Source of the DNA: a phage | Strand: one strand, 5' to 3' | Sequence record: OZ413487.1 | DNA length: 64,000 nucleotides | Part shown: piece after piece, positions 1 through 64,000 of the stretch | Position numbering within the stretch: the stretch's first letter is position 1 | How the letters are laid out: every line of letters begins with the position of its first letter | Made by a program: the position numbers and the translations under genes | The notes under the pieces: generated by a model | The model's database searches: none | What the model saw: the letters and a program-made list of their open reading frames with translations, nothing else | Told to the model about the DNA's origin: nothing

Positions 1-1119
1 AAAACAGCGCTGGATGCTACAATTTCCGATACCAATAAAGCCACTGTGGACCTTATCAACGGCACAGCGTCAGCTATTCGTCAAGAACTTGCTGTTGCTA
101 AGCAGGAGATCATTGATGATGTTGGGGATGTGTCTGAGATCAGGGCTGCAGTAGCTACAACATCTAAGGCTGTAACCGACTTAGAGGGTAAAGTAAATGC
201 TCAATGGGGCACAAAAATACAGGTAGACTCCGCAGGGAATAAATATGTTGCAGGTATTCAGTTGGGGATGGAAGGGTCTGGAGGCCAAGTTCAATCCTAC
301 TTCATGGTTAGCGCAAACAATTTTGCGGTATACAACCCTGGCAATGGAACAGCAACCCTTGCTTTCGCAATCAAGAACAACCAAGCGTTCTTGAAAGACG
401 CTTTTATAGAGAATGGCACGATCTCCTCTGCCAAGATTGCACAAGAAATTTCGTCAAACAACTACGATGGCAACGGGTACCATAAATACGGTTGGTATAT
501 TAACAAGAACGGGCACGCCCAATTTATGGATGTGTGGGTGAAAGGCAACATCAACGCCAGTTCTGGTAACTTCACAGGGGCAGTTAACGCCACTAGTGGT
601 ACCTTCCGTGGGGATGTTTATGCCAATAATGGTAGCTTTAGAGGCACCATAGATGCAACCGGAGGTACCTTCCGTGGTCGTGTAGAAGCTTCTGTTATCC
701 GCGCTAACCAGTTCGAAGGTGCAATTGTTGCACACAGGACTTACGGAGATTGTGCTCCAGTATATAACTCCCAGCAAAGGGTTTGCCGTTGGAGGTGGAG
801 ATACGTAGATAACGTTTCAGGTCAGGGTAAGAACGTAACATTCTTCTTTAAACTGAATGGTACTCTTGCCAGCTCCCAACTGAATGCATGGATAGCTGGT
901 CATCAGATCCTTGCTGGCAAGAAGTATTTTAACGACAACAACGGCATGTGCGCGGTAGGGATAACAGGTCTTGGTGAACAAACTATAGACATTGTTATCG
1001 AGATTTACACACCGTGGTCAACGTCGAGCGTGACAGGTGTCACAATTTCCTGTCCTACTGTGATAGTAAGTCGTTCAAACTCTAGCTTCCAGGGACCTTG
1101 GAACGAGTCTCACGACTAA
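1..1119 (+). CDS. tail fiber / host-specificity protein, C-terminal fragment (5' end upstream of window)
   Basis: Reading frame is open from nt 1. Repetitive Gly-rich motifs (GNFTGAVNATSGTFRGDVYANNGSFRGT) and a KVNAQWGTKIQVDSAGNKYVAGIQLG segment resemble phage fiber / J-like C-terminal domains. A terminator follows. Confidence 0.7.
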   Translation, partial: KTALDATISDTNKATVDLINGTASAIRQELAVAKQEIIDDVGDVSEIRAAVATTSKAVTDLEGKVNAQWGTKIQVDSAGNKYVAGIQLGMEGSGGQVQSYFMVSANNFAVYNPGNGTATLAFAIKNNQAFLKDAFIENGTISSAKIAQEISSNNYDGNGYHKYGWYINKNGHAQFMDVWVKGNINASSGNFTGAVNATSGTFRGDVYANNGSFRGTIDATGGTFRGRVEASVIRANQFEGAIVAHRTYGDCAPVYNSQQRVCRWRWRYVDNVSGQGKNVTFFFKLNGTLASSQLNAWIAGHQILAGKKYFNDNNGMCAVGITGLGEQTIDIVIEIYTPWSTSSVTGVTISCPTVIVSRSNSSFQGPWNESHD

Positions 1120-1124
1120 CCTTT

Positions 1125-1153
1125 AAAGCCCCGCTTCGGCGGGGTTTATTTTT
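1125..1153 (+). terminator. rho-independent terminator (CCCCGC-UUCG-GCGGGG hairpin plus T-tract)
   Basis: 6-bp GC stem with UUCG tetraloop followed by TTTATTTTT, directly after the stop at 1119. Confidence 0.8.
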
Positions 1154-1162
1154 ATGCTCAGA

Positions 1163-1191
1163 TTGACTATTGTTACAAAATTTGGTAAAAT
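1163..1191 (+). promoter_or_regulatory. sigma70-type promoter (TTGACT-N17-TAAAAT)
   Basis: -35 TTGACT at 1163-1168, 17-nt spacer, -10 TAAAAT at 1186-1191, upstream of the baseplate gene. Confidence 0.55.
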
Positions 1192-1224
1192 ACCTTGTAG
1201 AGATTTTCATACCGGAGGAGTGAC

Positions 1225-2715
1225 GTGGCTAAGTATGGATTGACAGAGGCTGGTTTCGTTATACCAACCCTAAATGACCTAATCGTTGAAACTAAGCAAA
1301 GCCTGATCCGTGCTTTTGGCGAAAACTTCAACGTACAGAGTAACTCCGTTGCAGATAAGCTGACCACTATCTTCAACGAGCGAGAGTATCAACTTATTCT
1401 TATGGCAGCATCTGTATACGCATCACAGACGCTGTATGGGGCAGAAGGTATTTACCTAGATGAGCTTCTTGGAAGACAGGGTATTTACCGAAGAGGCCGT
1501 TCTAAATCATCAGGTACCTGCCAGTTGACAATCAACACAACTGTGCCGTACAATATGATTTATGATTCCAAAACTTATACACTGGATAGTGGCAACTTTG
1601 TTCTTAGCAATGATGTGCAGGTGGCAGGGAATCTTATTGCCCACAGAATAAATGCTCCAGACCTAAGGATTGGTAAATACAACTTTCAAATCACCAACCA
1701 GACAGATGGAAGTATCAAAACAAAAAGTCTGGTTTTAACAGATAAGTCTCTGGACTCTTCTGATCTGCCAAGCTTTTACGGAGAGATTAAGCAGTTCATT
1801 GTCGATAATACAACCCTGTTGAACGACGATTTGATTCAGATCGATATGTTGACAGGAACGTTGTGGATAGGGTACAATTCGAATCTTGATCAAGTTGGAC
1901 TTAATAGTAGGGTAGATTTCAGAGTATCCCCGATTGTAGGGGAAAGAACTATCACACTGGATGTTATCGCTAACGAGGCTGGTGAGCTGTCAAGAGAAGC
2001 AGAAACCGTGACAACAATGTCACCTACTCCTAGTGGATTTATCAAGCTTACCAACCGAGAAAGATTCAATGAGGGCAGGGATGTTGAGAAAGACTCAGAG
2101 TATCGCTTAAGAGCTTCCAGCACAAAACAGTTAACATCTAAGGCTACCCGTCCTGCAATCCTTAGCGCTGTAAGCGAGGTGAAAGGTGTTGAGAAAGTGA
2201 GAGTGTTCTCCAACAACACCGATAAAACTGATGCTAAAGGTATACCTCCTTACAAGTTCCAAGTGGTTGTGTTTGGTGGTGCAACGGAAGACATTTGCCA
2301 AGCACTTTACCAAACTATAGCCTGTACGAACAGGACTTATGGTAATATTTTCTACGATGTCACTACATCTGATGGTCAAACTGAAAGAATTTATTACTCC
2401 AAGGCAAATACCTACCGCCTAGATGTAAGAATTACCTACTCCGGTGCCGCACTTTCCACAACCGAAAAAGATGCCATTGTAGAGGCTCTTTTGCAGGTTG
2501 TTAACGGACTGGATGTTGCAGATACGTTGTATAATATCCAATTGGTCGGCGCTGCATCTGCTGCTGTATCAATAGGCAGATTTAATAGACTGGTAATTCA
2601 AGTTAAACCAGTAGGAGCTTCTGATGAAGCTTACACTACAAACGATATTGTTGCGAACATGACCGAGGTGTTTGACCTCGACGAAAGTAATATAACTTTC
2701 CAACAAACTATTTAA
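1225..2715 (+). CDS. baseplate J-like protein (baseplate wedge subunit)
   Basis: N-terminal region (GFVIPTLNDLIVETKQSLIRAFGENFN ... YGAEGIYLDELLGRQGIYRRGRSKSSG) matches the pattern of baseplate J family proteins. Lies in the tail module with a Shine-Dalgarno site (GGAGGAG). Confidence 0.65.
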   Translation: MAKYGLTEAGFVIPTLNDLIVETKQSLIRAFGENFNVQSNSVADKLTTIFNEREYQLILMAASVYASQTLYGAEGIYLDELLGRQGIYRRGRSKSSGTCQLTINTTVPYNMIYDSKTYTLDSGNFVLSNDVQVAGNLIAHRINAPDLRIGKYNFQITNQTDGSIKTKSLVLTDKSLDSSDLPSFYGEIKQFIVDNTTLLNDDLIQIDMLTGTLWIGYNSNLDQVGLNSRVDFRVSPIVGERTITLDVIANEAGELSREAETVTTMSPTPSGFIKLTNRERFNEGRDVEKDSEYRLRASSTKQLTSKATRPAILSAVSEVKGVEKVRVFSNNTDKTDAKGIPPYKFQVVVFGGATEDICQALYQTIACTNRTYGNIFYDVTTSDGQTERIYYSKANTYRLDVRITYSGAALSTTEKDAIVEALLQVVNGLDVADTLYNIQLVGAASAAVSIGRFNRLVIQVKPVGASDEAYTTNDIVANMTEVFDLDESNITFQQTI

Positions 2716-2726
2716 GGCGGCGAGAT

Positions 2727-3413
2727 ATGGCAGAGATTAAGTCGGATGTTAACCACATCCACACTCTGCCAGATTTTGTTCAGGGAGGTCTTGACTACCT
2801 GCCTGGAGATTTTCTGGCTGAGAAGGTTAATTTGGTCACATTCTTAACCGTGTACCTTAAAAGGTTGGAGGATGTTGATAAGATGCTGGTAGGTTTGGCT
2901 GAAGGAAGATTGCTTAACAATGCCAGCGGAAGATACCTTGACGAAGTTGGTAATCAACTTGGTATTCTTAGGAATGGACTTTCAGATGCTGATTTTCGTG
3001 CCACACTAATTATTCAGCAGGCCGCAGCATCAAGGGGCGGGACTCGCGAAGATGTCATCTCCACCTTGCGACAATTGTTCGGAAGAAACAATTTCGATAC
3101 GTGGAAAGGAGACAACTTCAGGTTTGACATAAATATTAGAAAAACTTGCTTTGACATATTGCAGTCTATCGATCAGATCTTAGATATGCTACCATTGCCT
3201 TGTCATTTGCGTCTTACAGAATCGCAAGGGCAAGCTTTTGGTTTTGAAGGGGACCATACAGCTCTTGGCTTCGGATCAGTGTGGGAAGAAAACCAATTCG
3301 GAGTTGGTGGGCTGGCTACTTTGCTGTATGTTCCTGACGTAAGACCTGATTGGGACACCACAACCATTTATTGTGAAAGTATTACAGTAAACGCAACTAG
3401 ACAGGAGGGTTAA
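2727..3413 (+). CDS. putative baseplate / tail protein
   Basis: 228-aa ORF coupled to the baseplate J-like gene; position analogous to gpI-like baseplate proteins. No motif verified. Confidence 0.45.
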   Translation: MAEIKSDVNHIHTLPDFVQGGLDYLPGDFLAEKVNLVTFLTVYLKRLEDVDKMLVGLAEGRLLNNASGRYLDEVGNQLGILRNGLSDADFRATLIIQQAAASRGGTREDVISTLRQLFGRNNFDTWKGDNFRFDINIRKTCFDILQSIDQILDMLPLPCHLRLTESQGQAFGFEGDHTALGFGSVWEENQFGVGGLATLLYVPDVRPDWDTTTIYCESITVNATRQEG

Positions 3414-5485
3414 TGGCAACAGCTATTTTTAAACCTTACCGTGATTACTCTACAATGGCTGCACGGTTTCATTACCGCACAGTTCAGGATACTGCAGTTC
3501 CTGGTAGGGATTATAATCATGTTGAGGGTGATGTAACTATCCCAATTGGGGCAACCAGTATTGAGATCCCAGTGGAAATTGTTGACAAATTACCCAACAG
3601 GTTGCCAAGAAGCTTCTTTATGGAGTTTTCATCAAAATCTCAAGGGGTGATGATTGGAACACAAAGGGCGAAATGTACAATAGTTTCAGATGAGAATCTT
3701 GACAGGATATCTTGGGATACTGTCGAGGAGAGAATGTTTCACCCAAGATATTGGGTTACATCTACCCAGCAGACTGAAAGCACCTGTATTGTTGCAGATA
3801 ATAACTGTTGTATTAACCGTTTAGTGTCAAGAACATATGGAGGTATGGCTGGGTGCATTTGGGAAACAGTTGACAAGTATGACCATTTCGGTATTGGGTT
3901 TGATGATCATTATGAGATGAGAAATACCAAGCTTTGGTTCAGAATGTCAATAACCAACGCCAGCAACTTCTCCACTCCTGAAAAGATGATTATGACTGTA
4001 GACCTTGTTGATGGCACAATCATCTATGTTCCTTTAGCTCAATATGCTGTCAGCATCTCAGAGGATAAGAATGTTGCAGAAATTCATATTGATTTCGAGG
4101 ACTGCGTCGGGATGGACCAGAACAACAATATGATGGGTGTTGATCCTCGACAGGTGAGAAGGATTTTAATACCGCTTATGCCTAAAGATTGGGTAAGCAA
4201 TAGCACAAACCCAAGAACGGAAAATGTAGAGTGTGAGTTGCGCCTAGATCTGCTTCAGCCAGACACAGGCTGGAAAATGATGCAACTTAACAATATTCAG
4301 GTGAAAGAACACGACGTTGGGATCTGCACAGCATATGACGATATGTGGAACGTGTCTCCTTTAAGGGTGTTGAACAATATCAAGCGTCTGGGCTATACCG
4401 GAACCATAAACCATTATGTTGGTATGAGTCATTATTATGACTACACATGGTCAGGAACTCAATGGTCTATAAACAGAACAGGAGCGCTAAACGCTGCAGC
4501 TTATAAATGGCATGATGATTTTATGTACAATGCCAAACGACATAACTTCGACGTTATGCAATCTGTAAGTTTTGAGCTTTTCAGCGATGCCTGCCCGTTG
4601 GAATGGACCCAAAGAGACTGGAACGATAACTACGCTAAAACAGGGTATACACCTTGTAGCTACCTCCTGTCTCCAACCATTGAAGAGGGTATGAATTTCC
4701 TTACTGCAGTATTTAAGAATTTTGCATCAGCCGCTATGAGAAACAACCTGCCAGTGATTATGCAGGTTGGTGAACCGTGGTGGTGGTACAATACCGATAC
4801 TCGTAGACCTTGTATTTATGATTACCCTACAAAGCAGGCGTTTTATGATGAGACAGGTGAGTATGCATTAGATATTGGGACTATTGACGATCCTAAAACT
4901 GGCGGTGTTTACGACAAGTATGTAGCATTTTGTCGTGGTAAGCTTGGCGCTCGTATTGCGGCTATTTCAAAGGCAATAAAGGCACACGCTGCATCAGCTC
5001 AGATGACAGCTCTACTGTTTTTCCCAACCATTATGGAAACCGAGCTTACGCAAAAGCTTAACCTTGCTGACCAATATAAAAAGGAAGCAGGTGCTCTTGA
5101 TTTCTTCTGCACCGAGTGCTACGATTGGGTGATGCAGGGAGGTATTGAAAAGGCAAAAGAGTCTGTAAACATACCTATCGTTAAGTTAGGTTGGCAACCG
5201 TCTGAAATACAATACCTTGCAGGGTTCGTTCCTAGTAAAGAGCTTGCTCCGGTATATGGTTACGACCCAACCAGGAATTACCAAGAATTTTTATGGAGAT
5301 GTATTTGCGGAAACATGGCAACTATAGAGTATAGATATCCTGAGGTAAAACAGTATGTGTGGGCATACCCGCAAGTAATGTCTGACAGCATCACTGTTAC
5401 CGCTAGAGATTCTACCGTGCTTCATATGGGGCAGGTTGCTCTGAAAGGGTATGTAGAAGATGTTGTCCCGCCAGACTTCTCATAA
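3413..5485 (+). CDS. putative tail or baseplate structural protein (690 aa)
   Basis: Long ORF with start overlapping the upstream stop (ATGA), inside the fiber/baseplate operon. No recognisable catalytic motif. Confidence 0.6.
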   Translation: MATAIFKPYRDYSTMAARFHYRTVQDTAVPGRDYNHVEGDVTIPIGATSIEIPVEIVDKLPNRLPRSFFMEFSSKSQGVMIGTQRAKCTIVSDENLDRISWDTVEERMFHPRYWVTSTQQTESTCIVADNNCCINRLVSRTYGGMAGCIWETVDKYDHFGIGFDDHYEMRNTKLWFRMSITNASNFSTPEKMIMTVDLVDGTIIYVPLAQYAVSISEDKNVAEIHIDFEDCVGMDQNNNMMGVDPRQVRRILIPLMPKDWVSNSTNPRTENVECELRLDLLQPDTGWKMMQLNNIQVKEHDVGICTAYDDMWNVSPLRVLNNIKRLGYTGTINHYVGMSHYYDYTWSGTQWSINRTGALNAAAYKWHDDFMYNAKRHNFDVMQSVSFELFSDACPLEWTQRDWNDNYAKTGYTPCSYLLSPTIEEGMNFLTAVFKNFASAAMRNNLPVIMQVGEPWWWYNTDTRRPCIYDYPTKQAFYDETGEYALDIGTIDDPKTGGVYDKYVAFCRGKLGARIAAISKAIKAHAASAQMTALLFFPTIMETELTQKLNLADQYKKEAGALDFFCTECYDWVMQGGIEKAKESVNIPIVKLGWQPSEIQYLAGFVPSKELAPVYGYDPTRNYQEFLWRCICGNMATIEYRYPEVKQYVWAYPQVMSDSITVTARDSTVLHMGQVALKGYVEDVVPPDFS

Positions 5486-5497
5486 TCAGGAGATAAA

Positions 5498-6538
5498 ATG
5501 TCAAAACCTAGTTTTCCATTAGAGATTTGGGCAGAGGAGGATCAGGTTCTGCCTAACACCCACAGACAGAACAGGCTACGCCCGATTGATGATTTGTGGA
5601 GAAAAGGTTGGGATCTTGGTCAAAAGCCCTCATGTGAAGAACTTAACTATATTTTCAATATGCTCGGGACTTGGGCAAAATACATCGCTGACGAGCAGAT
5701 CCCCGCTCAAGAAGGCCGTTATCTGGTACGTGATAATAACTTGAGTGATCTTTTGAACATTCCTGTTGCCCGTAGAAACCTTGGGATTATTACTAAGGAA
5801 GAGGCAGACGCCAGGTATGTAAAAGTTACAGGTGATACAATGACAGGCCCATTGGGTTTGCAACGTATCAACTTTAAAGCTGCCGAGTCAGATAAGGCTT
5901 GGATAGAGACAACTATTGGCCCAGATAAGACAACTCTCGACTTTGGGTTAAGTGATAATACCGGGTCGTTTGATGATGGTGGTACATCTACAGTGGATGC
6001 GTTCCGTTGGAGATTCCAGCCAACTCAGCCGGATATTAATCCAGAGTTCACTTTGATGTACCTTAACGCGATCACGGCTAACCGTGCGCTGTTGAAAGTG
6101 GTAGGCAATGTTGAAGTTGTCGATAACATGAGGTGCAATAACCTTACTATCAGCAATACAGCGACATTCACCAACTGTAATGTGGCTAGTCAGTTGACGG
6201 CTGGGTCAGTGTATGTTAATGGTGGTGCAAGTTGTGACAGTATGGTTGTAAGAAGCCAGCACTGTGTTGTCGGTAACAGAAATGTGGTTCGCTCTGTGAA
6301 CGGAGTGACGGCTAACGGTAACGGTGATGTAACGATCACTATCCCGCAGACAGGTGTGCAAGACATCAGAATCGGTGCAAGACTTGTTGACGGCGTTTCC
6401 GAATCTCCAATTCGCAACGGCTACGTTGTCACAGGCTGGCATTTCGGTGACAAAAAAGAGATGCGTGGTTCAACCTACTGGGCAGGACCTTTACAAAAAC
6501 TTGTAAACGGTCAATGGATCACTGTTAATTATGCATAG
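5498..6538 (+). CDS. tail fiber protein, paralogue A
   Basis: Contains the fiber-type motif KVTGDTMTGPLGLQRI. Homologous over its full length to 7553..8596, with conserved N-terminus (P.FPLEIWA) and C-terminus (QKLVNGQWITVNYA). Confidence 0.75.
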   Translation: MSKPSFPLEIWAEEDQVLPNTHRQNRLRPIDDLWRKGWDLGQKPSCEELNYIFNMLGTWAKYIADEQIPAQEGRYLVRDNNLSDLLNIPVARRNLGIITKEEADARYVKVTGDTMTGPLGLQRINFKAAESDKAWIETTIGPDKTTLDFGLSDNTGSFDDGGTSTVDAFRWRFQPTQPDINPEFTLMYLNAITANRALLKVVGNVEVVDNMRCNNLTISNTATFTNCNVASQLTAGSVYVNGGASCDSMVVRSQHCVVGNRNVVRSVNGVTANGNGDVTITIPQTGVQDIRIGARLVDGVSESPIRNGYVVTGWHFGDKKEMRGSTYWAGPLQKLVNGQWITVNYA

Positions 6539-6552
6539 ATCGGAGGACTAGC

Positions 6553-7137
6553 ATGAAAATACTTCAAGAGTTTAAACTTTACCAACCGGGATCTGGCGAA
6601 TACCACTCCAACAAGGAAACCAAGGAGCTGACCCCTCAAGAGGTTGAGGATTACACCGCATACACTGGGTATTTTTTACGTAATGATGATGGCGATTGGT
6701 ATGTGCAGTCACGAACATTACGACAAGAAAATCCGGGTTGTATCTTCCTACTTGTTGACGAGAAGGGAATTCTTAAGACATCTACAGAAGAACCTGATGC
6801 CTTATGGCCTGCTCCAGGTCTTCGTGTGGTTATCGCCAAAAAAGAAGAGGTACCAGAAAACATTATGCTTCACCACGACGCTTTGCGTTTAGTTGGTGAT
6901 GAATTTGTCACAGATAATGAATTCTTTGTTCAACAGGCAGAGGGTGTCATAGAGACAGAACTTGCTTGGGCTACTGCTAGAATTGGTGCCTATCAAGACA
7001 TGATTGACCTTGAATATGATCTTACTGATGACCAGAAACGTAACATCAGAGATTTGAAAATGTACAGGGTAAAACTTCTTGAAATAGATACATCTAAAGC
7101 CCCTGACATTTTCTTCCCGGAGCGACCTACCCTCTAA
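6553..7137 (+). CDS. hypothetical protein (possible fiber assembly or accessory protein)
   Basis: 194-aa ORF with RBS GGAGGA, located between the two fiber paralogues. Confidence 0.5.
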   Translation: MKILQEFKLYQPGSGEYHSNKETKELTPQEVEDYTAYTGYFLRNDDGDWYVQSRTLRQENPGCIFLLVDEKGILKTSTEEPDALWPAPGLRVVIAKKEEVPENIMLHHDALRLVGDEFVTDNEFFVQQAEGVIETELAWATARIGAYQDMIDLEYDLTDDQKRNIRDLKMYRVKLLEIDTSKAPDIFFPERPTL

Positions 7138-7148
7138 GAGGAGGTGTT

Positions 7149-7463
7149 GTGGAGTTGGATTTGGCGGCATTGTACGGTATCTGCATGGGTACCGTTGTCC
7201 CGATCTGTGTATGGGCTTTCAACCAGTGGCACACCAAATGGAAAGGCATTTCCAAGAGGTTGGATGAACTGGAGAAAGACCTCATCTTAGTGAAAAACAG
7301 TATGGTTACAAAAGATAAACTTGATTCCGTTATCGAGACCCGGTTAAGCAAGCTAGAGGCCGATATTAACGACCTTAAGCAGGATGTCAGGACAGATGTC
7401 TCCGGCATCCGAGCTGATGTACAAAAGATTTTGCACATGCTCGTAGAGCATAGTAAAAGGTAA
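7149..7463 (+). CDS. membrane-anchored coiled-coil protein
   Basis: GTG start after GAGGAGG. N-terminal hydrophobic segment (LAALYGICMGTVVPICVWAF) followed by a heptad-like coiled coil. Terminator downstream. Confidence 0.5.
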   Translation: MELDLAALYGICMGTVVPICVWAFNQWHTKWKGISKRLDELEKDLILVKNSMVTKDKLDSVIETRLSKLEADINDLKQDVRTDVSGIRADVQKILHMLVEHSKR

Positions 7464-7471
7464 ACAAAGGT

Positions 7472-7508
7472 CAGAACGGAAAGGACTCCGTTCTTGCATT
7501 TTGTTCTC
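7472..7508 (+). terminator. rho-independent terminator
   Basis: GAACGGA / TCCGTTC stem followed by a U-rich tract (TTGCATTTTGTTCTC). Confidence 0.6.
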
Positions 7509-7552
7509 TAAAGTGTTAAAATAGTCCTAAGGAATTTTCTCAGGAGAACGTG

Positions 7553-8596
7553 ATGACTAAACCAGTTATCCCTCTTGATATTTGGGCCAATCAGGATGTT
7601 GTGCTTGAAAATACGGGAGAGTTGAATAAATCTCAACCAAAAAAAGAAGAGAGATTGAAAGGTTGGGATATGACACAAAGAGTGGCATGTGAAGTTGTTA
7701 ACTTTGAACTCCACATGCTTTCTGCGTGGTTAAAGCATTTAACAGAAGATGTTGTCCCAGGATGGGATAATAGATTCTTAAGGGTCACTAATAATCTAGC
7801 AGACGTTCCAGACAAAGCTGCTGCACGTCAAGTTCTCAATGTATACTCGCCTGAAGAAATGGACGATCTGTATGTTGACAAGTCTGGAGACATAATGACT
7901 CAGACTCAAACTTTAGGCCTTCAAAGAATCGAGTTTGCATCTGCGTCAACAGACAATGCGGCAATATATACCACCATAACTCCAGACAAGACGACGATGG
8001 ATTTCTGGATTATGGACAACATCGGTGGTGCTGACGGCACAGACCTTGATGATCCTTCTCACCAAATAGACGGGTTCCGTTGGAGATTTCAACCTTCTGG
8101 TGGGCAGCCTGTGTTTTCGGCTATGAAGCTCAATGCTATAACTGCCAACCGTGCAAGACTGGCCATCCAAGGAAATCTTGAATGCAACGATGCAAAAAGT
8201 TCCTCTGCAAATGCCAATGCGGTCACGATACCAAGAGCCACTGTTAACGGACAACAATCCTGCGGAATCGCTCAAATAGGTGGAAGAGTTGATTGTAACG
8301 ATGAAACAGTCAGGGGTCAATATGCAACAGTTGGTGGAAGAAACGTGGTCCGCAGGGTAAATGGTAACGGCGCAGACAGTAGTGGTAACCTTACTATCCC
8401 TATGCCCAGCAGAGGGGTTGATGATGTAAGGATAGCAAACCGTTTCAAAACCACCTACAGAGAGTCAAGAGTCTACCCTGGACATGTGATGTGCTCTGGT
8501 AACTACGCTTATAAACACCCTTATCAAGGTGATTACTGGACAGGTGCTATCCAAAAACTTGTAAATGGTCAATGGATCACTATATCTTATGCTTAA
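7553..8596 (+). CDS. tail fiber protein, paralogue B
   Basis: ATG at 7553 preferred over the track GTG at 7550 because of AGGAGA spacing. Motif KSGDIMTQTQTLGLQRI and the shared termini with 5498..6538. Confidence 0.75.
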   Translation: MTKPVIPLDIWANQDVVLENTGELNKSQPKKEERLKGWDMTQRVACEVVNFELHMLSAWLKHLTEDVVPGWDNRFLRVTNNLADVPDKAAARQVLNVYSPEEMDDLYVDKSGDIMTQTQTLGLQRIEFASASTDNAAIYTTITPDKTTMDFWIMDNIGGADGTDLDDPSHQIDGFRWRFQPSGGQPVFSAMKLNAITANRARLAIQGNLECNDAKSSSANANAVTIPRATVNGQQSCGIAQIGGRVDCNDETVRGQYATVGGRNVVRRVNGNGADSSGNLTIPMPSRGVDDVRIANRFKTTYRESRVYPGHVMCSGNYAYKHPYQGDYWTGAIQKLVNGQWITISYA

Positions 8597-8607
8597 AAAG
8601 AGGGTAA

Positions 8608-8874
8608 ATGAAACTAACTCAGTTTTTATGGGGACTGGTTGCGGCATCTGATGACCCTACGAAAGTGTCCCAAACTAAGCTATGGTCGAACATAGGCATG
8701 GCGGTGATGACTGGGGTGTTTATTCATATGGGGTATAATGATACGCTTCCTGAATGGTATGCGTGGATATACGCGCCTTCAGTAGCTTGCCCCCAGCTTA
8801 TTAGCAAATTCATCTCGCTCCGGTGGGGTTGCCAGCACCCTGACCACGTTAAAAACGAAGAGCAAAAAGCTTAA
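8608..8874 (+). CDS. small membrane protein
   Basis: 88 aa with a hydrophobic helix (IGMAVMTGVFIHMGY); RBS GAGGG. Confidence 0.5.
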   Translation: MKLTQFLWGLVAASDDPTKVSQTKLWSNIGMAVMTGVFIHMGYNDTLPEWYAWIYAPSVACPQLISKFISLRWGCQHPDHVKNEEQKA

Positions 8875-8883
8875 GGAGAAATC

Positions 8884-10629
8884 ATGGCGCAAGACATGAC
8901 AAGCTTTGAGCAGGCGGTAGATCAAGTAATTGTTGATTCTGAACGTTTGCACCTGATTGTCAACGGTAACGCTGTGGATGAAGTTGTCGTAGAGGATGGG
9001 ACCACCATCCCTACGGTACGAAAAGCCATGCTTGACACCCTTTATTTTAAAACGCCACCGATCCCTTGGGCGTATGGTGCATCCACAACAGTTTTTAACC
9101 AGCTGTACGAGTTTAAAGGGGACACAGGCCCTCAGTGGTGGTACGCTCCCGCAGCATCAAAATCTAACCCGGTTAGAATGCCAGCAGATCCTTCACAATC
9201 TCCAAACTGGAGATTATATACCGATTCTGCAGTAATGGCAAAATACTACGCAAAACTTAACAGTCCGAGGTTCGAAGGTGACCCGCGAGTACCTACGCCT
9301 CCAATGGACGACAAATCCGAGTCTATAGCAAACACAGAGTTTGTTGTTGACTATGTGGATAGCATATTTGAAGCCATGGAGGGAATGAAAGTTACTGTAG
9401 GGTCTTTGGTGGTAAAAGGTCTTACAGAACTTGCTAACACTATAGTTGGTGGCACACTCACCTTACATGGGCCTGTTAATGGAGCAGATTCTACTGCACG
9501 CTTCAGGAACCTAATCCTCACGGCAAATACTTCTACACTTACTTTTGCGTGGAGTGATCCTAAGCATGCAGACTGGAGAAGCACAGAGCTGCAACCTCAT
9601 GAAGTGTCCACCCACAGGGTTATAGCTGACACTATAACTTCTGGGAAACCAGTGGCTAATAATAACGATGTGCATTTTGATGGTCTAGGTAATAACTTTT
9701 TTGACTACGTGTACATTCGTGGTAATGCCATGAAGGCAGCAACCGAACCGACATTGCAGGTAGATGGAACCACCAGGGTTAAGAACCTTGAGGTGACAGG
9801 CACTGTTACAGGGATAACCTACTCTGTCGATGGCACCATGATTTACCCTAGCTATATTGAAAGCACGGGGGACGCATTAATAAATGGTGATTTAGAAGTT
9901 GGCGGATCTGTAGTTATTCGAGGTACAGCCTCTATCCAAAACATAGCTCTGAATACCCTAAGAGTCAATGAGCGTGCAACTTTTGAAGGGGAAGGGCTTA
10001 CAGCCAACAAAGGTGTAATTACCGAGCTGACAACCACTACTTTAACTGCAACAACTGCAAACTCTGAAAACTGCAACGTTACCAGAAACTTGCAGGTAAA
10101 TGGAGATGTTAGTTTAAACGCAGCAGGGACGGGCACCACCTACCTTCACAACCTTGAAATATCCGGCACAGTGACTGGGTGGCTGCCAGACTTCTCTAAT
10201 GTCAACTTTGTTTGTAATGGCATTAACTCCAGTGGCAAGATAACCACCTCTCAAGAAATTGAGGCGGGTAAAACCATTACTGCCCCTACTTTCCACGCAG
10301 GAAAGGTAGATTTTGATTTAGAGGAGGTTGACGCGTCCAGTGGGACATGGACACCTAACGGGCAGGCCAGTATGTATGTTGTCCACGCGAAAGGGGATTT
10401 TACAATAGGACAATGGCCTGGTACATCAGCGGAAGATAAACCTTATCCATTCACTGCGGTTATCTATGTCATTCAGGATGCTGTAGGTCACAACGTGACT
10501 TTGCACGATAAGTATGCTATCCTGTCGGCAACGCCTGTTATTAATAACAAGGCTAATAGTGTTACCTTGCTGCAATTAACATATTGTGGTGTTGGTGATA
10601 TCGTAGACGTAGTAATTGCACAACGTTAA
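8884..10629 (+). CDS. tail fiber / tail spike protein (581 aa)
   Basis: Long beta-rich ORF with T/G/N-rich repeats, RBS GGAGAA, in the fiber module, followed by a terminator. Confidence 0.6.
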   Translation: MAQDMTSFEQAVDQVIVDSERLHLIVNGNAVDEVVVEDGTTIPTVRKAMLDTLYFKTPPIPWAYGASTTVFNQLYEFKGDTGPQWWYAPAASKSNPVRMPADPSQSPNWRLYTDSAVMAKYYAKLNSPRFEGDPRVPTPPMDDKSESIANTEFVVDYVDSIFEAMEGMKVTVGSLVVKGLTELANTIVGGTLTLHGPVNGADSTARFRNLILTANTSTLTFAWSDPKHADWRSTELQPHEVSTHRVIADTITSGKPVANNNDVHFDGLGNNFFDYVYIRGNAMKAATEPTLQVDGTTRVKNLEVTGTVTGITYSVDGTMIYPSYIESTGDALINGDLEVGGSVVIRGTASIQNIALNTLRVNERATFEGEGLTANKGVITELTTTTLTATTANSENCNVTRNLQVNGDVSLNAAGTGTTYLHNLEISGTVTGWLPDFSNVNFVCNGINSSGKITTSQEIEAGKTITAPTFHAGKVDFDLEEVDASSGTWTPNGQASMYVVHAKGDFTIGQWPGTSAEDKPYPFTAVIYVIQDAVGHNVTLHDKYAILSATPVINNKANSVTLLQLTYCGVGDIVDVVIAQR

Positions 10630-10637
10630 TATATATC

Positions 10638-10667
10638 TAACCGCTCCTGACGGGGCGGTTTTCTTAT
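10638..10667 (+). terminator. rho-independent terminator
   Basis: CCGCTCC / GGGGCGG stem followed by TTTTCTT. Confidence 0.7.
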
Positions 10668-10679
10668 CTGGAGAACACA

Positions 10680-13600
10680 ATGCTTCCAATCCCTTTGCTA
10701 AAACTTGGTCGTCATTTCCTCGATAAGAGGGGTGGAATTAAGGAACTTGCTGTTCTGTCATACCCAATAGACAACAGTGATGGTACAAGCAACACAGTAT
10801 CCTATGTAAATAGCTTAGCTATACTTTTTGATGATGGTCAGCTTAATATTACTGGCTATAATAGGTTCGGAGAGTGTCGGACTGGAGATCTTGATACAAT
10901 AAACTATCCTAATGAGGCAGCTTGGAACGTAGACCATGTTTGGAGAGCTGACCGTGCATTTGTAATCCGCACATTCGATAATAAATTTTTCTATATTGGT
11001 TGCACAGCTGGTCTTATCGGATCGGAGGCAGCAGGTGGAAACGATGTTTGTGTCAGAGAGTGGACACCTTTGCCGGAACAGATCGTAACAGGGTTGCATT
11101 TGGACACCCATCCTGAGAGACTTGTTGAAGTAATGGGTGGCGTAAACAATACAGTGTGGGTAATTGCTGCACCAGAGGCTGATGGTATGCTTCACCTGTA
11201 CGGCTCTGGCAATAATACTTACGGCTCTCTTCATGTTGACAAAAGTCAACACGCTACTCCAGTTAAGATCGGTGAAACATCTGAAAGTCCAGAGACAGGT
11301 CCTTGGAAAAATCCAAGAATTAATTGTGAAGTTCATGACAACTCGGTTATTTTTGGTGGTCCTAACGGATTCTGGATTGCAGGTTACGATTTCTTAAGAA
11401 ATAACAGCAAAAACACACTAGTTTATCCAGCCGAGCATGTGACTCTTGACCAGTTTAAAGGCATCCCGGTGGGCGAGACATGGAAAGGGTTCATGTGTGG
11501 ACCTAATGGTGCAATTATAGCCACAGAAAGGATGCACAAACCTGATGACCAACAGCTTGTTAACGTATTCTACGGGCAAGACGTCTGGGGAGATGACACA
11601 TGGCGTTCCTTAAATATCACCTACACCCATGAGGTGATAATGGCTCGTGGATACGGCACAAGTGGCATTTTCTTCAATAATGGCACTAAACAGTATCGTG
11701 GATTCTCTCGCAACTTGTGTAATGATATTGGTGCACAATCTGCAAACAATAGCCCTAGGGCTAATTTTATCCACTATCAGGCTCTTGCTACAGCTAAATA
11801 TGTTGAGCAACGCCTGCCAGTTAGCTGGACAGAGAGTGTTTATTTCCAAGGCATCCACAGGGAAGGTTTCTTAGGAACCTTTACTGTTGTTAATGGCAAA
11901 CTTTGGTGGTCAGGCATCCCAAGGGGGAGTTTTGCAGGATCTAACAACCTCTTTGGCGGCAGACTTAACAGCCAAGGGTTCACAGAGATTCCGGAGAATT
12001 GGTATAAAAATGTCCCGGTAGATAGCTGGGGTATCGAAGACATCTTTGATGTCAATGGTGTGAGCAATGTTAGCAACATTTACATCGGAGATACTGTCAA
12101 GATGAAATTGAAACCTCAGCCGGAGGGTGCTACGTTCATTATTGACAAGATTGAGTTGGTAAATGCTGCAGGCACTGTTGTTACAGATGCAAACTATCAG
12201 TTCTCCACTAACTGGAACCATGGTGGTGCTAACGAAGTTGTGGTCACCCAGTATAACCGTAACATCAACAGACGTGGTTTGTATTCTATCAAGATCACCT
12301 ACCATGACAAGCATGGCACTGGAAGAACCTGTACGACAAGGACTTTGAACTGGAACACTATAGTTCCTGCGTATCCGTCCAACGGCAAGTGGCATACCGT
12401 TGGTAGAAACAAGCAGTTCCATGTTAACGATACTGTATACTTTGGGCTGAATGGGACCCAGCCTGCAGTAGAAGGGGATACATCGTATATGGTCAGACTC
12501 CACAGAATGGATGCTGGATCAGTCACTTATGATGTGACCCAAGAGATCTACGATCAAAGACGCGCCACGTATGACAATATTGTGAAAACACAAGCCTTGT
12601 GGAAGTTCAATCCTAATGGCAAGGGTGGTAAAATGTTGCAGGTTAATGAGCAGAACGGAACGTCGTTGACTGTTCACGAACACCCAGACCCTTGGCCTGA
12701 TCCTGGAAAACCTCACCCGGGAGCTCGTACACTGAAAATTGTCAGCCATGATGCAGGGTATTTCGGAATACGCTGGGAAGCTACAGTAAGATATGTCGAC
12801 GGGACAACAAACAACATAGGGATTACACTTGGCGGCACTAGTGAAGATAACTCGCTGAAAATTGCCTACACGCCTAGAGGTATCTCTATTGATAATATGG
12901 ATGTTGTTCGCAATGGTTACGGCGATGTGAATGTCAAAGTTACTCTTGGCGAACATCTTGGTGGGGAAAGGATCATCATGTATGCCTTTGATCATGATCC
13001 ACGCACCAATGGAACTTATGCAAATCAGGCATGGAGTTACCTGATAAATGCACCTGAGCCGAATACTAAAGAGTTCTACTATGGTATGAAGCGAGATGTG
13101 TGCAAGAAAACAGGAACACATGACTGGATTGCTATCTGCGTTAAAGATGAGCGCACAGCTTGGGATGAGCCTGTTAACAGATGGTTCATAGGTATTCCTA
13201 CCAGAAGTGATAAGTATGTCGCAGAATATATTGTATGCATGGGCGGTACCAACCTAAACATGTGTTGGAACGAAGATGTAAACAAATACTCTGATTATGA
13301 CTATATGAGGGATTACTCTTGTAATTTGTGGTTTAACCAAACTACAGGTTACCCTCCGCGTCAGGCAAGGGTAAATCCTGCAATCTTTACAGATACGCAG
13401 GTTTTCTTGACAAAACAGGCCAACGAGGTTCAGACCTTCAAGAATAACTATGACCCTAACAAGTGGTTCTACAACTGTTACGGCGCATTTTTCTGGGGAC
13501 CTGGTGAGTTACCTGGTGGAGGATCTTGCTTGAATGAGGCAACTTACGCCAGTGACTACATCATGGGGCAGGTCAAGAAGTATAAGATAATCCCCGGTCC

Positions 13601-16316
13601 TGAGACTCTGGGCAATGCCGTTGACCCTTATATCATCATGACTGCACTGAGATCAAACATGGACGGGACATCCATGTCTATGCAAATTCCGGTAACAAAC
13701 GGGTACAAACGTGTTGTGATGATCATTAAGTGCGATCTGATCGGGAAGCAAGTTCTTGCAGAAAACGGGACATCCACACATCCTTTTGAGATCGCTCTGC
13801 ACTATCAGTTTGCTGACTCACCTTTTGCAGGGGATAAGAGAATATCTGATACAGACGCACAGCGTTGTAAGAAAGTATTGTTGGGTGCAGGTTGGTGGTG
13901 GTATGAGTTTGATTTAACAGACAAATTCACCGACACGTCTAAAGTTGTAACAGGACTTCGTCTAGACCTTGGCGAGAACATGCACAAAGCTGTTTGTGAT
14001 GGCACCTATGGTGACCCTACAATATACCTAAAATATGTTTCTTTTGAGCATCCGGAAGATGTTGTCTACGGTCCAAAACTGAGATTGTTTGGCAGCTGGA
14101 TTGCAAAAGATAGGGTAGGCATGGGTAAGAAGGTAAGAGGGCTCTTGGTTGATGCAGGAACAGAAGACATGCTGGTTAATGCAGTGTGGCCTGAATTACC
14201 TGGGACTCAGTGGGACAACTCAGCCAAATCTATAAACTGGTTTAACATTCATAGGGCCATGTGGACCACTAACTGCTACTTGTGGAGAGAGCTTAACGAT
14301 CAGGCCTTTGGATTCAGCGATGGTAGAAGGATGGCGATCATTTGCTGGACAACACTGCAAAGATGTTATGACCATGACTATGAGATTGGGGGCAGGGCAT
14401 GGAAAAATATCAGGGATAGAATCATAACCAATTTTGCAGACGACAACGGTGGTGGAGCACATAACTTTGGCACAAGCCGACTCATCCATTTGAACGGATC
14501 CTCAGCCTACAAGAAAGAAGGTTACTCTGGGTCTATGATCGAGTGGGGTCTGGTGAAAGATGCTCGCGTATTGATGGGCCAGCAACTTGCTGCCGCAATA
14601 GGTCCCAGCGCAGTGCAGTCGGTTAAACCAGCGTGGTTCGATATTCCATTGTGGTCACCCGGAACACCGGGAACTGCTGCAATCAACCCTACCACTGGGG
14701 ATCTAGAAATCTCCTGGGAGGACTTGAAGCAGGTCGGTGGTTGGGACAAAACAGGGTACCAGGTTCAGTGGTGGAGAGCTGATGGATCTTTAGCTGCTGA
14801 TGAGTTTGTTAAGGACAATTTCTACACTATGTCCTCTGCAAAAGCACAGCAATTATTTGGTCAGGCAACTCCGTCAACGATCACCATGTCTATGTGCTGT
14901 AAAGACAACAGGACTGGAGCTTTGGGGCCAAGGGTTGCTAAAGTTTTCTCAGGTATTAAATGGAATCTACCTGTCCAAAGTATTTCATGGAAGCAAATAG
15001 GTGATAACAAGCTGCTGGTTACCCCTGCCTGTCAGTTCAACGCAACTCTTAACGTTGATCCTGCTGTTGCGGCAAACTCAGCTAAAGCTTCTGACTTCTC
15101 TGTGTCTAACACTGCTATGGCAGATGTGAGGAAGATTGACACGCTGAACGCCAGAATTACCTGTAAAAACACTTATGGCACATTCCAGATCATCAACAAC
15201 TTCACAGATGCTGATTCTAAGGTAGTGAGGACAGCAAGCCAGACTTTGAGTTTAGGAACTCTGGCCTATGCGGCCCTGATCACTGAACAGTCGGCAACAC
15301 TCCAAGGAGGTGGTGTAGGCAAGTCCATTACAACACCTGTGTGGAAGCCAAATGAGTGGGTTGTGTTTGATTTGACTGTGGACTTCTCCAGCGATAATAA
15401 CTGGACATGGGTAAGGAATTGTTTGTCACAGTTGATGGGCGGTCCAAGCTCCGTTAGTGATAGTCACGACTCTACTGACCCGAGTGTGTTCCAGGTAGGT
15501 AAAACTCACCCAGAGACTGGAGAAACGTTGCCTGACAGGAAGTATGCTTTGGTTTGCATCTCTTACGGGAAGGCAGATGTCACCTTCTCAGGGACACACA
15601 CTTATAACGGAACCTACAACTTCTCAAGGAAGTATAGTCTCAAAGCAGGGAACATTATAGACGAGGTTGGTGTGCTGTATAATCCGGGCAACGGCATAGG
15701 GATTGTTGGTGGTAAACTGCAGATGCAGGAACCTTCTATTACCCCTTCCAACGTATCCGGGATTAGAAAGACTTGGGAAAGTAGTAATACCAACATTGCA
15801 ACAGTGGATGCCACCACAGGACTGGTAACATTTAAAGCTACTGGGAATGTCACCATAAAGTTTGTAGTTACAGATGATGCAGGGCGCAAAACGTCTTCAA
15901 CATCTTTTACTGTCAAACAGATGGCACCACAGTGGAGAATGTGGATAGGTACAGCAACAAACGGGGCATACCCTAATCCGGCAGGTACTTCTGGTATGAA
16001 GACTTTCTCTACAAGCAAACCGATGGAGTACGGCAGCGGTCCTAAGGTAGGGCAGATGGTGTACTTTGGTGCGTATATTCCTGAAATTATAGGGCTTCCG
16101 AGAAGTCAGCTTCAGTTGCTGTTTGGGGCTGGTGTTGACGATCTTGCCACTTTCGGGTATAGCGACAACATCGAGGCTGCAAGGAGTTCAGGATGGGTAG
16201 GGTTCAGAATGGAGTCTGGAAAGGAAGGCAGGATTCTAGGGACAGCCTCTATAGGTGTTATGTTCCCTGGTGACCAGCAGTATCGTCTAGAAGCCTACGC
16301 AACCTTTTCTCGTTAA
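10680..16316 (+). CDS. very large structural protein (1878 aa) with C-terminal Ig-like (Big_2-type) domain
   Basis: Single uninterrupted ORF with RBS GGAGAA. A C-terminal segment (ITPSNVSGIRKTWESSNTNIATVDATTGLVTFKATGNVTIKFVVTDDAGRKTSSTSFTVKQ) has the bacterial Ig-like group 2 pattern. Confidence 0.7.
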   Translation: MLPIPLLKLGRHFLDKRGGIKELAVLSYPIDNSDGTSNTVSYVNSLAILFDDGQLNITGYNRFGECRTGDLDTINYPNEAAWNVDHVWRADRAFVIRTFDNKFFYIGCTAGLIGSEAAGGNDVCVREWTPLPEQIVTGLHLDTHPERLVEVMGGVNNTVWVIAAPEADGMLHLYGSGNNTYGSLHVDKSQHATPVKIGETSESPETGPWKNPRINCEVHDNSVIFGGPNGFWIAGYDFLRNNSKNTLVYPAEHVTLDQFKGIPVGETWKGFMCGPNGAIIATERMHKPDDQQLVNVFYGQDVWGDDTWRSLNITYTHEVIMARGYGTSGIFFNNGTKQYRGFSRNLCNDIGAQSANNSPRANFIHYQALATAKYVEQRLPVSWTESVYFQGIHREGFLGTFTVVNGKLWWSGIPRGSFAGSNNLFGGRLNSQGFTEIPENWYKNVPVDSWGIEDIFDVNGVSNVSNIYIGDTVKMKLKPQPEGATFIIDKIELVNAAGTVVTDANYQFSTNWNHGGANEVVVTQYNRNINRRGLYSIKITYHDKHGTGRTCTTRTLNWNTIVPAYPSNGKWHTVGRNKQFHVNDTVYFGLNGTQPAVEGDTSYMVRLHRMDAGSVTYDVTQEIYDQRRATYDNIVKTQALWKFNPNGKGGKMLQVNEQNGTSLTVHEHPDPWPDPGKPHPGARTLKIVSHDAGYFGIRWEATVRYVDGTTNNIGITLGGTSEDNSLKIAYTPRGISIDNMDVVRNGYGDVNVKVTLGEHLGGERIIMYAFDHDPRTNGTYANQAWSYLINAPEPNTKEFYYGMKRDVCKKTGTHDWIAICVKDERTAWDEPVNRWFIGIPTRSDKYVAEYIVCMGGTNLNMCWNEDVNKYSDYDYMRDYSCNLWFNQTTGYPPRQARVNPAIFTDTQVFLTKQANEVQTFKNNYDPNKWFYNCYGAFFWGPGELPGGGSCLNEATYASDYIMGQVKKYKIIPGPETLGNAVDPYIIMTALRSNMDGTSMSMQIPVTNGYKRVVMIIKCDLIGKQVLAENGTSTHPFEIALHYQFADSPFAGDKRISDTDAQRCKKVLLGAGWWWYEFDLTDKFTDTSKVVTGLRLDLGENMHKAVCDGTYGDPTIYLKYVSFEHPEDVVYGPKLRLFGSWIAKDRVGMGKKVRGLLVDAGTEDMLVNAVWPELPGTQWDNSAKSINWFNIHRAMWTTNCYLWRELNDQAFGFSDGRRMAIICWTTLQRCYDHDYEIGGRAWKNIRDRIITNFADDNGGGAHNFGTSRLIHLNGSSAYKKEGYSGSMIEWGLVKDARVLMGQQLAAAIGPSAVQSVKPAWFDIPLWSPGTPGTAAINPTTGDLEISWEDLKQVGGWDKTGYQVQWWRADGSLAADEFVKDNFYTMSSAKAQQLFGQATPSTITMSMCCKDNRTGALGPRVAKVFSGIKWNLPVQSISWKQIGDNKLLVTPACQFNATLNVDPAVAANSAKASDFSVSNTAMADVRKIDTLNARITCKNTYGTFQIINNFTDADSKVVRTASQTLSLGTLAYAALITEQSATLQGGGVGKSITTPVWKPNEWVVFDLTVDFSSDNNWTWVRNCLSQLMGGPSSVSDSHDSTDPSVFQVGKTHPETGETLPDRKYALVCISYGKADVTFSGTHTYNGTYNFSRKYSLKAGNIIDEVGVLYNPGNGIGIVGGKLQMQEPSITPSNVSGIRKTWESSNTNIATVDATTGLVTFKATGNVTIKFVVTDDAGRKTSSTSFTVKQMAPQWRMWIGTATNGAYPNPAGTSGMKTFSTSKPMEYGSGPKVGQMVYFGAYIPEIIGLPRSQLQLLFGAGVDDLATFGYSDNIEAARSSGWVGFRMESGKEGRILGTASIGVMFPGDQQYRLEAYATFSR

Positions 16317-16329
16317 CAAGGGGGTAAAT

Positions 16330-16359
16330 AAAAAGGGGCCAAACGGCCCCTTTCTTTTT
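16330..16359. terminator. bidirectional rho-independent terminator between convergent genes
   Basis: AGGGGCC-AAAC-GGCCCCT hairpin flanked by an A-tract (5') and T-tract (3'), between the plus gene ending at 16316 and the minus gene ending at 16364. Confidence 0.8.
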
Positions 16360-16363
16360 ATAG

Positions 16364-16564
16364 TTAGTAATACTCCCAACATGCCCCATCTTCAGACGGC
16401 TTGACGCGCTTACCTTTATGGTCAACATAGGTATAGCCACAACCTTCACAAATAACAGGTGCTGCATAACCTTCCTTCCACTGCTTCTCCGTGATCAATC
16501 CTTTCAGATCTCCGCAGTCACGACCAAACAACTCTTCAGAACAGTCTTTACAAAAATCAGCCAT
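16364..16564 (-). CDS. small Cys-rich (zinc-ribbon-like) protein
   Basis: 66 aa with CxxC...CxxC spacing (CKDC ... CEGC). Confidence 0.55.
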   Translation of the reverse strand: MADFCKDCSEELFGRDCGDLKGLITEKQWKEGYAAPVICEGCGYTYVDHKGKRVKPSEDGACWEYY

Positions 16565-16633
16565 CTCTATCAGTCTCCATATTTAACCAATCTATATTAC
16601 ATATTGCCGAAGAAACAGTATTTCATTTCATTA

Positions 16634-16852
16634 TCACAGATCTCCAACAACTTCCCAAATACCCCAGTGAGCATCTATATCCTTGATAAAGTATCTTTCT
16701 CCACGGTTTGTCCACACACCTATCCCAACTTTACCATCTATCCCATTGTATACATCTGCCTCATACTCTTTGCCCGGTGTAAAGTGTACACCCATCATAA
16801 GGGCTGTTATTCCATTAGGATTTTTAAATTTAACAAATTTTACTTTGCTCAT
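16634..16852 (-). CDS. hypothetical protein
   Basis: 72-aa ORF in the minus-strand operon, tightly packed with its neighbours. Confidence 0.5.
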   Translation of the reverse strand: MSKVKFVKFKNPNGITALMMGVHFTPGKEYEADVYNGIDGKVGIGVWTNRGERYFIKDIDAHWGIWEVVGDL

Positions 16853-16853
16853 A

Positions 16854-17183
16854 TTACTTAATCCTTGCAGTTACAGTAGCGCTATACCCCATGTAGTTAT
16901 GAGACATAAAGAATGTAAGCCCTTTAAGTTCAGGATTCTTTCTAAGAAATCGTTTCAATTTTCGAATGCAATTAACACCATGATCATAGTTTGAGAAATT
17001 AAATTTAATACCCTGCTCCATCATAGTGCACACTTCTTCATGGGTATGCCATTGTCTATCGTGGTCACAAAACCAGTAACCAATACCTTCTTTTTCTTGG
17101 ATATGCAATCCCCAAAATACTTTATGCATTGGATATTTTGGTTTTCTACCATGATAATGTAGTTTAATATTCACATGTGCCAT
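16854..17183 (-). CDS. hypothetical His/Cys-rich protein
   Basis: 109-aa ORF; an upstream sigma70-like promoter is present on the minus strand. Confidence 0.5.
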   Translation of the reverse strand: MAHVNIKLHYHGRKPKYPMHKVFWGLHIQEKEGIGYWFCDHDRQWHTHEEVCTMMEQGIKFNFSNYDHGVNCIRKLKRFLRKNPELKGLTFFMSHNYMGYSATVTARIK

Positions 17184-17204
17184 TTTTTGTTACTCCGTTC
17201 TGTA

Positions 17205-17247
17205 TCTGTGATAATGAGAATAGCAAACTGGGGTGTGTGCTGTCAAC
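17205..17247 (-). promoter_or_regulatory. sigma70-type promoter (minus strand)
   Basis: On the reverse complement: TTGACA, 18-nt spacer, TATTCT, followed by RBS GGAG and the ATG at 17183. Confidence 0.45.
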
Positions 17248-17351
17248 AACATTTTTAAGCGTTTTGGGGAAGTTTTTTGAAAGGTGGGTGTAATCACAAG
17301 AGAGGGTGGAGTTATTGAAGGCACAGGCCTCTTTTGAGGCCTTAAAGTCGA

Positions 17352-17732
17352 TTATGACACTTTGACGTAGCGCTCTGACAGAGCTGGAAAGCCAAAAGCA
17401 GTACCTATACTACCGTATGCTACCCACCATTGAAGTTCATCGTGACACCATTTTCCGATCAGGAAGGTGCTGGGGTAGCGGGTCAGTATTTTGGCATAAG
17501 CTTTAGGGTCTGCATCTTCTGGGATAATGATACTTGGAACATCTTTGTTATGGCCACAGCAGCAGTTTAGAGTTTTCAATCCTGCCGCCCATAGACTCAT
17601 GATAGGCTTAGCCATGCACTTATCAAGGCACACACGTTTTTTGCCGTCACGGAGCTTTTTAGGCACATCAACGATAACATTTTGATGCTTGGCACCTTTC
17701 ACTTTCCAATTATAGGATTTACACTTGCACAT
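17352..17732 (-). CDS. hypothetical Cys-rich protein
   Basis: 126-aa ORF with multiple Cys clusters (CKC, CLDKC, NCCCGH). Confidence 0.5.
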   Translation of the reverse strand: MCKCKSYNWKVKGAKHQNVIVDVPKKLRDGKKRVCLDKCMAKPIMSLWAAGLKTLNCCCGHNKDVPSIIIPEDADPKAYAKILTRYPSTFLIGKWCHDELQWWVAYGSIGTAFGFPALSERYVKVS

Positions 17733-17762
17733 TTAATCAGTCTCCATCTAGAAAGCAATACT

Positions 17763-17933
17763 TTACTTAAAATCTTTGTCACCTATTACGATTGCACGAA
17801 TCCACTCATTGTGATGTTCAATGGCGGTAAGGTGTAACATAATGCAGTGATTGTCATTACCAAACACGGTGCGGTAAGCTTTAGCAGCACCATGATATAA
17901 CTTCCACATCAGGTAATGATATCTTCGCCTCAT
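17763..17933 (-). CDS. small hypothetical protein (56 aa, below the ORF-track threshold)
   Basis: Hand-translated from the reverse complement: MRRRYHYLMWKLYHGAAKAYRTVFGNDNHCIMLHLTAIEHHNEWIRAIVIGDKDFK. Its ATG overlaps the upstream stop (ATGA) and a GGAG RBS is present. Confidence 0.4.
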   Translation of the reverse strand: MRRRYHYLMWKLYHGAAKAYRTVFGNDNHCIMLHLTAIEHHNEWIRAIVIGDKDFK

Positions 17934-18409
17934 GGCTCTTTCTCCGGTTCAGGATCTGGGTAATCTTCAATAATAAAGGGCCATCCGTTCCGCTTAGCCT
18001 CAGACTTGTACTCAATCTCCTTCATTGCAAACTCTAACTGATTTTTAGCCGGAATACATGCCGGAGAATCATCAACCCAGATATCTGGGTAGATATCAAA
18101 CTGCGCCAGGTAGGCTGCCTTCTGAACACCGCCAGTATAAAACACACCAACATCGAGCTCCTTGCGCCAATACTCAATGTCCACATTGTCTTGAGTAATG
18201 AATCGGAAAGTCACAAGGTATACTGTCCACCCCTCCTTCTTCAGGTCCCTGATCAGGCGGGAGAAGATGAAAGGGCTCGCATTAAACGTTCCATCAAAGT
18301 CAATGGCAATGATGTGCGTGCCGTGGCGAGTCTCATATGGATTGCTTGTGGTAAGATTGCTGTAGTTAAAAGGGACCTCTTCCCCGCAGTAGCTGTAGTC
18401 CATATTCAC
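17930..18409 (-). CDS. HAD-superfamily phosphatase (5'-nucleotidase / deoxyribonucleotidase-like)
   Basis: HAD motif I DxDGT present (IIAIDFDGTF) and the size (159 aa) is typical of small HAD nucleotidases. Confidence 0.55.
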   Translation of the reverse strand: MNMDYSYCGEEVPFNYSNLTTSNPYETRHGTHIIAIDFDGTFNASPFIFSRLIRDLKKEGWTVYLVTFRFITQDNVDIEYWRKELDVGVFYTGGVQKAAYLAQFDIYPDIWVDDSPACIPAKNQLEFAMKEIEYKSEAKRNGWPFIIEDYPDPEPEKEP

Positions 18410-18681
18410 ACCTTCTCGTTGATAAATTTACGGGCGGTTTGGTGAGTTGTTTCTGCTGTCTTCAGAATAATATTAATTTTATCGTCAAGATCATTCATCT
18501 CAGCAGTTAATTCAGGAATCTCTCCGGCATGCATAGTGAAATCATACATAGACATGCCAAGAATCTCATTGATTCGGCGGTTGCATTCTGCAGCACGCTG
18601 GTTCATTTTCCAAGCTAACACCAGAGCCTCTTGCGTAGCCTCCAGTGCAAAGTCTAATACGTCAGCTTCTTCTTTCGTCAT
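18406..18681 (-). CDS. hypothetical protein
   Basis: 91-aa ORF coupled to its neighbours. Confidence 0.5.
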   Translation of the reverse strand: MTKEEADVLDFALEATQEALVLAWKMNQRAAECNRRINEILGMSMYDFTMHAGEIPELTAEMNDLDDKINIILKTAETTHQTARKFINEKV

Positions 18682-18736
18682 CTCAGTCTCTCTTGTTGTA
18701 TTGTTGGTAGGTGCATGAACACCTTATATCTCACTT

Positions 18737-19303
18737 TTATTCAAACTGCAATAGTAAGTCCACCACCGCGCTAGGTCTGTCAACAAATTCCCCAGGTCCA
18801 CATGCCCACAGAGGGTATCCGTCTACATACCGCCAAATCCAACCTGCGGTGTGGAGTTCGAGCAGGGCAGTGCCGTCCTTACTGTCAACCACTCTTTCCC
18901 ACAGTGTCGGGCAGCGAAGCTTGAGGATCGGATCCCCTCCCTTATACCCATCCATGTAGATACCCATTGCAAAGTTCAGCATCATCTTTTTGTGCACTGA
19001 TCTTTTACTGAGGGTACTCATCACTTCCTCTTTGTGAATGTTTGTAAGCTTCTCCTTGGCTACCCGCAGATCGTTGCAACCATTGTTCAGCAGATCTTCC
19101 AGACACTTGATCCGAAGGTCGTGAATGTCTTTGTCGTGTACCGTTGGCACAGGGTCGTAGCGGTATAGCACTGTTGATACAAGGTTGCTCGGGTGTGGGT
19201 CTGACAGCAACCCATAACCCCAATACTCTTCTGTATCTGAAAGGACAAGACACCCAATGTCTCTGTCAAGCTTTCCTGTGTTGTAAGCCACATTGACCGC
19301 CAT
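18737..19303 (-). CDS. hypothetical protein
   Basis: 188-aa ORF with no recognised motif. Confidence 0.5.
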   Translation of the reverse strand: MAVNVAYNTGKLDRDIGCLVLSDTEEYWGYGLLSDPHPSNLVSTVLYRYDPVPTVHDKDIHDLRIKCLEDLLNNGCNDLRVAKEKLTNIHKEEVMSTLSKRSVHKKMMLNFAMGIYMDGYKGGDPILKLRCPTLWERVVDSKDGTALLELHTAGWIWRYVDGYPLWACGPGEFVDRPSAVVDLLLQFE

Positions 19304-19305
19304 GA

Positions 19306-19551
19306 CTATAGCTCCACTAGCAAAGTGCTTTCAAAGTGCCGTTCATGCAAACCGTTGTAAGGGACCACTTCTACAACGCCATCACGGACATATGGGGCCA
19401 TCATGGTGGTATAATCTCCAAACGGGTTGGTATTGTCACTAACCACAACCACCTTCTGCCCTTCCTTGGCAGAGTGCCAAATAGATCTGCACTTCATCAG
19501 GTGTTCGAGAGCTCCAGGTAAAATTTTGTTACGTTCTTTACGGGTCTTCAT
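19306..19551 (-). CDS. hypothetical protein
   Basis: 81-aa ORF in the operon. Confidence 0.45.
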   Translation of the reverse strand: MKTRKERNKILPGALEHLMKCRSIWHSAKEGQKVVVVSDNTNPFGDYTTMMAPYVRDGVVEVVPYNGLHERHFESTLLVEL

Positions 19552-19997
19552 AACAGATATAGCTCCTTATGAAAGTGGTCTTTTAATTTCTCACTGAGAA
19601 ACTTCTTGATACCTTCCTCTAAAGTGTTTTCGATGTAGTCCAGCTTAACTGCTTCGATGGACATATCATAGATTGCCAGCTCTAAGCTGTCAAGTCCCAT
19701 CATAGCATGAACCATAAGATTTTCATCTTCAGATACATTCAGGGGACTTCCTATAACATCTGGAGGCAGAATAGTTTCCCAATTATTCTGGGTGGTAGTT
19801 CTCCCGCCATCTACTTTACGGCGCAGTTCGAATGTGTTCTTAGTGTAGAACACTTCATAAGAAACGATACGACTGTCACTCTCATAATAAACGAAGTTCA
19901 GGTAGGAGCCTAGCCGCAGTCGGCAAACTTCCACCCCAAACCATTGTTTCTTATAAGAATTCAGGCTAATGCTGTCGCATTCACGTTTGCTCAACAC
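19548..19997 (-). CDS. hypothetical protein
   Basis: 149-aa ORF overlapping the downstream start by 4 nt. Confidence 0.5.
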   Translation of the reverse strand: MLSKRECDSISLNSYKKQWFGVEVCRLRLGSYLNFVYYESDSRIVSYEVFYTKNTFELRRKVDGGRTTTQNNWETILPPDVIGSPLNVSEDENLMVHAMMGLDSLELAIYDMSIEAVKLDYIENTLEEGIKKFLSEKLKDHFHKELYLL

Positions 19998-20013
19998 GGC
20001 TATCTCCTTTTTG

Positions 20014-20247
20014 TTAATCTTCGTAAATCAGGATTTCTGCTTTAGGTTTTCGTGCTTTCAGATCCAGCTCTATCCAATGCACCATGGCTGTTTCAAGAAA
20101 AACAGCCTGGATGCATCCGTCCTCAGCGTGCCCTACCAACATAACAAGATCTTCACCTTCGTCATCTGCATCACGAACATACAGAATCTCTCCAGATTCA
20201 AAGTCTTTCACAACCTGATTGCTGGATAATTTACGAATTTTTGCCAT
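20014..20247 (-). CDS. small acidic protein
   Basis: 77 aa, acidic (DADDEGED). Confidence 0.5.
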   Translation of the reverse strand: MAKIRKLSSNQVVKDFESGEILYVRDADDEGEDLVMLVGHAEDGCIQAVFLETAMVHWIELDLKARKPKAEILIYED

Positions 20248-20248
20248 A

Positions 20249-20512
20249 TCAGAAACCCTCTAAAAAGCTCTTGTAGAAAACAATCTCAGTATCCACACCA
20301 GTCACAATCTTGTCGTTCCTGATTTCATCAGTAAGATAGGTGTCAAAACGCAGAACCTGTGTGGTATTGTCGCACATCCACTCAGCTGTGACCATGGCGA
20401 AAATCTTAGCATCCTCATTATCTGGTGTAAATGTTACCACCTCACCACATTTAAATTTTTCGATAGGTTGCGTGTTAGCTTTCGGTTCTGCAATAGTGAT
20501 TTTCGTGGTCAT
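20249..20512 (-). CDS. hypothetical protein
   Basis: 87-aa ORF. Confidence 0.5.
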   Translation of the reverse strand: MTTKITIAEPKANTQPIEKFKCGEVVTFTPDNEDAKIFAMVTAEWMCDNTTQVLRFDTYLTDEIRNDKIVTGVDTEIVFYKSFLEGF

Positions 20513-20769
20513 TACTCTTCCTCCATAGTTTCACCAAATACTTCGATACGAGCATCGAGCTCTGTTGCTTTCAGCTCCCCAACAAAATCTTTTAGTTCTT
20601 TCTCGTCCAGATCGTAAGCCCACACACAAGAAGAACATGCAGATTTCACAATCAGCAGCGTAGATACACGGCCTGACTCTGTGATCATGCTCACAATGGT
20701 TCCCACAGGGAACGTGTTGATAGCTTTTTTAACTGGGCGTTCAGATTTGATTACTACTTCTGTTGCCAT
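20512..20769 (-). CDS. small acidic protein
   Basis: 85 aa with an acidic C-terminus (GETMEEE). Confidence 0.5.
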   Translation of the reverse strand: MATEVVIKSERPVKKAINTFPVGTIVSMITESGRVSTLLIVKSACSSCVWAYDLDEKELKDFVGELKATELDARIEVFGETMEEE

Positions 20770-20784
20770 AAATAACGTCCTCTC

Positions 20785-22266
20785 TTACTTAGCGTACTCG
20801 ATTAATTCCACAGTTTTCCCAAAGCTCGGGATATAATTTTTATTATACCCTTCGGTGAGAACCCATAAAGTATCGTACTTTTTCCACTTGTTGTCAACAG
20901 CCTTTTGTTCAAAGTTATGCTCAAAGTATAGGTCGGTCAGGACGATGACATCTTTTGCATTTGGTATGTTGGCATCCAGATACTCGAACACGCAAGCAGC
21001 TGTTGTGCCCCATGTTGAGTGGACCTCATAGTTAATCATCTCATCGATGTTACCGCGAGTGTATACTTTAACCTCTCCAACCTCCGTTGACCAACAGAAC
21101 ATAGTAACCTTAAACTCTTTATACAAATTGCACAACCCGGTGATCTCATTGAACATTTTCTTTAAAGTTCTTTGTGAGATCGACCCAGAAACGTCTAAAG
21201 CCACTACAATATCTATAGTGTTTTCCGGATTACGACCAGGAACAATAACGTGTTGATTCTTGTTTATAGCTCCAACTTTTCGCATTGTGGTGGTCAAAGA
21301 CCCAGATCGGCGACCAGGTTTTCTGTAGGTTAACTCAGCCTTTCTTTTAGATAACATACGTTGCTTAATAATATCTATATAATTGATTACAGGCTTGCCT
21401 CTGTTTTTGACAAACTCGCGCACCGCCTCGGGGCAACGACCTCCTGAAGCTTGCATTGCTGCTTCCAACATGTCACCAGAGTCCTGCATGGCCTGATCTT
21501 TGTCAGATTGACTGATTACTGGTTGCGGCTGATCATACCCCATAGCCTTTCCAAGATCATCACTAGTGCCACCGTTCCCGCTCATGTGATCATCGGTTTG
21601 TCGTTTATCTCCTTGGGAGTTCTCACCTTTACCGTTCTTACTTTTACCGTTATTCTGATCTCTTTGCTTATCAAGAACTGCATAGACGTTCTCAGCAATC
21701 CATCCATGAAACCTCATGTCGCAGTAGCAATTAGCTAAGAAGCCAAAAGGCTTACCTTTTACGAACTCAGTGCTTTTCCCCTTCGGGAAGAAAACACAAG
21801 GAGGCTTACTAAAGTCAACCACAAGACCTGTGTTGATAACGTGATCACAAGCAATATTGAACAGTTCCGGCTCAAAGCTTTTACCACGGACCAGATGATC
21901 ACAGATAATATGCCCCACCTCATGTGACAGAAGAAAGGCCACCTCTTTCACAGATTTTGGGGAATAGAAAACCTCAGCCATCTCAAACTGCTTGTCAGTC
22001 AGAGATGCTTTAAGAATGGTTTTACGCTCATCCGCCAACCCCATAATGAACTCAGGGCTGTAGTAGATGCGTTTATGGTCGGTTGCCATGGTGGAGCACC
22101 ATGTGTGGTTTTCTACGAACTGCAACCCTGACAGTAGTGTGCCATAAAACGGCAGCTTTTCAAGGAGATACATACGTGCAGCCTGCAACATTCTCAGGGC
22201 ATCATCTTTCTGTGAGGCAATGATTTCTGAACTTCTGCTATCCATTAAAACTCCAGAAGGGGCCAT
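20785..22266 (-). CDS. VWA-domain protein with N-terminal HExxH metallopeptidase-like domain
   Basis: HExxH motif (LSHEVGHIICDH) in the N-terminal half and a MIDAS-type DxSGS motif (VVALDVSGSIS) in the C-terminal von Willebrand A-like half. Confidence 0.65.
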   Translation of the reverse strand: MAPSGVLMDSRSSEIIASQKDDALRMLQAARMYLLEKLPFYGTLLSGLQFVENHTWCSTMATDHKRIYYSPEFIMGLADERKTILKASLTDKQFEMAEVFYSPKSVKEVAFLLSHEVGHIICDHLVRGKSFEPELFNIACDHVINTGLVVDFSKPPCVFFPKGKSTEFVKGKPFGFLANCYCDMRFHGWIAENVYAVLDKQRDQNNGKSKNGKGENSQGDKRQTDDHMSGNGGTSDDLGKAMGYDQPQPVISQSDKDQAMQDSGDMLEAAMQASGGRCPEAVREFVKNRGKPVINYIDIIKQRMLSKRKAELTYRKPGRRSGSLTTTMRKVGAINKNQHVIVPGRNPENTIDIVVALDVSGSISQRTLKKMFNEITGLCNLYKEFKVTMFCWSTEVGEVKVYTRGNIDEMINYEVHSTWGTTAACVFEYLDANIPNAKDVIVLTDLYFEHNFEQKAVDNKWKKYDTLWVLTEGYNKNYIPSFGKTVELIEYAK

Positions 22267-22278
22267 TGGCCCCTGTCA

Positions 22279-23322
22279 TTATTTAACGTGTTTGAAAATA
22301 CCTGCCAACTCGGTCATTGTCATGCGGGTGGTCTTCATAAGATCTGTCATAGCTTTCTCCATAATTGGAGATACTACCATAAAGTTTCCTTTAGTGAAAC
22401 CTTTATTCCAGTCGGTCACCAACAGTGGTTTAAGTCCAGCTCTGAGACGTTCACCAGTTAAAGCACAGCATTTGCGAATATACGAACTCTTAAATTGGCT
22501 GAACGACAGATCAACTTTCATACCTGCATCGTAGAACGTTTGACAATAGAAAGTGTAAGCCTTAGCAATCTCAACATCATCAGGCAGTGCAGGAACCTCT
22601 TCTGCAATCCCCTCTTCGACCTCCTGAGGCTCTTTTTCCTCTTCAGAGTTCTGTTCTTCAACTTCTTCTGTCACAGTCTCGTTCACGATGTCTGAAATGT
22701 GTTTGTTGGCTGCACGATCAGCCATGAAATTTTTAAAGTCCTGCATTGGTGACATATCTTCTTCCTCTTCGTCAAATAGTGCTAGTTTATCTTCTTCTGT
22801 CCCGTATTGCAAGATGAAATCTTCAAAAGTATAATAACCTTTCAATTTCTCCATACGCTCTTCGCTCAGGTGGAGCATCATCTGCTGGACAATTTTTCGA
22901 TCAGTTTTGTCTTTAATCAGGATTGCAGTCTTTTTATCTACCAGACAGTCTTTCAGAGCATTGCACCTCAACCCTACCACACAACAATTGTCAATTGCGT
23001 AAGGACCTTCATCATCTATACGCTCCAAAGATGGGTAGAAAGGATTCCCCAGCCCGTTTTCATCTGTGTGCATGTCAAAAGGTATAAGGGTATAGTCGCA
23101 TACTCCATCTCCTAAAAGTTTTTTACCAAATAGGAGGTATTCTTCCCATGACAGGTCGAACTCTATATCTCGTTTCCGTGCGTTATTCTGTTTGCGTCTA
23201 TATTTTTTGAGCAAGCGCTCTAACTCTTCTGGTGTATAATATTTTTCAAGATTCATGAGTCGTCTCTCGTGCTCTGTAAGTGAAGAAATCGTATCAATTG
23301 TCTCAACAGATGTCAACATCAA
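22279..23322 (-). CDS. HNH-like domain protein with acidic linker (degenerate endonuclease or regulator)
   Basis: Segment GVCDYTLIPFD ... SLERIDDEGPYAIDNCCVVGLRCNALK resembles an HNH core with the usual His replaced, followed by a strongly acidic central linker. Weak assignment. Confidence 0.35.
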   Translation of the reverse strand: MMLTSVETIDTISSLTEHERRLMNLEKYYTPEELERLLKKYRRKQNNARKRDIEFDLSWEEYLLFGKKLLGDGVCDYTLIPFDMHTDENGLGNPFYPSLERIDDEGPYAIDNCCVVGLRCNALKDCLVDKKTAILIKDKTDRKIVQQMMLHLSEERMEKLKGYYTFEDFILQYGTEEDKLALFDEEEEDMSPMQDFKNFMADRAANKHISDIVNETVTEEVEEQNSEEEKEPQEVEEGIAEEVPALPDDVEIAKAYTFYCQTFYDAGMKVDLSFSQFKSSYIRKCCALTGERLRAGLKPLLVTDWNKGFTKGNFMVVSPIMEKAMTDLMKTTRMTMTELAGIFKHVK

Positions 23323-23329
23323 AAACGTG

Positions 23330-23358
23330 TTGACTTTACTCTAACTCTACAATATAGT
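23330..23358 (+). promoter_or_regulatory. sigma70-type promoter (TTGACT-N17-TATAGT)
   Basis: Lies in the divergent intergenic region, upstream of the 23399 gene, with RBS AGGAG. Confidence 0.6.
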
Positions 23359-23398
23359 GCACCCATTCGAAAGAAAACTAACATAGGAGCACTTACTT

Positions 23399-24298
23399 AT
23401 GGCAAATCTTAACAGTTTTAGTACGCGGTGGAAACAGGACATAACAACCAATCTTTCAGCTGGGGACATCCTTTCTGCAATTTACGAGGCTTTAGATGAT
23501 AAAGCTACTTCAAAAGCGGTTTGTACCAACCCGCTAATTCCTGTAGTGATGAAGGTTATTGAGCGTAGATTGGTATCTGGGTCTGATAAGTGGACATATT
23601 TAGATAATGAAGGACACACCTATTCCAATGGGTACGTCGATATAAAAGTAGAATACGCGGTATCATACCGCCGGAGCGGTTCTGTAACTTTCAACTTCTC
23701 TGGAGGTTTTCGATCTCTGGCTACCTCACCTTTTGTTTCCTCAGAGGAGAAGTATGAGCTGCCATTTCTTTGGATGATGGCTAACGCGACAGGAAAAACC
23801 CCCGTTAGCATCCGAGTAAAATACAACTACAACGGATCTAGTAAGATCTATGCCGAAAGTGTCTCAGCAAGTTTTTATTTTGTGATGGGGGATGGAATCC
23901 TCAAACATATAAAGATGTGCGATATGCATGATGTTATAAATGAAGTGACTGATAAGAATGTTCTAGTGAAAGACCTCAACAATTTTTATACACCCGGAGA
24001 CTATTACGTCAGCCGTCCACTGTGCATCTTTAATGCCGCACACCCTCTAGGTGAGTATTTGATCGCCAATAGCGATATTGCCAATAACCGCTTCGAGGTA
24101 GCAAGAGTTCAGAATGAGGTATTGACATCTTGCAAGAGCGGTGATAAGTTTACCGAAGAAGAGATGGGTGTTTTAGAAATGATGGGATATAAGTGTAGCC
24201 TTTGGGTAGATGAGGTGTTTAATGATTGCATCTATGGACAGGATATTTACCCATTAAAGAAGTATACTGATACAAGTTTAATTTATGCAAGGGTTTGA
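23399..24298 (+). CDS. hypothetical protein (299 aa)
   Basis: ORF with RBS TAGGAGCA; first gene of the plus-strand block. Confidence 0.6.
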   Translation: MANLNSFSTRWKQDITTNLSAGDILSAIYEALDDKATSKAVCTNPLIPVVMKVIERRLVSGSDKWTYLDNEGHTYSNGYVDIKVEYAVSYRRSGSVTFNFSGGFRSLATSPFVSSEEKYELPFLWMMANATGKTPVSIRVKYNYNGSSKIYAESVSASFYFVMGDGILKHIKMCDMHDVINEVTDKNVLVKDLNNFYTPGDYYVSRPLCIFNAAHPLGEYLIANSDIANNRFEVARVQNEVLTSCKSGDKFTEEEMGVLEMMGYKCSLWVDEVFNDCIYGQDIYPLKKYTDTSLIYARV

Positions 24299-24573
24299 CT
24301 ATGATGAAGGCATGTGGTAATGTATATTACGTCGGTGAACATGTTCAGGCAGACAGTGTGTGGAAATCTATTAAGTCCACCACTGACGATGCCTTTCTGA
24401 GTGGACTATGTTTCCCCAATCCGGGAGACATCCTCCCTCATCCTGGAGATTTTGTTGTCAACAAGATGGACGGTTATACCGTGTGCCTGATGGTTGAAAA
24501 AATCTTTTTAGACACTAGACACAATCACCGTCTTGTGTTAAAATTTCAAGAATGTAAAATGACAATTGCCTAA
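24295..24573 (+). CDS. hypothetical protein
   Basis: 92-aa ORF coupled to its neighbours. Confidence 0.5.
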   Translation: MTMMKACGNVYYVGEHVQADSVWKSIKSTTDDAFLSGLCFPNPGDILPHPGDFVVNKMDGYTVCLMVEKIFLDTRHNHRLVLKFQECKMTIA

Positions 24574-24586
24574 GGAGACCTTACCG

Positions 24587-24943
24587 ATGTCTAAAGTTAC
24601 TTATCGTGCAGCTATTTACTGCAATGAACACCCAATCAACAATGATGGTCACTGCCTTTTTAAAGAAAATCAGTTGGGATGTATTGTCCTCCCTGATGAA
24701 GGGAAAGGTTATCTGATTGCATTGACAGGGTTTGAACCTGAAGCTCTGGAAGCCAATCTGGACTACCTGGTAGAAGAGGGTGCTGCAGACCTGGTTGCCA
24801 ATGGCTTCTCCATAAGCCTTGACGAAGTGGAGCGCTTCATGGGCAATTACCGTGTAGTGCGTGAGTTTACTATCGAGGTGGAAACTCCAGAGTGGGGTAG
24901 CCATGAAACTAATGCCGAAGAAAAAGAAGAGGAGGTAGAATAA
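24587..24943 (+). CDS. hypothetical acidic protein
   Basis: ATG at 24587 with RBS AAGGAGA; the track start at 24566 is a TTG inside the RBS region. Confidence 0.55.
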   Translation: MSKVTYRAAIYCNEHPINNDGHCLFKENQLGCIVLPDEGKGYLIALTGFEPEALEANLDYLVEEGAADLVANGFSISLDEVERFMGNYRVVREFTIEVETPEWGSHETNAEEKEEEVE

Positions 24944-25200
24944 TGAAAGTGCAGATCTTGACTAATGCCGAGAAGATGTTTATTGAAGATACACCTTTTG
25001 AAGCTGGTGAGCTCCAGTTCATTTATTTTGTTGACTTAGATAAGGTGTTCCCTGCACTGAATCTTGGTCTGGATGAAGTTCCTCATAAGGTTTTGTGCCA
25101 AGTTGTTCGTGCATTAGCGGCAGATGGGGAGTTCCACACCCTTGAAGATGTCCAGACCTACGGGTATCTTGAACTACAACGAGAAGAAGAGGTGGACTGA
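24943..25200 (+). CDS. hypothetical protein
   Basis: 85-aa ORF with ATGA overlap. Confidence 0.5.
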   Translation: MKVQILTNAEKMFIEDTPFEAGELQFIYFVDLDKVFPALNLGLDEVPHKVLCQVVRALAADGEFHTLEDVQTYGYLELQREEEVD

Positions 25201-25202
25201 TA

Positions 25203-25583
25203 ATGGCCCGGTGGAAGACAACAGTTGACCTTCATGATCAGTGGTTAGGACGCATCACTGAAGACGGGAAGCTAGTGGAGTGGGACAATAAGCATGTTAG
25301 CGAGTTGGCAAGTATTGTGGCTGGCAAGTTACGCTCCAAGTTCCCTGAACAACTGGATCCTGATAGTTCAAAGTTCGATCCTGAGTTGGAGGATGTTGTA
25401 TACTACTTCGACACCGTTGATGACTACGACGCGTGGTTTGCAGCACGGGAGCTTTACCCACAAGGCTCTGCTATGCGTCAGATGGAAGAAGATTATCCTC
25501 CGTGTGAGCAATTCAATAGTGCAATGACTTGCCTCTATGATTGGGCAGATAAGAACCTTGTCTGGATTCGGACTGCATTTTAG
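25203..25583 (+). CDS. hypothetical protein
   Basis: 126-aa ORF. Confidence 0.5.
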   Translation: MARWKTTVDLHDQWLGRITEDGKLVEWDNKHVSELASIVAGKLRSKFPEQLDPDSSKFDPELEDVVYYFDTVDDYDAWFAARELYPQGSAMRQMEEDYPPCEQFNSAMTCLYDWADKNLVWIRTAF

Positions 25584-25627
25584 TGGGCAGGAATGGCGGC
25601 AAGGATGCTGCTTAAGGAGTAGTAGAG

Positions 25628-25897
25628 ATGTTATACCAGCAATATGAACTTCGTGCAGAAAAAGAGTTAAATTTTGACAAAGATATTCACAGATATTATT
25701 ATGGGAAAGTTAGAGGGCAAGCAAGAAAGTGTACTCCAACACTCTTTTATGCCAGCAGACGACTAGCGCCAGAAGAGGCAACAGCAGAAAGGGTTGCGTA
25801 CAACTGGAGAGTCACGTATGATATTGACAGATCCGATGTGATATCTGTTTTGGAAAACTTTGAAAACACTTACACACAAGTAGAGGACTTTTACTAA
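25628..25897 (+). CDS. hypothetical protein
   Basis: 89-aa ORF with RBS AAGGAG. Confidence 0.5.
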   Translation: MLYQQYELRAEKELNFDKDIHRYYYGKVRGQARKCTPTLFYASRRLAPEEATAERVAYNWRVTYDIDRSDVISVLENFENTYTQVEDFY

Positions 25898-27081
25898 TGT
25901 CAAGAAACGTATTCGAAAGTGGTCAAATCACTGTCCGTGAGTTGCCAGCTATTATTCAGTTTGCCCAACGTCATAGCCGATCTGTCCTAATTTTGGGACC
26001 AATGGGTGTGGGTAAAAGTCAGGTGATGAAGCAGATCGCTGATAATATGTTCGGTGAGCGAGATGACAACCTTGTTGACGTGCGACTGTCAGATAAAGAT
26101 CCTGCCGACTTATCTGGGCTACCTATCCCTGTAGAGGCGGATGGAACTACACGTACAGTGTTTGCAATTCCAGAATTTTGGCCTGCGGATCCTGACTGGA
26201 GCGGAATTATCTTTCTGGATGAGCTCACTCATGCAGATAACTACCTGCAAAAGGTTGCAATGCAAATTATGCTTGACCACAAGTGCGGTACCTATGCATT
26301 CCCTAAGGGTTCTGTTTTTGTGGCTGCTGGTAACCGTTCTACAGATGGTGCGGTTCTTTCGGCGCTCGAAGCCCCTCTGGCTAACCGTTTTATCATTGTA
26401 GAGGTTACAAGCAATGCAGAGGTGTTTATTGAGGACTACGCATTCCTTAATGGGGTGCACTCCTCTGTAATTGGATATCTGAAAAGAGTTCCATCAGCTA
26501 TCGATAATTATGAGGCCATGGCTGAGATTAATTGTCCATCTTTTGCCACACCGCGATCTTGGGTTGCTGCATCTGATATCTTGCACGATTTTGACAGCGG
26601 TATTATTTCTGACGCTATGGCCCGTGTTCTTCTGCAAGGTGCTATTGGTCACACTGCAGCGGTAGAGATCTGGACATACCACACCAAGAAACGCAATTTA
26701 CCTGAAATCGGTCGGATTATGGCAGGTGGTTGCAAAGAATACGTAGGTCCTAAGCAGCCAGACATTTTGTGGATTCTTGGATCTGAAGGTTGTATCGCTA
26801 TTCGTAATATGATGGAAAATGCAAGTATCTCAGACGAAGATCTTGTCAGCTGCGTGGCAAACTTCCTCGATTTCCTTTGGGAAAACTTCAAGGACGAGAA
26901 CCGAGATTTTGTATTCTCAGTCTTTATGGCGATGATGAAACCTAATGCCTTAGGAAATGCCTTGCTTATCGGCAAAGGGCGTGACAAGATTGTTGCTCAG
27001 CTGATCAAAGCATACCCAAACCTGATGAAGATTGTAAAAGAGTTTGGTGAAGAGTTTAGCGCCATTTTGGCTAAAGCTTAA
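25897..27081 (+). CDS. MoxR-like AAA+ ATPase (AAA_5 / CobS-like)
   Basis: Walker A (LILGPMGVGKSQ), Walker B (IIFLDELTHAD) and a sensor-1-like AAGN segment, in a 394-aa protein. Confidence 0.65.
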   Translation: MSRNVFESGQITVRELPAIIQFAQRHSRSVLILGPMGVGKSQVMKQIADNMFGERDDNLVDVRLSDKDPADLSGLPIPVEADGTTRTVFAIPEFWPADPDWSGIIFLDELTHADNYLQKVAMQIMLDHKCGTYAFPKGSVFVAAGNRSTDGAVLSALEAPLANRFIIVEVTSNAEVFIEDYAFLNGVHSSVIGYLKRVPSAIDNYEAMAEINCPSFATPRSWVAASDILHDFDSGIISDAMARVLLQGAIGHTAAVEIWTYHTKKRNLPEIGRIMAGGCKEYVGPKQPDILWILGSEGCIAIRNMMENASISDEDLVSCVANFLDFLWENFKDENRDFVFSVFMAMMKPNALGNALLIGKGRDKIVAQLIKAYPNLMKIVKEFGEEFSAILAKA

Positions 27082-27090
27082 GGGGGTTGT

Positions 27091-27471
27091 ATGGCTAAAG
27101 TAGGTAAGCGGGGAAACTGCCTGGTGGTATTGACCGAGGAGCCGGAGAAGGAGTACGAATGCAGCTCCACTTGCGTGATCGATATCCGAGAAAAAGATGT
27201 AGATGAAATCTGGTTTAAAATATTGGACGCTTGCGACAGCAGTGATTATTTCTTCATCTATGTCAACGATAAGGCTGGGTTCTTCCATGACGACGGAGAG
27301 TTGCCGTATGAAATCTATGAACTTGTAGAGGCTTGCCATCGTGGAGATGCGGAGTTGTTTGGCTTACGGCTGAAAAGCGGTAAATTCTTCTATCAAGATG
27401 AGTGCATGAATCTTCATAACTTTGTAGAGGGAACTTGCAACGATGGAGAGATTTTGGCACACTATGATTAA
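27091..27471 (+). CDS. hypothetical acidic protein
   Basis: 126-aa ORF followed by a terminator. Confidence 0.5.
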   Translation: MAKVGKRGNCLVVLTEEPEKEYECSSTCVIDIREKDVDEIWFKILDACDSSDYFFIYVNDKAGFFHDDGELPYEIYELVEACHRGDAELFGLRLKSGKFFYQDECMNLHNFVEGTCNDGEILAHYD

Positions 27472-27479
27472 TTTCTAAG

Positions 27480-27511
27480 ACCTCCCCCGCTTCGGCGGGG
27501 ATTTTCTATTT
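27480..27511 (+). terminator. rho-independent terminator (CCCCGC-UUCG-GCGGGG)
   Basis: Same hairpin core as the terminator at 1125, followed by ATTTTCTATTT. Confidence 0.7.
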
Positions 27512-27520
27512 GGAGTTATT

Positions 27521-28021
27521 GTGAAAATTAAGATCTTTGCTATTATTTTGAGCGCATTTTTATCGCTGCCTGTTGTTGCAGCACCAAAACAAAAAGTATA
27601 CCATACTTGCAAGCCATCAGATACTAAGGAAAACATTCTAGCATGCAATATCTACAGGGAAGCTAGAGGGGATGGCACGATGGGTATGCTGGCATCTGGG
27701 TTTGCCACCCTAAACAGGAAATCTCACCCCAAATACCCAGACACCATAAGAAAGATTGTCTACCAACCTAACCAGTTTTCGTGGACAAACCACGGCAAAA
27801 CTTTTAAGGTGACAGAAAAAGATTCATGGGATCACGCTAAAAGTCTTGCAAAGATGCTTCTAAAGGTCTATAATAACAACCATGTTGCATACATGGCTAT
27901 GGACATAACAGGTGGAGCAACACACTACCATACAACCAAAGTACGACCGAAATGGGCAAAAAAGATGCAGAGGACAGCTCAATTCGGGAGTCATATCTAC
28001 TACAAGGAGCGCAATAAATGA
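27521..28021 (+). CDS. secreted cell-wall hydrolase, SleB / Hydrolase_2-like
   Basis: N-terminal signal-peptide-like segment (MKIKIFAIILSAFLSLPVVAAP) and motifs NIYREARGDG ... VYQPNQFSW matching the spore-cortex-lytic / cell wall hydrolase family pattern. Confidence 0.6.
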   Translation: MKIKIFAIILSAFLSLPVVAAPKQKVYHTCKPSDTKENILACNIYREARGDGTMGMLASGFATLNRKSHPKYPDTIRKIVYQPNQFSWTNHGKTFKVTEKDSWDHAKSLAKMLLKVYNNNHVAYMAMDITGGATHYHTTKVRPKWAKKMQRTAQFGSHIYYKERNK

Positions 28022-28563
28022 TTGTAAACAGTAATGAAACTAAAGCAGTACTAACCGGAAATATGGAGGTCACCAGGGGCTCAATTTCTCTGAACAAAGA
28101 GACTTTTGGGCTAATCATTAAAGGGATTTACGAAGATAAGGTGCTGGCAAGCTGCCGTGAACCAATCTTCAATGCTGTGGACTCTCATGTTGAGTCTGGA
28201 CGGGGTGATGTACCGATCATCATTCACTCCCCTACAGACCTTGAACCATACTTCTTTGTGCAGGACGTTGGATTGGGTATGTCAGAAGAGATGGTCCGCA
28301 ACACTTTCATGAACCTCGGGGAGTCAACCAAGCGCAACAGCAACGCTCTGGTAGGTAATAAAGGTGTAGGTTCAAAGGCCCCGTTCAGCATGGTTGACCC
28401 TGCAGATGTGGTTAGTGTGCCATACCAACACAATAGCGCCAAGTGCCGTGCATGCCGCTATGAGATTGTGGTAGCTCCGGAAGCACGCAAAGATGGAGAC
28501 CCTATTGAATATGTAGTTGATCGTGACGGTAACACTATCGACATTCTTTACGAGGAGGCGTAA
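28018..28563 (+). CDS. small GHKL-fold (histidine-kinase-like ATPase) protein
   Basis: Bergerat-fold boxes in canonical order: N-box EPIFNAVD, G1 DVGLGM, G2 GNKGVGS. Confidence 0.4.
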   Translation: MIVNSNETKAVLTGNMEVTRGSISLNKETFGLIIKGIYEDKVLASCREPIFNAVDSHVESGRGDVPIIIHSPTDLEPYFFVQDVGLGMSEEMVRNTFMNLGESTKRNSNALVGNKGVGSKAPFSMVDPADVVSVPYQHNSAKCRACRYEIVVAPEARKDGDPIEYVVDRDGNTIDILYEEA

Positions 28564-29933
28564 TGGAAAAAGGGCAGTATGATGTAGGCACAGATGCTGC
28601 CCTCGTTGCAATCATGAGCGGTGAGAATGTCTTCGTTTCAGGACCTGCAGGTTGTGGGAAGACGTATCTCATCAACATGATCCAGTCGATGTATGGAGAC
28701 TCTTGCATAACGGTTGCCCCGACAGGGGTAGCCGCTTTAAACGTTAATGGAGCAACAGCACACCGAACCTTCGATCTTGCAGCAGGTGTGAGCATGGAGT
28801 CAGACTGGACCGCAATAAGGGCAAAAACAGCAAAGCCTTTGAAAAGCAAGGCATTTACCATCCTAATTATCGATGAAATCTCTATGATCCGTGCTGATAA
28901 GTTTATAGAGATGGATAGGAAACTCCGCTTCCTTCGAAAAAATGACAAACCTTTCGGAGGCATACAGGTCATATTGTTTGGCGATTTTTACCAGGCACCT
29001 CCTGTTGTCTCTTCTATGGAGAAGGAAGCCTACTTCAACTTCTACCATACGGACCTGTGTTGCTATACCGAATCTTGGAAAGAGCTTGACCTCCACAACA
29101 TAGCCCTAATAGATCAGTTCCGACAGGAGTCTATTCGATTTGCCACAATGCTCAACTGTGTTCGTGAGGGTCGTCGCATAAAAGAGGTTGTAGCAGAACT
29201 TAATGCTCGCTGTTACAAAGGAGGTGTACCAACAGATGCTCTCACAATTTGCGCCACCAACAAACAAGCAGAGGAAGTGAACAGAAGGTTCTATGATGCC
29301 ATCAACGCCCCAGAGAAGGTATACACTGGTGAAATGAAGGGTAAGTTTCCCTCCACCCTGCCAGTTGAGCAGGAGATGAAGTTGAAAATTGGCATGAAAG
29401 TTATGATAACCGCCAACGATGTTGACCCGACGCACAAAGTACCTTATTATGTTAACGGAACACGTGCCACAATTGTTAAATTTAAGAACAAGGCGGTGGT
29501 GGTAGAGCTTGAAGATGGAACACAGGTTGACATAGAGCAGAGGTTGTGGGAGAATAACGAGTATAAGCCATCTCAGAGATACAACATTGCAGAAAGGAAG
29601 ATGGAGAAGTTTATAGAGAGGGTAGTGATTGGGTCATACAGGCAACTTCCTCTGAAATCTGGGTATGCCGTAACATCTCATAAAAGTCAAGGACTTACGC
29701 TAGATTGTTACAACCTGGACCTTGGAAAGAACGGAGCTTTCTCTCCTGGGATGACGTATGTTGCTTTGAGTCGGGTTAAGACAATACAAGGAATAAACTT
29801 GTTGCGTCCACTAAGAGAAGTTGACATTATTGTTGACCCGCGAGTCGTAGAGTTTTACAATACAACATTCCCTGACTTAGACAAAATTGTCAGGAAAGAT
29901 TTTGAAACCAGAGCCGAAGAGGGGGACGTATGA
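28563..29933 (+). CDS. dda: Dda-like SF1 DNA helicase (RecD/Pif1-like)
   Basis: Walker A SGPAGCGKT, Walker B ILIIDEISM, C-terminal SHKSQGLT ... YVALSRVK motifs and a size (456 aa) comparable to T4 Dda. Confidence 0.7.
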   Translation: MEKGQYDVGTDAALVAIMSGENVFVSGPAGCGKTYLINMIQSMYGDSCITVAPTGVAALNVNGATAHRTFDLAAGVSMESDWTAIRAKTAKPLKSKAFTILIIDEISMIRADKFIEMDRKLRFLRKNDKPFGGIQVILFGDFYQAPPVVSSMEKEAYFNFYHTDLCCYTESWKELDLHNIALIDQFRQESIRFATMLNCVREGRRIKEVVAELNARCYKGGVPTDALTICATNKQAEEVNRRFYDAINAPEKVYTGEMKGKFPSTLPVEQEMKLKIGMKVMITANDVDPTHKVPYYVNGTRATIVKFKNKAVVVELEDGTQVDIEQRLWENNEYKPSQRYNIAERKMEKFIERVVIGSYRQLPLKSGYAVTSHKSQGLTLDCYNLDLGKNGAFSPGMTYVALSRVKTIQGINLLRPLREVDIIVDPRVVEFYNTTFPDLDKIVRKDFETRAEEGDV

Positions 29934-30271
29934 GTTTGTGGAGAAATATCGTTAACTACGTGTGCGGCAATCCAACTCCTGAAGAGAAGGATGTTGTGAT
30001 TCACGATTTTACTAAAAGATCTCGTGAAAAAGATCTACTGCTAACAAAGGTGACTGATAAAGATCCTGCAGTAGGGGACTGGGCAGGTTTTGCGTTTACA
30101 TCGGACAAATACACCTTTAACAAAGGTGACTACCTTGTTGTGGATTTTAACGAAGACATTGAGGGTGCTGAACCTTACTATCAAACCCTTATTGTTGCAG
30201 GGTGTGTTGATCTCTCTGCAGGCATGCACAGTTTGATTCTTTTTGAGCTTGACTCTGAAGACCTTGAGTAG
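29930..30271 (+). CDS. hypothetical protein
   Basis: 113-aa ORF with ATGA coupling. Confidence 0.5.
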   Translation: MSLWRNIVNYVCGNPTPEEKDVVIHDFTKRSREKDLLLTKVTDKDPAVGDWAGFAFTSDKYTFNKGDYLVVDFNEDIEGAEPYYQTLIVAGCVDLSAGMHSLILFELDSEDLE

Positions 30272-30331
30272 TAAGATGTGAGTATAAAGGGGAGGCACTC
30301 CTCCCCACAAAAACTAAGGAAGCACTAAACG

Positions 30332-30634
30332 ATGAAACGTTATAAACCATACACTTTTGAAATCGATTTCGAACTTGACGATATGTTTACTGTGGAAGCT
30401 CAGGCAGTAGTTCAGTTGCCAGATCCGGAGTGCCGGGATTCTGATGTTGACTGTTACGGATTTAGACAAATCACCGATGTGCATGTTTACCACAACGGTG
30501 AAGAGGTGGACTTCCACCAACTGCCAAACGATATGCGCCACTCAATTTACAAACGTGCAGCCCGTGAACTAGAGTCCTATCTGGATGCAGCGACGACAGC
30601 AGCTGCATTTGCTGAAGAAGTGGGAGGTTTCTGA
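30332..30634 (+). CDS. hypothetical protein
   Basis: 100-aa ORF with RBS AAGGAAG. Confidence 0.5.
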   Translation: MKRYKPYTFEIDFELDDMFTVEAQAVVQLPDPECRDSDVDCYGFRQITDVHVYHNGEEVDFHQLPNDMRHSIYKRAARELESYLDAATTAAAFAEEVGGF

Positions 30635-31029
30635 TGATTACAGGTGTGAAGATTATCCAATACCACTTAACCAAATTGGAAGATGCTGAAAAAGAGCTTG
30701 CAGAAGTTCTGAATAGTGGATATACTTTACTATCATGCGCCTGCTCAGACACATACGCTGTGTGGACACTTATCCGGAAGGAAGAGCCTGCGTGGATCTT
30801 GGTGCCAAACCCTAAGATCATTAGTGAGGTGGATGACTACGCTCAGGACGGCCTGCCAGAAGGCTGGGAAGTATGGGAAGGTGGTGAAAACCCTGCACCA
30901 GGTAAGTGGGTAAAATACAAACTACGTAGCGGTGCACAGTACGCTGACTACTCTGATGACCTGGACTGGAGTCATTCTTCACCAGGATCATCTGCAAGTT
31001 CATATGATATCGTAGCTTTTCAGGAATAA
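30634..31029 (+). CDS. hypothetical protein
   Basis: 131-aa ORF. Confidence 0.5.
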   Translation: MITGVKIIQYHLTKLEDAEKELAEVLNSGYTLLSCACSDTYAVWTLIRKEEPAWILVPNPKIISEVDDYAQDGLPEGWEVWEGGENPAPGKWVKYKLRSGAQYADYSDDLDWSHSSPGSSASSYDIVAFQE

Positions 31030-31041
31030 GGAGAAGAAGGT

Positions 31042-31524
31042 ATGTCAGATTTTATGTGGAAAGTAGGTTACGCAACCCCTGAAATGTGTGAGGCTTGCTT
31101 TGTTAAAATAGGCCGCGAGGATATCGACAAAGTGATCCTTAAGTTTCGTGATGTGGCTGTAATCGGCAACCGAGTGCTTAAGCACTTAAAGAATCTGAAG
31201 CTCACCAAAAAGAAGTTCTTTGGACTTTTCGAAGAGAAGGTTGATGCTTGGACCCATTGCATTCAGGAAGCTAAATCTCACTACAGTGCCATCGTTACTC
31301 CAGAACGGGTAGCAAAGATGGAAGGATTCATCAACAGCACAGAATTTGAGTGCCTAAAGGCTGCCCTTGATAGCTATCCAAAGTGCCTCAAACACCTTGA
31401 CAAGTATGCAGAAAAGGATGGTGAAATGTATCTCACCCTGGACGCATATTATGAGATGCAAGAAATTTTAAATTTAGATTTGACATTGGTATCCACCGAG
31501 TATACAATAGGTATCCGGGTTTAA
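31042..31524 (+). CDS. hypothetical protein
   Basis: 160-aa ORF with RBS AGGAGAAGAAGG; terminator downstream. Confidence 0.55.
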   Translation: MSDFMWKVGYATPEMCEACFVKIGREDIDKVILKFRDVAVIGNRVLKHLKNLKLTKKKFFGLFEEKVDAWTHCIQEAKSHYSAIVTPERVAKMEGFINSTEFECLKAALDSYPKCLKHLDKYAEKDGEMYLTLDAYYEMQEILNLDLTLVSTEYTIGIRV

Positions 31525-31528
31525 CACT

Positions 31529-31558
31529 AGGCCCTGCCCGAAAGGGTGGGGCTTTTTG
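31529..31558 (+). terminator. rho-independent terminator (GCCCUGCCC-GAAA-GGGUGGGGC)
   Basis: 8-bp stem with GNRA loop plus T-tract; an identical hairpin recurs at 42527. Confidence 0.75.
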
Positions 31559-31575
31559 CATTAGGAGACAGCAAA

Positions 31576-32340
31576 TTGAAATTTATCTACAAAGAACACT
31601 ACCACAAAGGTGTTGTGTGGAGTCTATTTGACGGGTCTGGTGGTGCAGTCATTGACTGGGCAAAAGCTGGGTACCTGTGCCTGTGCTTTAATGCAGAAGG
31701 TGCTGATCACGGCAGTTATGCAGAGGTTATAACCGATCATCCCAACATTCACTATGTGGATTATTGGATTGACCCATGGTTCCCTCAGGAAACTTTTTGC
31801 ATGTACCCAGCTCCAGACTTTATTCTTGCATTTCCTCCGTGCACGCATTTAGCGGTATCAGGTGCTGCACATTTTAAGAAAAAGCTGGCTAAGGACCCCA
31901 TGATCCAAATTAATGCTGTAAAGGATGCTCGGGTTGCGGAAGAGCTGGGAGAGATTTACGATTGCCCGTGGCATGTAGAGAATCCTGTGGGTGTTATGTC
32001 CACACTGTGGCGTAAACCTGATTACCGTTTTCATCCTTCTGACTATGGTGGGTATTTACCGGAGGATGATGTAAACCCTTGGTTTCCTGAATTTATAGCT
32101 CCACGTGATGCCTATCCAAAAATAACTTGCGGCTGGATAGGTAATGGATTTATAATCCCGCCCACAAAACCTGTCCCGCAAATAGTTGACGCGGTTAGCG
32201 GGTATTCCATGCAACACGCCAAGCTGGGTGGAAAGAGTGCAAGAACGAAGATGATTCGAAGCCTCACACCACGTGGCTGGGCAAAAGCCGTATTCTTAGC
32301 AAACGAGCCTGTAGTAAGGAGCAGAATTAATGGGAAGTAA
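31576..32340 (+). CDS. DNA (cytosine-5)-methyltransferase-like protein, compact form
   Basis: Motif I (LFDGSGG), motif IV (FPPCTH, with Thr in place of the usual Gln) and motif VI (HVENPVG) in canonical order. Start placed at TTG 31576 after AGGAGA, because the track start at 31546 lies inside the terminator hairpin. Confidence 0.5.
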   Translation: MKFIYKEHYHKGVVWSLFDGSGGAVIDWAKAGYLCLCFNAEGADHGSYAEVITDHPNIHYVDYWIDPWFPQETFCMYPAPDFILAFPPCTHLAVSGAAHFKKKLAKDPMIQINAVKDARVAEELGEIYDCPWHVENPVGVMSTLWRKPDYRFHPSDYGGYLPEDDVNPWFPEFIAPRDAYPKITCGWIGNGFIIPPTKPVPQIVDAVSGYSMQHAKLGGKSARTKMIRSLTPRGWAKAVFLANEPVVRSRINGK

Positions 32341-34408
32341 ATTTATGGCATCTGCATACAACCGTTTCGGTGAGCCAAACCCGAAAGCAACTAAGTATAA
32401 AAGTGGGGGAAGTGTGAAACGAGACTATCGTGATGAAAAAGAGATTGAAACTGTAGAGACTGTTTTAGAAAATACTAAAATCGTCCCTGTCCCACAACAA
32501 AATATCGGTCTGATGGCTGCACAATATTTTGGTGTGCGATCAGCATTGTCCCAAGAAGACGGTGTGACAGTTACTGCAACATATTTCCCATATTACGACC
32601 GCTACGGGAATCTGTCCGGTTTCAAAAAGCGTGACTGGACGATTCCTAAAGAGCAAAGGGGCCATTTCTCCGTTGTTGGCATAGTAAAGGCCAACTCCCA
32701 GATGTTTGGTCAAAAGCTGTGTGCATCTTCCAACAACCGTAAGCAGATTAACGTTTGTGAGGGGGAAGGTGATGTTATTGCAGCATGGCAGGCTGCATAT
32801 CAGATACAAGTAAAAGGGATTCTCACCAACGCTAAAGCCCCGGCAAAGGTGAAGCAGTGGGCTAAAGAAGTCCAGGACGGGATCGATGCAGTTATCAACG
32901 GTGGTGATCTGGCAGGAAAACCATGCCTGCCTTTTGTTGGAATTAACTGTGGATGTGCAAACGCAGTAGATACTTTTGCAAACAATGAGAAGTTTATCCG
33001 TAGCTATGGAACAGTTGTGCTGGCAATGGATAACGATGCAGCTAACGAGGTAGAGAAGCAAAAACACGTCATTAAAGGTGTTGAGGCCACGCACAATATC
33101 GCAGCATTTTTGATGGCTGATAACGTTTACCACGTAGAATACCCTGGTGAAGTAAACGACCCTGACGGTGTAAAAGATATCCGAGACATGCTGAAGGCTA
33201 AAAAGCTGGAAGATATTGTCAACATGTTCCGGCATCCTGTTAAATATGTGCCTGATGCGGTGTCGGATTTAGAAGACTTCTCTATCGAGTCTTTGCGGAA
33301 AAAGACTTCCAACGGGGTAGATATCAGCGCAGAGTTCCCAAAACTGCAAAAAATGCTAAAAGGCTTGCACAAAGGGACACTCGTAATGCTTACAGGTCCA
33401 TCAGGTGGCGGTAAAACAACCGTAGCTAAAAAACTGGAACACTGTATTGCAAGATACCTAATGGACCCGACATGCCCGAAGGCTGATGACTATGAAGAGG
33501 ATGATCGTCTATGTATGATCCATCTTGAGGAGGACCCAGAGGAAGCAATTAACTCCTTGTATGCAAACCAGTTAGGGTTTGATGTTAAAGAGTTTGTTGA
33601 AGATCCTAGCCAGTTTTTAACTGATCAAGAACACGCAGAGATTCACCAATCATGGGCAAAAGCTGGAAAAATCAAAGTGTTCAAACATTTCGGGTCTATT
33701 CCGGTGGATGAGTTGATTACCAAGCTTAAGCAAATGGTTTGCCTGTACCATTGCCGTTATATTGTGCTGGATCACCTGTCCATGGTAATTTCAGGGCTTA
33801 ATGTTAAGGATGAGCGAAAAGAACTGGACATGGCTATGACTCAGCTGGCTGCGTTTTGTAAGCAGTTTAACGTGTTTATCTTGGTGATCGCTCACCTCAA
33901 ACGTACAGAGATTGTGCCTCCTAAGGACAAGGATGGTAACCCGTTACCTTTCTGGTATCCTGTGCGAAAAGAGAATTTGCGAGGATCGGCGGGGCTTGAA
34001 CAGTTGAGTTGGGTAGTCATAGGTGTCGAGGCCGAAGAAATGGTGGATCGTTCTCGTGGACGTGTCCGTCTGGTAGGTCTTAAAAACCGTCCAGCAAAAA
34101 CTCTAGGTATTGCTGACACTTTGGTTATGGACCCGCACACAGGTAAGTTCCATGATGCCAGTAATTGGTACTGGGACAAAGAAATGCAGATGTTTACAGA
34201 CGGAGAAGGTGGGGAGGTTGTTTGGAGACCTCAGGCCATGTTTGAGGACCAAGAGCATGCAGTTGTAGAAACACCTATGGGCAAGGTTGTAGCCGATAAG
34301 GTTGTAACTCCTACTATTAAGCCTGTTGACACGCAGGAAGACCTCCAGTACGATGATCCATCCTCTGATCCGGTCCCCGGTTTTGAGGATGATGAAACAC
34401 CTTTTTAA
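32330..34408 (+). CDS. bifunctional DNA primase / helicase (T7 gp4-like)
   Basis: TOPRIM-like acidic motifs (VCEGEGDVIAAWQ, VLAMDNDAANE) in the N-terminal half; RecA-like helicase Walker A (LTGPSGGGKTT) and ILVIAHLKR in the C-terminal half. Confidence 0.7.
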   Translation: MGSKFMASAYNRFGEPNPKATKYKSGGSVKRDYRDEKEIETVETVLENTKIVPVPQQNIGLMAAQYFGVRSALSQEDGVTVTATYFPYYDRYGNLSGFKKRDWTIPKEQRGHFSVVGIVKANSQMFGQKLCASSNNRKQINVCEGEGDVIAAWQAAYQIQVKGILTNAKAPAKVKQWAKEVQDGIDAVINGGDLAGKPCLPFVGINCGCANAVDTFANNEKFIRSYGTVVLAMDNDAANEVEKQKHVIKGVEATHNIAAFLMADNVYHVEYPGEVNDPDGVKDIRDMLKAKKLEDIVNMFRHPVKYVPDAVSDLEDFSIESLRKKTSNGVDISAEFPKLQKMLKGLHKGTLVMLTGPSGGGKTTVAKKLEHCIARYLMDPTCPKADDYEEDDRLCMIHLEEDPEEAINSLYANQLGFDVKEFVEDPSQFLTDQEHAEIHQSWAKAGKIKVFKHFGSIPVDELITKLKQMVCLYHCRYIVLDHLSMVISGLNVKDERKELDMAMTQLAAFCKQFNVFILVIAHLKRTEIVPPKDKDGNPLPFWYPVRKENLRGSAGLEQLSWVVIGVEAEEMVDRSRGRVRLVGLKNRPAKTLGIADTLVMDPHTGKFHDASNWYWDKEMQMFTDGEGGEVVWRPQAMFEDQEHAVVETPMGKVVADKVVTPTIKPVDTQEDLQYDDPSSDPVPGFEDDETPF

Positions 34409-34466
34409 TGTTTAACAAAGAGTGGGAGGGGTAGTACAACCGCCTCCCCTTTAAGGAGAACTGTAT

Positions 34467-36890
34467 ATGAGCATGTGGTCGTTCGACTTTGAGTCATCCG
34501 GTTTGCTGGAAGACCCAGATCTTTATTATCACTGCGGCCTGTTTAAAGAGCTGAATAAGAACCGTTTTATGCTGTTCCTTCCTCTAAATGACCGCACACA
34601 CTACTCCGAGGAGGATATAGAAAAGGCTAAGAACTTCATTCTGGCAAAGAAAACTCTTTATAAAGATTTTGAAGTTCGCATAGCAGATTTTTCAGAGTTG
34701 GAAGGTTGGCTTACAGGAAATTCTGACTGGTCACCAACAGCTTTGAACTGCCATAACTGCTACAGTTATGACTTTATGCTGATGGAAAGATTATCTGGTA
34801 TTCATTTTGATATGTTCCGTGATCCTAAATGTATGGGGACTATCAACGATCACCAGGTTAACCTGTTTGATACGTTGGCGATGAGCCGAATCTTGTGGCC
34901 TGATCGCCCTTTACCAAAAGGTTGTCCGGACTCTGTATTCAACCCGGTTACTAAGAAAATGCAGCCTGTTGGTCCTCACGGCCTTATGGCATGGGGCTAC
35001 GCCCTTGGTAACCAGAAAGTTCAAATTGATGACTGGCGCGATCTTCCGTTGTGGAAGTATGTGGATCGTGTATTCGAGGACGTTATCATCCAGGAGCTGC
35101 TCTGGAAAGAGCTGGTAGCGGAATCAAAAGGTGTATTCTACGGCAAATCTGACATGCAGAACTTTATGTACGATCCGGCCAAAGAGAAGCCGAAAGGGTT
35201 CAAGAAGATCACCTGGAAGAACGCATTACGTCGAGGCATGCTGCAGCACTTCCTGATGGAGCTGCAGGCCCGTCAGGGTGTATACTTCGACATAGATGGA
35301 GCTATTGCTTTACGTGACCGTTGCGATGCGTGGATGAAAGAAATCGCTGATCGTGTTGAACCACAACTACCTTTAAAAGAGCTGTCAATGTCTCAGCGGC
35401 CCAAGTTCCCTGAAAAGCCGTTTAACCAAGACGGGACAATCTCTAATAATGGTTGGAAATGGTTAAAAGATAAGCTTGGCTATCCTGTAGACATGAGTGC
35501 TTTAGAGTTCAAAGCCCTGCCTAAGCGAGCATTTACCTCTACAGGAGATGTCAGCAAGATGGGGATAAAATGGTGTGAAGAGATGGGCTGCAAAGACCCC
35601 GATAAGATGGCTGATTTCTTGAGAGGCTATATTAAGGGCACCTCCACACCACAACCCTTACCTAAAGAGCTGATGGATCAGGCAATAAGTGATCTGCAGC
35701 AGAAGCGAATGCCTGACTGCAAGATACCTATGAAAATCAGCAATCAGGACGACATCAAGCGATACCTAATCAGTGCTGGTTGGCTCCCAACAATGTGGAG
35801 AACTAAAGATGTAACTAAAGACAGCAAGAAGAAAGCTTTACCTGATGCAGATGTTGATGCACGAGTATATGCATATATGGACGAGCTTTTGGAGTCAGAG
35901 TATTGTGACCTAATTATCAACTTCTGGAACAAAACTGATGCTAAGTTCCAGACAACCGTGCACAAGTTCCGAAGCTTTCCTAACTCCGAAAGGATTAAAA
36001 AGGAAGTATTCGGGAAAATACGTAGAAAAGCCAGGGCACTTATTACTTCTCCGCAACTGAAAGATACGTTTGGACACCTATGCCCAAATCTTGAAAAATT
36101 GAACGGAGAGATGGCTAAAGATATCGTCTTGTGGTTATCATTGCGAAACCGCAGATCGGTCCTTGATCCAATCAAGGAGGATAAGGTTGATACTGGTCTT
36201 CTTAATCACCCACGTTTGAAGATTGACCATAAGCTTCCTGCTAAAAGCTCTGGATTAACAAACACTTCCAGACAGAAACACAGTATTTGTGCAAACATGC
36301 CTAAACCATCTCCTAAAGTAGTTATGGGTAAAGAGATGCGTAGTCTGTGGGGTGTTCCTCCAGGATACTTTGAGATCGGTATTGACGGGTCCAACTTAGA
36401 GCAGCTCATCGGGGCTTGGGGTGCCTTTGAGTTCGACAACGGCTTGTATTATGATGTTGTAAGTAACGGAGACGCACACCAAAACAATGCTGAGGCATAT
36501 ACAAAAGTGGCAGGCAGAGAGGTGTCCCGTAACGACGGTAAACCTATCACGTATGGGGTTATGTACGGGGCACAAAAAGATAAAGTTGCAGATATGCTGG
36601 ACATCTCCCCAGAGTTGGGACAAAGGGTAATCGATGCACTCTGGGATGCCAACCCAGGTCTTAAGGGGCGCAAAGAGGATCTGGAGAAATTCTGGGAAGC
36701 AACAGGTAAGAAGTTTATCTACTCTTTTGATGGTCATGCTATCTGGACCCGATCTAAACACTCTTTACTTAATGCATACCAACAAAATGGCGGTGCATCG
36801 TTGTGTGACTTAGTTGGAATACTCATGCACCACCAGATGGTGAAGCGTGGGTGGTACGATGAAGGTGTTCGTCGTATTATTTATTACCAT
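34467..36890 (+). CDS. family A DNA polymerase (T7 gp5-like), exon 1 (ends at the His codon of the HDE motif)
   Basis: 3'-5' exo motifs (FDFESSGL, YSYDFM), HGLMAWGYALG (compare T7 HALEAWGYRLG), polymerase motif A (GIDGSNLEQL), motif B (RNDGKPITYGVMYG) and QQNGGASLCDL. The reading frame hits a stop two codons after ...IIYYH. Confidence 0.8.
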
Positions 36891-37166
36891 AAATAACATT
36901 GTGGCTTCATAGAGTAATCTATGTCGAATAACCTCTTTAACTGCGGGAAGCCTAAACCTTATGGCAAGGTAATCCGCAACGAAGCGCTCAAAAGAGCGAA
37001 CGCTCAGAGGCCATTCCGAAAGGAAGTAGACCAGCAAGTGCGGTCGAAATGGGAGGATTCCTGTGGTTGCTTATCATAGGAATATGAGATGGTCCGATCC
37101 TACGTGAAAACGTATGGCTATGCACGTAATGGTGCGGGGTAGCTTAACGACCTACCTGAACTATTG
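36891..37166 (+). other. intervening sequence in the DNA polymerase gene; candidate group I self-splicing intron
   Basis: 276 nt with no credible ORF. The 5' exon ends in U (CAU), the insert ends in G (...CUAUUG), and a GUGG near its 5' end can pair with exon CCAU to form P1 with a U-G wobble. Joining the flanks restores IIYYH-DEYQLQV. Confidence 0.6.
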
Positions 37167-37520
37167 GATGAGTACCAACTTCAAGTGCCTGACACACCGA
37201 AGTATAAGACTGTGTACACCTTCGACACAATTGAAGAACTGGAAGCATTTAAGGCAGAGCAGGAAGCCAAACTTCATGTGTTCGACGGTCATAAGTACAA
37301 AAAGGCACGCAAGGATGAGGACGGAAACGAAGTGGTTGACAGAGACGGAAACACGGTGTACGATCCTATCCTGAACGATGACGGAAAGCTTGAACTTATC
37401 TGGAGCCCTGTGGGTGAAATGGTGGTACATTGCTTCTGGCAAGCTTCTAAAATGATGGGAGTCCCGTTCCAGATCACAGGTGAATACTTGTGTGGTCGTA
37501 ATTGGGGTGATTGTCACTAA
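37167..37520 (+). CDS. family A DNA polymerase, exon 2 (C-terminal segment)
   Basis: Begins with DE, completing HDE. Ends ...ITGEYLCGRNWGDCH, like the T7 gp5 C-terminus (...GKMGPNWAICH). No RBS or ATG of its own. Confidence 0.7.
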   Translation, partial: DEYQLQVPDTPKYKTVYTFDTIEELEAFKAEQEAKLHVFDGHKYKKARKDEDGNEVVDRDGNTVYDPILNDDGKLELIWSPVGEMVVHCFWQASKMMGVPFQITGEYLCGRNWGDCH

Positions 37521-37569
37521 TGTAAACTATCAACACATGGAAGTGTTGTTGAGCAAAGAGGAGACTTTT

Positions 37570-37854
37570 ATGGTAGTAGAACCAACAAAAACATTTACAT
37601 CCATGACTATCCCTGTTATTATGCAGGTGGAGTGTGTTCAGGTATCTCAAGTGTGGCCTGGCACCAAAATCCCAACAGGGCCTGATTTCTTTCAGGTTGG
37701 GAAAGTGTACAATGTCTGGAAGGCACCAGATTGTTACCCTTTCATTAAAGATGACCGTGGGATGCTGTGGTACCTTGGAAATGACTTGACACTGCACCTT
37801 GGGAATACTATTATTGCAGTATTCAGACTTAACAAGAAGGAGACCGATCAATGA
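37570..37854 (+). CDS. small protein, paralogue family member (FxxGKxY ... DDxG.W motif)
   Basis: ATG at 37570 after AGAGGAGA. Carries FQVGKVYNVW ... KDDRGMLWYL. Confidence 0.55.
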   Translation: MVVEPTKTFTSMTIPVIMQVECVQVSQVWPGTKIPTGPDFFQVGKVYNVWKAPDCYPFIKDDRGMLWYLGNDLTLHLGNTIIAVFRLNKKETDQ

Positions 37855-38078
37855 CGACTTTGGTTAAAGCTACCTTTGTAGAAGAAAAGATGACAGACCT
37901 GTCATTCTTTAAAGAAGGAAAGACCTACGAGGTTTATTACGATAAAGCTCGTGCAAACAAAATGATTAAAGACGAGGAAGGGGTTGCCTGGTATATCTCT
38001 CACCTGGCAAACGGTGAGTATCATATCTACGGAACCACTTTGCTTGCCAAGTTTGTAGTTGTTGAAGAGGACCTATGA
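37851..38078 (+). CDS. small protein, paralogue family member
   Basis: FKEGKTYEVYY ... KDEEGVAWYI; ATGA coupling. Confidence 0.55.
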   Translation: MTTLVKATFVEEKMTDLSFFKEGKTYEVYYDKARANKMIKDEEGVAWYISHLANGEYHIYGTTLLAKFVVVEEDL

Positions 38079-38269
38079 AAGTAAAGTATCTTGCTGAAGG
38101 TATGAATAGGTATTTTACCCTTGGTGAAGAATATTGGCCCTTTACAAACAACGGCGATGTCTACGTGAAAGATAATTTCGGCACGCCGTGGTTTCTGCAC
38201 TCTAATGGGCTGGGATACTCCATTTACTGCGGTGCAGTGAACAACACAACTCTTGCAGAGTTCGTTTAG
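38075..38269 (+). CDS. small protein, paralogue family member
   Basis: FTLGEEYWPF ... DNFGTPWFL. Confidence 0.5.
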   Translation: MKVKYLAEGMNRYFTLGEEYWPFTNNGDVYVKDNFGTPWFLHSNGLGYSIYCGAVNNTTLAEFV

Positions 38270-38279
38270 AGGAGGTAGG

Positions 38280-38651
38280 ATGTTAGTAAAAGGTACCCAC
38301 ACAGTCAAACAACGTATTGAAGTTGAGATTGATGATTGTGAGCTGAAGCATATTTTACGGTCATGCTCCAACGTTTTGCTCCTTAGTATTCTTCAGGAGC
38401 GAGCGGAGAACGAGTTCTTAAATGCATTGGCAGGCCGTCCCGGTGACTTCTGTGTGCGTAAGCGTGGTGACAACAAGTCGTGGTTGTGGGAGATCGATGC
38501 CGACTGGGATTACCACAAAAATGAGGGTATAGATGAGCCTATTCGTGAACTGACGGACAAAGAGATTCAGATGTACAATGAAGTTTGTCATTGGGCAACA
38601 CGCCAACAAATTTACCTAGACCCTGTGTGGCTGATTGAAAATAGTCGTTGA
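38280..38651 (+). CDS. hypothetical protein
   Basis: ATG at 38280 after GGAGGTAGG. Confidence 0.55.
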   Translation: MLVKGTHTVKQRIEVEIDDCELKHILRSCSNVLLLSILQERAENEFLNALAGRPGDFCVRKRGDNKSWLWEIDADWDYHKNEGIDEPIRELTDKEIQMYNEVCHWATRQQIYLDPVWLIENSR

Positions 38652-38676
38652 CAAGAAGTAAGGCTAGATGTAAGAT
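38648..38676 (+). promoter_or_regulatory. sigma70-type promoter (TTGACA-N17-TAAGAT)
   Basis: Upstream context AATAGTCGTTGACAA recurs at 47229. Confidence 0.5.
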
Positions 38677-38727
38677 ACTCCCCACAAACAGAGTATTGAT
38701 TGTTAAATAATTAAGGAGACCTCTAAG

Positions 38728-38982
38728 ATGAAAATCATGTTGAAACCAGAATGCGTTGCAAACGACCGAGCTTTTAAAGATTGCACACTTGGCGCTACTT
38801 ATGAAGCAGAGTTTTGTGAGAACCCTTTGGTAAAAGCCCTTTTGGAAGAAGGGGCCCCTCTATCACAAGAAGAGCTTGATGAGCTGGAAAACTCAGCACA
38901 GTGCCTTACCTTTAAAGATGATGAAGGAGACTCTGTCTGGTGCACTGTTAATGAAGTAGTTTTTGTAAAACCTGAACATTAA
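38728..38982 (+). CDS. small acidic protein, paralogue family member
   Basis: CTLGATYEAEF ... KDDEGDSVWC; RBS AAGGAGA. Confidence 0.55.
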   Translation: MKIMLKPECVANDRAFKDCTLGATYEAEFCENPLVKALLEEGAPLSQEELDELENSAQCLTFKDDEGDSVWCTVNEVVFVKPEH

Positions 38983-38985
38983 TAC

Positions 38986-39014
38986 TTGACAACAGTGATG
39001 GGGCCTAATATAAT
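38986..39014 (+). promoter_or_regulatory. consensus sigma70 promoter (TTGACA-N17-TATAAT)
   Basis: Perfect -35 and -10 hexamers with a 17-nt spacer. Confidence 0.65.
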
Positions 39015-39045
39015 GGCCCTATCAAAACGAAAGGGGACCACAGCA

Positions 39046-39306
39046 ATGACCAAACAATATCAACGAATTAAAGCCAAGGTTAAGCCAGACTATCTGGAGA
39101 AAGACTCTGCTTTTCGGGACTGCACAGCCGACAAAGTTTACACAGGGGCTGTCCTGTTGAACGATAAACTTGAAGTAGATGTGCTGGGTAAAGAGGCCGT
39201 TATCGAGGATGACAACGGTGACTGGGTTTTCTGCACCACACGAGAGCTAGAAGTCTTAGAATATTTCGGTGAAATCTTCAACTCCTTAGACGACGAGGAA
39301 GCGTGA
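39046..39306 (+). CDS. small acidic protein, paralogue family member
   Basis: Start moved to the ATG at 39046, downstream of the promoter. CTADKVYTGAV ... EDDNGDWVFC. Confidence 0.5.
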   Translation: MTKQYQRIKAKVKPDYLEKDSAFRDCTADKVYTGAVLLNDKLEVDVLGKEAVIEDDNGDWVFCTTRELEVLEYFGEIFNSLDDEEA

Positions 39307-39695
39307 TGAAAAATATTTGGGATATCGATATCTTTGAAGCCTCTAAGCTTGACGGTGCTGATGGAGTGATTATGGTGTCTGATGGCAAGGCAACACTAAC
39401 TTCCGGAGATATCATCTATGCCTTGGACGAGCTGGCGCTTCTGAAATCTACCGGTAACACTTTGGAGGAGCGTCTTCAAGGATTCGCTTTCAAAGAAGGT
39501 ACAAATACAGCCATGATGTGCACCACACGGACAGTTCAGGTTGGTAACGGTGTCTATATGATTATTGCTGTGTGTCCTAAATTCAGCAACGTCAACAAAG
39601 ATGATGCTGACGCGGTCAACGATGTGGTTGTTCTCTTCGTGGGTGACGCTATGGCAGATCTGATGAATGCAGGAGAAGCAGCAAATGAAGACTGA
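39306..39695 (+). CDS. hypothetical protein
   Basis: ATG at 39306 overlapping the upstream stop. Confidence 0.5.
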   Translation: MKNIWDIDIFEASKLDGADGVIMVSDGKATLTSGDIIYALDELALLKSTGNTLEERLQGFAFKEGTNTAMMCTTRTVQVGNGVYMIIAVCPKFSNVNKDDADAVNDVVVLFVGDAMADLMNAGEAANED

Positions 39696-39987
39696 AAACA
39701 TCACCCCAGCAGGGTTCTTAAAAGTATACCGTGAACTGCTATATACTACAGAGGACAGTGTTCTAGAGTATCCAGAATATCTTTTGCTGTATAAGTATCT
39801 GCAGGAGGCTGGTGAAAATCTGCCAGTTAGTGCAGAAGGTGGTCCAAACTGGATATACAGCGCATGGAGAAAGGTTGACATTCTCCCAGACCCAGGTAAA
39901 GATATGGTAGTTTGGCAGCTTATCAACAACATCGGGATTCCAATCTTTGATGAAGCTGTTAAAATCTATTTTGAACTTGACGATTAA
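39667..39987 (+). CDS. hypothetical protein
   Basis: 106-aa ORF; the true start may be the ATG at 39685. Confidence 0.45.
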   Translation: MQEKQQMKTENITPAGFLKVYRELLYTTEDSVLEYPEYLLLYKYLQEAGENLPVSAEGGPNWIYSAWRKVDILPDPGKDMVVWQLINNIGIPIFDEAVKIYFELDD

Positions 39988-40004
39988 TATCAGGAGACCT
40001 TAAG

Positions 40005-40250
40005 ATGACTGAAGCAGTTGCTCGCGCAGGACAGAAAGTACGTTGTGTTGAAGTAGGTTTTGGTGGCAAAGGGTGTCAAAACTTGACTCAAGGTAAGGAA
40101 TACGCTGTTATCTCTGGGGGTGGAGACGAAAGTATTGTGTTCGAGGGCCACATCCTGGATGCTGAAAACTTTGAAATCTTTGACGACGATGGGGACCCGA
40201 TCACCTGCCTGCTGGACGGGAATTGGGGAACTTTCGAAGTGATTGGCTAA
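40005..40250 (+). CDS. small protein, paralogue family member
   Basis: LTQGKEYAVIS ... DDDGDPITC; RBS CAGGAGA. Confidence 0.55.
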   Translation: MTEAVARAGQKVRCVEVGFGGKGCQNLTQGKEYAVISGGGDESIVFEGHILDAENFEIFDDDGDPITCLLDGNWGTFEVIG

Positions 40251-40333
40251 CAAATACCTATTGTAATTTACAGAAGGGGATGCTAAAATAGTGTCTCCTT
40301 CTATGTTGTTCAAATAAAATCGGAGATTCCATA

Positions 40334-40699
40334 ATGGAACAAATGAACGATCAAGCGTCGGTTGCGATGAACGAGCAAGAACAACCTCAAGAATTTTTCT
40401 TAGGGTTAAGTAAAGATCAAGTGTCTCTTCTGCTAGTGCTTTCTTCTTTCATGGGAAGACTTCAGGAGCTTACACAACAGCCAGAGGCTGAACAATTATT
40501 CCAGGCTCTGCGTGAAGAAGAAAAATATCGTCGTTTGGACTATGCCTTAGGTTGGGTAGCTCAACAACGAGATATGCTGATGGCCCTCTCTGGGACCACA
40601 AGTTTTGCAATGGGCCTGTTGGCTCAAGTTCAGGACAAATTAATTCAAGCAGGGTTTGCACACACGGCAAACACTAACGAAGAACAAGGAGATAAATAA
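40334..40699 (+). CDS. hypothetical protein
   Basis: 121-aa ORF with RBS GGAGA. Confidence 0.5.
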   Translation: MEQMNDQASVAMNEQEQPQEFFLGLSKDQVSLLLVLSSFMGRLQELTQQPEAEQLFQALREEEKYRRLDYALGWVAQQRDMLMALSGTTSFAMGLLAQVQDKLIQAGFAHTANTNEEQGDK

Positions 40700-41925
40700 T
40701 GAGCGTTATTCAACAATTCGCTAACCCGATGAATCCGCGTGAAACTGTTTTACTAGCTCACGGCATGATTAAACGTGTCAGCATCAAGCCTATCAAAGGT
40801 GCTGATCCTACAACAGGTATTAAAACCACTGTGTGGCAAGGTAAGAAAATTGAATCCAGCCACACCATCTCTTTACTGATTTCTGAACTGGATTCCTCTG
40901 ATAACCTACTTCAAGGTGGTGAAGAAGTTTGGATCAGTATGGGCGATAAGCTGCTTAAACCAGGTCATCAAGACTCTGTCTCTGTTAAAATTGATGACAA
41001 GTGGGAAACCGTAACGCCAGGATGGATCGTAAATATCCCTTTGAAGGCAAACGAGCATAACGGTAAGACCTACTACAAAGGCTCACTGGCTAAGATGGTT
41101 AAGCTGGGTGCAGGAGAGGCTCCAGCAGCGACTCAGCAGCAAAAACAGCAACAAGGTGCACAATCACAAGGCCAGAAGCAGAAACCTCAGCAGAATGCCA
41201 ATCAGGACGTTTTACGCATCTATGGTGATGTGACTCAGATTGTTGGCAACGTGGTTACTGTTAATGACCACAAGATTGGCGAAGGTGCTATGGTTGTCAC
41301 TGATGAGCAGCTTAAAGACCTGGTGGTAGGTGGTCGTGTTGCAGCCATTGTTGACAAAGACACCGGAAACATTATCAGTGGCTTCAAGGCCTATCCTCCT
41401 AAGGCAGAGAACGGCACTCAAGGCTCTGGTGGCAAGCGTAAATCCTCTTACGACCCTATCGGTGTGGAGACGGGACATAGCATCAATGCGTTGCAGATCA
41501 TCCTGGATCGCGGGTTTAAGGTGGACGACCCACTAGGCGTGGCTAAAACACTGCACGTAGTCACCATTGAGCTTAAGAAAGAGTATGCTCAAGCCACCAA
41601 CCGAACTGAAGATGAAGTAGGTGCCAGTGTCGGCAATGCGGTGTTGAACGCTTGTCGCCGTATTGACAAGAAAACGAAAGTTGATGATTTTGCAGCGGCA
41701 ATTACTGCAGAAGCAAAAGATGTCTTGACTAATCTGGCTGAGCCGTTGTACGATTGGATCAAGAACGGTGCTGGGTCCACTGACCATCAAGAACCTCAAG
41801 CTGCCAAACAGGAAGCAGCTCCACAGCAAAACACTGTAGACGCTCCTCCTGTAAATGACGAGGAAGATGACCCGATGGATCAGAATCCAGCACAGTATGA
41901 GTTCGATGACTCGATCCCTTTCTGA
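40699..41925 (+). CDS. single-stranded DNA-binding protein-like (acidic C-terminal tail)
   Basis: C-terminus ...EFDDSIPF resembles the SSB acidic tail (E. coli SSB ends DDDIPF). Q-rich low-complexity linker. Adjacent to the replication genes. Confidence 0.5.
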   Translation: MSVIQQFANPMNPRETVLLAHGMIKRVSIKPIKGADPTTGIKTTVWQGKKIESSHTISLLISELDSSDNLLQGGEEVWISMGDKLLKPGHQDSVSVKIDDKWETVTPGWIVNIPLKANEHNGKTYYKGSLAKMVKLGAGEAPAATQQQKQQQGAQSQGQKQKPQQNANQDVLRIYGDVTQIVGNVVTVNDHKIGEGAMVVTDEQLKDLVVGGRVAAIVDKDTGNIISGFKAYPPKAENGTQGSGGKRKSSYDPIGVETGHSINALQIILDRGFKVDDPLGVAKTLHVVTIELKKEYAQATNRTEDEVGASVGNAVLNACRRIDKKTKVDDFAAAITAEAKDVLTNLAEPLYDWIKNGAGSTDHQEPQAAKQEAAPQQNTVDAPPVNDEEDDPMDQNPAQYEFDDSIPF

Positions 41926-41933
41926 GGTCAGTT

Positions 41934-42512
41934 ATGAAATGCAAACGTTGTGGAGAGGACAAGGAGGCCTCCGACTTCTACACCAGTAACAAATCAACGT
42001 GCAAAGAGTGTTGCAAGAAGGCCAGCAGGGAGGCTGACCAATTTGCTAAAGACTCTTCAGAAAAAGGTGTAATACGTGTGTTGTACAAGGCTCAAAAGTG
42101 CAACAGCAAGCAAAGAGGTCACCCTCCTCCGACTTACACCAAAAAAGAGTTTAAGGAGTGGCTATACCTTAACGGTTACAAAGAGTTGTATGATCAGTGG
42201 GTAGCCAGCGGATACGACAAAAGGAAAAAGCCTTCTTGTGACAGGATAGATGATTTCAAAGGGTACTCTTTTGATAATATCCGTTTAACGACTTGGGGAG
42301 AAAATAAAGACAAGCAGACAGAGGATATTCTGTTACATAGAAGCACCAGCGGTAGACGGTGCAAAAATGTAAGGAGGTTGGACATGAATGGTAACGTTCT
42401 TAAAGAATGGGTATCTCACAACTCTTGTAGCAGAGAAACCGGAATATATATTGGTTACTACATTCATGAAAAAATTCCAGCTCCAGATGGATACTTATAC
42501 GAATACTTTTAA
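41934..42512 (+). CDS. HNH-family endonuclease-like protein with N-terminal zinc ribbon
   Basis: CKRCG ... CKECC zinc ribbon and a DRIDDFKGYSFDNIRLTTWGEN core resembling HNH_3-type homing endonucleases, with the His position substituted. Confidence 0.4.
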   Translation: MKCKRCGEDKEASDFYTSNKSTCKECCKKASREADQFAKDSSEKGVIRVLYKAQKCNSKQRGHPPPTYTKKEFKEWLYLNGYKELYDQWVASGYDKRKKPSCDRIDDFKGYSFDNIRLTTWGENKDKQTEDILLHRSTSGRRCKNVRRLDMNGNVLKEWVSHNSCSRETGIYIGYYIHEKIPAPDGYLYEYF

Positions 42513-42526
42513 CACATAACTAACAT

Positions 42527-42557
42527 AGCCCTGCCCGAAAGGGTGGGGCATTTTTGT
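42527..42557 (+). terminator. rho-independent terminator (same hairpin as 31529)
   Basis: CCCTGCCC-GAAA-GGGTGGGG hairpin plus TTTTTG. Confidence 0.75.
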
Positions 42558-42574
42558 ATAAGGAGATCTGAAAA

Positions 42575-42991
42575 ATGACATTAGAAGATATCATTGTTAA
42601 ACCTGAGAACTATGACCAATACAACCTGTCAACTCAATCTGTAGACCTTGGATGCGCCACAGTTAGTGCGTGGCTGGTTAATGGAAAAGAGCTGGACAAG
42701 TGCTTAGAAGCTCACATGTCTGTTAACAAGTTTCTGGATGAAAATACTCACTGGCTTGAGGGTGCTGGAGTATATGCTTCATGGTTGGAGAGCATGGGCT
42801 TTGACTATCAATCTGATGAAGGGTGGTGGAGCTATCTGGCTATCTGTCCAGAAACACTGCAATGCTTCATGAAATACTCTGAAGATCTTGAGTACCGAGC
42901 GGTGGTTGATAGTGCTATTGCCCGTTATAGCCGTAAACCTTTTTCCCATGACATTAAAACTGTGGAAGAATTTGTTGAAGTTTTCTGTTGA
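42575..42991 (+). CDS. hypothetical protein
   Basis: 138-aa ORF with RBS AAGGAGA. Confidence 0.55.
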   Translation: MTLEDIIVKPENYDQYNLSTQSVDLGCATVSAWLVNGKELDKCLEAHMSVNKFLDENTHWLEGAGVYASWLESMGFDYQSDEGWWSYLAICPETLQCFMKYSEDLEYRAVVDSAIARYSRKPFSHDIKTVEEFVEVFC

Positions 42992-43087
42992 CACAGGTTG
43001 AAAGGTGTGCAATTATAACTTCATAAAACGGGAGGACGCGATGAACGAAGAAAACTGGGATGTATAACTAACAGGAGACCACTGCCC

Positions 43088-43285
43088 ATGATTTATCGAA
43101 TCCGTGTAAGAGAAGATGCACCAGGCTGTTACTTTGACTGGCGTGGGTGGTGGTTTCTCCACCCGATGGATGGACTCACAGATAGAATGCTGGATGCTGC
43201 CCTTTATACAGATACCGACATAGAATATAATCTTTATCTGAAGGACGGTATAGATAACGGCCTATTTGAAGCAATTCCTGTGTAA
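43088..43285 (+). CDS. hypothetical protein
   Basis: 65-aa ORF with RBS AGGAGA; a TTGACA promoter-like element lies at about 42990. Confidence 0.45.
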   Translation: MIYRIRVREDAPGCYFDWRGWWFLHPMDGLTDRMLDAALYTDTDIEYNLYLKDGIDNGLFEAIPV

Positions 43286-43353
43286 GAGACTGCGATAGCC
43301 ATGTTTTATGATCTTCCTGTAGCACCACCACCTATTGAACCCGGAGAACCAAG

Positions 43354-43773
43354 ATGATCTATGAAATGCCAAAATTGATCCGTGACGATGCCCAAAACCA
43401 CACCATTATTATGGGTAAACGCATGAATATCCTTTGCCGTAACGATTTCTGTGGTGGAGAATACGTTGCAGACTACTTCGGTGAGAATGGTAAACACCCT
43501 GTTCAGTTCTTCCTTGACCATGAGGATAACATTATCTGGGAGTTTGAAACTGAAGATATCCGCAACCTCTTCATCTTCCTCGGTGTCAAGGTTAAGGCCA
43601 ATTTCGCAGAAGGTGAGTGCGACGATTGTGGATTTTATGAGGTGACAGACTTTTATCTCCCGAGTGGCAAGAACCTTTACTATGAGAGTCACTTCGGAAA
43701 CACCAACATGCCTCAAAGCTGGGAAGAATTTTTCAGTATCGTAGAAGAGGAGCTGGCATACCGTGATTATTGA
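43354..43773 (+). CDS. hypothetical protein
   Basis: 139-aa ORF with RBS GGAGAA. Confidence 0.5.
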   Translation: MIYEMPKLIRDDAQNHTIIMGKRMNILCRNDFCGGEYVADYFGENGKHPVQFFLDHEDNIIWEFETEDIRNLFIFLGVKVKANFAEGECDDCGFYEVTDFYLPSGKNLYYESHFGNTNMPQSWEEFFSIVEEELAYRDY

Positions 43774-44221
43774 TACTGTAAAGGGAGATTTAATCTCCCT
43801 TTTTAAGAGCGGTGCTGGTCACCTGATCCACGGTTGTAACTGCTTCCACACAATGGGTAAAGGTATAGCAAAACAGATTGCCCGTGAGTTCCCTCAAGCA
43901 TTGGCAGCCGACAAAGAGACGAGACACGGTTGCCTAAGTAAACTGGGTGCGTTCTCCCGATGGGAGCACTTATCTCCGATAGGTATTGTCTACGGAATCA
44001 ATCTGTATACTCAGTTCTACCCAGGGCCTAATGCTGAATATTTCTCAATCCTGAAAGGCTTTGAGCTAGTCAATGAGGTATTCAAGGGATCGACTTTACC
44101 ATTCTACATCCCTAAGATCGGGTGCGGCATAGGCGGTTTGAAGTGGGAGCACGTAGAGGACGTTATTAACCTCGCCACTTTTGATATAGATATTATCGTG
44201 GTGGAGTACAAAGAGTGTTGA
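43763..44221 (+). CDS. macro-domain protein (ADP-ribose binding / processing)
   Basis: LIHGCNCFHTMGKGIAKQIAREFP matches the macro-domain N-terminal signature and IGCGIGGLKWEHV the C-terminal G-x-G-I-x-G signature. GTG start. Confidence 0.55.
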   Translation: MIIDTVKGDLISLFKSGAGHLIHGCNCFHTMGKGIAKQIAREFPQALAADKETRHGCLSKLGAFSRWEHLSPIGIVYGINLYTQFYPGPNAEYFSILKGFELVNEVFKGSTLPFYIPKIGCGIGGLKWEHVEDVINLATFDIDIIVVEYKEC

Positions 44222-44246
44222 CAGCTGGCTTTTGAGATGGTATAGT
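44218..44246 (+). promoter_or_regulatory. sigma70-type promoter (TTGACA-N17-TATAGT)
   Basis: Hexamers with a 17-nt spacer, upstream of the 44275 gene. Confidence 0.55.
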
Positions 44247-44274
44247 CACCACAACGATTGAGAGAGGGAGCACT

Positions 44275-44475
44275 ATGGAGACTAAAATCTTAATTCTGGC
44301 TGTGATAGATACGACCGAAGGGGCCGTGTTCGAATCTGCAGGAGGGTATTTCTACCTGCCCTACGGAAAAAGAACTTCCGAACCGAGTAAAGATTCAATC
44401 CTTAAAGTGTTCCCTTGTGCTTTCTGGCTGGAGATTCTGGTAGAAGATTGCAGAGGATTGGGGAGAGAATTATGA
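44275..44475 (+). CDS. hypothetical protein
   Basis: 66-aa ORF with RBS GAGGGAG. Confidence 0.5.
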   Translation: METKILILAVIDTTEGAVFESAGGYFYLPYGKRTSEPSKDSILKVFPCAFWLEILVEDCRGLGREL

Positions 44476-44666
44476 GAAACAAGAAAGAGCTTTACTCTGG
44501 CGAGTGGATCAACGATCAACAGGTCGGAGAGGTAACCTGCTTCCGATGTTTTACCAGGTACAATCTTAAAACTGCACCAAAAAGTGTTCCAAAGACTGAT
44601 GGTTATTATATAAAAGAACCTCATTGCCCAAAATGTAAATGCCGATTGTACTGGAGCAATCTGTAA
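44472..44666 (+). CDS. small zinc-ribbon protein
   Basis: ATG at 44472 after GGGGAGAG. CFRC ... CPKCKC Cys pairs. Confidence 0.5.
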   Translation: MRNKKELYSGEWINDQQVGEVTCFRCFTRYNLKTAPKSVPKTDGYYIKEPHCPKCKCRLYWSNL

Positions 44667-44670
44667 GAGG

Positions 44671-44698
44671 TTGACATCTGAAAACTGCAGTGTATAAT
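44671..44698 (+). promoter_or_regulatory. sigma70-type promoter (TTGACA-N16-TATAAT)
   Basis: Consensus hexamers with a TG immediately upstream of the -10. Confidence 0.6.
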
Positions 44699-44729
44699 AT
44701 ACGCATAAACTAACAGAGAGCGATGTATT

Positions 44730-44921
44730 ATGGTAATTTTTAACCGGGATGGTATCATAGTTAGACAGCACCCGTTCCTTGAATACTATCAAATTGAGCA
44801 ATGGTGCTACGGGGATTGCAGTCACTCCTATGGGCAAAGTTGGGGATACCGTACAGTTTTTGAATCCACAGACCTTGACAAAGTAAGACAGAAAGTTTTA
44901 GAACTTATTAACAACAAGTGA
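44730..44921 (+). CDS. hypothetical protein
   Basis: 63-aa ORF. Confidence 0.45.
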   Translation: MVIFNRDGIIVRQHPFLEYYQIEQWCYGDCSHSYGQSWGYRTVFESTDLDKVRQKVLELINNK

Positions 44922-44928
44922 GTATGAT

Positions 44929-45261
44929 ATGGTAACATTAGAAAGACGTAAAGCTATTGCCGCCACACTGGCAGACATCTTTTGGGATTGTAATTTAAAA
45001 TCTACCCGAAATTGTGGCGCATCTGTAGATGTATTATTCCCACGGCCTACTATTGTTGCAATGGGCAACCTTCTTGATGTGGTATATGGAGCATGGGACA
45101 AGGAAGGTGGATTCTATATCTGGCAACCTGACTACGGGACTTGGAAAGAGGTTAGTGGTTCTACGGACTTCACTCCTGCAGTGGCTAAAATGGATGGCTG
45201 GAAAATCTATGTCGGTAACGACATGGAACTGAAAGGCGAAATTGTTTACTGGTTACCTTAA
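44929..45261 (+). CDS. hypothetical protein
   Basis: 110-aa ORF. Confidence 0.5.
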   Translation: MVTLERRKAIAATLADIFWDCNLKSTRNCGASVDVLFPRPTIVAMGNLLDVVYGAWDKEGGFYIWQPDYGTWKEVSGSTDFTPAVAKMDGWKIYVGNDMELKGEIVYWLP

Positions 45262-45282
45262 GAGAATGCAGGAGATAAAGTT

Positions 45283-45528
45283 ATGAACAAAGGGTGGACA
45301 TTTGTAGACGGCGTTAAAAACATGCCTCTAGGAAAGTATATTGTAGCCATGGCTGATGAGGATGGCAATGTGGATTTCGGAGCTTGCGAGGTTGTTCTTG
45401 CAGGATCTGGTAACTATGTGGACAAAACCGGGATAATTAACGGTCAGTTCTACTTTGATCACAACCCTGTTGTAGCGTATATGGCTATGCCAGAGTTTAA
45501 GTTCCCAAAGGATGGTGCTGATGTTTAA
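45283..45528 (+). CDS. hypothetical protein
   Basis: 81-aa ORF with RBS CAGGAGA. Confidence 0.5.
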   Translation: MNKGWTFVDGVKNMPLGKYIVAMADEDGNVDFGACEVVLAGSGNYVDKTGIINGQFYFDHNPVVAYMAMPEFKFPKDGADV

Positions 45529-45718
45529 GCTTAAATCCGCATGGAGCATTGCTGTGGGTGATGAGATCCGTATCCCCGGTGGGAAGACCATTATGAAGAT
45601 ATCTCGTATTGAGTACGAAGGTGACCGTGTATTCCACATCTTCGCAGAAGATGGTCGAGAAATTTATATACAGGCAGGTTCTCACATTTATATCCGTAAG
45701 AAAGGGGACGACAAATGA
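45512..45718 (+). CDS. hypothetical protein
   Basis: 68-aa ORF. Confidence 0.45.
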   Translation: MVLMFKLKSAWSIAVGDEIRIPGGKTIMKISRIEYEGDRVFHIFAEDGREIYIQAGSHIYIRKKGDDK

Positions 45719-46044
45719 CAGAAATCATCATTTCAACTGCAGGGTATGTGTTCCTGACAATCATTGCACTGACTATTTTGGTGACAGTGTATGGGTTTGT
45801 TATCCTTCCTATCCTTGAGACATTTAGTTTGTGTCGGTGTTGGAGAAAAGCTTACGGTCCACAACCATGGAAGGACTGGCCCCACCTGGTGCGCTTAGCG
45901 TTCTCTTATGCTTACGATCACTCCAGTAGTGCATGCATAACCGGATACCACGCCCACAACTGGAGCTGGGAAGGGTTGAGGAAATGGAATGTTACAAAGA
46001 CCATACCTCTGCGCATGTACAAACCTAAAAACAAAGACAACTGA
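45715..46044 (+). CDS. small membrane protein
   Basis: N-terminal transmembrane segment (YVFLTIIALTILVTVYGFVILPIL); RBS AAGGGGA. Confidence 0.55.
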   Translation: MTEIIISTAGYVFLTIIALTILVTVYGFVILPILETFSLCRCWRKAYGPQPWKDWPHLVRLAFSYAYDHSSSACITGYHAHNWSWEGLRKWNVTKTIPLRMYKPKNKDN

Positions 46045-46086
46045 TACTTGAAAATTCTTGGCATATCAAGTATAAGGGGGATTTCT

Positions 46087-46533
46087 AAAATGGATTTCCT
46101 CCTTTTGATATTTCACCGGGCCGGATATTTTAAAATTCTTAGAAAATCAGAAAATGGATCGAAAACTAAAATGGATTTTTCAGAGTAGGCGCGACAAGCT
46201 GAATAACTCATCCTATCGTTTGCACCATATTCCAGGCCACCATTATAGATTTCCCACACATGCTAACCTCCCTCTACTAGAACTTCCTCCACTTACCCTT
46301 GACCTTCTATGGTAACAATCTAACCGCTATCTTGAAGTTGCTGTGCAGCTTTCCAGGTACTCGATCTACTTTTCATTTCAGGGCTTGGATTTTCTGAAAA
46401 TTTTTCTCGATAAATTTCTCAGTACTCGATCTGTTTTTCGTTTTCTGAATCGGATTTTCTGGAAATCGTTCCGGCTCTCGACCTGAAATTTTTGGGGACG
46501 AAATCGATTTTTCGTTTTCAGAAATGGATTTTT
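46087..46533. repeat. iteron-like array of short direct and inverted repeats (AAAATGGATTTT / GGATTTTCTGAAA, TACTCGATCT)
   Basis: Seven or more copies of the core and its complement within about 450 bp of ORF-free DNA. Confidence 0.6.
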
Positions 46534-46680
46534 AAAATTTCTATATGGGAATATTTTATGGGATACTGTTTTATAGGAAATTGTTACGGAGGGTAATTAG
46601 CGTGCTAATTAAATTTATTAAATGCGAGGAGTTCTCATTTAGAATTTTGAATGATAATCATTCTCGTTTGCAGAATAACG

Positions 46681-46703
46681 GGCAGGCCCGGTGATTGTCT
46701 CCC
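46681..46703 (+). repeat. 23-bp motif GGCAGGCCCGGTGATTGTCTCCC (left copy; a variant lies at 46821-46837)
   Basis: Exact reverse-complement copy at 54121-54143; embedded in a roughly 60-bp imperfect direct repeat (46640-46705 versus 46780-46840). Confidence 0.6.
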
Positions 46704-47060
46704 GGCCCCTACTGCCCCGGCTTGTTATTATAGTATCACACAGGACAAAGAAAGCAAGGATTTTTTGCATAAATTTTTAAATGATAATGATAACCGTTCT
46801 CATTTTATGCAGCGCCCATCCCCGGTGGTTGTCTCCCCCGTCACCGGTGCCTGCCGTCCTTTCGATAGGTATATCGTGCCACCTGGCGGGGCCGCTGTCA
46901 ACACTTTTCAAAAAATTTTTCTAACCTGATGCGCTAACCGCTGCAACCTGGCGGGGTCAGCCTGGCAGGACCTAACTGACCGGGTAGGAGAGAATGAAGG
47001 CTTGTAAACCTGGTGGGCCTATGCTACAGGATAGGTAACAATTGAAGAGGAGGTACAAAA

Positions 47061-47228
47061 ATGAAAGGTAATATGATCCCCCTAGAAAATGTAGCTATTA
47101 ATGACGCTGAGGCTATCGCCCTGGTTGAAAAGGCTATGGCGGGAGCGTTGGAACATAAAGAAGAGTACGAAAAATGGTGGTTAACCTGGCGGGGGCGGCA
47201 GGTGGATTCTATCATAAAAATAATTTAA
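47061..47228 (+). CDS. small protein (55 aa, below the ORF-track threshold)
   Basis: Strong RBS GAAGAGGAGG 7 nt before the ATG. Hand translation MKGNMIPLENVAINDAEAIALVEKAMAGALEHKEEYEKWWLTWRGRQVDSIIKII. Confidence 0.5.
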   Translation: MKGNMIPLENVAINDAEAIALVEKAMAGALEHKEEYEKWWLTWRGRQVDSIIKII

Positions 47229-47236
47229 AATAGTCG

Positions 47237-47265
47237 TTGACAACAAGGTTAATCATGGTATTATT
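47237..47265 (+). promoter_or_regulatory. sigma70-type promoter (TTGACA-N17-ATTATT)
   Basis: -35 hexamer in the same AATAGTCGTTGACAA context seen at 38641. Confidence 0.5.
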
Positions 47266-47315
47266 ACCCTACAAGGTGAACAACACCGCACTAACCAGTA
47301 AAGAGGATAAATTTA

Positions 47316-47512
47316 TGAACGCATACGGGATCAAAGTACGTCGCAACACTCGCCAGGTGGTCACCAATCAAGTGATTTGCCGGGTGGATGTAACCATCAA
47401 CAACGGGCAAGGCCTTTATAAATTTCGTCGCGGTCATAGCTATACCCTGCAACAGCTTAATCGTTGCGCCCTGACAAAAGGTCAGATCAACCATTGGTTT
47501 AATAAAAAATAA
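47316..47512 (+). CDS. small basic protein
   Basis: ATG after AAAGAGGATAAA; the N-terminal extension in the track ORF (47237) overlaps the promoter. Confidence 0.5.
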
Positions 47513-47515
47513 GTA

Positions 47516-47544
47516 TTGACATACAGTCCGACACCAAATACACT
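47516..47544 (+). promoter_or_regulatory. sigma70-type promoter (TTGACA-N17-TACACT)
   Basis: Upstream of the 47577 gene. Confidence 0.55.
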
Positions 47545-47576
47545 AAAAGCACAAAAGACACTAAGAGGATAAAATC

Positions 47577-47975
47577 ATGAAAACCACTACCTTTAATTTT
47601 GATAATGCAGACTTTTCTTTTTCTGATGTCAAGAACTGCCGCCGTGATCGTGGATTTTACAAGGCTTATAATCTGGTGGGCCTGGACGATGACAATAATT
47701 TGCACGAAGTAGCTGAGATCCGGTATTATGCCGCCGCCAGCGGTAACACTAACTACTGCGTTTTTTGGATACACGACAACAAGAACAATAAGTACGGTTA
47801 TACTGGTGGCAAGGCTAGCGGTCACGGTTATGATAAAGCCAACGCTGCACTTGAAAGCGCATTAAATGCCATGGGAATCACTGCCGACGGCTGGATCTAT
47901 GAAGAAGAGTTTTTGGCGGCACTTGCTGCCCACCTGGGCTATAAAAAGCACATTGTAACATGCGCCCACGAATAA
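47577..47975 (+). CDS. hypothetical protein
   Basis: 132-aa ORF with RBS AAGAGGA. Confidence 0.55.
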   Translation: MKTTTFNFDNADFSFSDVKNCRRDRGFYKAYNLVGLDDDNNLHEVAEIRYYAAASGNTNYCVFWIHDNKNNKYGYTGGKASGHGYDKANAALESALNAMGITADGWIYEEEFLAALAAHLGYKKHIVTCAHE

Positions 47976-47986
47976 AAAAAAAATTA

Positions 47987-48014
47987 TTGACACGCTGCAA
48001 AATTCAAGTAAACT
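47987..48014 (+). promoter_or_regulatory. sigma70-type promoter followed by 5' UTR hairpin GGCGGGAATGTTTCCCGCC (48025-48043)
   Basis: TTGACA at 47987, then a stable hairpin between the -10 and the RBS. Confidence 0.5.
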
Positions 48015-48062
48015 AGGCACAAAAGGCGGGAATGTTTCCCGCCAACACGAAGGAAAAAGATC

Positions 48063-48458
48063 ATGAATAAAAACGTACGCCGCATCATGAACGAACTGGC
48101 AAACGATGAAAAAATTATTGATATGCATTTGGTCAACATTTGCCGCCGTTGTGTAACATATAACAACCGCGCCGCAAAAGCGCGTGAGATGAACGCAAAA
48201 GGCACCTTAAAGCCCTTTCAGGTGGTTGTAAAATCTATGACCAGTGCAGCAGGCCAGGCGCATGACCACAACAACGGGAGCACTAATATTGATCCATCTT
48301 ACGTAATGAAACGGATCCGGACTTGCAAGAATAAAGAGCAGGTGTATAACGTCATAGATTGGCTGGACTCCCTGGGTGACGTGGTTTACAATAGGTTTTC
48401 TGCAGCTATTGAAATTCAGTTAGACAGGTTGGACGGGAAAGTACTGAAAACTTACTGA
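48063..48458 (+). CDS. hypothetical protein
   Basis: 131-aa ORF. Confidence 0.55.
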   Translation: MNKNVRRIMNELANDEKIIDMHLVNICRRCVTYNNRAAKAREMNAKGTLKPFQVVVKSMTSAAGQAHDHNNGSTNIDPSYVMKRIRTCKNKEQVYNVIDWLDSLGDVVYNRFSAAIEIQLDRLDGKVLKTY

Positions 48459-48460
48459 GT

Positions 48461-48505
48461 TTATTTTTAGATGGCCTTGACTCCAGGGCCATCAATAAAG
48501 TAAAC
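48461..48505 (+). repeat. 45-bp intergenic element TTATTTTTAGATGGCCTTGACTCCAGGGCCATCAATAAAGTAAAC (copy 1)
   Basis: Nearly identical copies at 49089-49133 and 52804-52848 and a variant at 49425-49470, each immediately after a stop codon. Contains the palindrome GATGGCC ... GGCCATC. Confidence 0.7.
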
Positions 48506-48538
48506 TAATCCCAGTTAAGCGAAAAAGGAGGCTTGAAG

Positions 48539-48658
48539 ATGAGCACTACACGCCAGCACACAAAGGTAACTATTATCGTTTGCATCATTGGTTATATCCT
48601 GGCGCAAATGTTGATGGGTAGCGCTAACGGTGTCGCAAAATTTTTCTTAAACTTTTAA
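48539..48658 (+). CDS. small hydrophobic peptide (39 aa)
   Basis: RBS AAAAAGGAGG; hand translation MSTTRQHTKVTIIVCIIGYILAQMLMGSANGVAKFFLNF, with a single transmembrane-like segment. Confidence 0.4.
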   Translation: MSTTRQHTKVTIIVCIIGYILAQMLMGSANGVAKFFLNF

Positions 48659-48686
48659 TTGACAAGCTAACTTAGATCAGTATACT
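48659..48686 (+). promoter_or_regulatory. sigma70-type promoter (TTGACA-N16-TATACT)
   Basis: Followed by a small 5' UTR hairpin and RBS AAAGGAGAAAACAT. Confidence 0.55.
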
Positions 48687-48735
48687 AAACACATAAACGG
48701 GAAAACTTCCCAGAACACCAAAAGGAGAAAACATT

Positions 48736-49086
48736 ATGAATACTTCCATCACTATGACCGCCGAAGAAAAAGCCCTGCAGATCGCCGCTCTGAAAAAACA
48801 GATTGCAGAACTTGAAGACAAGATCGACAATTTTGAAATCGACGAAGACAAATACGACGATAAATATGATGAATGGTTGGACGAGATCTACGGCGAAATT
48901 ATGATCGGAAACATTTCTTTTCTTCCGTCGCGTATCCTCAAGGAGCTAGATCCTATCGCTTACCGCTGCGGATTTAGCGACTACATCGACAGCCTGGATA
49001 TTGAGGACGATGAAGAATACCAGGAATTGCAGACAGAGCTTGAAGAAGTGAAAGAAGAGCTTGCAGAACTGGAAGAAAACGAGTAA
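48736..49086 (+). CDS. highly acidic coiled-coil protein
   Basis: 116 aa, rich in D/E with heptad character (IAELEDKIDNFEIDEDKYDDKYDEW ... EELQTELEEVKEELAELEENE). Confidence 0.6.
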   Translation: MNTSITMTAEEKALQIAALKKQIAELEDKIDNFEIDEDKYDDKYDEWLDEIYGEIMIGNISFLPSRILKELDPIAYRCGFSDYIDSLDIEDDEEYQELQTELEEVKEELAELEENE

Positions 49087-49088
49087 GA

Positions 49089-49133
49089 TTATTTTTAGAT
49101 GGCCTTGACTCCAGGGCCATCAATAAAGTAAAC
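49089..49133 (+). repeat. 45-bp intergenic element (copy 2)
   Basis: Identical to 48461-48505. Confidence 0.7.
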
Positions 49134-49175
49134 TTTATACTGTTAACACTGAACTAATGCATAGGAGTTAAAACC

Positions 49176-49421
49176 ATGGCAGCACTAATCACCAAATATT
49201 ATGCCCCTACCAACACCAAAAGCGCCCGTATCATGGTAAAAGGCTTCGGACGTAAAAAGGTTTACACTTGGGATTATTCCCTAGACATGGAAGACAACTA
49301 CACCAACGCGATGACCGATTTTATTAATGAACTAAATAAGCAGATCTTAACCAATTATAAGGTGACCGACATCGCCTATGTTGGGGAAGGTGGGATCTGT
49401 TTTGTCGGTATTGTCAAATAA
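49176..49421 (+). CDS. hypothetical protein
   Basis: 81-aa ORF with RBS ATAGGAG. Confidence 0.5.
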   Translation: MAALITKYYAPTNTKSARIMVKGFGRKKVYTWDYSLDMEDNYTNAMTDFINELNKQILTNYKVTDIAYVGEGGICFVGIVK

Positions 49422-49424
49422 GCT

Positions 49425-49470
49425 GTTTTTTCGGTGGTCCTGGTGGCAGGGCCATCTATAAAGATAGTTT
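49425..49470 (+). repeat. variant of the 45-bp intergenic element
   Basis: Shares GGCAGGGCCATC-TATAAAG-TA with the other copies. Confidence 0.45.
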
Positions 49471-49496
49471 ATTAACACCATGAAAGGAGAAAGTAC

Positions 49497-49850
49497 ATGA
49501 TCAGCGGGGCTAGTTTTATTATTGGCGCTATTGCTACAGCTTTAATTGTAAACAAGATCCAGGATAAAAAGGAAAGAGGAAGTACCGCCCTTGCAGAATA
49601 TCCATTTTGGACATTCAACGATAACGAAGATTATATTATAAAGTATAAAAATAAAGAAGGTGACCAAGTAACACCGCGACCGATCCCGGCTTACAAGATG
49701 CAGGAAACACTATACCGCTTGGAGGCAGGGGGCGCAAAAATTGTGGACTTTTGGGGATACGATCACACAGATCAGGAAGTTATAAAGCGCCGTATCCGGG
49801 CTATTCAGGCCAATATTGAAGTTAGCAAGGGGGGAATATATGAAGATTAA
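49497..49850 (+). CDS. hypothetical protein with N-terminal transmembrane segment
   Basis: RBS GAAAGGAGAAAG; N-terminus MISGASFIIGAIATALIV. Confidence 0.55.
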   Translation: MISGASFIIGAIATALIVNKIQDKKERGSTALAEYPFWTFNDNEDYIIKYKNKEGDQVTPRPIPAYKMQETLYRLEAGGAKIVDFWGYDHTDQEVIKRRIRAIQANIEVSKGGIYED

Positions 49851-50037
49851 TTTTGAGAAAATTGTAAAGCGATCTCATGATTCCGAAGAGCTGCCGGAAC
49901 GCCGCCAGCGTAACAATAAACTGAATAAGCCAAAAAGATTTGGGAAGATCTGGCGGAATCATTATGATCGTAAATTGCCGGGCCTCCTTTTGGAACGTGA
50001 ACGGCAGGCGGAACGATACCGCCACAAAGGCAACTAA
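49840..50037 (+). CDS. small basic protein
   Basis: ATG at 49840 after AAGGGGGGAA; terminator downstream. Confidence 0.45.
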   Translation: MKINFEKIVKRSHDSEELPERRQRNNKLNKPKRFGKIWRNHYDRKLPGLLLERERQAERYRHKGN

Positions 50038-50043
50038 CAACCA

Positions 50044-50074
50044 ACGCCCCGCCATCGTGCGGGGCTTTTTATTT
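50044..50074 (+). terminator. rho-independent terminator
   Basis: GCCCCGC ... GCGGGGC hairpin plus TTTTTATTT. Confidence 0.75.
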
Positions 50075-50195
50075 CTACCCTACGAATAGCGCCCCTGGTT
50101 GGCCCCACAACGCCCTAAAAGCCCCCTACCCATGCAATCCCATTTCTTAACCTGAAAACATCGTCAAAGGCTGTTTTAAAGCGTTAAAAATATTG

Positions 50196-50224
50196 TTGAC
50201 ATCTAAAATATTCTAGATATACTA
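50196..50224 (+). promoter_or_regulatory. sigma70-type promoter (TTGACA-N17-ATACTA)
   Basis: Upstream of the 50259 gene with RBS AAGGAG. Confidence 0.5.
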
Positions 50225-50258
50225 ATCACATCAAAGCGAGAAGTAAGGAGTAAACGCC

Positions 50259-50519
50259 ATGCGTAAATTAAAAAATTTTGATAAAGTTGATATTGTCCTG
50301 AATAATTTTTACTACTGCAATAACAAGGCCGTTTGGTGGCGTGATAGTTCCACCGATAAAGTCAAGGCGCGCTTTCTCCAGGGGCACTGGCAAGGCCGCC
50401 CAGTGATTAAAATCATGGGGCAATTGGTAGCGTTTAAAAATTGCCGCCGTGTTGATGACGTTGAAGAGATTTTAAACATTTTGCGCCACAATAATTTAAA
50501 AAATAGTGTTGACAAGTAA
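50259..50519 (+). CDS. hypothetical protein
   Basis: 86-aa ORF. Confidence 0.55.
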   Translation: MRKLKNFDKVDIVLNNFYYCNNKAVWWRDSSTDKVKARFLQGHWQGRPVIKIMGQLVAFKNCRRVDDVEEILNILRHNNLKNSVDK

Positions 50520-50536
50520 ATCTCAATAAGTATAAT
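50509..50536 (+). promoter_or_regulatory. consensus sigma70 promoter (TTGACA-N16-TATAAT) followed by 5' UTR hairpin GGCGGGAAAACTTCCCGCC (50547-50565)
   Basis: Overlaps the 3' end of the upstream gene; the hairpin is 8 bp with a 3-nt loop. Confidence 0.6.
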
Positions 50537-50593
50537 TAAAAACACAGGCGGGAAAACTTCCCGCCACTAACAAAGAAAACAGGAGAAAATATC

Positions 50594-51217
50594 ATGACCA
50601 CCGTTAACATTACCACAGGTTACAATTTATCTTTCGACGTGCTGACCGACGAACAAAAAGAAAAAGCCGTGGAAATGGTCCGCGAAAGAGAAGAACACAG
50701 CGGGGATAACTTTTTTGCAGAAAGTGTAATTGAGTACTATAAAGAATATGTTTTTCCAGAGTACGGCCTTGAAGATACCGATGTACATTGGTCAGGCTTT
50801 TGGTGCCAGGGTGACGGCGCGTCAATCAGTGCGGAAAACGTGGATTTAGAAAAATTCTTGCGTAAAGTCAAGTCTCTGACTAAATTCCGCTCAATTCGTC
50901 ACTTGTTCGGCACAATGCACGATGGCGAGTTATCCGCAAGTGTTGAGCGTGATCCATATAGCCGCTATAGTCACGAAAACACTGTAAACGGATACATCGA
51001 TACTACATGGCTAGACCTGACCACCAAACAAGAAAACAAAGTGGAAGATCTGGAAGAGCTGATCACCGAGACGGTACGGGAGTTATCCCGCAAGGTTTAC
51101 GTAGACCTGGAGGAGGCCTATCTTGAACAATTCACCGCCGAAAACTTGATCGGCCTTATCGAGGCCAATGATTGGCGGTTTGATGTCGATGAACACGGTA
51201 AGATGACTTTTTCATAA
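50594..51217 (+). CDS. hypothetical acidic protein (207 aa)
   Basis: RBS AACAGGAGAAAA; no recognised motif. Confidence 0.6.
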   Translation: MTTVNITTGYNLSFDVLTDEQKEKAVEMVREREEHSGDNFFAESVIEYYKEYVFPEYGLEDTDVHWSGFWCQGDGASISAENVDLEKFLRKVKSLTKFRSIRHLFGTMHDGELSASVERDPYSRYSHENTVNGYIDTTWLDLTTKQENKVEDLEELITETVRELSRKVYVDLEEAYLEQFTAENLIGLIEANDWRFDVDEHGKMTFS

Positions 51218-51224
51218 ATAAAGT

Positions 51225-51252
51225 GTTGCAATAACCTAAAAACCTGCTATAT
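51225..51252 (+). promoter_or_regulatory. sigma70-type promoter (TTGCAA-N16-TATATT) followed by 5' UTR hairpin (51264-51282)
   Basis: Same cassette architecture as at 50509. Confidence 0.45.
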
Positions 51253-51305
51253 TAAAACTCAAGGGGCAAGACGTTTGCCCCACACAAAACAAAGAGGTAA
51301 ACATT

Positions 51306-51686
51306 ATGAAAAACACTACTAAAGCTATTGACACCGTTATGTTTAACCTGGTTACATTCCGTGAAGATATGAAAGATCTTCCACGTGAAACAGTGTGCGA
51401 TCACATTGAAAACTATCGCAAACTAATCAAAGAGTTGCCTTTAAAACGTGACCAGTATGCGGCTAACGCTATGCTTAACGCCATGATCAAAAAGATGATT
51501 CAGTGTGATTTAACTCTGGCCTATGATTATGCAGGTGGTCGTTTTGCAGTATACAATCAGCCCGTGCCTGGTATGAGCACCACCGAAGAATTGCACGCGT
51601 TAAATCTGAAACAAGATGTATGGGATAACATGCCCCGCGTGGTGGTGTGGGCAGAAAGCGGAAAGATTTACGGCGATAATTTTTAA
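51306..51686 (+). CDS. hypothetical protein
   Basis: 126-aa ORF with RBS AAAGAGGTAAACATT. Confidence 0.55.
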   Translation: MKNTTKAIDTVMFNLVTFREDMKDLPRETVCDHIENYRKLIKELPLKRDQYAANAMLNAMIKKMIQCDLTLAYDYAGGRFAVYNQPVPGMSTTEELHALNLKQDVWDNMPRVVVWAESGKIYGDNF

Positions 51687-51750
51687 TCAGGTAACAGGCG
51701 GCATATTTGCCGCCTTATTGTTAAACAGAACTGCAAAAGAGGTACATAGA

Positions 51751-52122
51751 ATGGAATTTATTATTTTGGCTGTAGTAGTTGCCTTGTTCAACGCCTGGAT
51801 CGCTGGCAAGATAGGTAGATCCGCTTTTCTATGGTTTGTTATATCTATTTTCCTGGGAGTGGTTGCAACTATTGTATTGGTTATCCTTGCAATTGTTGAC
51901 AAGGGCGATAATAGAAAGGGTAAAGTGTTTTCCGACCTGTATGACGCACAAACGTTTGTCAACGCCTATTATAGTGATCTTCCAGTCTCCCTACGCTGCA
52001 GCCTGGCACAACAGGTTTTTGATGAGGCTAAAACCAGAGACCAAGCCCATGAGATATGTTTAACTGAAGCGGATCGCCTATTTGAGAGGAATAGAAAATA
52101 TGTGGACCAGCCGTTTAAATAA
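51751..52122 (+). CDS. membrane protein (two predicted transmembrane helices)
   Basis: ATG at 51751 after AAAAGAGG; hydrophobic helices FIILAVVVALFNAWIAG and LWFVISIFLGVVATIVLVILAIV. Confidence 0.55.
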   Translation: MEFIILAVVVALFNAWIAGKIGRSAFLWFVISIFLGVVATIVLVILAIVDKGDNRKGKVFSDLYDAQTFVNAYYSDLPVSLRCSLAQQVFDEAKTRDQAHEICLTEADRLFERNRKYVDQPFK

Positions 52123-52321
52123 CGCCACGTTAATTAATCCCTTTAGTGAAGATTTGAAGCCAGCCGCCTGGCGTGACGGATTCAATAACGAACGCTTTAT
52201 TTTCAGGCCTGATCTTGAGGAATTTTATAACAATGGATCGAACAACAGCGGAGATAATTTTTCTTGTGGTGTGCGTGGTGATAGGACTCCTGGGGGCCAT
52301 TGTAAACCACGTCACTACTAA
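52100..52321 (+). CDS. hypothetical protein (uncertain)
   Basis: ATG after GAGAGGAATAG; low-complexity N/G/S-rich. Overlaps an alternative-frame small membrane ORF at 52233..52358. Confidence 0.3.
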   Translation: MWTSRLNNATLINPFSEDLKPAAWRDGFNNERFIFRPDLEEFYNNGSNNSGDNFSCGVRGDRTPGGHCKPRHY

Positions 52322-52341
52322 CAGGAGGGAAGGGGGAGACG

Positions 52342-52461
52342 ATGACAACCAAAGATAAGCCATGCGCTGATAAGGTGCGCCGTGTTATGGTATGGCTTGA
52401 GATTATCGCCCTTGAAATATTGTTAGGCGTAGGGATGTACTTTATCGCTGTAAGTAACTAA
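52342..52461 (+). CDS. small membrane peptide (39 aa, uncertain)
   Basis: GGGGGAG just upstream; hydrophobic core VMVWLEIIALEILLGVGMYFIAV; terminator immediately downstream. Confidence 0.35.
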   Translation: MTTKDKPCADKVRRVMVWLEIIALEILLGVGMYFIAVSN

Positions 52462-52463
52462 GA

Positions 52464-52494
52464 GCGGCCCCCGATCATGGGGGCCTATCTTTTA
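52464..52494 (+). terminator. rho-independent terminator
   Basis: GGCCCCC-GATCAT-GGGGGCC hairpin plus TATCTTTT. Confidence 0.7.
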
Positions 52495-52515
52495 AAAAAT
52501 TTTTCTTCCGGGGTG

Positions 52516-52544
52516 TTGCAATCCGGTCCGGAATGTGGATAATA
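52516..52544 (+). promoter_or_regulatory. sigma70-type promoter (TTGCAA-N17-ATAATA)
   Basis: Followed by a 5' UTR hairpin and RBS AGAAAGGAGAAA. Confidence 0.5.
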
Positions 52545-52599
52545 ACAATCAACGGGGAGCTAATCCCCACCACCACAAAAACCAGAAAGGAGAAACAAA

Positions 52600-52800
52600 A
52601 TGAGCAACAATATCCGCGTTATTAACTTCAAAAAAGAAGAAAAAATTGCCGTGCTGATTGACGGTCAAGAAATCTTCAAGGGCGACTATGAAGATCATCA
52701 AACGGCGATTAGTATCACTCGCGTGATTGGTTATCATAATTTCTACCCCCAAGGCGCTGAGGCAGCAGTTAAACGAATCAAAGAGATTGTAGGCCTGTAA
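52600..52800 (+). CDS. hypothetical protein
   Basis: 66-aa ORF. Confidence 0.55.
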   Translation: MSNNIRVINFKKEEKIAVLIDGQEIFKGDYEDHQTAISITRVIGYHNFYPQGAEAAVKRIKEIVGL

Positions 52801-52803
52801 AAT

Positions 52804-52848
52804 TTATTTTTAGATGGCCTTGACTTCAGGGCCATCGATAAAGTAAAT
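52804..52848 (+). repeat. 45-bp intergenic element (copy 3)
   Basis: Two mismatches relative to copy 1. Confidence 0.7.
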
Positions 52849-52893
52849 TTAAACCCTGTTAAAATACCACGCAGTTAACAAGGAGTGATAGAC

Positions 52894-53193
52894 ATGTTTA
52901 TCCAGGCTAATAATCTTTATTTCTTTGATGGTCAGATCGTAGATGGTGTGGAAGTGGAGATCACCGGGTGCCCTGGCGGTCAGGCTATGACTTTTCGGAA
53001 TAATGCCTTTGATGATTCTCATATCGTTATAAGAATGGAAGTTACGAAGCTGGACGACAAGAAAACACTTATTGACTATTCTGTGAAAGATCATCCAGAC
53101 TACCGCATGATCCATGGTGATTTGTGCATTGTTGACCGTGACAAGGTGGGCGGCATTGTGATCGCTATTGTGAACGATGTTTTCTCAAACTAA
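52894..53193 (+). CDS. hypothetical protein
   Basis: ATG at 52894 after AAGGAG. Confidence 0.55.
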   Translation: MFIQANNLYFFDGQIVDGVEVEITGCPGGQAMTFRNNAFDDSHIVIRMEVTKLDDKKTLIDYSVKDHPDYRMIHGDLCIVDRDKVGGIVIAIVNDVFSN

Positions 53194-53210
53194 TTTCAGC
53201 AGGCGATTTT

Positions 53211-53561
53211 ATGAAAGTCAAACTATATTACCTTAATGAGCTTAACCCCCTTGCCCAGGTCCGCGCCCTAGCTAATACCTTGATTTGTGAGAAATCTGTA
53301 TATTGTGTTGAGCTTAACGCCATGCGTGAACGTCTCAAAGGTGGTTACTTTGACATCCATGCTGCAATCAACGGCCTGAATATGGAATTTATACGCTTAC
53401 GTAACAGCCGCCGGAATCTGGCAAGAATGGAACAAGATCCGGCCCACCTTCGTAAACTGGTTATTGAAAATCATCTGATGTTTAATGCCGAGGGGGATTA
53501 TTACCATTTTCACCGCAAACGCTGGTACCGTGGCGGCAATACAGGCAAGAATGCAAAATAA
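53211..53561 (+). CDS. hypothetical basic protein
   Basis: 116-aa ORF; two hairpins and a terminator downstream. Confidence 0.55.
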   Translation: MKVKLYYLNELNPLAQVRALANTLICEKSVYCVELNAMRERLKGGYFDIHAAINGLNMEFIRLRNSRRNLARMEQDPAHLRKLVIENHLMFNAEGDYYHFHRKRWYRGGNTGKNAK

Positions 53562-53596
53562 GGCCCCTAGCAGGGCCTGCAGCAATATAATCACAT

Positions 53597-53631
53597 AAAG
53601 GCCATGCGGTTGCATGGCCTTTATTATTTTG
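53597..53631 (+). terminator. rho-independent terminator
   Basis: GGCCATGC-GGTT-GCATGGCC hairpin plus TTTATTATTTT. Confidence 0.75.
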
Positions 53632-53678
53632 GCGTTACAACGGCATACGGGGCGCTTAAAAAATTTTTAAAGAAGTAC

Positions 53679-53706
53679 TTGCATCATTCCCGACAATATG
53701 GATAAT
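53679..53706 (+). promoter_or_regulatory. sigma70-type promoter (TTGCAT-N16-GATAAT)
   Basis: Followed by hairpin GGGGGAGGCCCCC and an RBS; downstream coding is ambiguous. Confidence 0.45.
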
Positions 53707-54120
53707 AAGAGTTGTCGAGGGGGAGGCCCCCAATCGTTGACCAGATAGATAGGAGTTAAAATCATGGCTATTGTTACCGCTGGCTATCTTCAAAGATGCG
53801 GAAGCAAAACAACGCCGGATCTCAATACATGAGATCATCAACCTTAACGCTGGAGGCACACCATACCGCCCAGGACCTGGCCGTGAGATGGACAATACGC
53901 TAGCGATCCTGAAGATACGCCGTAAACGGTCCTCCCTTACTCTGGACTCATTACACACAATGCAGCCTCCGTTCCAGGTGACCGGGAAACGGATCGCCAG
54001 GTCCTGGACAAAGGCCAATGATCGGACCGTATAAATAAAAGTGTTTTGGTACTGATTTTGGGGTTGACTTGTTCGGCCCCTTTTGCTATTCTTATTAAAC
54101 GGGCGGCACTTGGGAACAGG

Positions 54121-54143
54121 GGGAGACAATCACCGGGCCTGCC
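54121..54143 (-). repeat. 23-bp motif, inverted copy of 46681-46703
   Basis: Exact reverse complement (GGGAGACAATCACCGGGCCTGCC). Confidence 0.6.
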
Positions 54144-54168
54144 TGTCATATAAGAACTATAAAAACCG

Positions 54169-54197
54169 TTGACATCTGCCATGGGGTGGGGTAACAT
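54169..54197 (+). promoter_or_regulatory. sigma70-type promoter (TTGACA-N17-TAACAT)
   Basis: Upstream of the 54252 gene. Confidence 0.5.
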
Positions 54198-54251
54198 TTA
54201 TCTTGAAGGGGCAAAAGTGCCCACACAACAACCAAGAGAGAGGAAAACACT

Positions 54252-54524
54252 ATGTCAAACTGGATTAATCAAGAAGTCGAATCACGTTTTAATGCTATTT
54301 GGGATCTCATCGAAAAAGAAGACGGCACATCAAGCCCCTACCTCAACAATTTGGAATTCCATTTTGTGGAAGCGATGAACGCAGAACATGATCACGAAGG
54401 TGGCGCGGATGAGTTCGCTAAAGGTTATGGCTTTAACAATGCCAACGAAATGATCGAGGCGGTAGTACTCCAGGCTGAGGAAGATTATCAACTAAAAACG
54501 CTTGAATTCTGCCGCCGCAAGTAA
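54252..54524 (+). CDS. hypothetical acidic protein
   Basis: 90-aa ORF with RBS AGAGAGGAAAACAC. Confidence 0.55.
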   Translation: MSNWINQEVESRFNAIWDLIEKEDGTSSPYLNNLEFHFVEAMNAEHDHEGGADEFAKGYGFNNANEMIEAVVLQAEEDYQLKTLEFCRRK

Positions 54525-54584
54525 TAAGATAATGACACGGGCCAAAAGGCCCACTAATCAGAACCGCACAAAGAGGTAAACATC

Positions 54585-54848
54585 ATGAAACGTCTTGATC
54601 AGCTCAAATTAGTTCAATATATGGCTTATCGTGTTCTTGAAGTCCAGAAAGGTAGCAAAAAAGAGGTTTGCGAGAAAGCTTATAAGATCTTCACTCGCAA
54701 AAAAGATGACTGGATGCTACGCCAGACTAAAAAGGCTGACATCTTGGGGTACCTGGAAGAAGAGATCCGCCTTGAAGAGCAAGAAGAGATCCGCCGTAGT
54801 GAGGCAGATTATCAGGCAGCTTGGGAAAACTGGATGAGCAACAAATAA
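54585..54848 (+). CDS. hypothetical protein
   Basis: 87-aa ORF with RBS AAAGAGGTAAACAT; terminator downstream. Confidence 0.55.
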   Translation: MKRLDQLKLVQYMAYRVLEVQKGSKKEVCEKAYKIFTRKKDDWMLRQTKKADILGYLEEEIRLEEQEEIRRSEADYQAAWENWMSNK

Positions 54849-54865
54849 TACAACAAGGTGCACGG

Positions 54866-54894
54866 TCAGGGGCTTAAAGCCCCTTTCTTTTTGT
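54866..54894 (+). terminator. rho-independent terminator
   Basis: GGGGC-TTAAA-GCCCC hairpin plus TTTCTTTTT. Confidence 0.75.
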
Positions 54895-55772
54895 CTCCTC
54901 TTTTCCTACCACAAATGGCCCCGCCTGGCAAATGGAATAATCAACAAGCCAGCAATTAACCCCACTGTACAAACATACATATAAAATAACTATTGCATAA
55001 TTTTTCATTGTGTGGTAGCAGTGCCATTTTTACACGTTTTTCCTTCCAAAATTGCACGTAATGCAGCATTTGCACAAAATTTAACCTGATGCATATCTTC
55101 AATAGCTTGTCAACAACTAAAAATCTTTATAAGTCATACACTTACATAACTACAAAAACGTTTTCTACGTGAAAAATCGAGTATAACTATAGCCGCCAGA
55201 TCTCAGAATTTACGTACGCTCGCCATTCTATAGCCTGCTAAGCATTTATTCCAACCATAGAATAACGGAATAGTCAATACCTGCATAAAATAATTATTCG
55301 TGTAAACTGCATAACATAAATCGGCCCAGGTGTCAACATTTTTCGTAAACAGTCTGGAATTGTCACGTTAGGTTACCATAAGCAGAGAAATCTTTAGTCG
55401 TCTAATGTTTACTGTACATTACTATACTGACTGGAATCATTAGATGACTAAGAGAAAGATAAGAAATAATTAATAATGTAATTATTTTACCTGTAACAAT
55501 AAGGCAACTATGCAAACGAATGGCATGGCGCGACGGAGTCGCGACATAATATAAAAGCAGTAACCATCACCCCCGTGATAGTTTGTCTGCAAACTATTAA
55601 TCAGATCATAGTTGCCTTGTATTTAGTTAATCATGACATGACAAGCAAGGCAACTATAGATCTGCTAATAGTTGCCCTGCTTTTATATTATGTCATGCTA
55701 ATTATAATCAGTGCGATTATTGTCATGTATAATTATTGTCATGCAAACGAATGGCATGGCTGATTATCGGTG

Positions 55773-55859
55773 TGTAAACAGTCAATCATGTAAATGGTTA
55801 GCATGTGAACAATCAGGAATGTAAACAATCCAGTGTGTAAACTAATAGGTGTGTAAAAG
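55773..55859. repeat. iteron array: six copies of (G/A)TGT(A/G)AA(C/T) at roughly 16-bp spacing
   Basis: GTGTAAACA, ATGTAAATG, ATGTGAACA, ATGTAAACA, GTGTAAACT, GTGTAAAAG. Confidence 0.6.
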
Positions 55860-56135
55860 TGTCATGTTGTGTCAGTTAGGTCACATTATGTCAGACAAGT
55901 TTTTCTCCTCTTTGTCAAGTGCTGCATGAAAAATTTACAAGCTTGTATGGTAGCATTTTTGCGGCCCTGTTTACATTCAGTAATGTATGTATAATCCTTG
56001 TTGTGTGGGCGTTTAGACGTCTAGACGGTTGGAAGTCCACAGGTCAATATCTAATCTATCGGCTGCTAACTATATCCCACACAAATAGTAAGAAATATGA
56101 TTGTTATATGCGTAAACTGTAACTCATGTTATCAA

Positions 56136-56505
56136 TCCCTGTATGGATCGCCAGTGGTGCGCATAATAGGTATTATGTTAAATTGCCCGTAATGATAACA
56201 GTTCTCACAATGATAGGTATTCTCATTCATCCACACAAAATAGGTTGCAAATGTTGTGCCACTGTGTGAACGGCCTGGCCTATTAATTTCTCTCACTGCC
56301 TCGATATTTGAGAATTGTTATCCCTGTATGGATCGCCAGTGGTGCGCATAATAGGTATTATGTTAAATTGCCCGTAATGATAACAGTTCTCACAATGATA
56401 GGTATTCTCATTCATCCACACAAAATAGGTTGCAAATGTTGTGCCACTGTGTGAACGGCCTGGCCTATTAATTTCTCTCACTGCCTCGATATTTGAGAAT
56501 TGTTA
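56136..56505. repeat. perfect tandem direct repeat, 2 x 185 bp
   Basis: Copy 1 (56136-56320) and copy 2 (56321-56505) appear identical base for base when read by eye. Confidence 0.8.
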
Positions 56506-57564
56506 TAAGAATGAGAAGTATTCCCATTCCGTCCGCCTGGCAGCACTCCTGTAGGTCCTGCAAGGACTCTAGCTGAAAGCTAGACCCTTCGGGCCTCCCT
56601 GTAGGTCAGGTCAAAATCGTGGTAGAATTGGGCCTGTTCAGATATTTCTGGCTGACTCTTCAGGTCTGTGTGGGAAAAGCCAACCTCTCCGGCGGGGCAG
56701 GGGGTCATGACGGGAAAATTGCAGGTCAATTAAAAAATTTACGTGGTGTATGAAGCGCTCTTCAGGTAAGGCATGTATTATGGGATGAAACCCTCTTCAG
56801 GCAATGATATTTGTGGGTGTGATATTTGCTGGAAAGCCAGATATGACGGGACTCCCGGCGGGGATGGGGTAGTACAGACAGGGAAAATATGAGAATGTAG
56901 TTGGGGAAATTGATCAGACAGGTAGAGTATGGAATATGTTACAAGTATGTTAAATATGGAGGTTGAATATCTGTAGGATTTGTGTGTAAAATCAAAGACT
57001 TAAGGGGTGTTGTGGTATTTTCTATAAATAATTCAAGTTTAATAGGCAATATTTGTCTCTATCCGCTTTGTGTGGTAAACAGATTCAGATTAGATTGGTT
57101 TACAAGTGTATACATAATATACAAATTAAAGATACAAGAAACCCCCCTCCCCCTTCGGCTACCATTCACCTTTTCCTCTGACTGGTACTTAAACACTTAT
57201 TCAGACTCTTCAGGTTATCACCCATATATCATATGGCAGTGACTGGTGTCCTCCGGCCCCTCTTTCGTCACCCGTCCGCTTCGCCATGCTAATGCCATAG
57301 CCAATGGTTCGGTTGTTCACTCTGTTCACTCAGGTGTATCTCCATACCCCTTCAAACCGAAGAGAACAGAAAACCCGAATTACTCGGTAAAAGAAAAGAG
57401 AAGAACTTAATTTTATCAGGATAGGCAAGAATGTCAAGGCATGACTGCTCACTAAACAAGCAAACAGTCATGTGTGGAAGGTAAGTGATTGTGGTGGTGG
57501 GAAATTTAGTTGAAAGATGTGTTATAGGTGCTCCCAGCACTTTAGCCGGGTAGCTAATTGTGTG

Positions 57565-57846
57565 TCAGTCCAGTGGTTCATCACCTACTTCACTGAAATC
57601 AATGTTCATGGTCTCCTCCCAACCATCAATCTCAGCACCAGAGTAGAGATCTTTAGGACTTACTCCCAAAGCATCAGCAACAGAGTCCATATTTAACACC
57701 TCTGGCAGGTATGATTCATCGAATTCAAGGTAAATCAGGCCACGAGTGTTGTCAGCTCCACCAAATATTTCTATCTTCATGAAATCTCCTCTGGGAATGA
57801 GAGTGTGAACAGGGTTTATACGTTCCAATGCGCTGGAATTATGCAC
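57565..57846 (-). CDS. small acidic protein
   Basis: 93-aa ORF, first of the minus-strand block. Confidence 0.5.
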   Translation of the reverse strand: MHNSSALERINPVHTLIPRGDFMKIEIFGGADNTRGLIYLEFDESYLPEVLNMDSVADALGVSPKDLYSGAEIDGWEETMNIDFSEVGDEPLD

Positions 57847-57900
57847 GTTTGCCTCTTCAGGCCATGCTTCAGCATGAGGAACCTGTGTGGGCTCGGTGCT

Positions 57901-58113
57901 TCATAGTCTACCACCCCTGAACTCTTCGTGCTCAGGCATAATAGAGAACCAGATATCTACGATGTCTTCCCACGTCAGGTCATCAGCCTCAGGATCTACC
58001 TGGAGCGAAGATGAAGAATCTTCAGAATCGAAGTTTTCCTCTTGCACTGGCTCAGTCAAGGGACATATAGTCACTCCTTTGGATGTCTCTTCAGATGCAT
58101 GTGTGTTTATCAT
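57901..58113 (-). CDS. small acidic protein
   Basis: 70 aa, D/E/S-rich. Confidence 0.45.
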   Translation of the reverse strand: MINTHASEETSKGVTICPLTEPVQEENFDSEDSSSSLQVDPEADDLTWEDIVDIWFSIMPEHEEFRGGRL

Positions 58114-58232
58114 GTTCCACCCGTGAGTATTCCGGCAACAGCTGCTATGGACGTAATGATCATCAGGATCACCACTAAAACTTCGGACAATGTTCTCATT
58201 GTGTACTCCATATTCTACAAACTATGTGTGGA

Positions 58233-58261
58233 TACTATCACTGGATCGGTAATGTGTCAAC
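58233..58261 (-). promoter_or_regulatory. sigma70-type promoter (minus strand, TTGACA-N17-TAGTAT)
   Basis: Reverse complement of 58233-58261 reads TTGACA, a 17-nt spacer, then TAGTAT. Confidence 0.5.
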
Positions 58262-58418
58262 AGAAACGCCGCGAGGGTTTGGTTAAAATCCGAGCGTATG
58301 GTGATTTGGGTCAAAACGGACGTGCGTTCTCGCTACGCTCGAAATATGGAGTTGTTTGTAGGGAGCTCTTAAACGCTCTGTAATGAAATTAACTACCCAA
58401 GGTATGCAATCGTGCACC

Positions 58419-58449
58419 AGACAAAGAAAAGGACGCCACAGAGCGTCCT
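58419..58449 (-). terminator. rho-independent terminator (minus strand)
   Basis: AGGACGC / GCGTCCT hairpin followed on the minus strand by TTTCTTTGT, just downstream of the gene ending at 58474. Confidence 0.6.
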
Positions 58450-58473
58450 AGGTGTCTTAAATTTGATATTTTG

Positions 58474-58785
58474 CTATACCCACGAGGGCTTATCAAGGTT
58501 GGAGTAGCTGAAAGGTGTCAAAAGGTGACTGTCAAAATCTCTCAAACTATCCAAATCTTTTTCCTCGTCCTGACACCATCTGTGCCTACATTTGTTGTTG
58601 TAGTGCATGGAATGCATAGCGTTCTGCAACTTAACAGGCACAAGTGATTCAGGAGTAGATAGTATTGTTGGGTATGCCAGAACCACCTCAAACAGTGGAA
58701 ACACATCGAAACTAAAGTCTACCTCTGCAGAGGTTGATGGCATATAGGAGTATTTAGCCGCCTTTGTAGACATAATCCACCTCAC
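58474..58785 (-). CDS. hypothetical protein
   Basis: 103-aa ORF. Confidence 0.5.
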   Translation of the reverse strand: MRWIMSTKAAKYSYMPSTSAEVDFSFDVFPLFEVVLAYPTILSTPESLVPVKLQNAMHSMHYNNKCRHRWCQDEEKDLDSLRDFDSHLLTPFSYSNLDKPSWV

Positions 58786-59114
58786 ACAGGTTTGATAATA
58801 CCTTCACCGAATAGCTCTTCGTATCTAATCTTGTCCGGATCCCACTCCTGTATAATTTCGAAGACAATATCCAACCCAGGAACAATCACTTCTCCAGTGT
58901 CAAGCTTAGCAAGAACAAAACCGGAAGGTTGAATGGTTTCCCAGTTACGGCGATCAGAATAAAATACTTCGAAAATATCACCAACCTCAATCCGTTTCTG
59001 TTGCTCAAGATGCTGAAGGTTCTCTTTCATACGGATGCAGCGTATTTTTCGTGCAGGCCATAGACCACCTGCATCACGTTCATTCAATTCTTTTACAGTG
59101 ATCGGTATACCCAT
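58782..59114 (-). CDS. hypothetical protein
   Basis: 110-aa ORF overlapping the downstream gene by 4 nt. Confidence 0.5.
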   Translation of the reverse strand: MGIPITVKELNERDAGGLWPARKIRCIRMKENLQHLEQQKRIEVGDIFEVFYSDRRNWETIQPSGFVLAKLDTGEVIVPGLDIVFEIIQEWDPDKIRYEELFGEGIIKPV

Positions 59115-59169
59115 CTCAAGTCTCCTTCATGGATAGTAAAAAGAGGGGCCTAAGCCCCCCTCTTTGTCA

Positions 59170-59475
59170 TTATTCTACAGAGCGTTTGAACAGAATGTCT
59201 GCCTCAGACATGTGCTCAACCTCTTCTTCGATTTTAGCTCGACGTTTTTCAGCCTCATATCGAATATCGAACTCGGTAGCCACCAGAGATTTGATGAATT
59301 TAGGAGAATACAGATGATCCTGCTTCTCAACAAGAATGATATCCTTGATGGCATCTTTCAAATCTTTAATCTGAAGCTGGAGTTCCACCAGTTCTTCAAT
59401 TGTTTTGCGAAGGCGATCACGTTCTGCAGTGTCAGAAGGAAGAGAGGTGAACAGTTCAACTTTAGATTTAGCCAT
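59170..59475 (-). CDS. coiled-coil protein
   Basis: 101 aa, charged and heptad-rich; preferred over the overlapping plus-strand ORF. Confidence 0.5.
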   Translation of the reverse strand: MAKSKVELFTSLPSDTAERDRLRKTIEELVELQLQIKDLKDAIKDIILVEKQDHLYSPKFIKSLVATEFDIRYEAEKRRAKIEEEVEHMSEADILFKRSVE

Positions 59476-59503
59476 AGTAAGAGTCTCCTTATGTTGTTTT
59501 AAA

Positions 59504-59821
59504 TTAACGTTCTACAAAAATACCGTTCAGTTCAATAACCAGGAATTTCTGGTCTTCACTATCGTCTCGTGCCAGCACCTCACAGACGTATCGGTCATCC
59601 CCATCATCATCGCAGTCAAATACAAGACTGAGGACTTTATCATGGTAAACCTTCGCCACTACCGCCTCGTAAGTATTGCCGATTGTGAATCCAAGATAAT
59701 CTCCGATGCATTTGACAACAACATGGTCTCCAGCATTTAAGTCAATCTTCGTCATTACTGCGCTCCTTGGGTAATAATACTGTATGTAAAACTTTAACCA
59801 GAGATGTGAATAACGCCCCAA
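59504..59821 (-). CDS. small protein, paralogue family member (FxxG.xY ... DDDGD motif)
   Basis: GFTIGNTYEAVV ... DCDDDGDDRYVCEV; the true start is probably the internal Met (MTKIDLNAG). Confidence 0.5.
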   Translation of the reverse strand: MGRYSHLWLKFYIQYYYPRSAVMTKIDLNAGDHVVVKCIGDYLGFTIGNTYEAVVAKVYHDKVLSLVFDCDDDGDDRYVCEVLARDDSEDQKFLVIELNGIFVER

Positions 59822-59910
59822 AACACACCGATAGCGCTAAAACAGACAAGGCCATCATTAAAGCTTCAGTAAAATCCGTCATTCCTCACCTCTTGTTAGT
59901 CACTATACTA

Positions 59911-60174
59911 TCATTTATCCTTGTCGTCAAGAACTTTTTTAAATCTTTCAGGGATATCTCCCGTTCTTAGATAGTTCATGACCTCGCAAGGTTCCCACTT
60001 GAATTTCTTACAGAGCAGGGCGGCTGAGATTGTTTCATTGCGAAAAGAAAGGATATTAATATCCCACTCTGAGAACCCCAACTTCCGAAGGGTAGCTACA
60101 GAAATCCTCACCGCAACCCAGCAGCAAAAACATGCAACAAACGCCACTGCTACAACCCACATCAGGATGTTCAT
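59911..60174 (-). CDS. small membrane protein
   Basis: N-terminal transmembrane segment MNILMWVVAVAFVACFCCWVAV. Confidence 0.5.
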   Translation of the reverse strand: MNILMWVVAVAFVACFCCWVAVRISVATLRKLGFSEWDINILSFRNETISAALLCKKFKWEPCEVMNYLRTGDIPERFKKVLDDKDK

Positions 60175-60263
60175 ATAAGCACCTTACTGAAATACAAGAC
60201 ACAGTGTTAAGGTTACTGACCAGCAAATAATTAACAGTGCCGTTGCAACCTTGGCAAGATTTA

Positions 60264-60551
60264 TCATAGTGCCTCTAAGATTTCATATCCTTCGGGTCGG
60301 AATACAAGCCACTCCGTGGCTCCGTTTGGTCGATACGCTTTATACAGAACAACCTGATCTCGGCACATGCACATGGCTACATAGTTTTCATCCACACCTG
60401 CAGCCTGCATTGCATCTTCTTCTCCGGCAACCGCTTTGCTTACAACTTCCTTGGTAGGCAGGTGTGCGATCAGCTCGTCACCATCATTAATTCCAAAATG
60501 GCTGAGTTCTCCATTGGTATCTTTGATCTTAATCTTAACCAGATCTTTCAT
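60264..60551 (-). CDS. small acidic protein
   Basis: 95-aa ORF. Confidence 0.5.
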   Translation of the reverse strand: MKDLVKIKIKDTNGELSHFGINDGDELIAHLPTKEVVSKAVAGEEDAMQAAGVDENYVAMCMCRDQVVLYKAYRPNGATEWLVFRPEGYEILEAL

Positions 60552-60880
60552 TAGTCTTTCTCCAGGTTCAAAGGTCCTAAGATTTCATATGCCAGATTAG
60601 AAGTTACAAGAGGGTCTTCTGCGTCTTTAGTATTATACCACCCGTGAATAACCAGAGTCCCACTTTGTTTCATGTCCAACTGTAACTCTTCTGCCGTTTC
60701 CTCATCCAGCTCCAAGATTTCCATAAGGTATTTGATGTTAGGGAGGTATGCAGCTGTTACAGTCCCCTCTACCAGACCTTCAGGCCAACCTACATCTGGA
60801 TGACAAGTAGGAACCAGGTTGGTCAGCTTAATGGTGTACGCTTTTTCTGCACGAGCCTTCAGTAACGGGTCAATCTTCAT
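60551..60880 (-). CDS. small acidic protein
   Basis: 109-aa ORF. Confidence 0.5.
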   Translation of the reverse strand: MKIDPLLKARAEKAYTIKLTNLVPTCHPDVGWPEGLVEGTVTAAYLPNIKYLMEILELDEETAEELQLDMKQSGTLVIHGWYNTKDAEDPLVTSNLAYEILGPLNLEKD

Positions 60881-61230
60881 TATTCGTCCTCCTCTTCGGT
60901 ACCTGCTTCCAGTAATAAGTTAAGAATATCTTCTGCACAAGGCTCATAGAACTCTTGGCCTTCATTATCGATGATTTTATAGTCATCTCCACGAATAATC
61001 AGGGGATCACTCTCAAAATTATCGAGACCTTTAACAACGACAACACGATCGATTGCCATCATTGTAAGAACTTTATCGACATCTTCCTCTGCTACACCAT
61101 ACTGCAGCAGAATGTCTTTGGTAGGAGGAACAGCATCCACCACAACGCCGTTACCAAAACCTTCTGGAAGTTTAGCTAAAATATCTTCCGGAACCACATT
61201 CACATCAAAACCGGTAATTTCTACTTTCAT
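60880..61230 (-). CDS. small acidic protein
   Basis: 116 aa with acidic C-terminus (EAGTEEEDE). Confidence 0.5.
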   Translation of the reverse strand: MKVEITGFDVNVVPEDILAKLPEGFGNGVVVDAVPPTKDILLQYGVAEEDVDKVLTMMAIDRVVVVKGLDNFESDPLIIRGDDYKIIDNEGQEFYEPCAEDILNLLLEAGTEEEDE

Positions 61231-61491
61231 TTACAGCACCTCTTCGTCAACTACTTCATAAAAATGGCCTGGGATTGCAATAGCGTTCTCACCTTCACCT
61301 ACAAACACAGTTCCGTCAAGAATCAACATCATAAGAATTTCTGTAATATCCTCTTCCGGAACGTTGCCAAAACCTTTAATCAGCTCGTAGGTTGGAATAT
61401 TTACCTCTAAGATGTCACCATCTTTAGAACGGAAATCAACACCGTCCTGAATCTCTGCCGTTTCAAGGTTTTTCAATTTAATCTTCATCAA
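61231..61491 (-). CDS. small acidic protein
   Basis: 86-aa ORF. Confidence 0.5.
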   Translation of the reverse strand: MMKIKLKNLETAEIQDGVDFRSKDGDILEVNIPTYELIKGFGNVPEEDITEILMMLILDGTVFVGEGENAIAIPGHFYEVVDEEVL

Positions 61492-61567
61492 TCGGTCTCC
61501 TGTCTTGTTAAGATGAAGGTATTATTTCACACAGGGTTGGCGTTGTCAACACCTGTGTGCAAGAAAA

Positions 61568-61963
61568 TTACTGAAACAGTGCGGATAAATTACCTTCTGG
61601 TGGGAACTTATCTGCCAAAAACGGTGTTAGCACAGTAGCCCTCTGAAGATCTGGGGTCCACTCGTTGTTCAGAACATCCCAGTAGTACGCAATGTTGCTG
61701 TGTGGGTGCCGCATTACGAACTTTTTCCCTTCGTAGTCATCTGAAACCTCTACAGAAGAAATAACAACAGAATCTTCAAGGGTTTCTTCATAGAAAGATC
61801 CACCTTCAAATTTCCAACGAGATGCAAGAGCCCCTGCCTTGAACGCTGCAGATAACGGACTGTCGGCAAGAACATACATTTCTTGCACTCTGTCGCTGCG
61901 ATCTTTGCTTCTTACGTTGTATACAGTATCTGAGCTATACTCAACACGGTATAGGCTTACCAT
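61568..61963 (-). CDS. hypothetical protein (HP.S..YW....WTP motif family)
   Basis: Shares FV.RHPHS...YYWDVLNNEWTP with the ORF at 63770..63961. Confidence 0.5.
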   Translation of the reverse strand: MVSLYRVEYSSDTVYNVRSKDRSDRVQEMYVLADSPLSAAFKAGALASRWKFEGGSFYEETLEDSVVISSVEVSDDYEGKKFVMRHPHSNIAYYWDVLNNEWTPDLQRATVLTPFLADKFPPEGNLSALFQ

Positions 61964-62322
61964 TACCGAACCTCCTCAATAACTTCCACATCTGAACCTA
62001 CCACAAATGCAAAAGGACAGGTTTCATGAAAGATATCCGGATCGCCGCCAAGCTTGCTAACAATTTCTCCACCACTAATAAACACAAGCTCACCGATATT
62101 CATCAGATTGCTGAAATAGTACCCATAATGATTAAAGAATGCAGCAGGGTCAGGTAGACTAGTAGCCTCAAGCACTACATCGGTTGAGGTTACTTTCTTA
62201 TCATAACCTCTCGCCTTTTGAGATGCAAGATCTGCAGAATCCTCAGGCGACCGGAGATGCACAGGAATTGTTTCACCAATAAAGCGTACTTTCATATTAT
62301 CACCCAACAACCATAGCTTCAA
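61963..62322 (-). CDS. hypothetical protein
   Basis: 119-aa ORF. Confidence 0.5.
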   Translation of the reverse strand: MKLWLLGDNMKVRFIGETIPVHLRSPEDSADLASQKARGYDKKVTSTDVVLEATSLPDPAAFFNHYGYYFSNLMNIGELVFISGGEIVSKLGGDPDIFHETCPFAFVVGSDVEVIEEVR

Positions 62323-62563
62323 AAGGAGTCATGAACGAATAAACGGCATCATCATCTGCTTCAGGGAATGCTCCCAAAGACTTCATATCTGAGCCCTTGA
62401 CAAATACAAGGTTTTGATCAAAGGCTTCTTGGGGGTCAATCCGATACATATTTCGTAAAATATCGCTTACCTCCTCATCAAGAGGTGAGTATGCTGTGCA
62501 CGTTTTTCCGATCAAGCTTTGAGAATCAGGGTATCCACCTGAAGTTTTAAAATAAACAATCAT
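62300..62563 (-). CDS. hypothetical protein
   Basis: 87-aa ORF. Confidence 0.45.
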   Translation of the reverse strand: MIVYFKTSGGYPDSQSLIGKTCTAYSPLDEEVSDILRNMYRIDPQEAFDQNLVFVKGSDMKSLGAFPEADDDAVYSFMTPFEAMVVG

Positions 62564-62654
62564 ATAGTATCACCTCTGGTAAGAGATTGGGACTCCTTTC
62601 CCACAAATAATTACAAATCTTCCTTAGCGAGGAAGTATGCTAATCCAAGCAGGA

Positions 62655-62924
62655 TTATTCCTCTACAATCTCATACACATCAGGAGTTACAATCAACTCT
62701 TCTCCGTTACCCGGTGCAACAAACACCACCAAACCTTCAGGTGTGTGCTTTTTAGCCATCTCGATAACATCTTCTCGCAGAGCTGGCTCCATCAGATCAA
62801 AACCTTCACCTAGGGCATCACGAACCACCTTCATATAGTCCACTGGTTGTGCTTCAACAATCATGCCTTCAACCAGTCCACAATTTTTGTCTGCCAGCTC
62901 AGTTTGGAATAATTTAATTTTCAT
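62655..62924 (-). CDS. small acidic protein
   Basis: 89-aa ORF. Confidence 0.5.
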   Translation of the reverse strand: MKIKLFQTELADKNCGLVEGMIVEAQPVDYMKVVRDALGEGFDLMEPALREDVIEMAKKHTPEGLVVFVAPGNGEELIVTPDVYEIVEE

Positions 62925-63061
62925 TTAGAGGTCTCCTCAATTATTTGATATTAATAGCCGTAACCTAACACATTAACTACAACTGCGATTGCAAACATAA
63001 TTTCAAAGCATGCAATCTCTACATTTGGGACTAATTTCTTAATCACACCCATTGTAGCACC

Positions 63062-63379
63062 TCATTCTCCAAAGTCAATCTTTACTTTGCCTTTCCCCTT
63101 ACCTTTCTTTCCACCGCATTTAGCCAGCTGACGTGCTGCAACATCTACCATACGGTCAGTTGCCTCGTAAGCATCACTGCCTTTAGCCTTGGCAATAACT
63201 TCTTTTCCAGAATTGTCAAAAATGAACGCCATAACTTCCTGGTGATCATTTTCAACTTTTACACTCACACGTGCATAGTTGGCAGAGGGATGCAAACGCT
63301 CCAACTTAGACATTTTGTGGGAAATGAAAGACACCATACCTTCAGTGATTTCTACGTTGCCAGTGATTTCAATTTGCAT
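63062..63379 (-). CDS. hpf: ribosome hibernation-promoting factor homologue (HPF / YfiA / RaiA family, short form)
   Basis: MQIEITGNVEITEGM...KLERLH...VSVKVEN...DAYEA.D..VD.AARQL.K aligns with the short bacterial HPF pattern (E. coli HPF begins MQLNITGNNVEITEALREFV). Confidence 0.6.
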   Translation of the reverse strand: MQIEITGNVEITEGMVSFISHKMSKLERLHPSANYARVSVKVENDHQEVMAFIFDNSGKEVIAKAKGSDAYEATDRMVDVAARQLAKCGGKKGKGKGKVKIDFGE

Positions 63380-63461
63380 AACGTGTTCCTTTTAAAGAAG
63401 AGGGAACCGAACCCTCTTTGAAAACAATGATACTAAATCTGAAGCGTTGTGTCAACAGTTT

Positions 63462-63752
63462 TTACAGATTGTTGTCGATAGTTTTTAAAATATCCACAGC
63501 AAGATCTGCCATTTTTCGAACATACTCTGCAAACTCAACAGGATCCTTGATCAAAGAATTCACAGGGTCGTACCCTAGAGCGTTCAAAATGGCTGCAGCA
63601 TCTACAACCTTCTCATCATTTGCGAAGATCTCTCCATCAAACTTGTAGGTCCATTTTGAGTCAATCTTGGCAGGGAATGATTGGTCAACGCTTGTTACAC
63701 CATCCTTTTTAAACGCTCCGGTGTTATCAGTGTCTAGAACTAAATCCATCAT
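63462..63752 (-). CDS. hypothetical protein
   Basis: 96-aa ORF. Confidence 0.5.
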   Translation of the reverse strand: MMDLVLDTDNTGAFKKDGVTSVDQSFPAKIDSKWTYKFDGEIFANDEKVVDAAAILNALGYDPVNSLIKDPVEFAEYVRKMADLAVDILKTIDNNL

Positions 63753-63769
63753 GTTAGTACCTCACCGTT

Positions 63770-63961
63770 TCAGTTTAGCTTTTCTTCAACAACCCCATAG
63801 CTCGGGACAGAGTCAAGAGCTTTCTGGTTTAAAAGTGGTGTAGCAGAATCTGCAAACGGTGTCCAAGTTTTTGTTCTGGCGTTCCAGTAATGCTTCACTC
63901 TGGAATCTGGATGCACTATAACAAAAACTTTTTCACTTGTCAACACATTAATTTCTTCCAC
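63770..63961 (-). CDS. hypothetical protein (paralogue of 61568..61963)
   Basis: FVIVHPDSRVKHYWNARTKTWTP motif. Confidence 0.45.
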   Translation of the reverse strand: MEEINVLTSEKVFVIVHPDSRVKHYWNARTKTWTPFADSATPLLNQKALDSVPSYGVVEEKLN

Positions 63962-64000
63962 ACCCCTGCTGATAATTTCTCCGTCATATCCCCCGGTCTG

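Follow-up and report, generated by a model that had tools for sequence, protein, structure and literature searches.

Organization of the locus

The window analysed here, a stretch of 64,000 nucleotides from sequence record OZ413487.1, comes from a Vequintavirus and is 99.5% identical to phage AlexBoehm. The part of it that carries the short tail fiber genes, designated copy A and copy B, has the following features.

1183..1192, + strand: late-promoter motif TGGTAAAATA, preceding the wedge genes and matching the rV5 late motif TggTAaAAtA (PMC3606486)
1225..2715, + strand: baseplate wedge 2 (Baseplate_J-like); phiTE wedge 2 (9cuy_T), E 1.9e-158
2727..3413, + strand: baseplate wedge 1, single copy; phiTE wedge 1 (9mjn_dh), E 7.8e-66
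3413..5485, + strand: 690-aa fiber (rV5 gp34) with Calx-beta, NCTSP_N and NCTSP TIM-barrel domains; PF23845 (E 4e-80), PF23844, PF03160
5498..6538, + strand: short tail fiber copy A (rV5 gp33), 346 aa; phrog_4465
6494..6523, + strand: 3' core of copy A, 30 nt, codons QKLVNGQWIT; part of a gene-conversion tract
6553..7137, + strand: tail fiber assembly chaperone (rV5 gp32, Mu U / lambda Tfa type); Caudo_TAP (PF02413), E 9e-12, above the cut-off
7149..7463, + strand: 104-aa protein (rV5 gp31), N-terminal TM segment plus coiled coil; phrog_5345, E 1e-48
7473..7494, + strand: terminator-like hairpin closing the A unit; scan match, -16 kcal/mol, z -4.25
7494..7523, + strand: promoter-like block TTGCAT-N17-TAAAAT including the late motif TGTTAAAATA, recognized at the motif level
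7553..8596, + strand: short tail fiber copy B (rV5 gp30), 347 aa; phrog_4465
8552..8581, + strand: 3' core of copy B, 30 nt; same tract as 6494..6523
8608..8874, + strand: 88-aa small protein (rV5 gp29); phrog_1322, E 1e-32
8884..10629, + strand: 581-aa fiber (phiTE gp241-like); phrog_4549, E 1.5e-250
10639..10660, + strand: terminator-like hairpin at the end of the B unit; stem of 9 pairs (6 GC) with a T-run after it; z -3.3

The product of 1225..2715 also matches phi92 gp145 (E 1e-55) and Pfam Baseplate_J, and that of 2727..3413 matches phi92 gp146 (E 2e-23). In phiTE the short tail fiber docks on wedge 1 by its N-terminus (PMC11972413). The 690-aa fiber corresponds to rV5 gp34, for which there is mass spectrometry evidence in rV5 and which has been proposed to be an N4 gp65-like binder of the ECA/NGR glycan. 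The chaperone matches phrog_136 (E 2e-36), and orthologues of the 581-aa fiber in two relatives of the window phage, L004 and L002, carry PF26208/PF26209. Copy A is situated downstream of wedge 2 and wedge 1 with a chaperone gene on its 3' side, the arrangement by which the family is recognized. Copy B lies about 2 kb further on and lacks a chaperone gene of its own.

Copy A is rV5 gp33 and copy B is rV5 gp30; Table S3 of the rV5 study confirms the gene numbering (Kropinski 2013). The rV5 genes are in the same order (gp34-gp33-gp32-gp31-gp30-gp29-gp28), the fibers have the same sizes of 346 and 347 aa, and no material difference was found between the rV5 system and the pair in the window. Copy B of phage V5 (NC_011041) is 99.1% identical to that of the window. 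In AlexBoehm two genes are annotated as "short tail fiber protein" together with one chaperone, and the GenBank annotation agrees with the start of copy B at the ATG at 7553.

The duplicated pair has already been published, in 2013 and in 2021, and is not in itself new. The rV5 paralogues gp30 and gp33 were reported to be 42.3% identical, were detected with gp32 by mass spectrometry of virions, showed similarity to T4 gp12 in HHpred and were suggested to recognize "two chemotypes of LPS" (Kropinski 2013, PMC3606486). Later work described the two short tail fibers of rV5-like phages as paralogues with a relationship to Mu S/U, and a single such fiber in phi92-like and Phapecoctavirus phages (Maffei 2021). 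What is added here is the asymmetric divergence of the anchors, the comparison of the tips across lineages, the replacement of a gene by copy B and the conversion tract.

Comparison of the two copies

The two proteins are homologous from end to end, as had been proposed in a preliminary description of the sequence: BLASTP aligns them over their full length with 42% identity and 58% positives (E 7e-93). Both match phrog_4465, "tail fiber protein", along its entire length (positions 1-342 of 342; E 2e-171 for A and 2.9e-165 for B), confirming that these are duplicated, diverged tail fiber genes. Upon searching the 64-kb window with tblastn, only these two copies were found.

The identity varies along the alignment. 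In A numbering it is 50% for residues 1-30, 34% for 31-65, 33% for 66-110, 52% for 111-135, 54-59% for 136-200, 18-20% for 201-240, 48% for 241-292, 26% for 293-330 and 75% for 331-346, with six small indels along the shaft. The earlier picture of conserved termini around a variable middle is thus too simple: the C-terminus is indeed well conserved, but residues 136-200 are more similar than residues 31-65. Among the motifs proposed to be common to both proteins, QKLVNGQWIT(V/I).YA occurs exactly in A and B. P.FPL.IWA fits A (PSFPLEIWA) but not B, which has PVIPLDIWA, and GDTMTG is exact in A but is replaced by GDIMTQ with a two-residue insertion in B.

Both genes are intact. About 116 GenBank vequintaviruses contain both copies at full length with at least 95% identity, and both are under purifying selection, with pN of 0.09 and 0.14 compared with a saturated pS of about 0.8; pN and pS are given instead of dS because synonymous sites are saturated in most comparisons. 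Neither copy is a pseudogene, and both products were found in rV5 virions (PMC3606486), contrary to what would have refuted the proposal in the preliminary description. AlphaFold2 monomer models were of low confidence (pLDDT 60.5 for A and 57.8 for B) and were used for one Foldseek search only.

The baseplate anchor

Residues 1-108 of copy A match the phiTE short tail fiber (STF) with E 1.4e-19, whereas residues 1-83 of copy B match its anchor more weakly (E 1.5e-8). In the phiTE fiber, the joint that docks on wedge 1 consists of residues 3-92 (PMC11972413). The A anchor is 56-78% identical to those of single-copy relatives, the same range as is found among orthodox anchors across genera, while the B anchor is only 34-48% identical to any orthodox anchor. 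In Tajima relative-rate tests B evolved faster than A with 12 of 12 outgroups (in one example, 57 B-unique versus 19 A-unique changes, p 1e-5). The excess resides in residues 1-65, where there are 16-21 B-unique and 3-9 A-unique changes.

Copy B breaks 11 columns that are nearly invariant in the family (I30, D32, L33, W34, G41, K43, P44, Y51, N54, Y62 and G117), while P4, P7, W11, A12, N25, P29, G37, D39, E47, N50 and W59 are kept in both copies. In the anchor tree A is nested among the single-copy relatives and B falls outside them; monophyly of A and B has bootstrap values of 62% for the full length and 73% for the middle region. The B anchor is nevertheless constrained (dN/dS 0.07), and purifying selection has maintained its departures in each of the three B lineages. 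An exhaustive search of 1.84 billion representatives found B-type anchors in B orthologues only, the next-best matches examined being all orthodox, and a foreign origin of the B anchor was rejected on these grounds.

Judged from these comparisons, A retains the family-standard baseplate anchor and that of B is lineage-specific and remodelled. The preliminary description had taken the N-terminus for a conserved end of the pair; it is the part in which B is most derived. Nor are conserved termini unusual for fibers, as had been suggested, a conserved N-terminal baseplate anchor being the norm.

The acceleration of the B anchor might stem from relaxed constraint at an unchanged site and not from adaptation to a new one. 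Another possibility, to which we give a rather low probability, is that A and B compete for the same wedge-1 site, each virion carrying a random mixture of A and B trimers. This would amount to bet-hedging between two LPS-core specificities, essentially the published idea of two chemotypes. The core anchor columns present in both copies, the nearly equal lengths of the proteins, the single copy of wedge 1 and the different tips of A and B in the window phage are consistent with such a mixture. So is the single short-fiber density reported in low-resolution maps (7-9 Å) of two vequintaviruses, which were fitted with one short-fiber model and in which only three fibers were found near the baseplate. 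However, B departs at 11 near-invariant columns under purifying selection in every B lineage, and a mixture of specificities cannot explain why the pair is retained in L002, in which the two tips are nearly the same.

The receptor-binding tip

Residues 286-343 of copy A match residues 440-501 of Mu S (5yvq) with a phmmer E of 2e-6. The low-confidence model of A likewise matched 5yvq in Foldseek (E 4e-7, probability 1.00), this being the only significant match. Copy B has no direct match to Mu S and is linked to it only by its homology to A.

The A tip is 56-63% identical to the tips of Av-05, PVP-SE1 and phi92-like fibers (56% for the last). A loop with the sequence GW.FG[ND]KKE[LM]RG is common to all of these and to the Vequintavirus A tips; B differs there, and its tip is 33-43% identical to the tip shared across genera. 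In genetic screens the LPS outer-core GlcI was found to be the terminal receptor for Vequintavirus, with two fibers, and for Justusliebigvirus, with one, which fits the tip that A has in common with the phi92-like fiber.

Between the A and B tips the identity is 42% in both the window and L004 but reaches 86-89% in L002, where the anchors of the two copies nevertheless have only 38% identity. The same tip occurs in a second L002-type B sequence (P0034). This same-tip lineage is known from metagenome contigs only, and no cultured L002-type phage was found in GenBank. Synonymous sites in the L002 tips are saturated (pS 0.82), showing that the shared tip does not result from recent conversion; in addition, of the 9 degenerate third positions in the core only 2 agree.

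Since the L002 tips are nearly identical and the anchors are not, the difference that is constant between A and B appears to lie in attachment and not in receptor binding, that is, at the baseplate end more than at the host-contact end. For the same reason, recognition of two receptors cannot be the general reason for keeping the pair. Dual receptor specificity, as proposed in the preliminary description, remains plausible on sequence grounds for the phage of the window.

In a further reading, the main role of B would be structural: it would serve another fiber, for instance the 581-aa fiber, as an adaptor or branch point and not bind a receptor. Copy B shares its apparent unit, behind its own promoter motif, with this phiTE gp241-like fiber; the phiTE long fiber contacts the short fiber (PMC11972413); fiber II of phi92 hangs from fiber I; and the B tip lacks the loop common across genera. 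We regard this role as improbable. The whole Mu S-like tip scaffold is kept in B, including the terminal Q-K-L-V-N-G-Q-W strand, the B tip is highly conserved (94% identity between the window and L004, dN 0.04), and in L002 B has a complete A-type tip.

It is also very unlikely that the pair serves simply to raise the dosage of short fibers that are equal in attachment and specificity. The same part of the LPS core is needed by all vequintaviruses tested, and cultured isolates differ little in the alleles of either paralogue (Maffei 2021), as would be expected of redundant copies. However, the copies differ at 58% of positions, each is under strong purifying selection, their divergence is asymmetric, and the cassette has been kept across lineages in which synonymous sites are saturated.

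The 3' conversion tract

The segments 6494-6523 and 8552-8581 are identical at 29 of 30 nt, and the synonymous states in this 30-nt core covary between A and B by lineage. The Q[KY]L[VI]NG.W strand encoded here is found throughout the family, including phiTE. The common C-terminal motif is therefore a family-wide feature that, from this covariation, has also been homogenized by a short gene-conversion tract.

The C-terminal strand, held identical in this way, could be an indication that A and B assemble together into mixed fibers, as could the collinearity and similar length of the proteins and the presence of one chaperone. There is little reason to expect such heterotrimers, to which we assign a very small probability: the alignment contains six shaft indels, residues 201-240 are just 18% identical, B of L002 has an extra 8-residue insertion, the genes lie in separate apparent transcription units, and in phiTE, phi92 and Mu the related fibers have been described as consisting of three copies of one gene product.

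Accessory genes and transcription signals

The chaperone gene at 6553..7137 is the only one in the 64-kb window, no second one being found by tblastn. Small accessory ORFs had been noted after each copy. Copy A is indeed followed by two, the chaperone and then the 104-aa protein, but copy B by a single one, the 88-aa protein. The 104-aa protein has a hydropathy segment at residues 3-21, in line with the one TMD listed for rV5 gp31 (Table S3, Kropinski 2013), and is conserved beside the chaperone in all relatives examined (Av-05, PVP-SE1, L002 and L004). The 88-aa protein is labelled a membrane protein by PHROGs and in the PVP-SE1 annotation; a simple hydropathy scan found no TM segment in it at the threshold of the scan. 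Permissive Pfam scans of the small proteins yielded only coiled-coil noise. Homologues of the 88-aa protein have the same position in Av-05 and PVP-SE1, where the slot held by copy B in the window is occupied by a 157-aa four-TM gene.

Five matches to the rV5-type late motif were found in the window, compared with 0.82 expected, all on the + strand. The match at 1183..1192 is intergenic, 33 nt upstream of ORF 1225, and the transcription unit to which copy A belongs probably begins there. The late motif in the 7494..7523 block agrees with the rV5 late consensus, and TTGCATTTT and TGnTAAAATA upstream of B are invariant across the window, L004 and L002. The full pattern TTGCAT-N14-20-TAAAAT has only two matches in the window and is not a recurrent promoter, whereas the shorter late motif recurs. 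The stem of the 7473..7494 hairpin is kept through base changes in L004 and is weaker in L002. Copy B apparently heads its own late unit, behind the 7494..7523 block, with a promoter and a terminator predicted from the motifs.

Relation to other fibers

Outside the rV5 group, close counterparts of the window fibers are phi92 gp147 (fiber III) and phiTE gp236. They have a homologous N-terminal anchor and their genes adjoin the wedge genes, as does that of A. They are downward-pointing trimers on the wedge and have been proposed to bind irreversibly. The phi92-like fibers have an A-type tip as well, but the middle of their shaft is unrelated to that of the window fibers (13-24% identity over residues 66-110). 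The phiTE fiber, which has 554 aa, a coiled coil and Ig-like domains and is flagellotropic, is unlike the window fibers. Both phi92 and phiTE have one such fiber, compared with two in the window.

The S/U system of Mu resembles the locus in having a related tip domain, an adjacent Caudo_TAP chaperone gene, an LPS core target and two encoded fibers. In Mu these alternatives lie on an invertible segment, whereas the window contains two complete genes on the same strand with their own N-termini, and no long inverted repeats flanking A and B were found; a Mu G-like invertible switch was accordingly rejected. While S and S' are expressed alternately, the rV5 fibers were both reported in virions (PMC3606486). 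The Mu fibers are paired as S/U and S'/U', but the two fibers of the window have one chaperone.

T4 gp12 has the same proposed role, that of a baseplate-attached trimer binding the LPS core irreversibly. Searches of the PDB with phmmer (E up to 1) and with Foldseek did not retrieve it, leaving the HHpred similarity published in 2013 as the only link to gp12. The chaperone of T4 gp12 is gp57A. The locus differs from T4 in having a Tfa-type chaperone gene.

A proposed difference in attachment between the two short fibers

With moderate confidence, we propose that the phage has two short fibers, of which A is attached in the orthodox manner to wedge 1 and B in a different way. Each protein would comprise an N-terminal baseplate-docking module, then a shaft, and at the C-terminus a tip resembling that of Mu S. 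The tips are presumably folded with the help of the single Tfa/Mu U-type chaperone encoded after A, which both would share. The A anchor is of the kind that binds wedge 1 in phiTE, and A is likely the irreversible binder of the LPS core.

Copy B would have been born by duplication within the Vequintavirus lineage and have landed in the slot of the four-TM membrane protein gene, where a hairpin and a late-promoter motif of its own precede it. The anchor of B would then have evolved into a different yet constrained sequence, suggesting attachment to a second site on the baseplate or to another fiber. The short fibers on a virion would thus form two sets that are not equivalent. Divergence in the rV5 group extends to the B tip, which may recognize another ligand; in another lineage B keeps an A-type tip.

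A more specific form of this proposal, which we put forward tentatively and rate somewhat below an even chance, is that the pair is maintained for position and not for the choice of receptor. The divergence of the tips in the rV5 group would then have come later, and the 30-nt tract would preserve the fit of both tips to the chaperone.

These results are a modest refinement of a known system and do not define a new type. The rV5-like phages rank among the E. coli phages isolated most often and are therapy candidates, so that the terminal-receptor step is of practical interest. The comparisons direct attention to the N-terminal anchor of gp30, besides the tips, and L002, in which both copies have the same tip, is a natural control. 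If the pair is indeed kept for position, the B anchor would represent a second docking mode, and the virion might, for example, have 12 short fibers instead of 6 or, alternatively, one set of short fibers branching from another fiber.

The paired short tail fiber genes

The open reading frames of copy A (346 residues) and copy B (347 residues), both of which encode short tail fibers, are verified as real. They lie in the following locus.

Features of the fiber locus
1183, 7514, 31101, 40281, 52857, + strand: late motif TGnTAAAATA
1225-2715: wedge 2, baseplate gene, single-copy
2727-3413: wedge 1, baseplate gene, single-copy
3413-5485: 690-residue protein
5498-6538: copy A
6553-7137: chaperone of the Tfa/Mu U type
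7149-7463: 104-residue coiled-coil protein with one transmembrane segment (TM)
7464-7552: gap
7553-8596: copy B
8608-8874: protein of about 88 residues
10639-10660: second hairpin, predicted to close the B unit

The two proteins are 42% identical in an alignment that spans their full length (E 7e-93), and each matches PHROG 4465, 'tail fiber protein', from end to end, confirming that these are two homologous tail fiber genes, as the preliminary description had proposed. A tblastn search of the 64-kb window finds these two fiber copies only and a single chaperone gene. The region matches 118 phage records and shares 99.5% identity with Escherichia phage AlexBoehm, an rV5-like myophage (Vequintavirus), whose record labels A and B 'short tail fiber protein' and a gene in between 'tail fiber chaperone'. 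Unannotated GenBank records of 'Campylobacter phage' (MG0656xx, n=16-21) show 98-99% identity to vequintaviruses of E. coli here (window 5000-11000), and their host label looks doubtful.

The gene pair and the main interpretation first given to it are already in print, because rV5 gp30 (347 residues) and gp33 were reported to be 42.3% identical (Kropinski et al. 2013, PMC3606486; in their Table S3 gp33 is A, gp32 the chaperone, gp31 the 104-residue one-TM protein and gp30 B), and Maffei et al. saw the single fiber of phi92-like phages as a relative of the pair and Mu S/U as a more distant one.

Neither copy is a pseudogene. Each is found full length at at least 95% identity in about 116 GenBank vequintaviruses by tblastn, which gives two places per record in these phages and one in other genera. 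Between the window and L004, a divergent lineage having both copies, A has a pN of 0.089 and B one of 0.143, with pS saturated at about 0.8. Both copies are, on this pattern of conservation, functional genes. An apparently truncated copy B in MN850642 (phage navn; three places, 68% coverage) was rejected as a permutation artefact, the gene being split over the ends of the linear record.

The N-terminal anchor

The first 108 residues of A match the phiTE short tail fiber (PDB 9cuy) with an E of 1.4e-19; the match of B is weaker (1.5e-8). Residues 3-92 of the phiTE fiber form a trimeric joint docked on baseplate wedge 1 (PMC11972413). The genes of wedges 1 and 2 lie just upstream of the fibers. 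The orthologous phi92 fiber III (gp147) is present as six trimers that point downward, for which irreversible binding has been proposed (PMC13450770). In low-resolution cryoEM of two vequintaviruses a single short-fiber model was fitted and the paralogues were not separated (PMC12143355). Rival explanations of the pair are that A and B compete for one site, that B is an adaptor, that the two form heterotrimers, or that they are simply redundant. The names of phi92 gp145 and gp146 look swapped somewhere between two sources, because the PDB 21vq table lists two chains of gp145 (495 residues) and one of gp146 (209 residues), the opposite of the one gp145 and two gp146 per wedge in the text of PMC13450770.

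In the tree the A and B clades have bootstraps of 99 and 91, and A and B are sisters with moderate support (62% for the full length, 73% for the middle region). B evolves faster than A in relative-rate tests with all 12 outgroups, the excess being concentrated at residues 1-65 (16-21 B-unique against 3-9 A-unique changes). The "orthodox" anchors of A, the single-copy relatives Av-05 and PVP-SE1, and metagenomic relatives share 56-78% identity among themselves, whereas the B anchor has 34-48% identity to each of these and alone breaks the near-invariant signature RPIDDLW.KGWD.GQKP. When 1.84 billion representative proteins were searched exhaustively, B-type anchors turned up in B orthologues only, and the next-best matches examined all have the orthodox anchor. 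This led to rejection of an imported B anchor and argues that it arose in place. The B anchor is still constrained (dN/dS about 0.07). Identity between the window and L004 is 87% for wedge 1, 89% for the A anchor and 77% for the B anchor.

The C-terminal tip and the shared 3' end

The last 60 or so residues of A match Mu tail fiber S (5yvq; E 2e-6), which is also the sole significant fold match for A (E 4e-7; the AF2 monomer models are poor). The tip loop GW.FG[ND]KKE[LM]RG is common to A, Av-05, PVP-SE1 and the phi92-like fiber, with 51-86% identity, while in the rV5 and L004 groups B carries the derived loop CSGNYAYKHPYQGD and a tip 33-43% identical to the shared one. Genetic screens identified GlcI of the LPS outer core as the terminal receptor of both the two-fiber Vequintavirus and the one-fiber Justusliebigvirus. 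Because this fits a tip common to A and the phi92-like fiber, A may be the GlcI binder.

A divergent metagenomic lineage, L002, whose A is 73% identical to that of the window, retains the five-gene cassette. Between its two copies the tip shows 89% identity at residues 293-346 (86% at 288-346), with saturated synonymous sites, against 38% for the anchor; a second L002-type sequence has the same tip. Across lineages, then, what consistently sets the paralogues apart is the anchor rather than the tip. Four proteins from relatives (P0013, P0030, P0039, P0041) combine the orthodox anchor and shaft with a C-terminal globular domain of another kind (PF21882 in two of the four), indicating modular tip replacement in the family.

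The terminal Q[KY]L[VI]NG.W is kept family-wide, phiTE included. FV3-group B (FV3, SYGMH1, JEP1) reads QKFVNGQW, an L-to-F change in an otherwise invariant C-terminal strand. A 30-nt core (A 6494-6523, B 8552-8581) is identical at 29 positions, and its synonymous states covary by lineage: both copies have CTT GTA...CAA in all rV5-group genomes and CTG GTC...CAG in all L004-group genomes, while the L002 copies agree at two of nine degenerate third positions. This signature marks the core as part of a short gene-conversion tract. The tract gives a pair of direct repeats, 2058 bp apart, with the chaperone gene, the 104-residue gene and most of copy B between them. Because the window has only one chaperone gene, we infer that its product acts on both fibers by way of their shared C-terminal end.

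Organization of the locus

The order in single-copy relatives is fiber, chaperone, 104-residue one-TM gene, 157-residue four-TM gene (Av-05 6949-7422, PVP-SE1 6997-7470), gene of about 88 residues, next fiber. In Vequintavirus copy B occupies the slot of the four-TM gene. The fiber operon of single-copy relatives thus contains three small membrane-protein genes, and permissive Pfam scans of the small membrane proteins gave no useful match. The 690-residue protein upstream of A has Calx-beta and 'non-contractile tail sheath' TIM-barrel domains, and the literature ties it to N4 gp65 and ECA/NGR glycan recognition.

The cassette has just one sizeable gap, at 7464-7552. It contains a hairpin (-16 kcal/mol, z -4.25), whose stem is retained in L004 despite base changes, and the invariant block TTGCATTTT...TGnTAAAATA. 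TGnTAAAATA matches the rV5 late motif; the window has five occurrences where 0.82 would be expected. Four of these lie between genes, 25-45 nt upstream of a + strand ORF, one being ahead of wedge 2, and some come after a hairpin or T-run. Going by this pattern of hairpins and motifs only, A appears to be part of the wedge unit and B the first gene of another, together with the 88-residue gene and a 581-residue fiber, closed by the second hairpin.

On the best reading, A would be the orthodox fiber, docked on wedge 1 and binding the LPS core, and B a lineage-specific copy with a different mode of attachment and, in the lineage of this phage, also a different tip. Dual receptor specificity, already an old idea, is plausible in this phage; as the general reason for keeping the pair it is ruled out.

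Follow-up and report, generated by a model that had tools for sequence, protein, structure and literature searches.

The 1878-aa open reading frame (ORF) at 10680..16316 on the + strand is the ortholog of gp27 from coliphage rV5, genus Vequintavirus. We put at about one half the probability that gp27 is a late-expressed, non-essential adhesin of the Vequintavirus tail-fibre network, which widens or improves host adsorption. The protein would be carried on the virion, probably as a single, non-trimeric chain. Its conserved attachment module, made up of the peptide MLPIPLL and an RCC1-like propeller (aa ~20-440), would dock onto the trimeric gp28 fibre at its conserved C-terminal head, and the ~900 family-specific residues that follow may serve as a spacer, or as a cryptic unit that binds or modifies glycans. 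A flexible stalk would be formed by the FN3-like and Ig-like sandwiches at aa ~1330-1760, one of them a Big_2 domain, and an exchangeable tip of ~100 aa would make the strain-specific contact. Stalk and tip would bind a ligand, probably a surface glycan or protein, on particular E. coli strains, and this binding would lead to better adsorption on those hosts and be unneeded on K-12. The gene is already catalogued as rV5 gp27 / phrog_15684, and the window (the whole 64-kb stretch of phage DNA that was analysed) contributes no new gene. The value here lies in a domain map of gp27 and a testable docking hypothesis.

The gp27 gene and its position in the fibre module

The claim in the initial annotation that a single 1878-aa ORF is the largest gene in the window was borne out. 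The ORF starts with ATG and encodes a 208-kDa protein, and the next-largest ORF in the 64 kb encodes 809 aa. The gene and its immediate surroundings are listed here.

8884..10629, + strand: upstream fibre gene, ortholog of rV5 gp28, 581 aa (PHROG tail fibre families phrog_4549 and phrog_15437).
10639..10660, + strand: intrinsic-terminator-like hairpin between the gp28 and gp27 genes (9-bp stem with 6 G-C pairs, then a T run).
10670..10673, + strand: GGAG ribosome-binding site, 6 nt 5' of the gp27 ATG (direct sequence reading).
10680..16316, + strand: ORF of 1878 aa, ortholog of rV5 gp27 / bas54_0041, phrog_15684 (profile, nucleotide identity and purifying selection).
16332..16353, + strand: terminator hairpin ending the + strand structural operon (9-bp stem with 6 G-C pairs, T run).

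A Rho-independent terminator is annotated in the rV5 record at the position equivalent to the last of these hairpins. The gp27 gene is the final + strand gene of the tail-fibre module, as genes 3' of the terminator are on the - strand, and no chaperone gene lies 3' of gp27, the next gene being on the opposite strand.

The phrog_15684 profile matches gp27 over positions 1-1878 of 1878 (4527.8 bits). The gene is 98.4 % identical in nucleotide sequence to its counterpart in phage naam and 93-98 % identical to those of rV5 and relatives, with the same neighbouring genes. It is present in ~120 deposited genomes, with at least 80 % of the gene covered in 108 records, and interrupted copies are found in several lab-propagated isolates. 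Among 12 orthologs, dN/dS over aa 1-1740 is 0.02-0.13 with dS up to 0.9, values that identify a real gene under strong purifying selection. A closing gene holds the terminal slot of the fibre module in five lineages, namely Vequintavirus, an uncultured relative, Phapecoctavirus, Seunavirus and phi92. Conservation is polar, as the N-terminus of gp27 is the most conserved part and the C-terminus is swapped among homologs, and in these alignments the pattern looks typical of receptor-binding proteins.

Virion evidence and host fitness

Evidence for gp27 in virions is weak. Mass spectrometry of rV5 virions lists gp27 with 3 peptides, 9 spectra and 3.1 % coverage, and these peptides are non- or semi-tryptic with modest scores (XCorr 2.65-3.2) (PMC3606486). 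The detected proteins listed in the main text of the rV5 paper do not include gp27. Published cryo-EM of two Vequintavirus phages (Bas49/Bas54) and of phi92 assigns no density to a gp27-type protein, and the phi92 and phiTE cryo-EM papers place no gp27 homolog.

In a Tn-seq study, bas54_0041 was non-essential on E. coli K-12, with insertions at 281 of 336 TA sites, while the adjoining fibre genes 0032-0040, including the gp28 ortholog bas54_0040, were essential (preprint 10.1101/2025.11.20.689424). Insertions in bas54_0041 were depleted ~4.7-fold on the uropathogenic isolate CFE311 (log2FC -2.23, adjusted p < 1e-5), a partial effect reported in this one preprint, where the two comparison sheets in the table are duplicates. 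A literature search on evolved rV5 host-range mutants returned nothing specific.

The weak mass spectrometry, the terminator 5' of the gene and the lack of cryo-EM density assigned to gp27 would all suit a protein that is not part of the virion, such as a soluble or lysis-released decoy or biofilm-binding factor, with the peptides representing carry-over. We regard this as extremely unlikely. The gene keeps its place and direction within the late structural operon, the protein lacks a signal peptide or transmembrane segment, and it has the conservation polarity of a receptor-binding protein. In addition, the insertions act in cis on fitness in a pooled infection, which disfavours a shared diffusing product.

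Domain map of gp27

The composition of gp27 is rich in G, T, V and N and the predicted secondary structure is mostly strands, while sequence analysis revealed no internal repeats, transmembrane segments or signal peptide. An initial description as beta-rich with no coiled coil is mostly correct. Strands dominate and the longest predicted helix has 26 residues, though it lies in a helix-rich stretch at aa ~1126-1321 that is modelled at very low confidence. A tape-measure role was rejected, as gp27 is mainly beta, its gene follows the fibre genes and the rV5 tape measure is gp49. Domain annotation recovered a Big_2 domain and an RCC1-like module and left a middle of ~900 aa without matches. Structure prediction in segments showed the C-terminal sandwiches (AlphaFold2 of aa 941-1878, mean pLDDT 59.5, confident in part only) but was poor for aa 1-960, where, with a 16-sequence family alignment, the mean pLDDT was 40.7, the secondary structure is a rough indication only and seven blades are not visible. 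The regions distinguished are as follows.

10680..10703, + strand: N-terminal peptide MLPIPLLK (motif M-[LFY]-P-[IF]-P, kept in all closing proteins compared).
10680..11999, + strand: conserved N-terminal module, aa 1-~440 (homology to ~aa 496), predicted RCC1-like beta-propeller (profile homology).
12000..13199, + strand: beta-rich region, aa 441-840 (strands predicted, low pLDDT).
13200..14654, + strand: orphan core, aa 841-1325 (AF2 model 2, alignment motifs).
14667..14969, + strand: FN3-like beta-sandwich, aa ~1330-1430 (end of the part common to distant full-length homologs).
15267..15959, + strand: Ig-like / beta-sandwich array, aa ~1530-1760 (contains Pfam Big_2).
16005..16313, + strand: exchangeable C-terminal tip, aa ~1776-1878, allele A (identity break relative to DrSchubert at ~aa 1775).

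The peptide motif was compared among N-termini from Vequintavirus, Seunavirus, Phapecoctavirus, Justusliebigvirus and uncultured relatives. The module that it opens is ~75 % identical even between gp27 and distant homologs, and in hhalign aa 1-496 of gp27 align with the phrog_11922-type family at a probability of 99.9 % (E 7e-32). Members of that family exceed the Pfam RCC1 cut-off (24-31 bits compared with 21.7), and the family matches solved RCC1-like domains, for example HERC2 3KCI (E 2.9e-7). When RCC1-type Pfam models (PF00415 / PF25390) were tested on gp27 alone, the matches fell below the cut-offs, with E 4e-4 and 20.2 bits for WD40_RLD (cut-off 150 bits) and 13.7 bits for RCC1_2 (cut-off 22), and the WD40_RLD match recurs in 12 of the 16 gp27 family members. 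This indirect but strong evidence indicates that aa 1-~490, the most conserved part of gp27, is probably an RCC1-like beta-propeller module. The predicted module is common to gp27 and the shorter last-slot 'tail protein' of three related genera, which is new here, and a literature search on RCC1-type phage tail proteins returned nothing specific.

The middle of the protein is specific to the family. Among deposited phages the aa 441-840 region occurs in Vequintavirus only, and it has no match in Pfam, PDB or remote sequence searches. The orphan core includes a confident beta-sandwich at aa ~970-1125 (nt 13587-14054), followed by the helix-rich stretch. Numerous W, C, H, D and E positions are invariant in family alignments of the core, in short motifs such as EDMLVNAVWP, INWFNxHRAMW, EIGGRxW and SMIEWG. 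A profile of aa 841-1330 found nothing beyond the gp27 family in 5.8 billion protein clusters and the PDB, and Pfam scans of gp27 segments and of all family members gave no assignment for the core. The 8 matches obtained with phmmer for aa 1-1200 in 1.84 billion representatives were all family members or matches to the N-terminal module. By these searches, ~900 aa in the middle of gp27 appear to have no relative outside their own family, a second new observation.

The invariant residues of the core could mark a cryptic enzyme at aa ~840-1325, a depolymerase or esterase acting on surface glycans, for which the Ig-like domains would be merely carbohydrate-binding helpers. Glycosidase or deacetylase domains are present in neighbouring fibre proteins of these phages, and phi92 gp153, which occupies the equivalent slot, has a weak similarity to sialate acetylesterase (E 0.008, below cut-off). 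Such a core would be compatible with the adhesin reading, but we consider it distinctly unlikely as no enzyme family was matched in Pfam, PHROGs, PDB sequences or the protein clusters, the fold matches are to non-catalytic accessory domains and the helix-rich part has very low model confidence.

In the C-terminal half, a Big_2-like domain had been proposed near residues 1600-1680. The domain is present, but the Pfam Big_2 model (PF02368) covers aa 1682-1733 (nt 15723-15878) with 33.5 bits (cut-off 22.8; E 4e-8), and this segment scanned by itself scores 38.1 bits. Further beta-sandwich domains are seen at ~aa 1530-1680 in the AlphaFold model, and in fold comparison this half resembles tandem Ig/adhesin/S-layer arrays. 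PF26918, which is given for homologs, was treated as another Ig-like model because it occurs alongside Big_2 in unrelated proteins. A search with the C-terminal 448 aa recovered only family fragments and unrelated Big_2 proteins. Membership of the intimin/invasin group was rejected, as the sole match is of 49 aa and Big_2-type, with no other intimin/invasin Pfam domains.

Over its C-terminal 290 aa gp27 matches phrog_215, a family listed by PHROGs under 'head and packaging', and the fold matches include Hoc and Hoc-like capsid proteins. Together with the dispensability of the gene in the laboratory, this would be consistent with a Hoc-like decoration of the head, neck or whiskers, whose Ig-like array adheres weakly to mucus or debris and has no part in host recognition at the baseplate. 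We think this very unlikely, since in all five lineages the gene ends the tail-fibre operon at a distance from the head genes, the N-terminal module is common to proteins annotated as tail proteins, and the fitness effect is specific to the host strain. The phi92 capsid models, moreover, contain just the major capsid and cement proteins.

The Ig-like domain was also said to close the fibre module at the C-terminus. The gene is indeed the last of the module, but a variable tip of ~100-125 aa comes after the Ig-like domain. Tip identity between phages is 98-100 %, ~60 % or 16 %, depending on the phage, and tip dN/dS reaches 0.18-0.38, compared with the lower range over aa 1-1740. Allele A was found in 76 records, among them the window and rV5, and allele B in 38, including MaxBurger (Bas54), while DrSchubert has a third, shorter tip. 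By these comparisons the tip is exchangeable, with at least three alleles in the genus.

A variable tip and a gene inside the fibre module are also features expected if gp27 is a canonical homotrimeric lateral tail fibre on the baseplate wedge, one of the three visualised fibre sets, and the BASEL genomes annotate a 'lateral tail fiber protein with intimin domain'. However, Pfam and PHROG scans of gp27 detected no trimerisation signature (coiled coil, collagen, beta-helix, foldon, peptidase S74 chaperone or Tail_spike_N), whereas gp151, next to the closing gene in phi92, has such signatures. Nor does a chaperone gene follow gp27. The modules that can be recognised, an RCC1-like propeller and Ig-like arrays, usually belong to single-chain adhesins. 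Three fibres were fitted in the cryo-EM of Bas49/Bas54, none of them gp27, and the gene is dispensable while its fibre neighbours are essential. A homotrimeric fibre is therefore unlikely. The broader initial proposal of a giant fibre, adhesin or host-specificity protein is retained for the fibre-module slot, the exchangeable tip and the CFE311 effect, but a classical trimeric fibre is without any signature.

Proposed fibre-head docking and comparison with known systems

Two short segments are conserved as a pair across four genera, the M-x-P-I-P start of the closing protein and the end of ~100 aa of the upstream fibre, while the remainder of both proteins differs. For gp28, conservation with the Phapecoctavirus and phi92 fibres upstream of the closing gene (48-51 % identity) is confined to the C-terminal ~100 aa (aa 477-581, nt 10312-10626), the proposed docking head. 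Because start and head are both conserved, gp27 and gp28 may be a docking pair. In phi92 the start and the upstream head are kept and the propeller is lost, so that any docking might depend on the peptide and not on the propeller. The terminator hairpin between the two genes means that their products need not be made in matching amounts.

Extending this, gp27 might be a 208-kDa single-chain adhesin, not a fibre, that plugs onto the head of the upstream trimeric fibre via M-x-P-I-P and/or the propeller, as a branching adaptor common to Vequintavirus, Seunavirus, Phapecoctavirus and phi92-like phages. This suggestion, drawn from sequence comparison, is tentative and in our view rather unlikely. 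If true, it would explain the density left without a model at a fibre head in Bas49/Bas54 (maps EMD-51868 and EMD-51869), where the fibre bearing it, of class TC8, would be gp28. The closing slot would then be a plug-in site for interchangeable effectors (here the orphan core, in some relatives DUF285 repeats and in phi92 an esterase-like domain).

The rV5-like phages have a broad host range, ascribed to a many-fibred 'Swiss army knife', and for this reason are employed against E. coli O157 and in therapy cocktails. The gp27 gene is the largest of that fibre locus. An accessory adhesin with an exchangeable tip, and its docking site, would help to explain strain-specific adsorption, for example to uropathogenic isolates, and host-range engineering would gain a modular, dispensable site in gp27.

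The closest known proteins are rV5 gp27 and BASEL bas5x_0041 (phrog_15684), which have the same length and slot as the window protein and are 84-100 % identical in amino acid sequence outside the tip; the tip allele is the only difference. T4 Hoc, the lambda gpV C-terminal domain and the N4 gp65 sheath are like gp27 at the fold level only (Big_2/Ig-like sandwiches). They are also much smaller than gp27, lack a propeller and have known locations, on capsid or tail tube. Fraser and co-workers reportedly described phage Ig-like accessory proteins in 2006 as virion-exposed, laboratory-dispensable proteins with a presumed weak affinity for surface carbohydrates. Bacterial intimin and invasin have a beta-barrel anchor, LysM and a C-type lectin tip, all absent from gp27, and the 'intimin domain' label on gp27 reflects the shared Ig-like fold only. 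The phrog_11922 'tail protein' of Phapecoctavirus and Seunavirus (for example Mt1B1_P17 gp118, GAP31 gp232 and PVP-SE1 gp40) is likewise encoded at the very end of the fibre module and has the M-x-P-I-P start. It shares with gp27 a homologous N-terminal module, predicted to be RCC1-like, followed by Big_2 domains and a variable C-terminus. However, these proteins are of 570-890 aa, and gp27 has ~1000 extra residues (aa ~500-1530) that are found nowhere else.

The largest gene of the fibre module

The gene at 10680-16316 is by far the biggest of the window (1878 aa, with a runner-up of 809 aa) and, being the final plus-strand gene ahead of the switch in coding strand, it closes the fibre module, both as the initial annotation had proposed. 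A GGAG lies 6 nt ahead of its ATG. The features around it are:

10680-16316, + strand, gp27 ORF with ATG start (1878 aa, 208 kDa, pI 6.4)
10639-10660, strong hairpin terminator upstream of gp27
16332-16353, strong hairpin terminator downstream of gp27 (rV5 carries an annotated terminator at the same place)

The upstream hairpin (9-bp stem with 6 G-C pairs, followed by a T run) is located within the 50-nt gap between gp27 and gp28, the 581-aa fibre encoded directly upstream. As a terminator separates the two genes, gp27 may come from read-through, below the level of the upstream essential fibre genes.

At the DNA level, gp27 shares 98.4 % identity with Escherichia phage naam and 93 % with rV5, and the gene is present in 121 deposited phage records, with at least 80 % of it covered in 108. 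This places the window in Vequintavirus (rV5-like myophages) and identifies the ORF as the rV5 gp27 ortholog (rv5_gp027; 1878 aa, 208,334 Da). It is a known gene with many deposited copies. Names used in the deposits are 'hypothetical protein', 'Ig-like domain-containing protein' and, in BASEL, 'lateral tail fiber protein with intimin domain'; the PHROGs entry (phrog_15684) carries no functional label. Fifteen GenBank records (MG0656xx) named 'Campylobacter phage', with C. jejuni as host, bear the gene at 90-98 % nucleotide identity to E. coli rV5-like phages, and their host label looks doubtful.

The neighbours are those expected, namely baseplate wedge proteins, gp34 (a TIM-barrel glycosidase/deacetylase fibre), two Mu-like short fibres with their chaperone, and an 88-aa membrane protein followed by gp28. 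The predicted membrane protein (8608-8874, phrog_1322), inside the tail-fibre module just before gp28, is at the same place in Vequintavirus, Seunavirus and phi92; its ortholog in phage Bas54 (MaxBurger), bas54_0039, had 0 of 19 TA sites disrupted and is essential (preprint 10.1101/2025.11.20.689424). The ORF at 46-1119, cut by the window start, matches Pfam Phage_Tail_Tip and can be aligned to the C-terminus of the FN3-type lateral fibre rV5 gp37 (1199-1279 aa).

Domain map of gp27

The single significant Pfam domain is Big_2 at aa 1682-1733 (E 4e-8, over the curated cut-off). The Ig-like domain placed by the initial annotation near residues 1600-1680, at the C-terminus, is thus real, but it lies about 80 residues further on and is not terminal, because ~125 more residues follow it. 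For aa 941-1878, AF2 (mean pLDDT 59.5) predicts:

aa ~970-1125, beta-sandwich (pLDDT 70-85)
aa ~1126-1321, helix-rich stretch with many invariant W/C/H/D/E motifs (pLDDT low)
aa ~1330-1430, FN3-like sandwich (pLDDT 60-80)
aa ~1530-1760, array of Ig-like sandwiches, Big_2 included (pLDDT 80-94)
aa ~1770-1878, small beta domain (pLDDT 55-78)

Long helices were not found, in broad agreement with the earlier claim that gp27 has no coiled coil of the tape-measure kind, and a search for internal sequence repeats and transmembrane segments found none. Fold searches returned only tandem Ig-like arrays, with low TM-scores (protocadherins, S-layer proteins, intimin, Leptospira Lig proteins, N4 gp65, lambda gpV C-domain, Hoc-like proteins and Big_2-CBM56); none of these matches identified the core.

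Conservation peaks in the first ~440 residues, which keep ~75 % identity even in the distant full-length homologs. This segment shares homology with the N-terminal part of the phrog_11922 'tail proteins' of 570-890 aa (hhalign probability 99.9 %, E 7e-32, aa 1-496), members of which exceed the Pfam RCC1-repeat cut-off and whose profile matches solved RCC1-like domains (HERC2, RPGR and RCC2). For gp27 alone the WD40_RLD match is sub-threshold (E 4e-4), as it is in 12 of the 16 family members, and the AF2 model of aa 1-960 (mean pLDDT 40.7) is too low in confidence to display a fold. On this transitive profile evidence, we call aa ~20-440 a predicted RCC1-like beta-propeller. This assignment and the corrected domain map are additions of the present analysis.

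Homologs of gp27 are extremely scarce (15 clusters among 5.8 billion), and an exhaustive phmmer search of 1.84 billion representatives, with aa 1-1200 as query, found a single full-length representative and five partial matches. The distant full-length homologs (45-58 % identity), from uncultured phages with synteny kept, share aa 1 to ~1430 with gp27 and diverge beyond. Residues ~440-1330 had no match in Pfam, PDB sequences or large protein collections, and tblastn among 50,697 deposited phage records found them in Vequintavirus only. These searches demonstrate that ~900 residues are true orphans. That the core conceals a cryptic enzyme, which would be compatible with an adhesin, is improbable, as the core matches no family.

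The closing slot and a proposed docking

Each lineage examined has a related closing protein at the final position of its fibre module:

Phapecoctavirus, 890 aa, propeller, Big_2 and variable end
Seunavirus, 567-595 aa
phi92 gp152, 202 aa, two Big_2 domains and no propeller, with gp153 next

All closing proteins compared start with M-[LFY]-P-[IF]-P. At 13321-14983 of the phi92 sequence, gp152 begins MYPIPLF and a 166-nt gap separates it from gp153, which lacks an RBS and has a weak sialate-esterase-like (sialate-acetylesterase-like) match. The two may represent a closing gene that has been split or has degraded.

All these lineages share the C-terminal ~100 aa of the fibre encoded directly before the closing protein, a domain 48-51 % identical between genera, while the remainder of these fibres is unalignable. 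In the window it is:

10312-10626, + strand, conserved C-terminal head of gp28 (aa 477-581)

A fibre with a conserved C-terminal head is unusual, and conservation of the gp28 type inverts the usual fibre pattern. Combined with the conserved N-terminus of the protein encoded next, the head suggests an adaptor on which the closing protein would dock, here gp27 on gp28. This paired-conservation argument is also an addition of the present analysis; docking together with the plug-in reading of the closing slot is tentative.

Function, selection and the exchangeable tip

Mass spectrometry of rV5 virions listed gp27 with 3 peptides, 9 spectra and 3.1 % coverage; the peptides were non- or semi-tryptic with modest scores, and gp27 is absent from the detected proteins named in that paper's text (PMC3606486). 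These data weakly support association with the virion.

HIDEN-SEQ transposon sequencing of Bas54 on K-12 found 281 of 336 TA sites disrupted in bas54_0041, the gp27 ortholog, which is therefore non-essential on this host; the essential genes there include bas54_0032-0040, the gp28 ortholog among them (preprint 10.1101/2025.11.20.689424). On the uropathogenic isolate CFE311, bas54_0041 insertions were depleted (log2FC -2.23, adjusted p < 1e-5), and other fibre genes turn fully required or dispensable (same preprint). Sheets S6 and S7 of its Extended Data Table 8 are identical ('K-12 vs CFE303' equals 'K-12 vs CFE311', both from the '311' file), which leaves the table with no CFE303 comparison for Bas54 and with a single documented clinical host. 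Mean reads per site in bas54_0041 on K-12 (30.9 vs 120-700 in neighbouring dispensable genes; same preprint) hint at a mild cost even there. The window ORF at 25897-27081 corresponds to the MoxR ATPase annotated as bas58_0063 (HeinrichReichert) and bas54_0063 (MaxBurger), the latter reported to be required against the predicted defence system DS-28 of CFE311 (log2FC -7.23; same preprint).

We favour, with a probability of about 0.5, a reading of gp27 as an accessory adhesin within the tail-fibre network, probably made of a single chain. It would be mounted by the conserved N-terminal peptide and propeller and extended by the orphan core and Ig-like stalk, and its exchangeable tip would make strain-specific contact, useful on some hosts and unneeded on K-12. 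A classical trimeric lateral fibre is unlikely, as gp27 has no trimerisation signatures, chaperone or fitted density. Still less probable is a Hoc-like decoration of the head or neck, which both synteny and the host-specific effect of bas54_0041 contradict. A non-virion protein is very improbable.

In a codon alignment of 12 orthologs, with synonymous divergence up to 0.9, dN/dS was 0.02-0.13 from residue 1 to ~1740 and reached 0.18-0.38 only in the last ~140 residues; purifying selection in nature therefore acts on the entire reading frame. Interrupted copies occur in several lab-propagated isolates, with a stop at codon 404 in YP-6 and at codon 258 in EI-SP-GF, and with two to four annotated CDS in others; the Vequintavirus deposits concerned also include ime, naswa, Alma, magaca, phita32, V18 and APECc02. 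Sequencing errors may lie behind part of these, and the pattern fits dispensability in culture.

Within the genus, all regions of gp27 are 84-100 % identical apart from the last ~100-125 residues, where at least three alleles occur, with a break point at ~aa 1775:

Allele A, the window and rV5 (76 deposited records)
Allele B, ~60 % identity, MaxBurger and Phage 203 (38 deposited records)
Allele C, unrelated and shorter, DrSchubert

Phage receptor-binding proteins classically combine a conserved N-terminus with a cassette-like C-terminal tip, a polarity that gp27 shares.

Follow-up and report, generated by a model that had tools for sequence, protein, structure and literature searches.

The window, that is the whole stretch of 64,000 nucleotides analysed here (record OZ413487.1), derives from an rV5-like coliphage and contains two open reading frames, ORF1 and ORF2, which an earlier note had described as encoding HNH-like proteins with arginine at the position normally occupied by histidine. 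Both were found where that note had placed them (Table 1); ORF1 lies on the minus strand, which had been left unsaid. The pentapeptides ERIDD in ORF1 and DRIDD in ORF2 are both present as described, and the sequences bearing them are SLERIDDEGPYAIDNCCVVGLRCNALK for ORF1 and SCDRIDDFKGYSFDNIRLTTWGENKDK for ORF2. When the window was translated in all six frames, the strict pattern [DE]R[ILVMF][DNES]x4Yx3Nx8N was met with exactly twice, in ORF1 and ORF2 only, the chance expectation being a mean of 0.005 (200 shuffles of the window).

Table 1. Features of ORF1, ORF2 and their surroundings (positions in the window)
Feature	Position	Strand	Description
ORF1	22279..23322	-	347 aa as listed, TTG start; rV5 gp11 orthologue, T4 Srd-like core gene
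C-terminal module copy of ORF1	22282..22590	-	residues 245-347; degenerate
Acidic linker of ORF1	22591..22770	-	residues 185-244; predicted disordered, poorly conserved
N-terminal module of ORF1	22918..23250	-	residues 25-135; apparently intact, PacI-type: C75, E100-R101, Y108, N112, N121, K124
Motif of ORF1	22960..23025	-	inside the N-terminal module
Sigma-70-like promoter match	23288..23316	-	TTGACA, 17 nt, TACGAT, TG extension; lies in a divergent control region, upstream of ATG 23256
Divergence hot spot	41893..41922	+	final 30 nt of the 408-aa gene upstream, beside the insertion point
ORF2 insertion	41920..42506	+	587 bp compared with empty-site relatives; bounds ambiguous by ~6 nt, TTYTRA at both ends
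Ribosome-binding site of ORF2	41924..41927	+	GAGG; overlapping with the upstream gene's stop codon
ORF2	41934..42512	+	192 aa, allele A; free-standing candidate homing-endonuclease gene of PacI-type HNH
N-terminal zinc ribbon of ORF2	41934..42023	+	putative; C3, C6, C23, C26
H63 of ORF2	42120..42122	+	in a helix upstream of the core; putative counterpart of PacI His42
Beta-beta-alpha-metal core of ORF2	42225..42335	+	predicted PacI-type; residues 98-134
NUMOD-like DNA-binding domain of ORF2	42360..42509	+	predicted, C-terminal; residues 143-192
Intrinsic terminator	42528..42549	+	directly 3' of the upstream gene in empty-site genomes, here 3' of ORF2

The true start of ORF1 is more likely the ATG at 23319 (346 aa) or the ATG at 23256 (325 aa) than the TTG listed. 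The promoter upstream of the latter is a consensus match only, the count of such sites being no higher than in shuffles. The linker has pLDDT values below 50 and is length-variable and gap-rich in the alignment of ORF1 relatives (A2). The C-terminal module matches the domain profile with 96% probability (hhalign, E 4e-9), and residues 30-80 of T4 Srd also align to it (E 8e-4). In this module E100 is replaced by L301, R101 by V302, Y108 by F309, N121 by E322 and K124 by M325, N112 being kept as N313, and the replaced residues are invariant inside the subfamily. It is this C-terminal module (Tyr to Phe, Arg to Val, Glu to Leu) that is the truly degenerate copy, and it had been overlooked by the earlier note.

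In the predicted core of ORF2, D103-R104 terminate strand 1 and Y111 lies in the loop, followed by N115, N124 and K127. Residues P100, S101, D103, R104, Y111 and N124 are found in all 42 aligned relatives, and the cysteines of the CxxC...CxxC ribbon in 38-39 of the 39 that have residues there, the rest being gapped; this ribbon aligns weakly with the N-terminal CxxC...CxxC of PacI. Of the same 42 relatives, 20 match I-HmuI_NUMOD-like and 13 match NUMOD1, and the alignment of ORF2 to I-HmuI extends through the C-terminal domain of the latter. ORF2 would thus combine a nuclease core with a modular DNA-binding domain, which is a feature of homing endonucleases.

The family profile of ORF2 aligns D103-R104 with D74-H75 of I-HmuI and N124 with N96, and D74, H75 and N96 are the catalytic residues of I-HmuI (PMC12724721). 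This alignment of R104 with His75 bears out the claim of an HNH-type core having arginine for histidine. An invariant tyrosine eight residues after the arginine, together with two asparagines, accompanies it in both families. The spacing of D103/R104/Y111/N115/N124/K127 in ORF2 equals that of D92/R93/Y100/N104/N113/K116 in PacI, and E100/R101/Y108/N112/N121 of ORF1, invariant or nearly so in its family, are likewise spaced as D92/R93/Y100/N104/N113. PacI is an HNH variant with a tyrosine in place of the catalytic histidine, for which the roles of the residues have been described (PMC4081073, PMC5714182, PMC13139853).

Arginine is present at the motif position in 42/42 relatives of ORF2 and in 157 of the 164 domains related to ORF1, histidine in none, and these 164 domains also keep the tyrosine (164/164), the asparagine (163/164) and the acidic residue (D/E, 160/164). 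The earlier note had read the arginine as a possible mark of degeneration. Against this, the arginine, tyrosine and asparagine are invariant or nearly so in relatives down to 23-31% identity, and ORF2 is under purifying selection (dN/dS = 0.08-0.14). Judging from the alignments, the arginine is a hallmark of both families and not a sign of decay. The other option offered, nucleases with altered catalytic residues, fits the PacI-type set of Asp/Glu-Arg, Tyr, Asn and Asn. The two families are related to each other via this module, the domain profile of ORF1 (A4) aligning to the ORF2 family (A1) over 90 columns with 97.5% probability (hhalign, E 5e-12).

The profile searches suggested by the earlier note gave a divided answer. 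No HNH match was obtained for ORF1 or ORF2 in Pfam, NCBIfam or PADLOC, and in Pfam neither matched HNH or HNH_3 (PF01844, PF13392) at E values up to 10, PF01844 being matched by one of 44 domain sequences, at 0.026. Positive results came from PHROGs, from profile searches against the PDB and from the fold search. The ORF1-type domain profile had PacI as its sole significant sequence match in the PDB (2.6e-5), the ORF2 profile matched PacI at 6e-4, and PacI was the best solved-structure match by fold for both proteins, whose modelled beta-beta-alpha-metal folds are most like that of PacI. The absence of an HNH relationship, which the earlier note had named as the outcome that would speak against it, is consequently superficial only. 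PacI-type genes are easily mistaken for degenerate HNH genes because no Pfam model covers the PacI-type core. Membership of the canonical HNH or HNH_3 families was rejected, since the Pfam models are unmatched and arginine occupies the histidine position with which strand 1 ends. In both proteins the HNH nuclease fold is of the known PacI version, with predicted active sites.

PacI itself (PDB 3LDY/3M7K), assigned to "group 20" of the His-Me fingers by Jablonska et al. 2017, is a homodimeric bacterial restriction enzyme of 142 aa that has two zinc sites of the Cys4 type and lacks an additional DNA-binding domain. The pair of zinc sites is not kept in either phage protein. ORF2 has the N-terminal ribbon only, lacks the second site and has gained the NUMOD-like domain, whereas ORF1 lacks both, retains the single invariant cysteine C75 and has gained the degenerate second copy. 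The residue named catalytic in PacI, His42 (PMC13139853), corresponds to H63 in ORF2, present in 34/42 relatives, and to Ile53 in ORF1, which is Ile, Leu or Val in relatives.

The idea that ORF2 is a free-standing element stands, as it forms a 587-bp block with a precise junction, set by alignment with six empty-site genomes; the empty site of JeffSchatz, for example, has the sequence CAGTACGCCTTTGATGATGACATCCCATTCTAACATATAG. The insertion polymorphism that had been proposed as a check exists: the block is carried by 50 of 117 Vequintavirus records and absent from the rest (2101 against 1514 bp), and presence and absence were seen even inside one ICTV species (FV3 vs SYGMH1). It lies between the stop codon of the 408-aa gene and the terminator of that gene. 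In a sample of 12 genomes, the last 30 nt of the 408-aa gene differed from the empty-site sequence by 33% in allele A and by 20% in allele B, compared with a background of 4.6-5.5% over the 693 nt just before it and of 3.7-4.2% on the downstream side. This short region may well contain the homing target or immunity site.

ORF2 resembles I-HmuI-type genes in being a small dispensable gene that is flanked by conserved genes and that some close relatives carry and others lack, and I-HmuI itself in having a nuclease core followed by a C-terminal NUMOD-like domain (profile match at 8e-5, I-HmuI residues 74-171). However, I-HmuI has the canonical D74-H75...N96, whereas ORF2 has arginine for histidine with the PacI-type tyrosine and is unmatched by Pfam HNH_3 or HNH. 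Free-standing PacI-like HNH genes of variable presence have already been reported in Skunavirus (PMC12724721). These lactococcal phage genes, PacI-like by HHpred and read as homing endonucleases in that report, are likened to ORF2 by their description; they belong to other phages and hosts and are sited in the morphogenesis module. On these grounds ORF2 would be a free-standing homing-endonuclease gene, its product presumably cleaving DNA. Its presence pattern and divergent flank would also be produced by past rather than current homing, or by recombination. A further point against this reading is phage AlexBoehm, which has a flank of the carrier type, the gene being absent.

The possibility that ORF1 is a degenerate homing endonuclease, also raised by the earlier note, was rejected: with about 117 of 120 relatives carrying it, the gene lacks insertion polymorphism, and it is a core homologue of rV5 gp11 and T4 Srd. 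Its product matches phrog_3118 (2e-109), phrog_1035 (1.2e-10) and phrog_1400, the Srd family (6.5e-9), and aligns with T4 Srd over residues 30-165 (BLASTP, E 1e-6). The homology is reciprocal, T4 Srd matching phrog_3118, the family of ORF1, at 1.5e-16. In addition, T4-like Srd proteins were retrieved by Foldseek, and rV5 gp11 has been termed an Srd homolog (PMC3606486). E63, R64, Y71, N75 and N84 are invariant in T4-type Srd proteins, as is the D/E-R, Y, N, N set in gp11 of Vequintavirinae.

T4 Srd, labelled "anti-sigma factor" and known as an RNase E activator (Qi et al. 2015), shares C, E-R, Y, N and N with ORF1 and is homologous to its N-terminal 130 residues; the C-terminal halves do not align, and ORF1 differs by the acidic linker and the second, degenerate module. 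According to papers citing the T4 study, the N-terminal half of RNase E is bound by Srd, which stimulates the enzyme; no other phage activator of RNase E is known, and within the family such stimulation has been shown for T4 Srd alone. The transfer of this function to ORF1 is weak because only about 130 N-terminal residues align, with 24% identity. In GenBank ORF1 is labelled an anti-sigma or anti-termination factor. The proposal of an anti-sigma factor or sigma decoy was rejected, as the label stems from a postulated decoy role and no similarity to sigma-70 or other sigma factors was found in Pfam or NCBIfam at E values up to 10.

We consider it probable that ORF2 is a homing-endonuclease gene and ORF1 an immobile Srd-type protein, both being built on a His-Me finger module (HNH, beta-beta-alpha-metal) of the PacI type. 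In such a module the Asp/Glu before the arginine and the helix asparagine would hold the metal, arginine would stand in place of the canonical general-base histidine, and the loop tyrosine would activate the nucleophile, as shown for PacI and presumed for ORF1 and ORF2. ORF2 would be co-transcribed with the conserved 408-aa gene upstream. Its product may cut relatives without ORF2 near the 3' end of that gene, after which repair would copy the 587-bp gene into the recipient; carriers would be protected by the substitutions clustered in the final 30 nt of that flanking gene. ORF1 is an immobile gene, probably early and probably serving host takeover. Its product consists of an intact module and a catalytically degenerate second copy, with helices and the acidic linker between them. 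In view of its homology to T4 Srd, this protein most likely influences the turnover of host RNA via RNase E, its intact module possibly binding or cleaving nucleic acid.

The view that both proteins are catalytically dead HNH relics, now only sequence-specific DNA-binding proteins or regulators, would account for the missing canonical histidine, the failure of every Pfam HNH model to match, the degenerate C-terminal module of ORF1 and the GenBank labels of the latter, and inactive His-Me folds put to new use are known from Smad MH1 and the C-terminal domain of yeast Tcd. Nevertheless it is unlikely, because the near-invariance of the PacI catalytic residues in both families, down to 23-31% identity, would be unexpected for a mere binding surface. 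PacI shares this constellation and is active as a restriction enzyme; ORF2 bears the signature of a nuclease-driven element in its insertion polymorphism and in the divergence on its target side; and the anti-sigma label reflects a postulated role, with no Pfam sigma-factor match. Far less probable still is that ORF2 is a T4 endonuclease VII-like Holliday-junction resolvase serving replication or recombination beside the replication genes. Many GenBank records carry this annotation, phrog_1035 is named endonuclease VII and some 5 kb upstream there is the DNA polymerase gene, but no match to the Endonuclease_7 family or structure was found.

ORF1 could also be a PacI-type nuclease that is itself active, with host DNA, or else RNA, as its substrate, instead of an RNase E accessory, the Srd family then being tyrosine-dependent host shut-off nucleases. 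The D/E-R, Y, N, N set retained across the 164 domains, in gp11 of Vequintavirinae as in T4-type Srd, points in this direction, as do PacI being the top match by fold and profile and the promoter-like site in the divergent control region, which fits early expression. We regard this as doubtful. Catalysis by ORF1-type domains is uncertain because they have no equivalent of PacI His42 (Ile53) and only one zinc-site cysteine is left; moreover, according to papers citing the T4 study, T4 Srd works through RNase E by binding its N-terminal half, so that its effect would need no intrinsic nuclease. A broader proposal, equally tentative, is that the whole Srd family (T4 Srd, rV5 gp11) is built on the PacI-type tyrosine-dependent His-Me module and needs that site, to cut nucleic acid or to hold the RNA substrate, in speeding host mRNA decay, beyond mere binding of RNase E.

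The nuclease-like core of the T4 Srd homologue ORF1 seems to have gone undiscussed in the literature so far. The sole point of wider reach is that an apparently intact PacI-type active site has been kept in T4 Srd and its relatives, and its retention in T4-type Srd is only mildly new; ORF2 would be an ordinary mobile gene, and ORF1 is a T4 Srd homologue. More than 100 Vequintavirus records label these genes "endonuclease VII", "anti-sigma factor" or "anti-termination protein"; none of these labels is supported. ORF2 marks a hot spot of recombination and gene conversion at the 3' terminus of a conserved gene situated some 5 kb from the DNA polymerase gene, which is relevant to comparing or engineering rV5-like therapeutic phages.

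The window is DNA of an rV5-like coliphage (Vequintavirus), and both regions considered here are 95-99% identical to those of JeffSchatz, nom, rV5 and other relatives. In all six frames of the window, a strict regular expression of the motif common to ORF1 and ORF2 (residues numbered on the 347-aa and 192-aa translations, respectively) matched these two genes only, the expectation from shuffled sequence being 0.005. The match to a looser pattern was judged to be chance, because each shuffle is expected to yield 0.23 matches of this kind.

Coordinates of the two genes and of the features discussed with them
Feature	Coordinates	Strand	Description
Gene directly 3' of ORF1	20785..22266	-	DUF2201 metallopeptidase and VWA-like (Pfam)
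ORF1	22279..23322	-	347 aa from listed TTG; includes SLERIDDEGPYAIDNCCVVGLRCNALK
ORF1 segment with Cys75	22960..23100	-	Cys75 is the C of C-x-Y-T-G
ORF1 start region	23256..23322	-	includes sigma-70-like match TTGACA-17-TACGAT, within the longer ORF1 frame
408-aa protein gene	40699..41925	+	phrog_4477, no Pfam match; SSB-type acidic C-terminal tail ..YEFDDSIPF
ORF2	41934..42512	+	192 aa; CxxC...CxxC ribbon, then SCDRIDDFKGYSFDNIRLTTWGENKDK
Terminator of the 408-aa gene	42528..42549		
Macro-domain protein	43763..44221	+	~1.2 kb 3' of ORF2; Pfam PF01661, 1.8e-6, partial match
Loose-pattern match	45916..45990		DH...N...N, inside phrog_2531 protein of unknown function

Direct scans of both proteins against Pfam, NCBIfam and PADLOC gave nothing relevant, and the HNH relationship proposed in the earlier note was recovered instead through PHROGs and solved structures. 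ORF1 matched phrog_3118 ('HNH endonuclease', 2e-109), with cross-matches to phrog_1400 (the Srd family) as well as phrog_1035, and the latter was also the match of ORF2 (3e-32). A profile of 42 ORF2 relatives found two solved structures, I-HmuI (8e-5) and PacI (6e-4). In the I-HmuI alignment D103-R104 stands opposite D74-H75 and N124 opposite N96; as D74, H75 and N96 are the catalytic residues of I-HmuI (PMC12724721), the observation that Arg occupies the usual His position of the HNH-like core holds. The narrow ORF1 family profile by itself had no match in the PDB, and the link of ORF1 to PacI emerged only with a broad domain profile built from a search of cluster representatives. This profile (44 domain sequences, including ORF1 and T4 Srd) had PacI as its sole significant PDB match (2.6e-5) and matched the ORF2 family with 97.5% probability (E 5e-12).

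The earlier note had left it undecided whether these proteins are degenerate or are nucleases with altered catalytic residues. Judging from residue conservation, the Arg is a family hallmark rather than decay. All 42 members of the ORF2 family have P100, S101, D103, R104, Y111 and N124, and 34 of them also H63. For ORF1, an exhaustive HMMER search with the N-terminal module (residues 25-135) gave 376 cluster representatives at E <= 0.001, and the best 150 of these supplied 164 aligned domains in which residues were counted. The Tyr is present in 164/164, Asn112 in 163/164, Asn121 in 141/146, Asp or Glu in 160/164 and the Arg in 157/164, the remainder having Lys or Gln and never His. Moreover, the spacing is identical to that of PacI D92/R93/Y100/N104/N113/K116 (D/E-R, +7 Tyr, +4 Asn, +9 Asn, +3 Lys). 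Secondary papers (PMC5714182, PMC3384342, PMC4081073, PMC13139853) document PacI as the exception within the His-Me finger nucleases, lacking the His and using a loop Tyr in its role, with a single metal ion held by Asp and Asn; Arg93 and His42 are likewise called catalytically relevant. The part of the earlier proposal that survives is nucleases with altered residues, here of a known type, while degeneracy is at odds with residues that are invariant or nearly so in both families. The N-terminal copy of ORF1 does differ from PacI in having no equivalent of His42 (Ile53 is found there) and in keeping just one Cys of the zinc site. That residue, Cys75, is present in 162/164 domains, and its partners in the PacI Cys4 site are gone.

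The suggestion of a homing endonuclease applied to both genes, and it fits ORF2 but not ORF1, which by its sequence relationships is a Srd-type core gene and a known Srd homologue. It occurs in about 117-118 of 120 relatives, and also in Vequintavirinae of Salmonella, Klebsiella, Cronobacter and Erwinia; its orthologue rV5 gp11 had been named a Srd homolog from PSI-BLAST evidence (PMC3606486), a link that the searches here confirm. BLASTP aligns ORF1 residues 30-165 with T4 Srd at 1e-6, T4 Srd matches the ORF1 PHROG at 1.5e-16 and the ORF2 PHROG at 9e-8, and T4-like Srd proteins were recovered by Foldseek against viral models. The module is present twice in ORF1. The N-terminal copy has E100, R101, Y108, N112, N121 and K124 invariant, and the second copy (residues 245-347; 96% probability, E 4e-9 against the domain profile) has its catalytic positions replaced by L301, V302, F309 (for Tyr), E322 and M325, replacements which are themselves invariant across the subfamily. 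In 15 T4-type Srd proteins (to 31% identity) C44, E63, R64, Y71, N75, N84 and R87 are invariant. T4 Srh (68 aa) lacks the motif and is unrelated, and the match of phrog_4592 (named 'decoy of host sigma70') is to the Srd-type module rather than to Srh.

The 'anti-sigma' name of Srd stems from an early decoy hypothesis; papers citing the Srd study describe T4 Srd as a protein that binds RNase E in its N-terminal catalytic half and speeds host mRNA decay. ORF1 may similarly work early in host takeover; its intact module would bind or cut nucleic acid, and the degenerate one would act in binding or as a scaffold. Carrying the RNase E function itself over to ORF1 is a weak analogy, because identity is 24% and the N-terminal part alone aligns. 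A search of the available literature library for papers tying Srd to the HNH or PacI fold found none; some database labels ('HNH endonuclease', 'type II restriction endonuclease') hint at such a tie. The PacI-type core of a Srd homologue is the sole modestly new insight.

The true start of ORF1 is probably the ATG at 23256 (Met23), which has GAGAG 7 nt upstream; homologues begin either at the ATG adjacent to the listed start, which gives 346 aa, or at Met23, which gives 325 aa, and the more distant ones start near Met23 too. The gene directly 3' of ORF1 is called 'HNH endonuclease' by phrog_1314 and some GenBank records, and ORF1 'fucosyltransferase' in one record; the labels appear to have slipped between neighbours.

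ORF2 can be assigned from its sequence and distribution to the mobile free-standing homing-endonuclease genes of the ordinary sort. The N-terminal zinc ribbon and free-standing position described earlier are both borne out. The last 50 residues of ORF2 form a DNA-binding domain of the NUMOD / I-HmuI NUMOD-like class, with Pfam matches to I-HmuI NUMOD-like in 20 and to NUMOD1 in 13 of the 42 relatives. The gene is present in 50 of the 117 Vequintavirus records matching the locus, the others being short of a 587-bp block, and presence varies even within one species (absent in FV3, present in SYGMH1). Phage nom is another carrier, and JeffSchatz lacks the gene. When the window is aligned with five carriers and six non-carriers, the block falls precisely after the stop codon of the upstream 408-aa gene and before the terminator of that gene; it brings a GAGG ribosome-binding site of its own that overlaps this stop codon. 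Two alleles occupy this one site, A (192 aa; this window and ~20 records) and B (207 aa; rV5 gp208, ~32 records), and the dN/dS of 0.08-0.14 between them (162 codons) indicates that selection maintains the protein. In these genomes the 30 nt of the flanking gene that adjoin the junction diverge from the empty site by 33% for allele A and 20% for allele B, against 4.6-5.5% in the preceding 693 nt and ~4% downstream, as expected if the target in carriers were altered and uncuttable. The predicted cut of ORF2 in empty-site genomes lies toward the 3' end of the 408-aa gene, near ...TACGCCTTTGATGATGACATCCCATTCTAA... of the empty allele, and the predicted chemistry would involve Tyr111, Arg104 and His63 with a metal bound by Asp103 and Asn124. 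Free-standing HNH genes that resemble PacI and vary in presence were already described in lactococcal Skunavirus phages (PMC12724721), so that genes of this kind are already known. The GenBank label 'endonuclease VII' is unsupported.

In the allele-B genomes (L003, L011 and L012 of the locus comparison) the stop of the 408-aa gene is lost and the frame is 15 codons longer (..DDIPFAPVGLQYGKSRIHAL), so that the SSB-type tail would be buried. Escherichia phage AlexBoehm (L004) has no ORF2, yet its flank is of the allele-B type (YDFCDDIP), which suggests either a precise loss of ORF2 or a cleavage-resistant empty site. Searches with window segments 20000-25000 and 39500-44500 also matched 16 GenBank 'Campylobacter phage' records (MG0656xx, host C. 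jejuni) that are 90-97% identical to E. coli rV5-like phages, and their host assignment looks doubtful.
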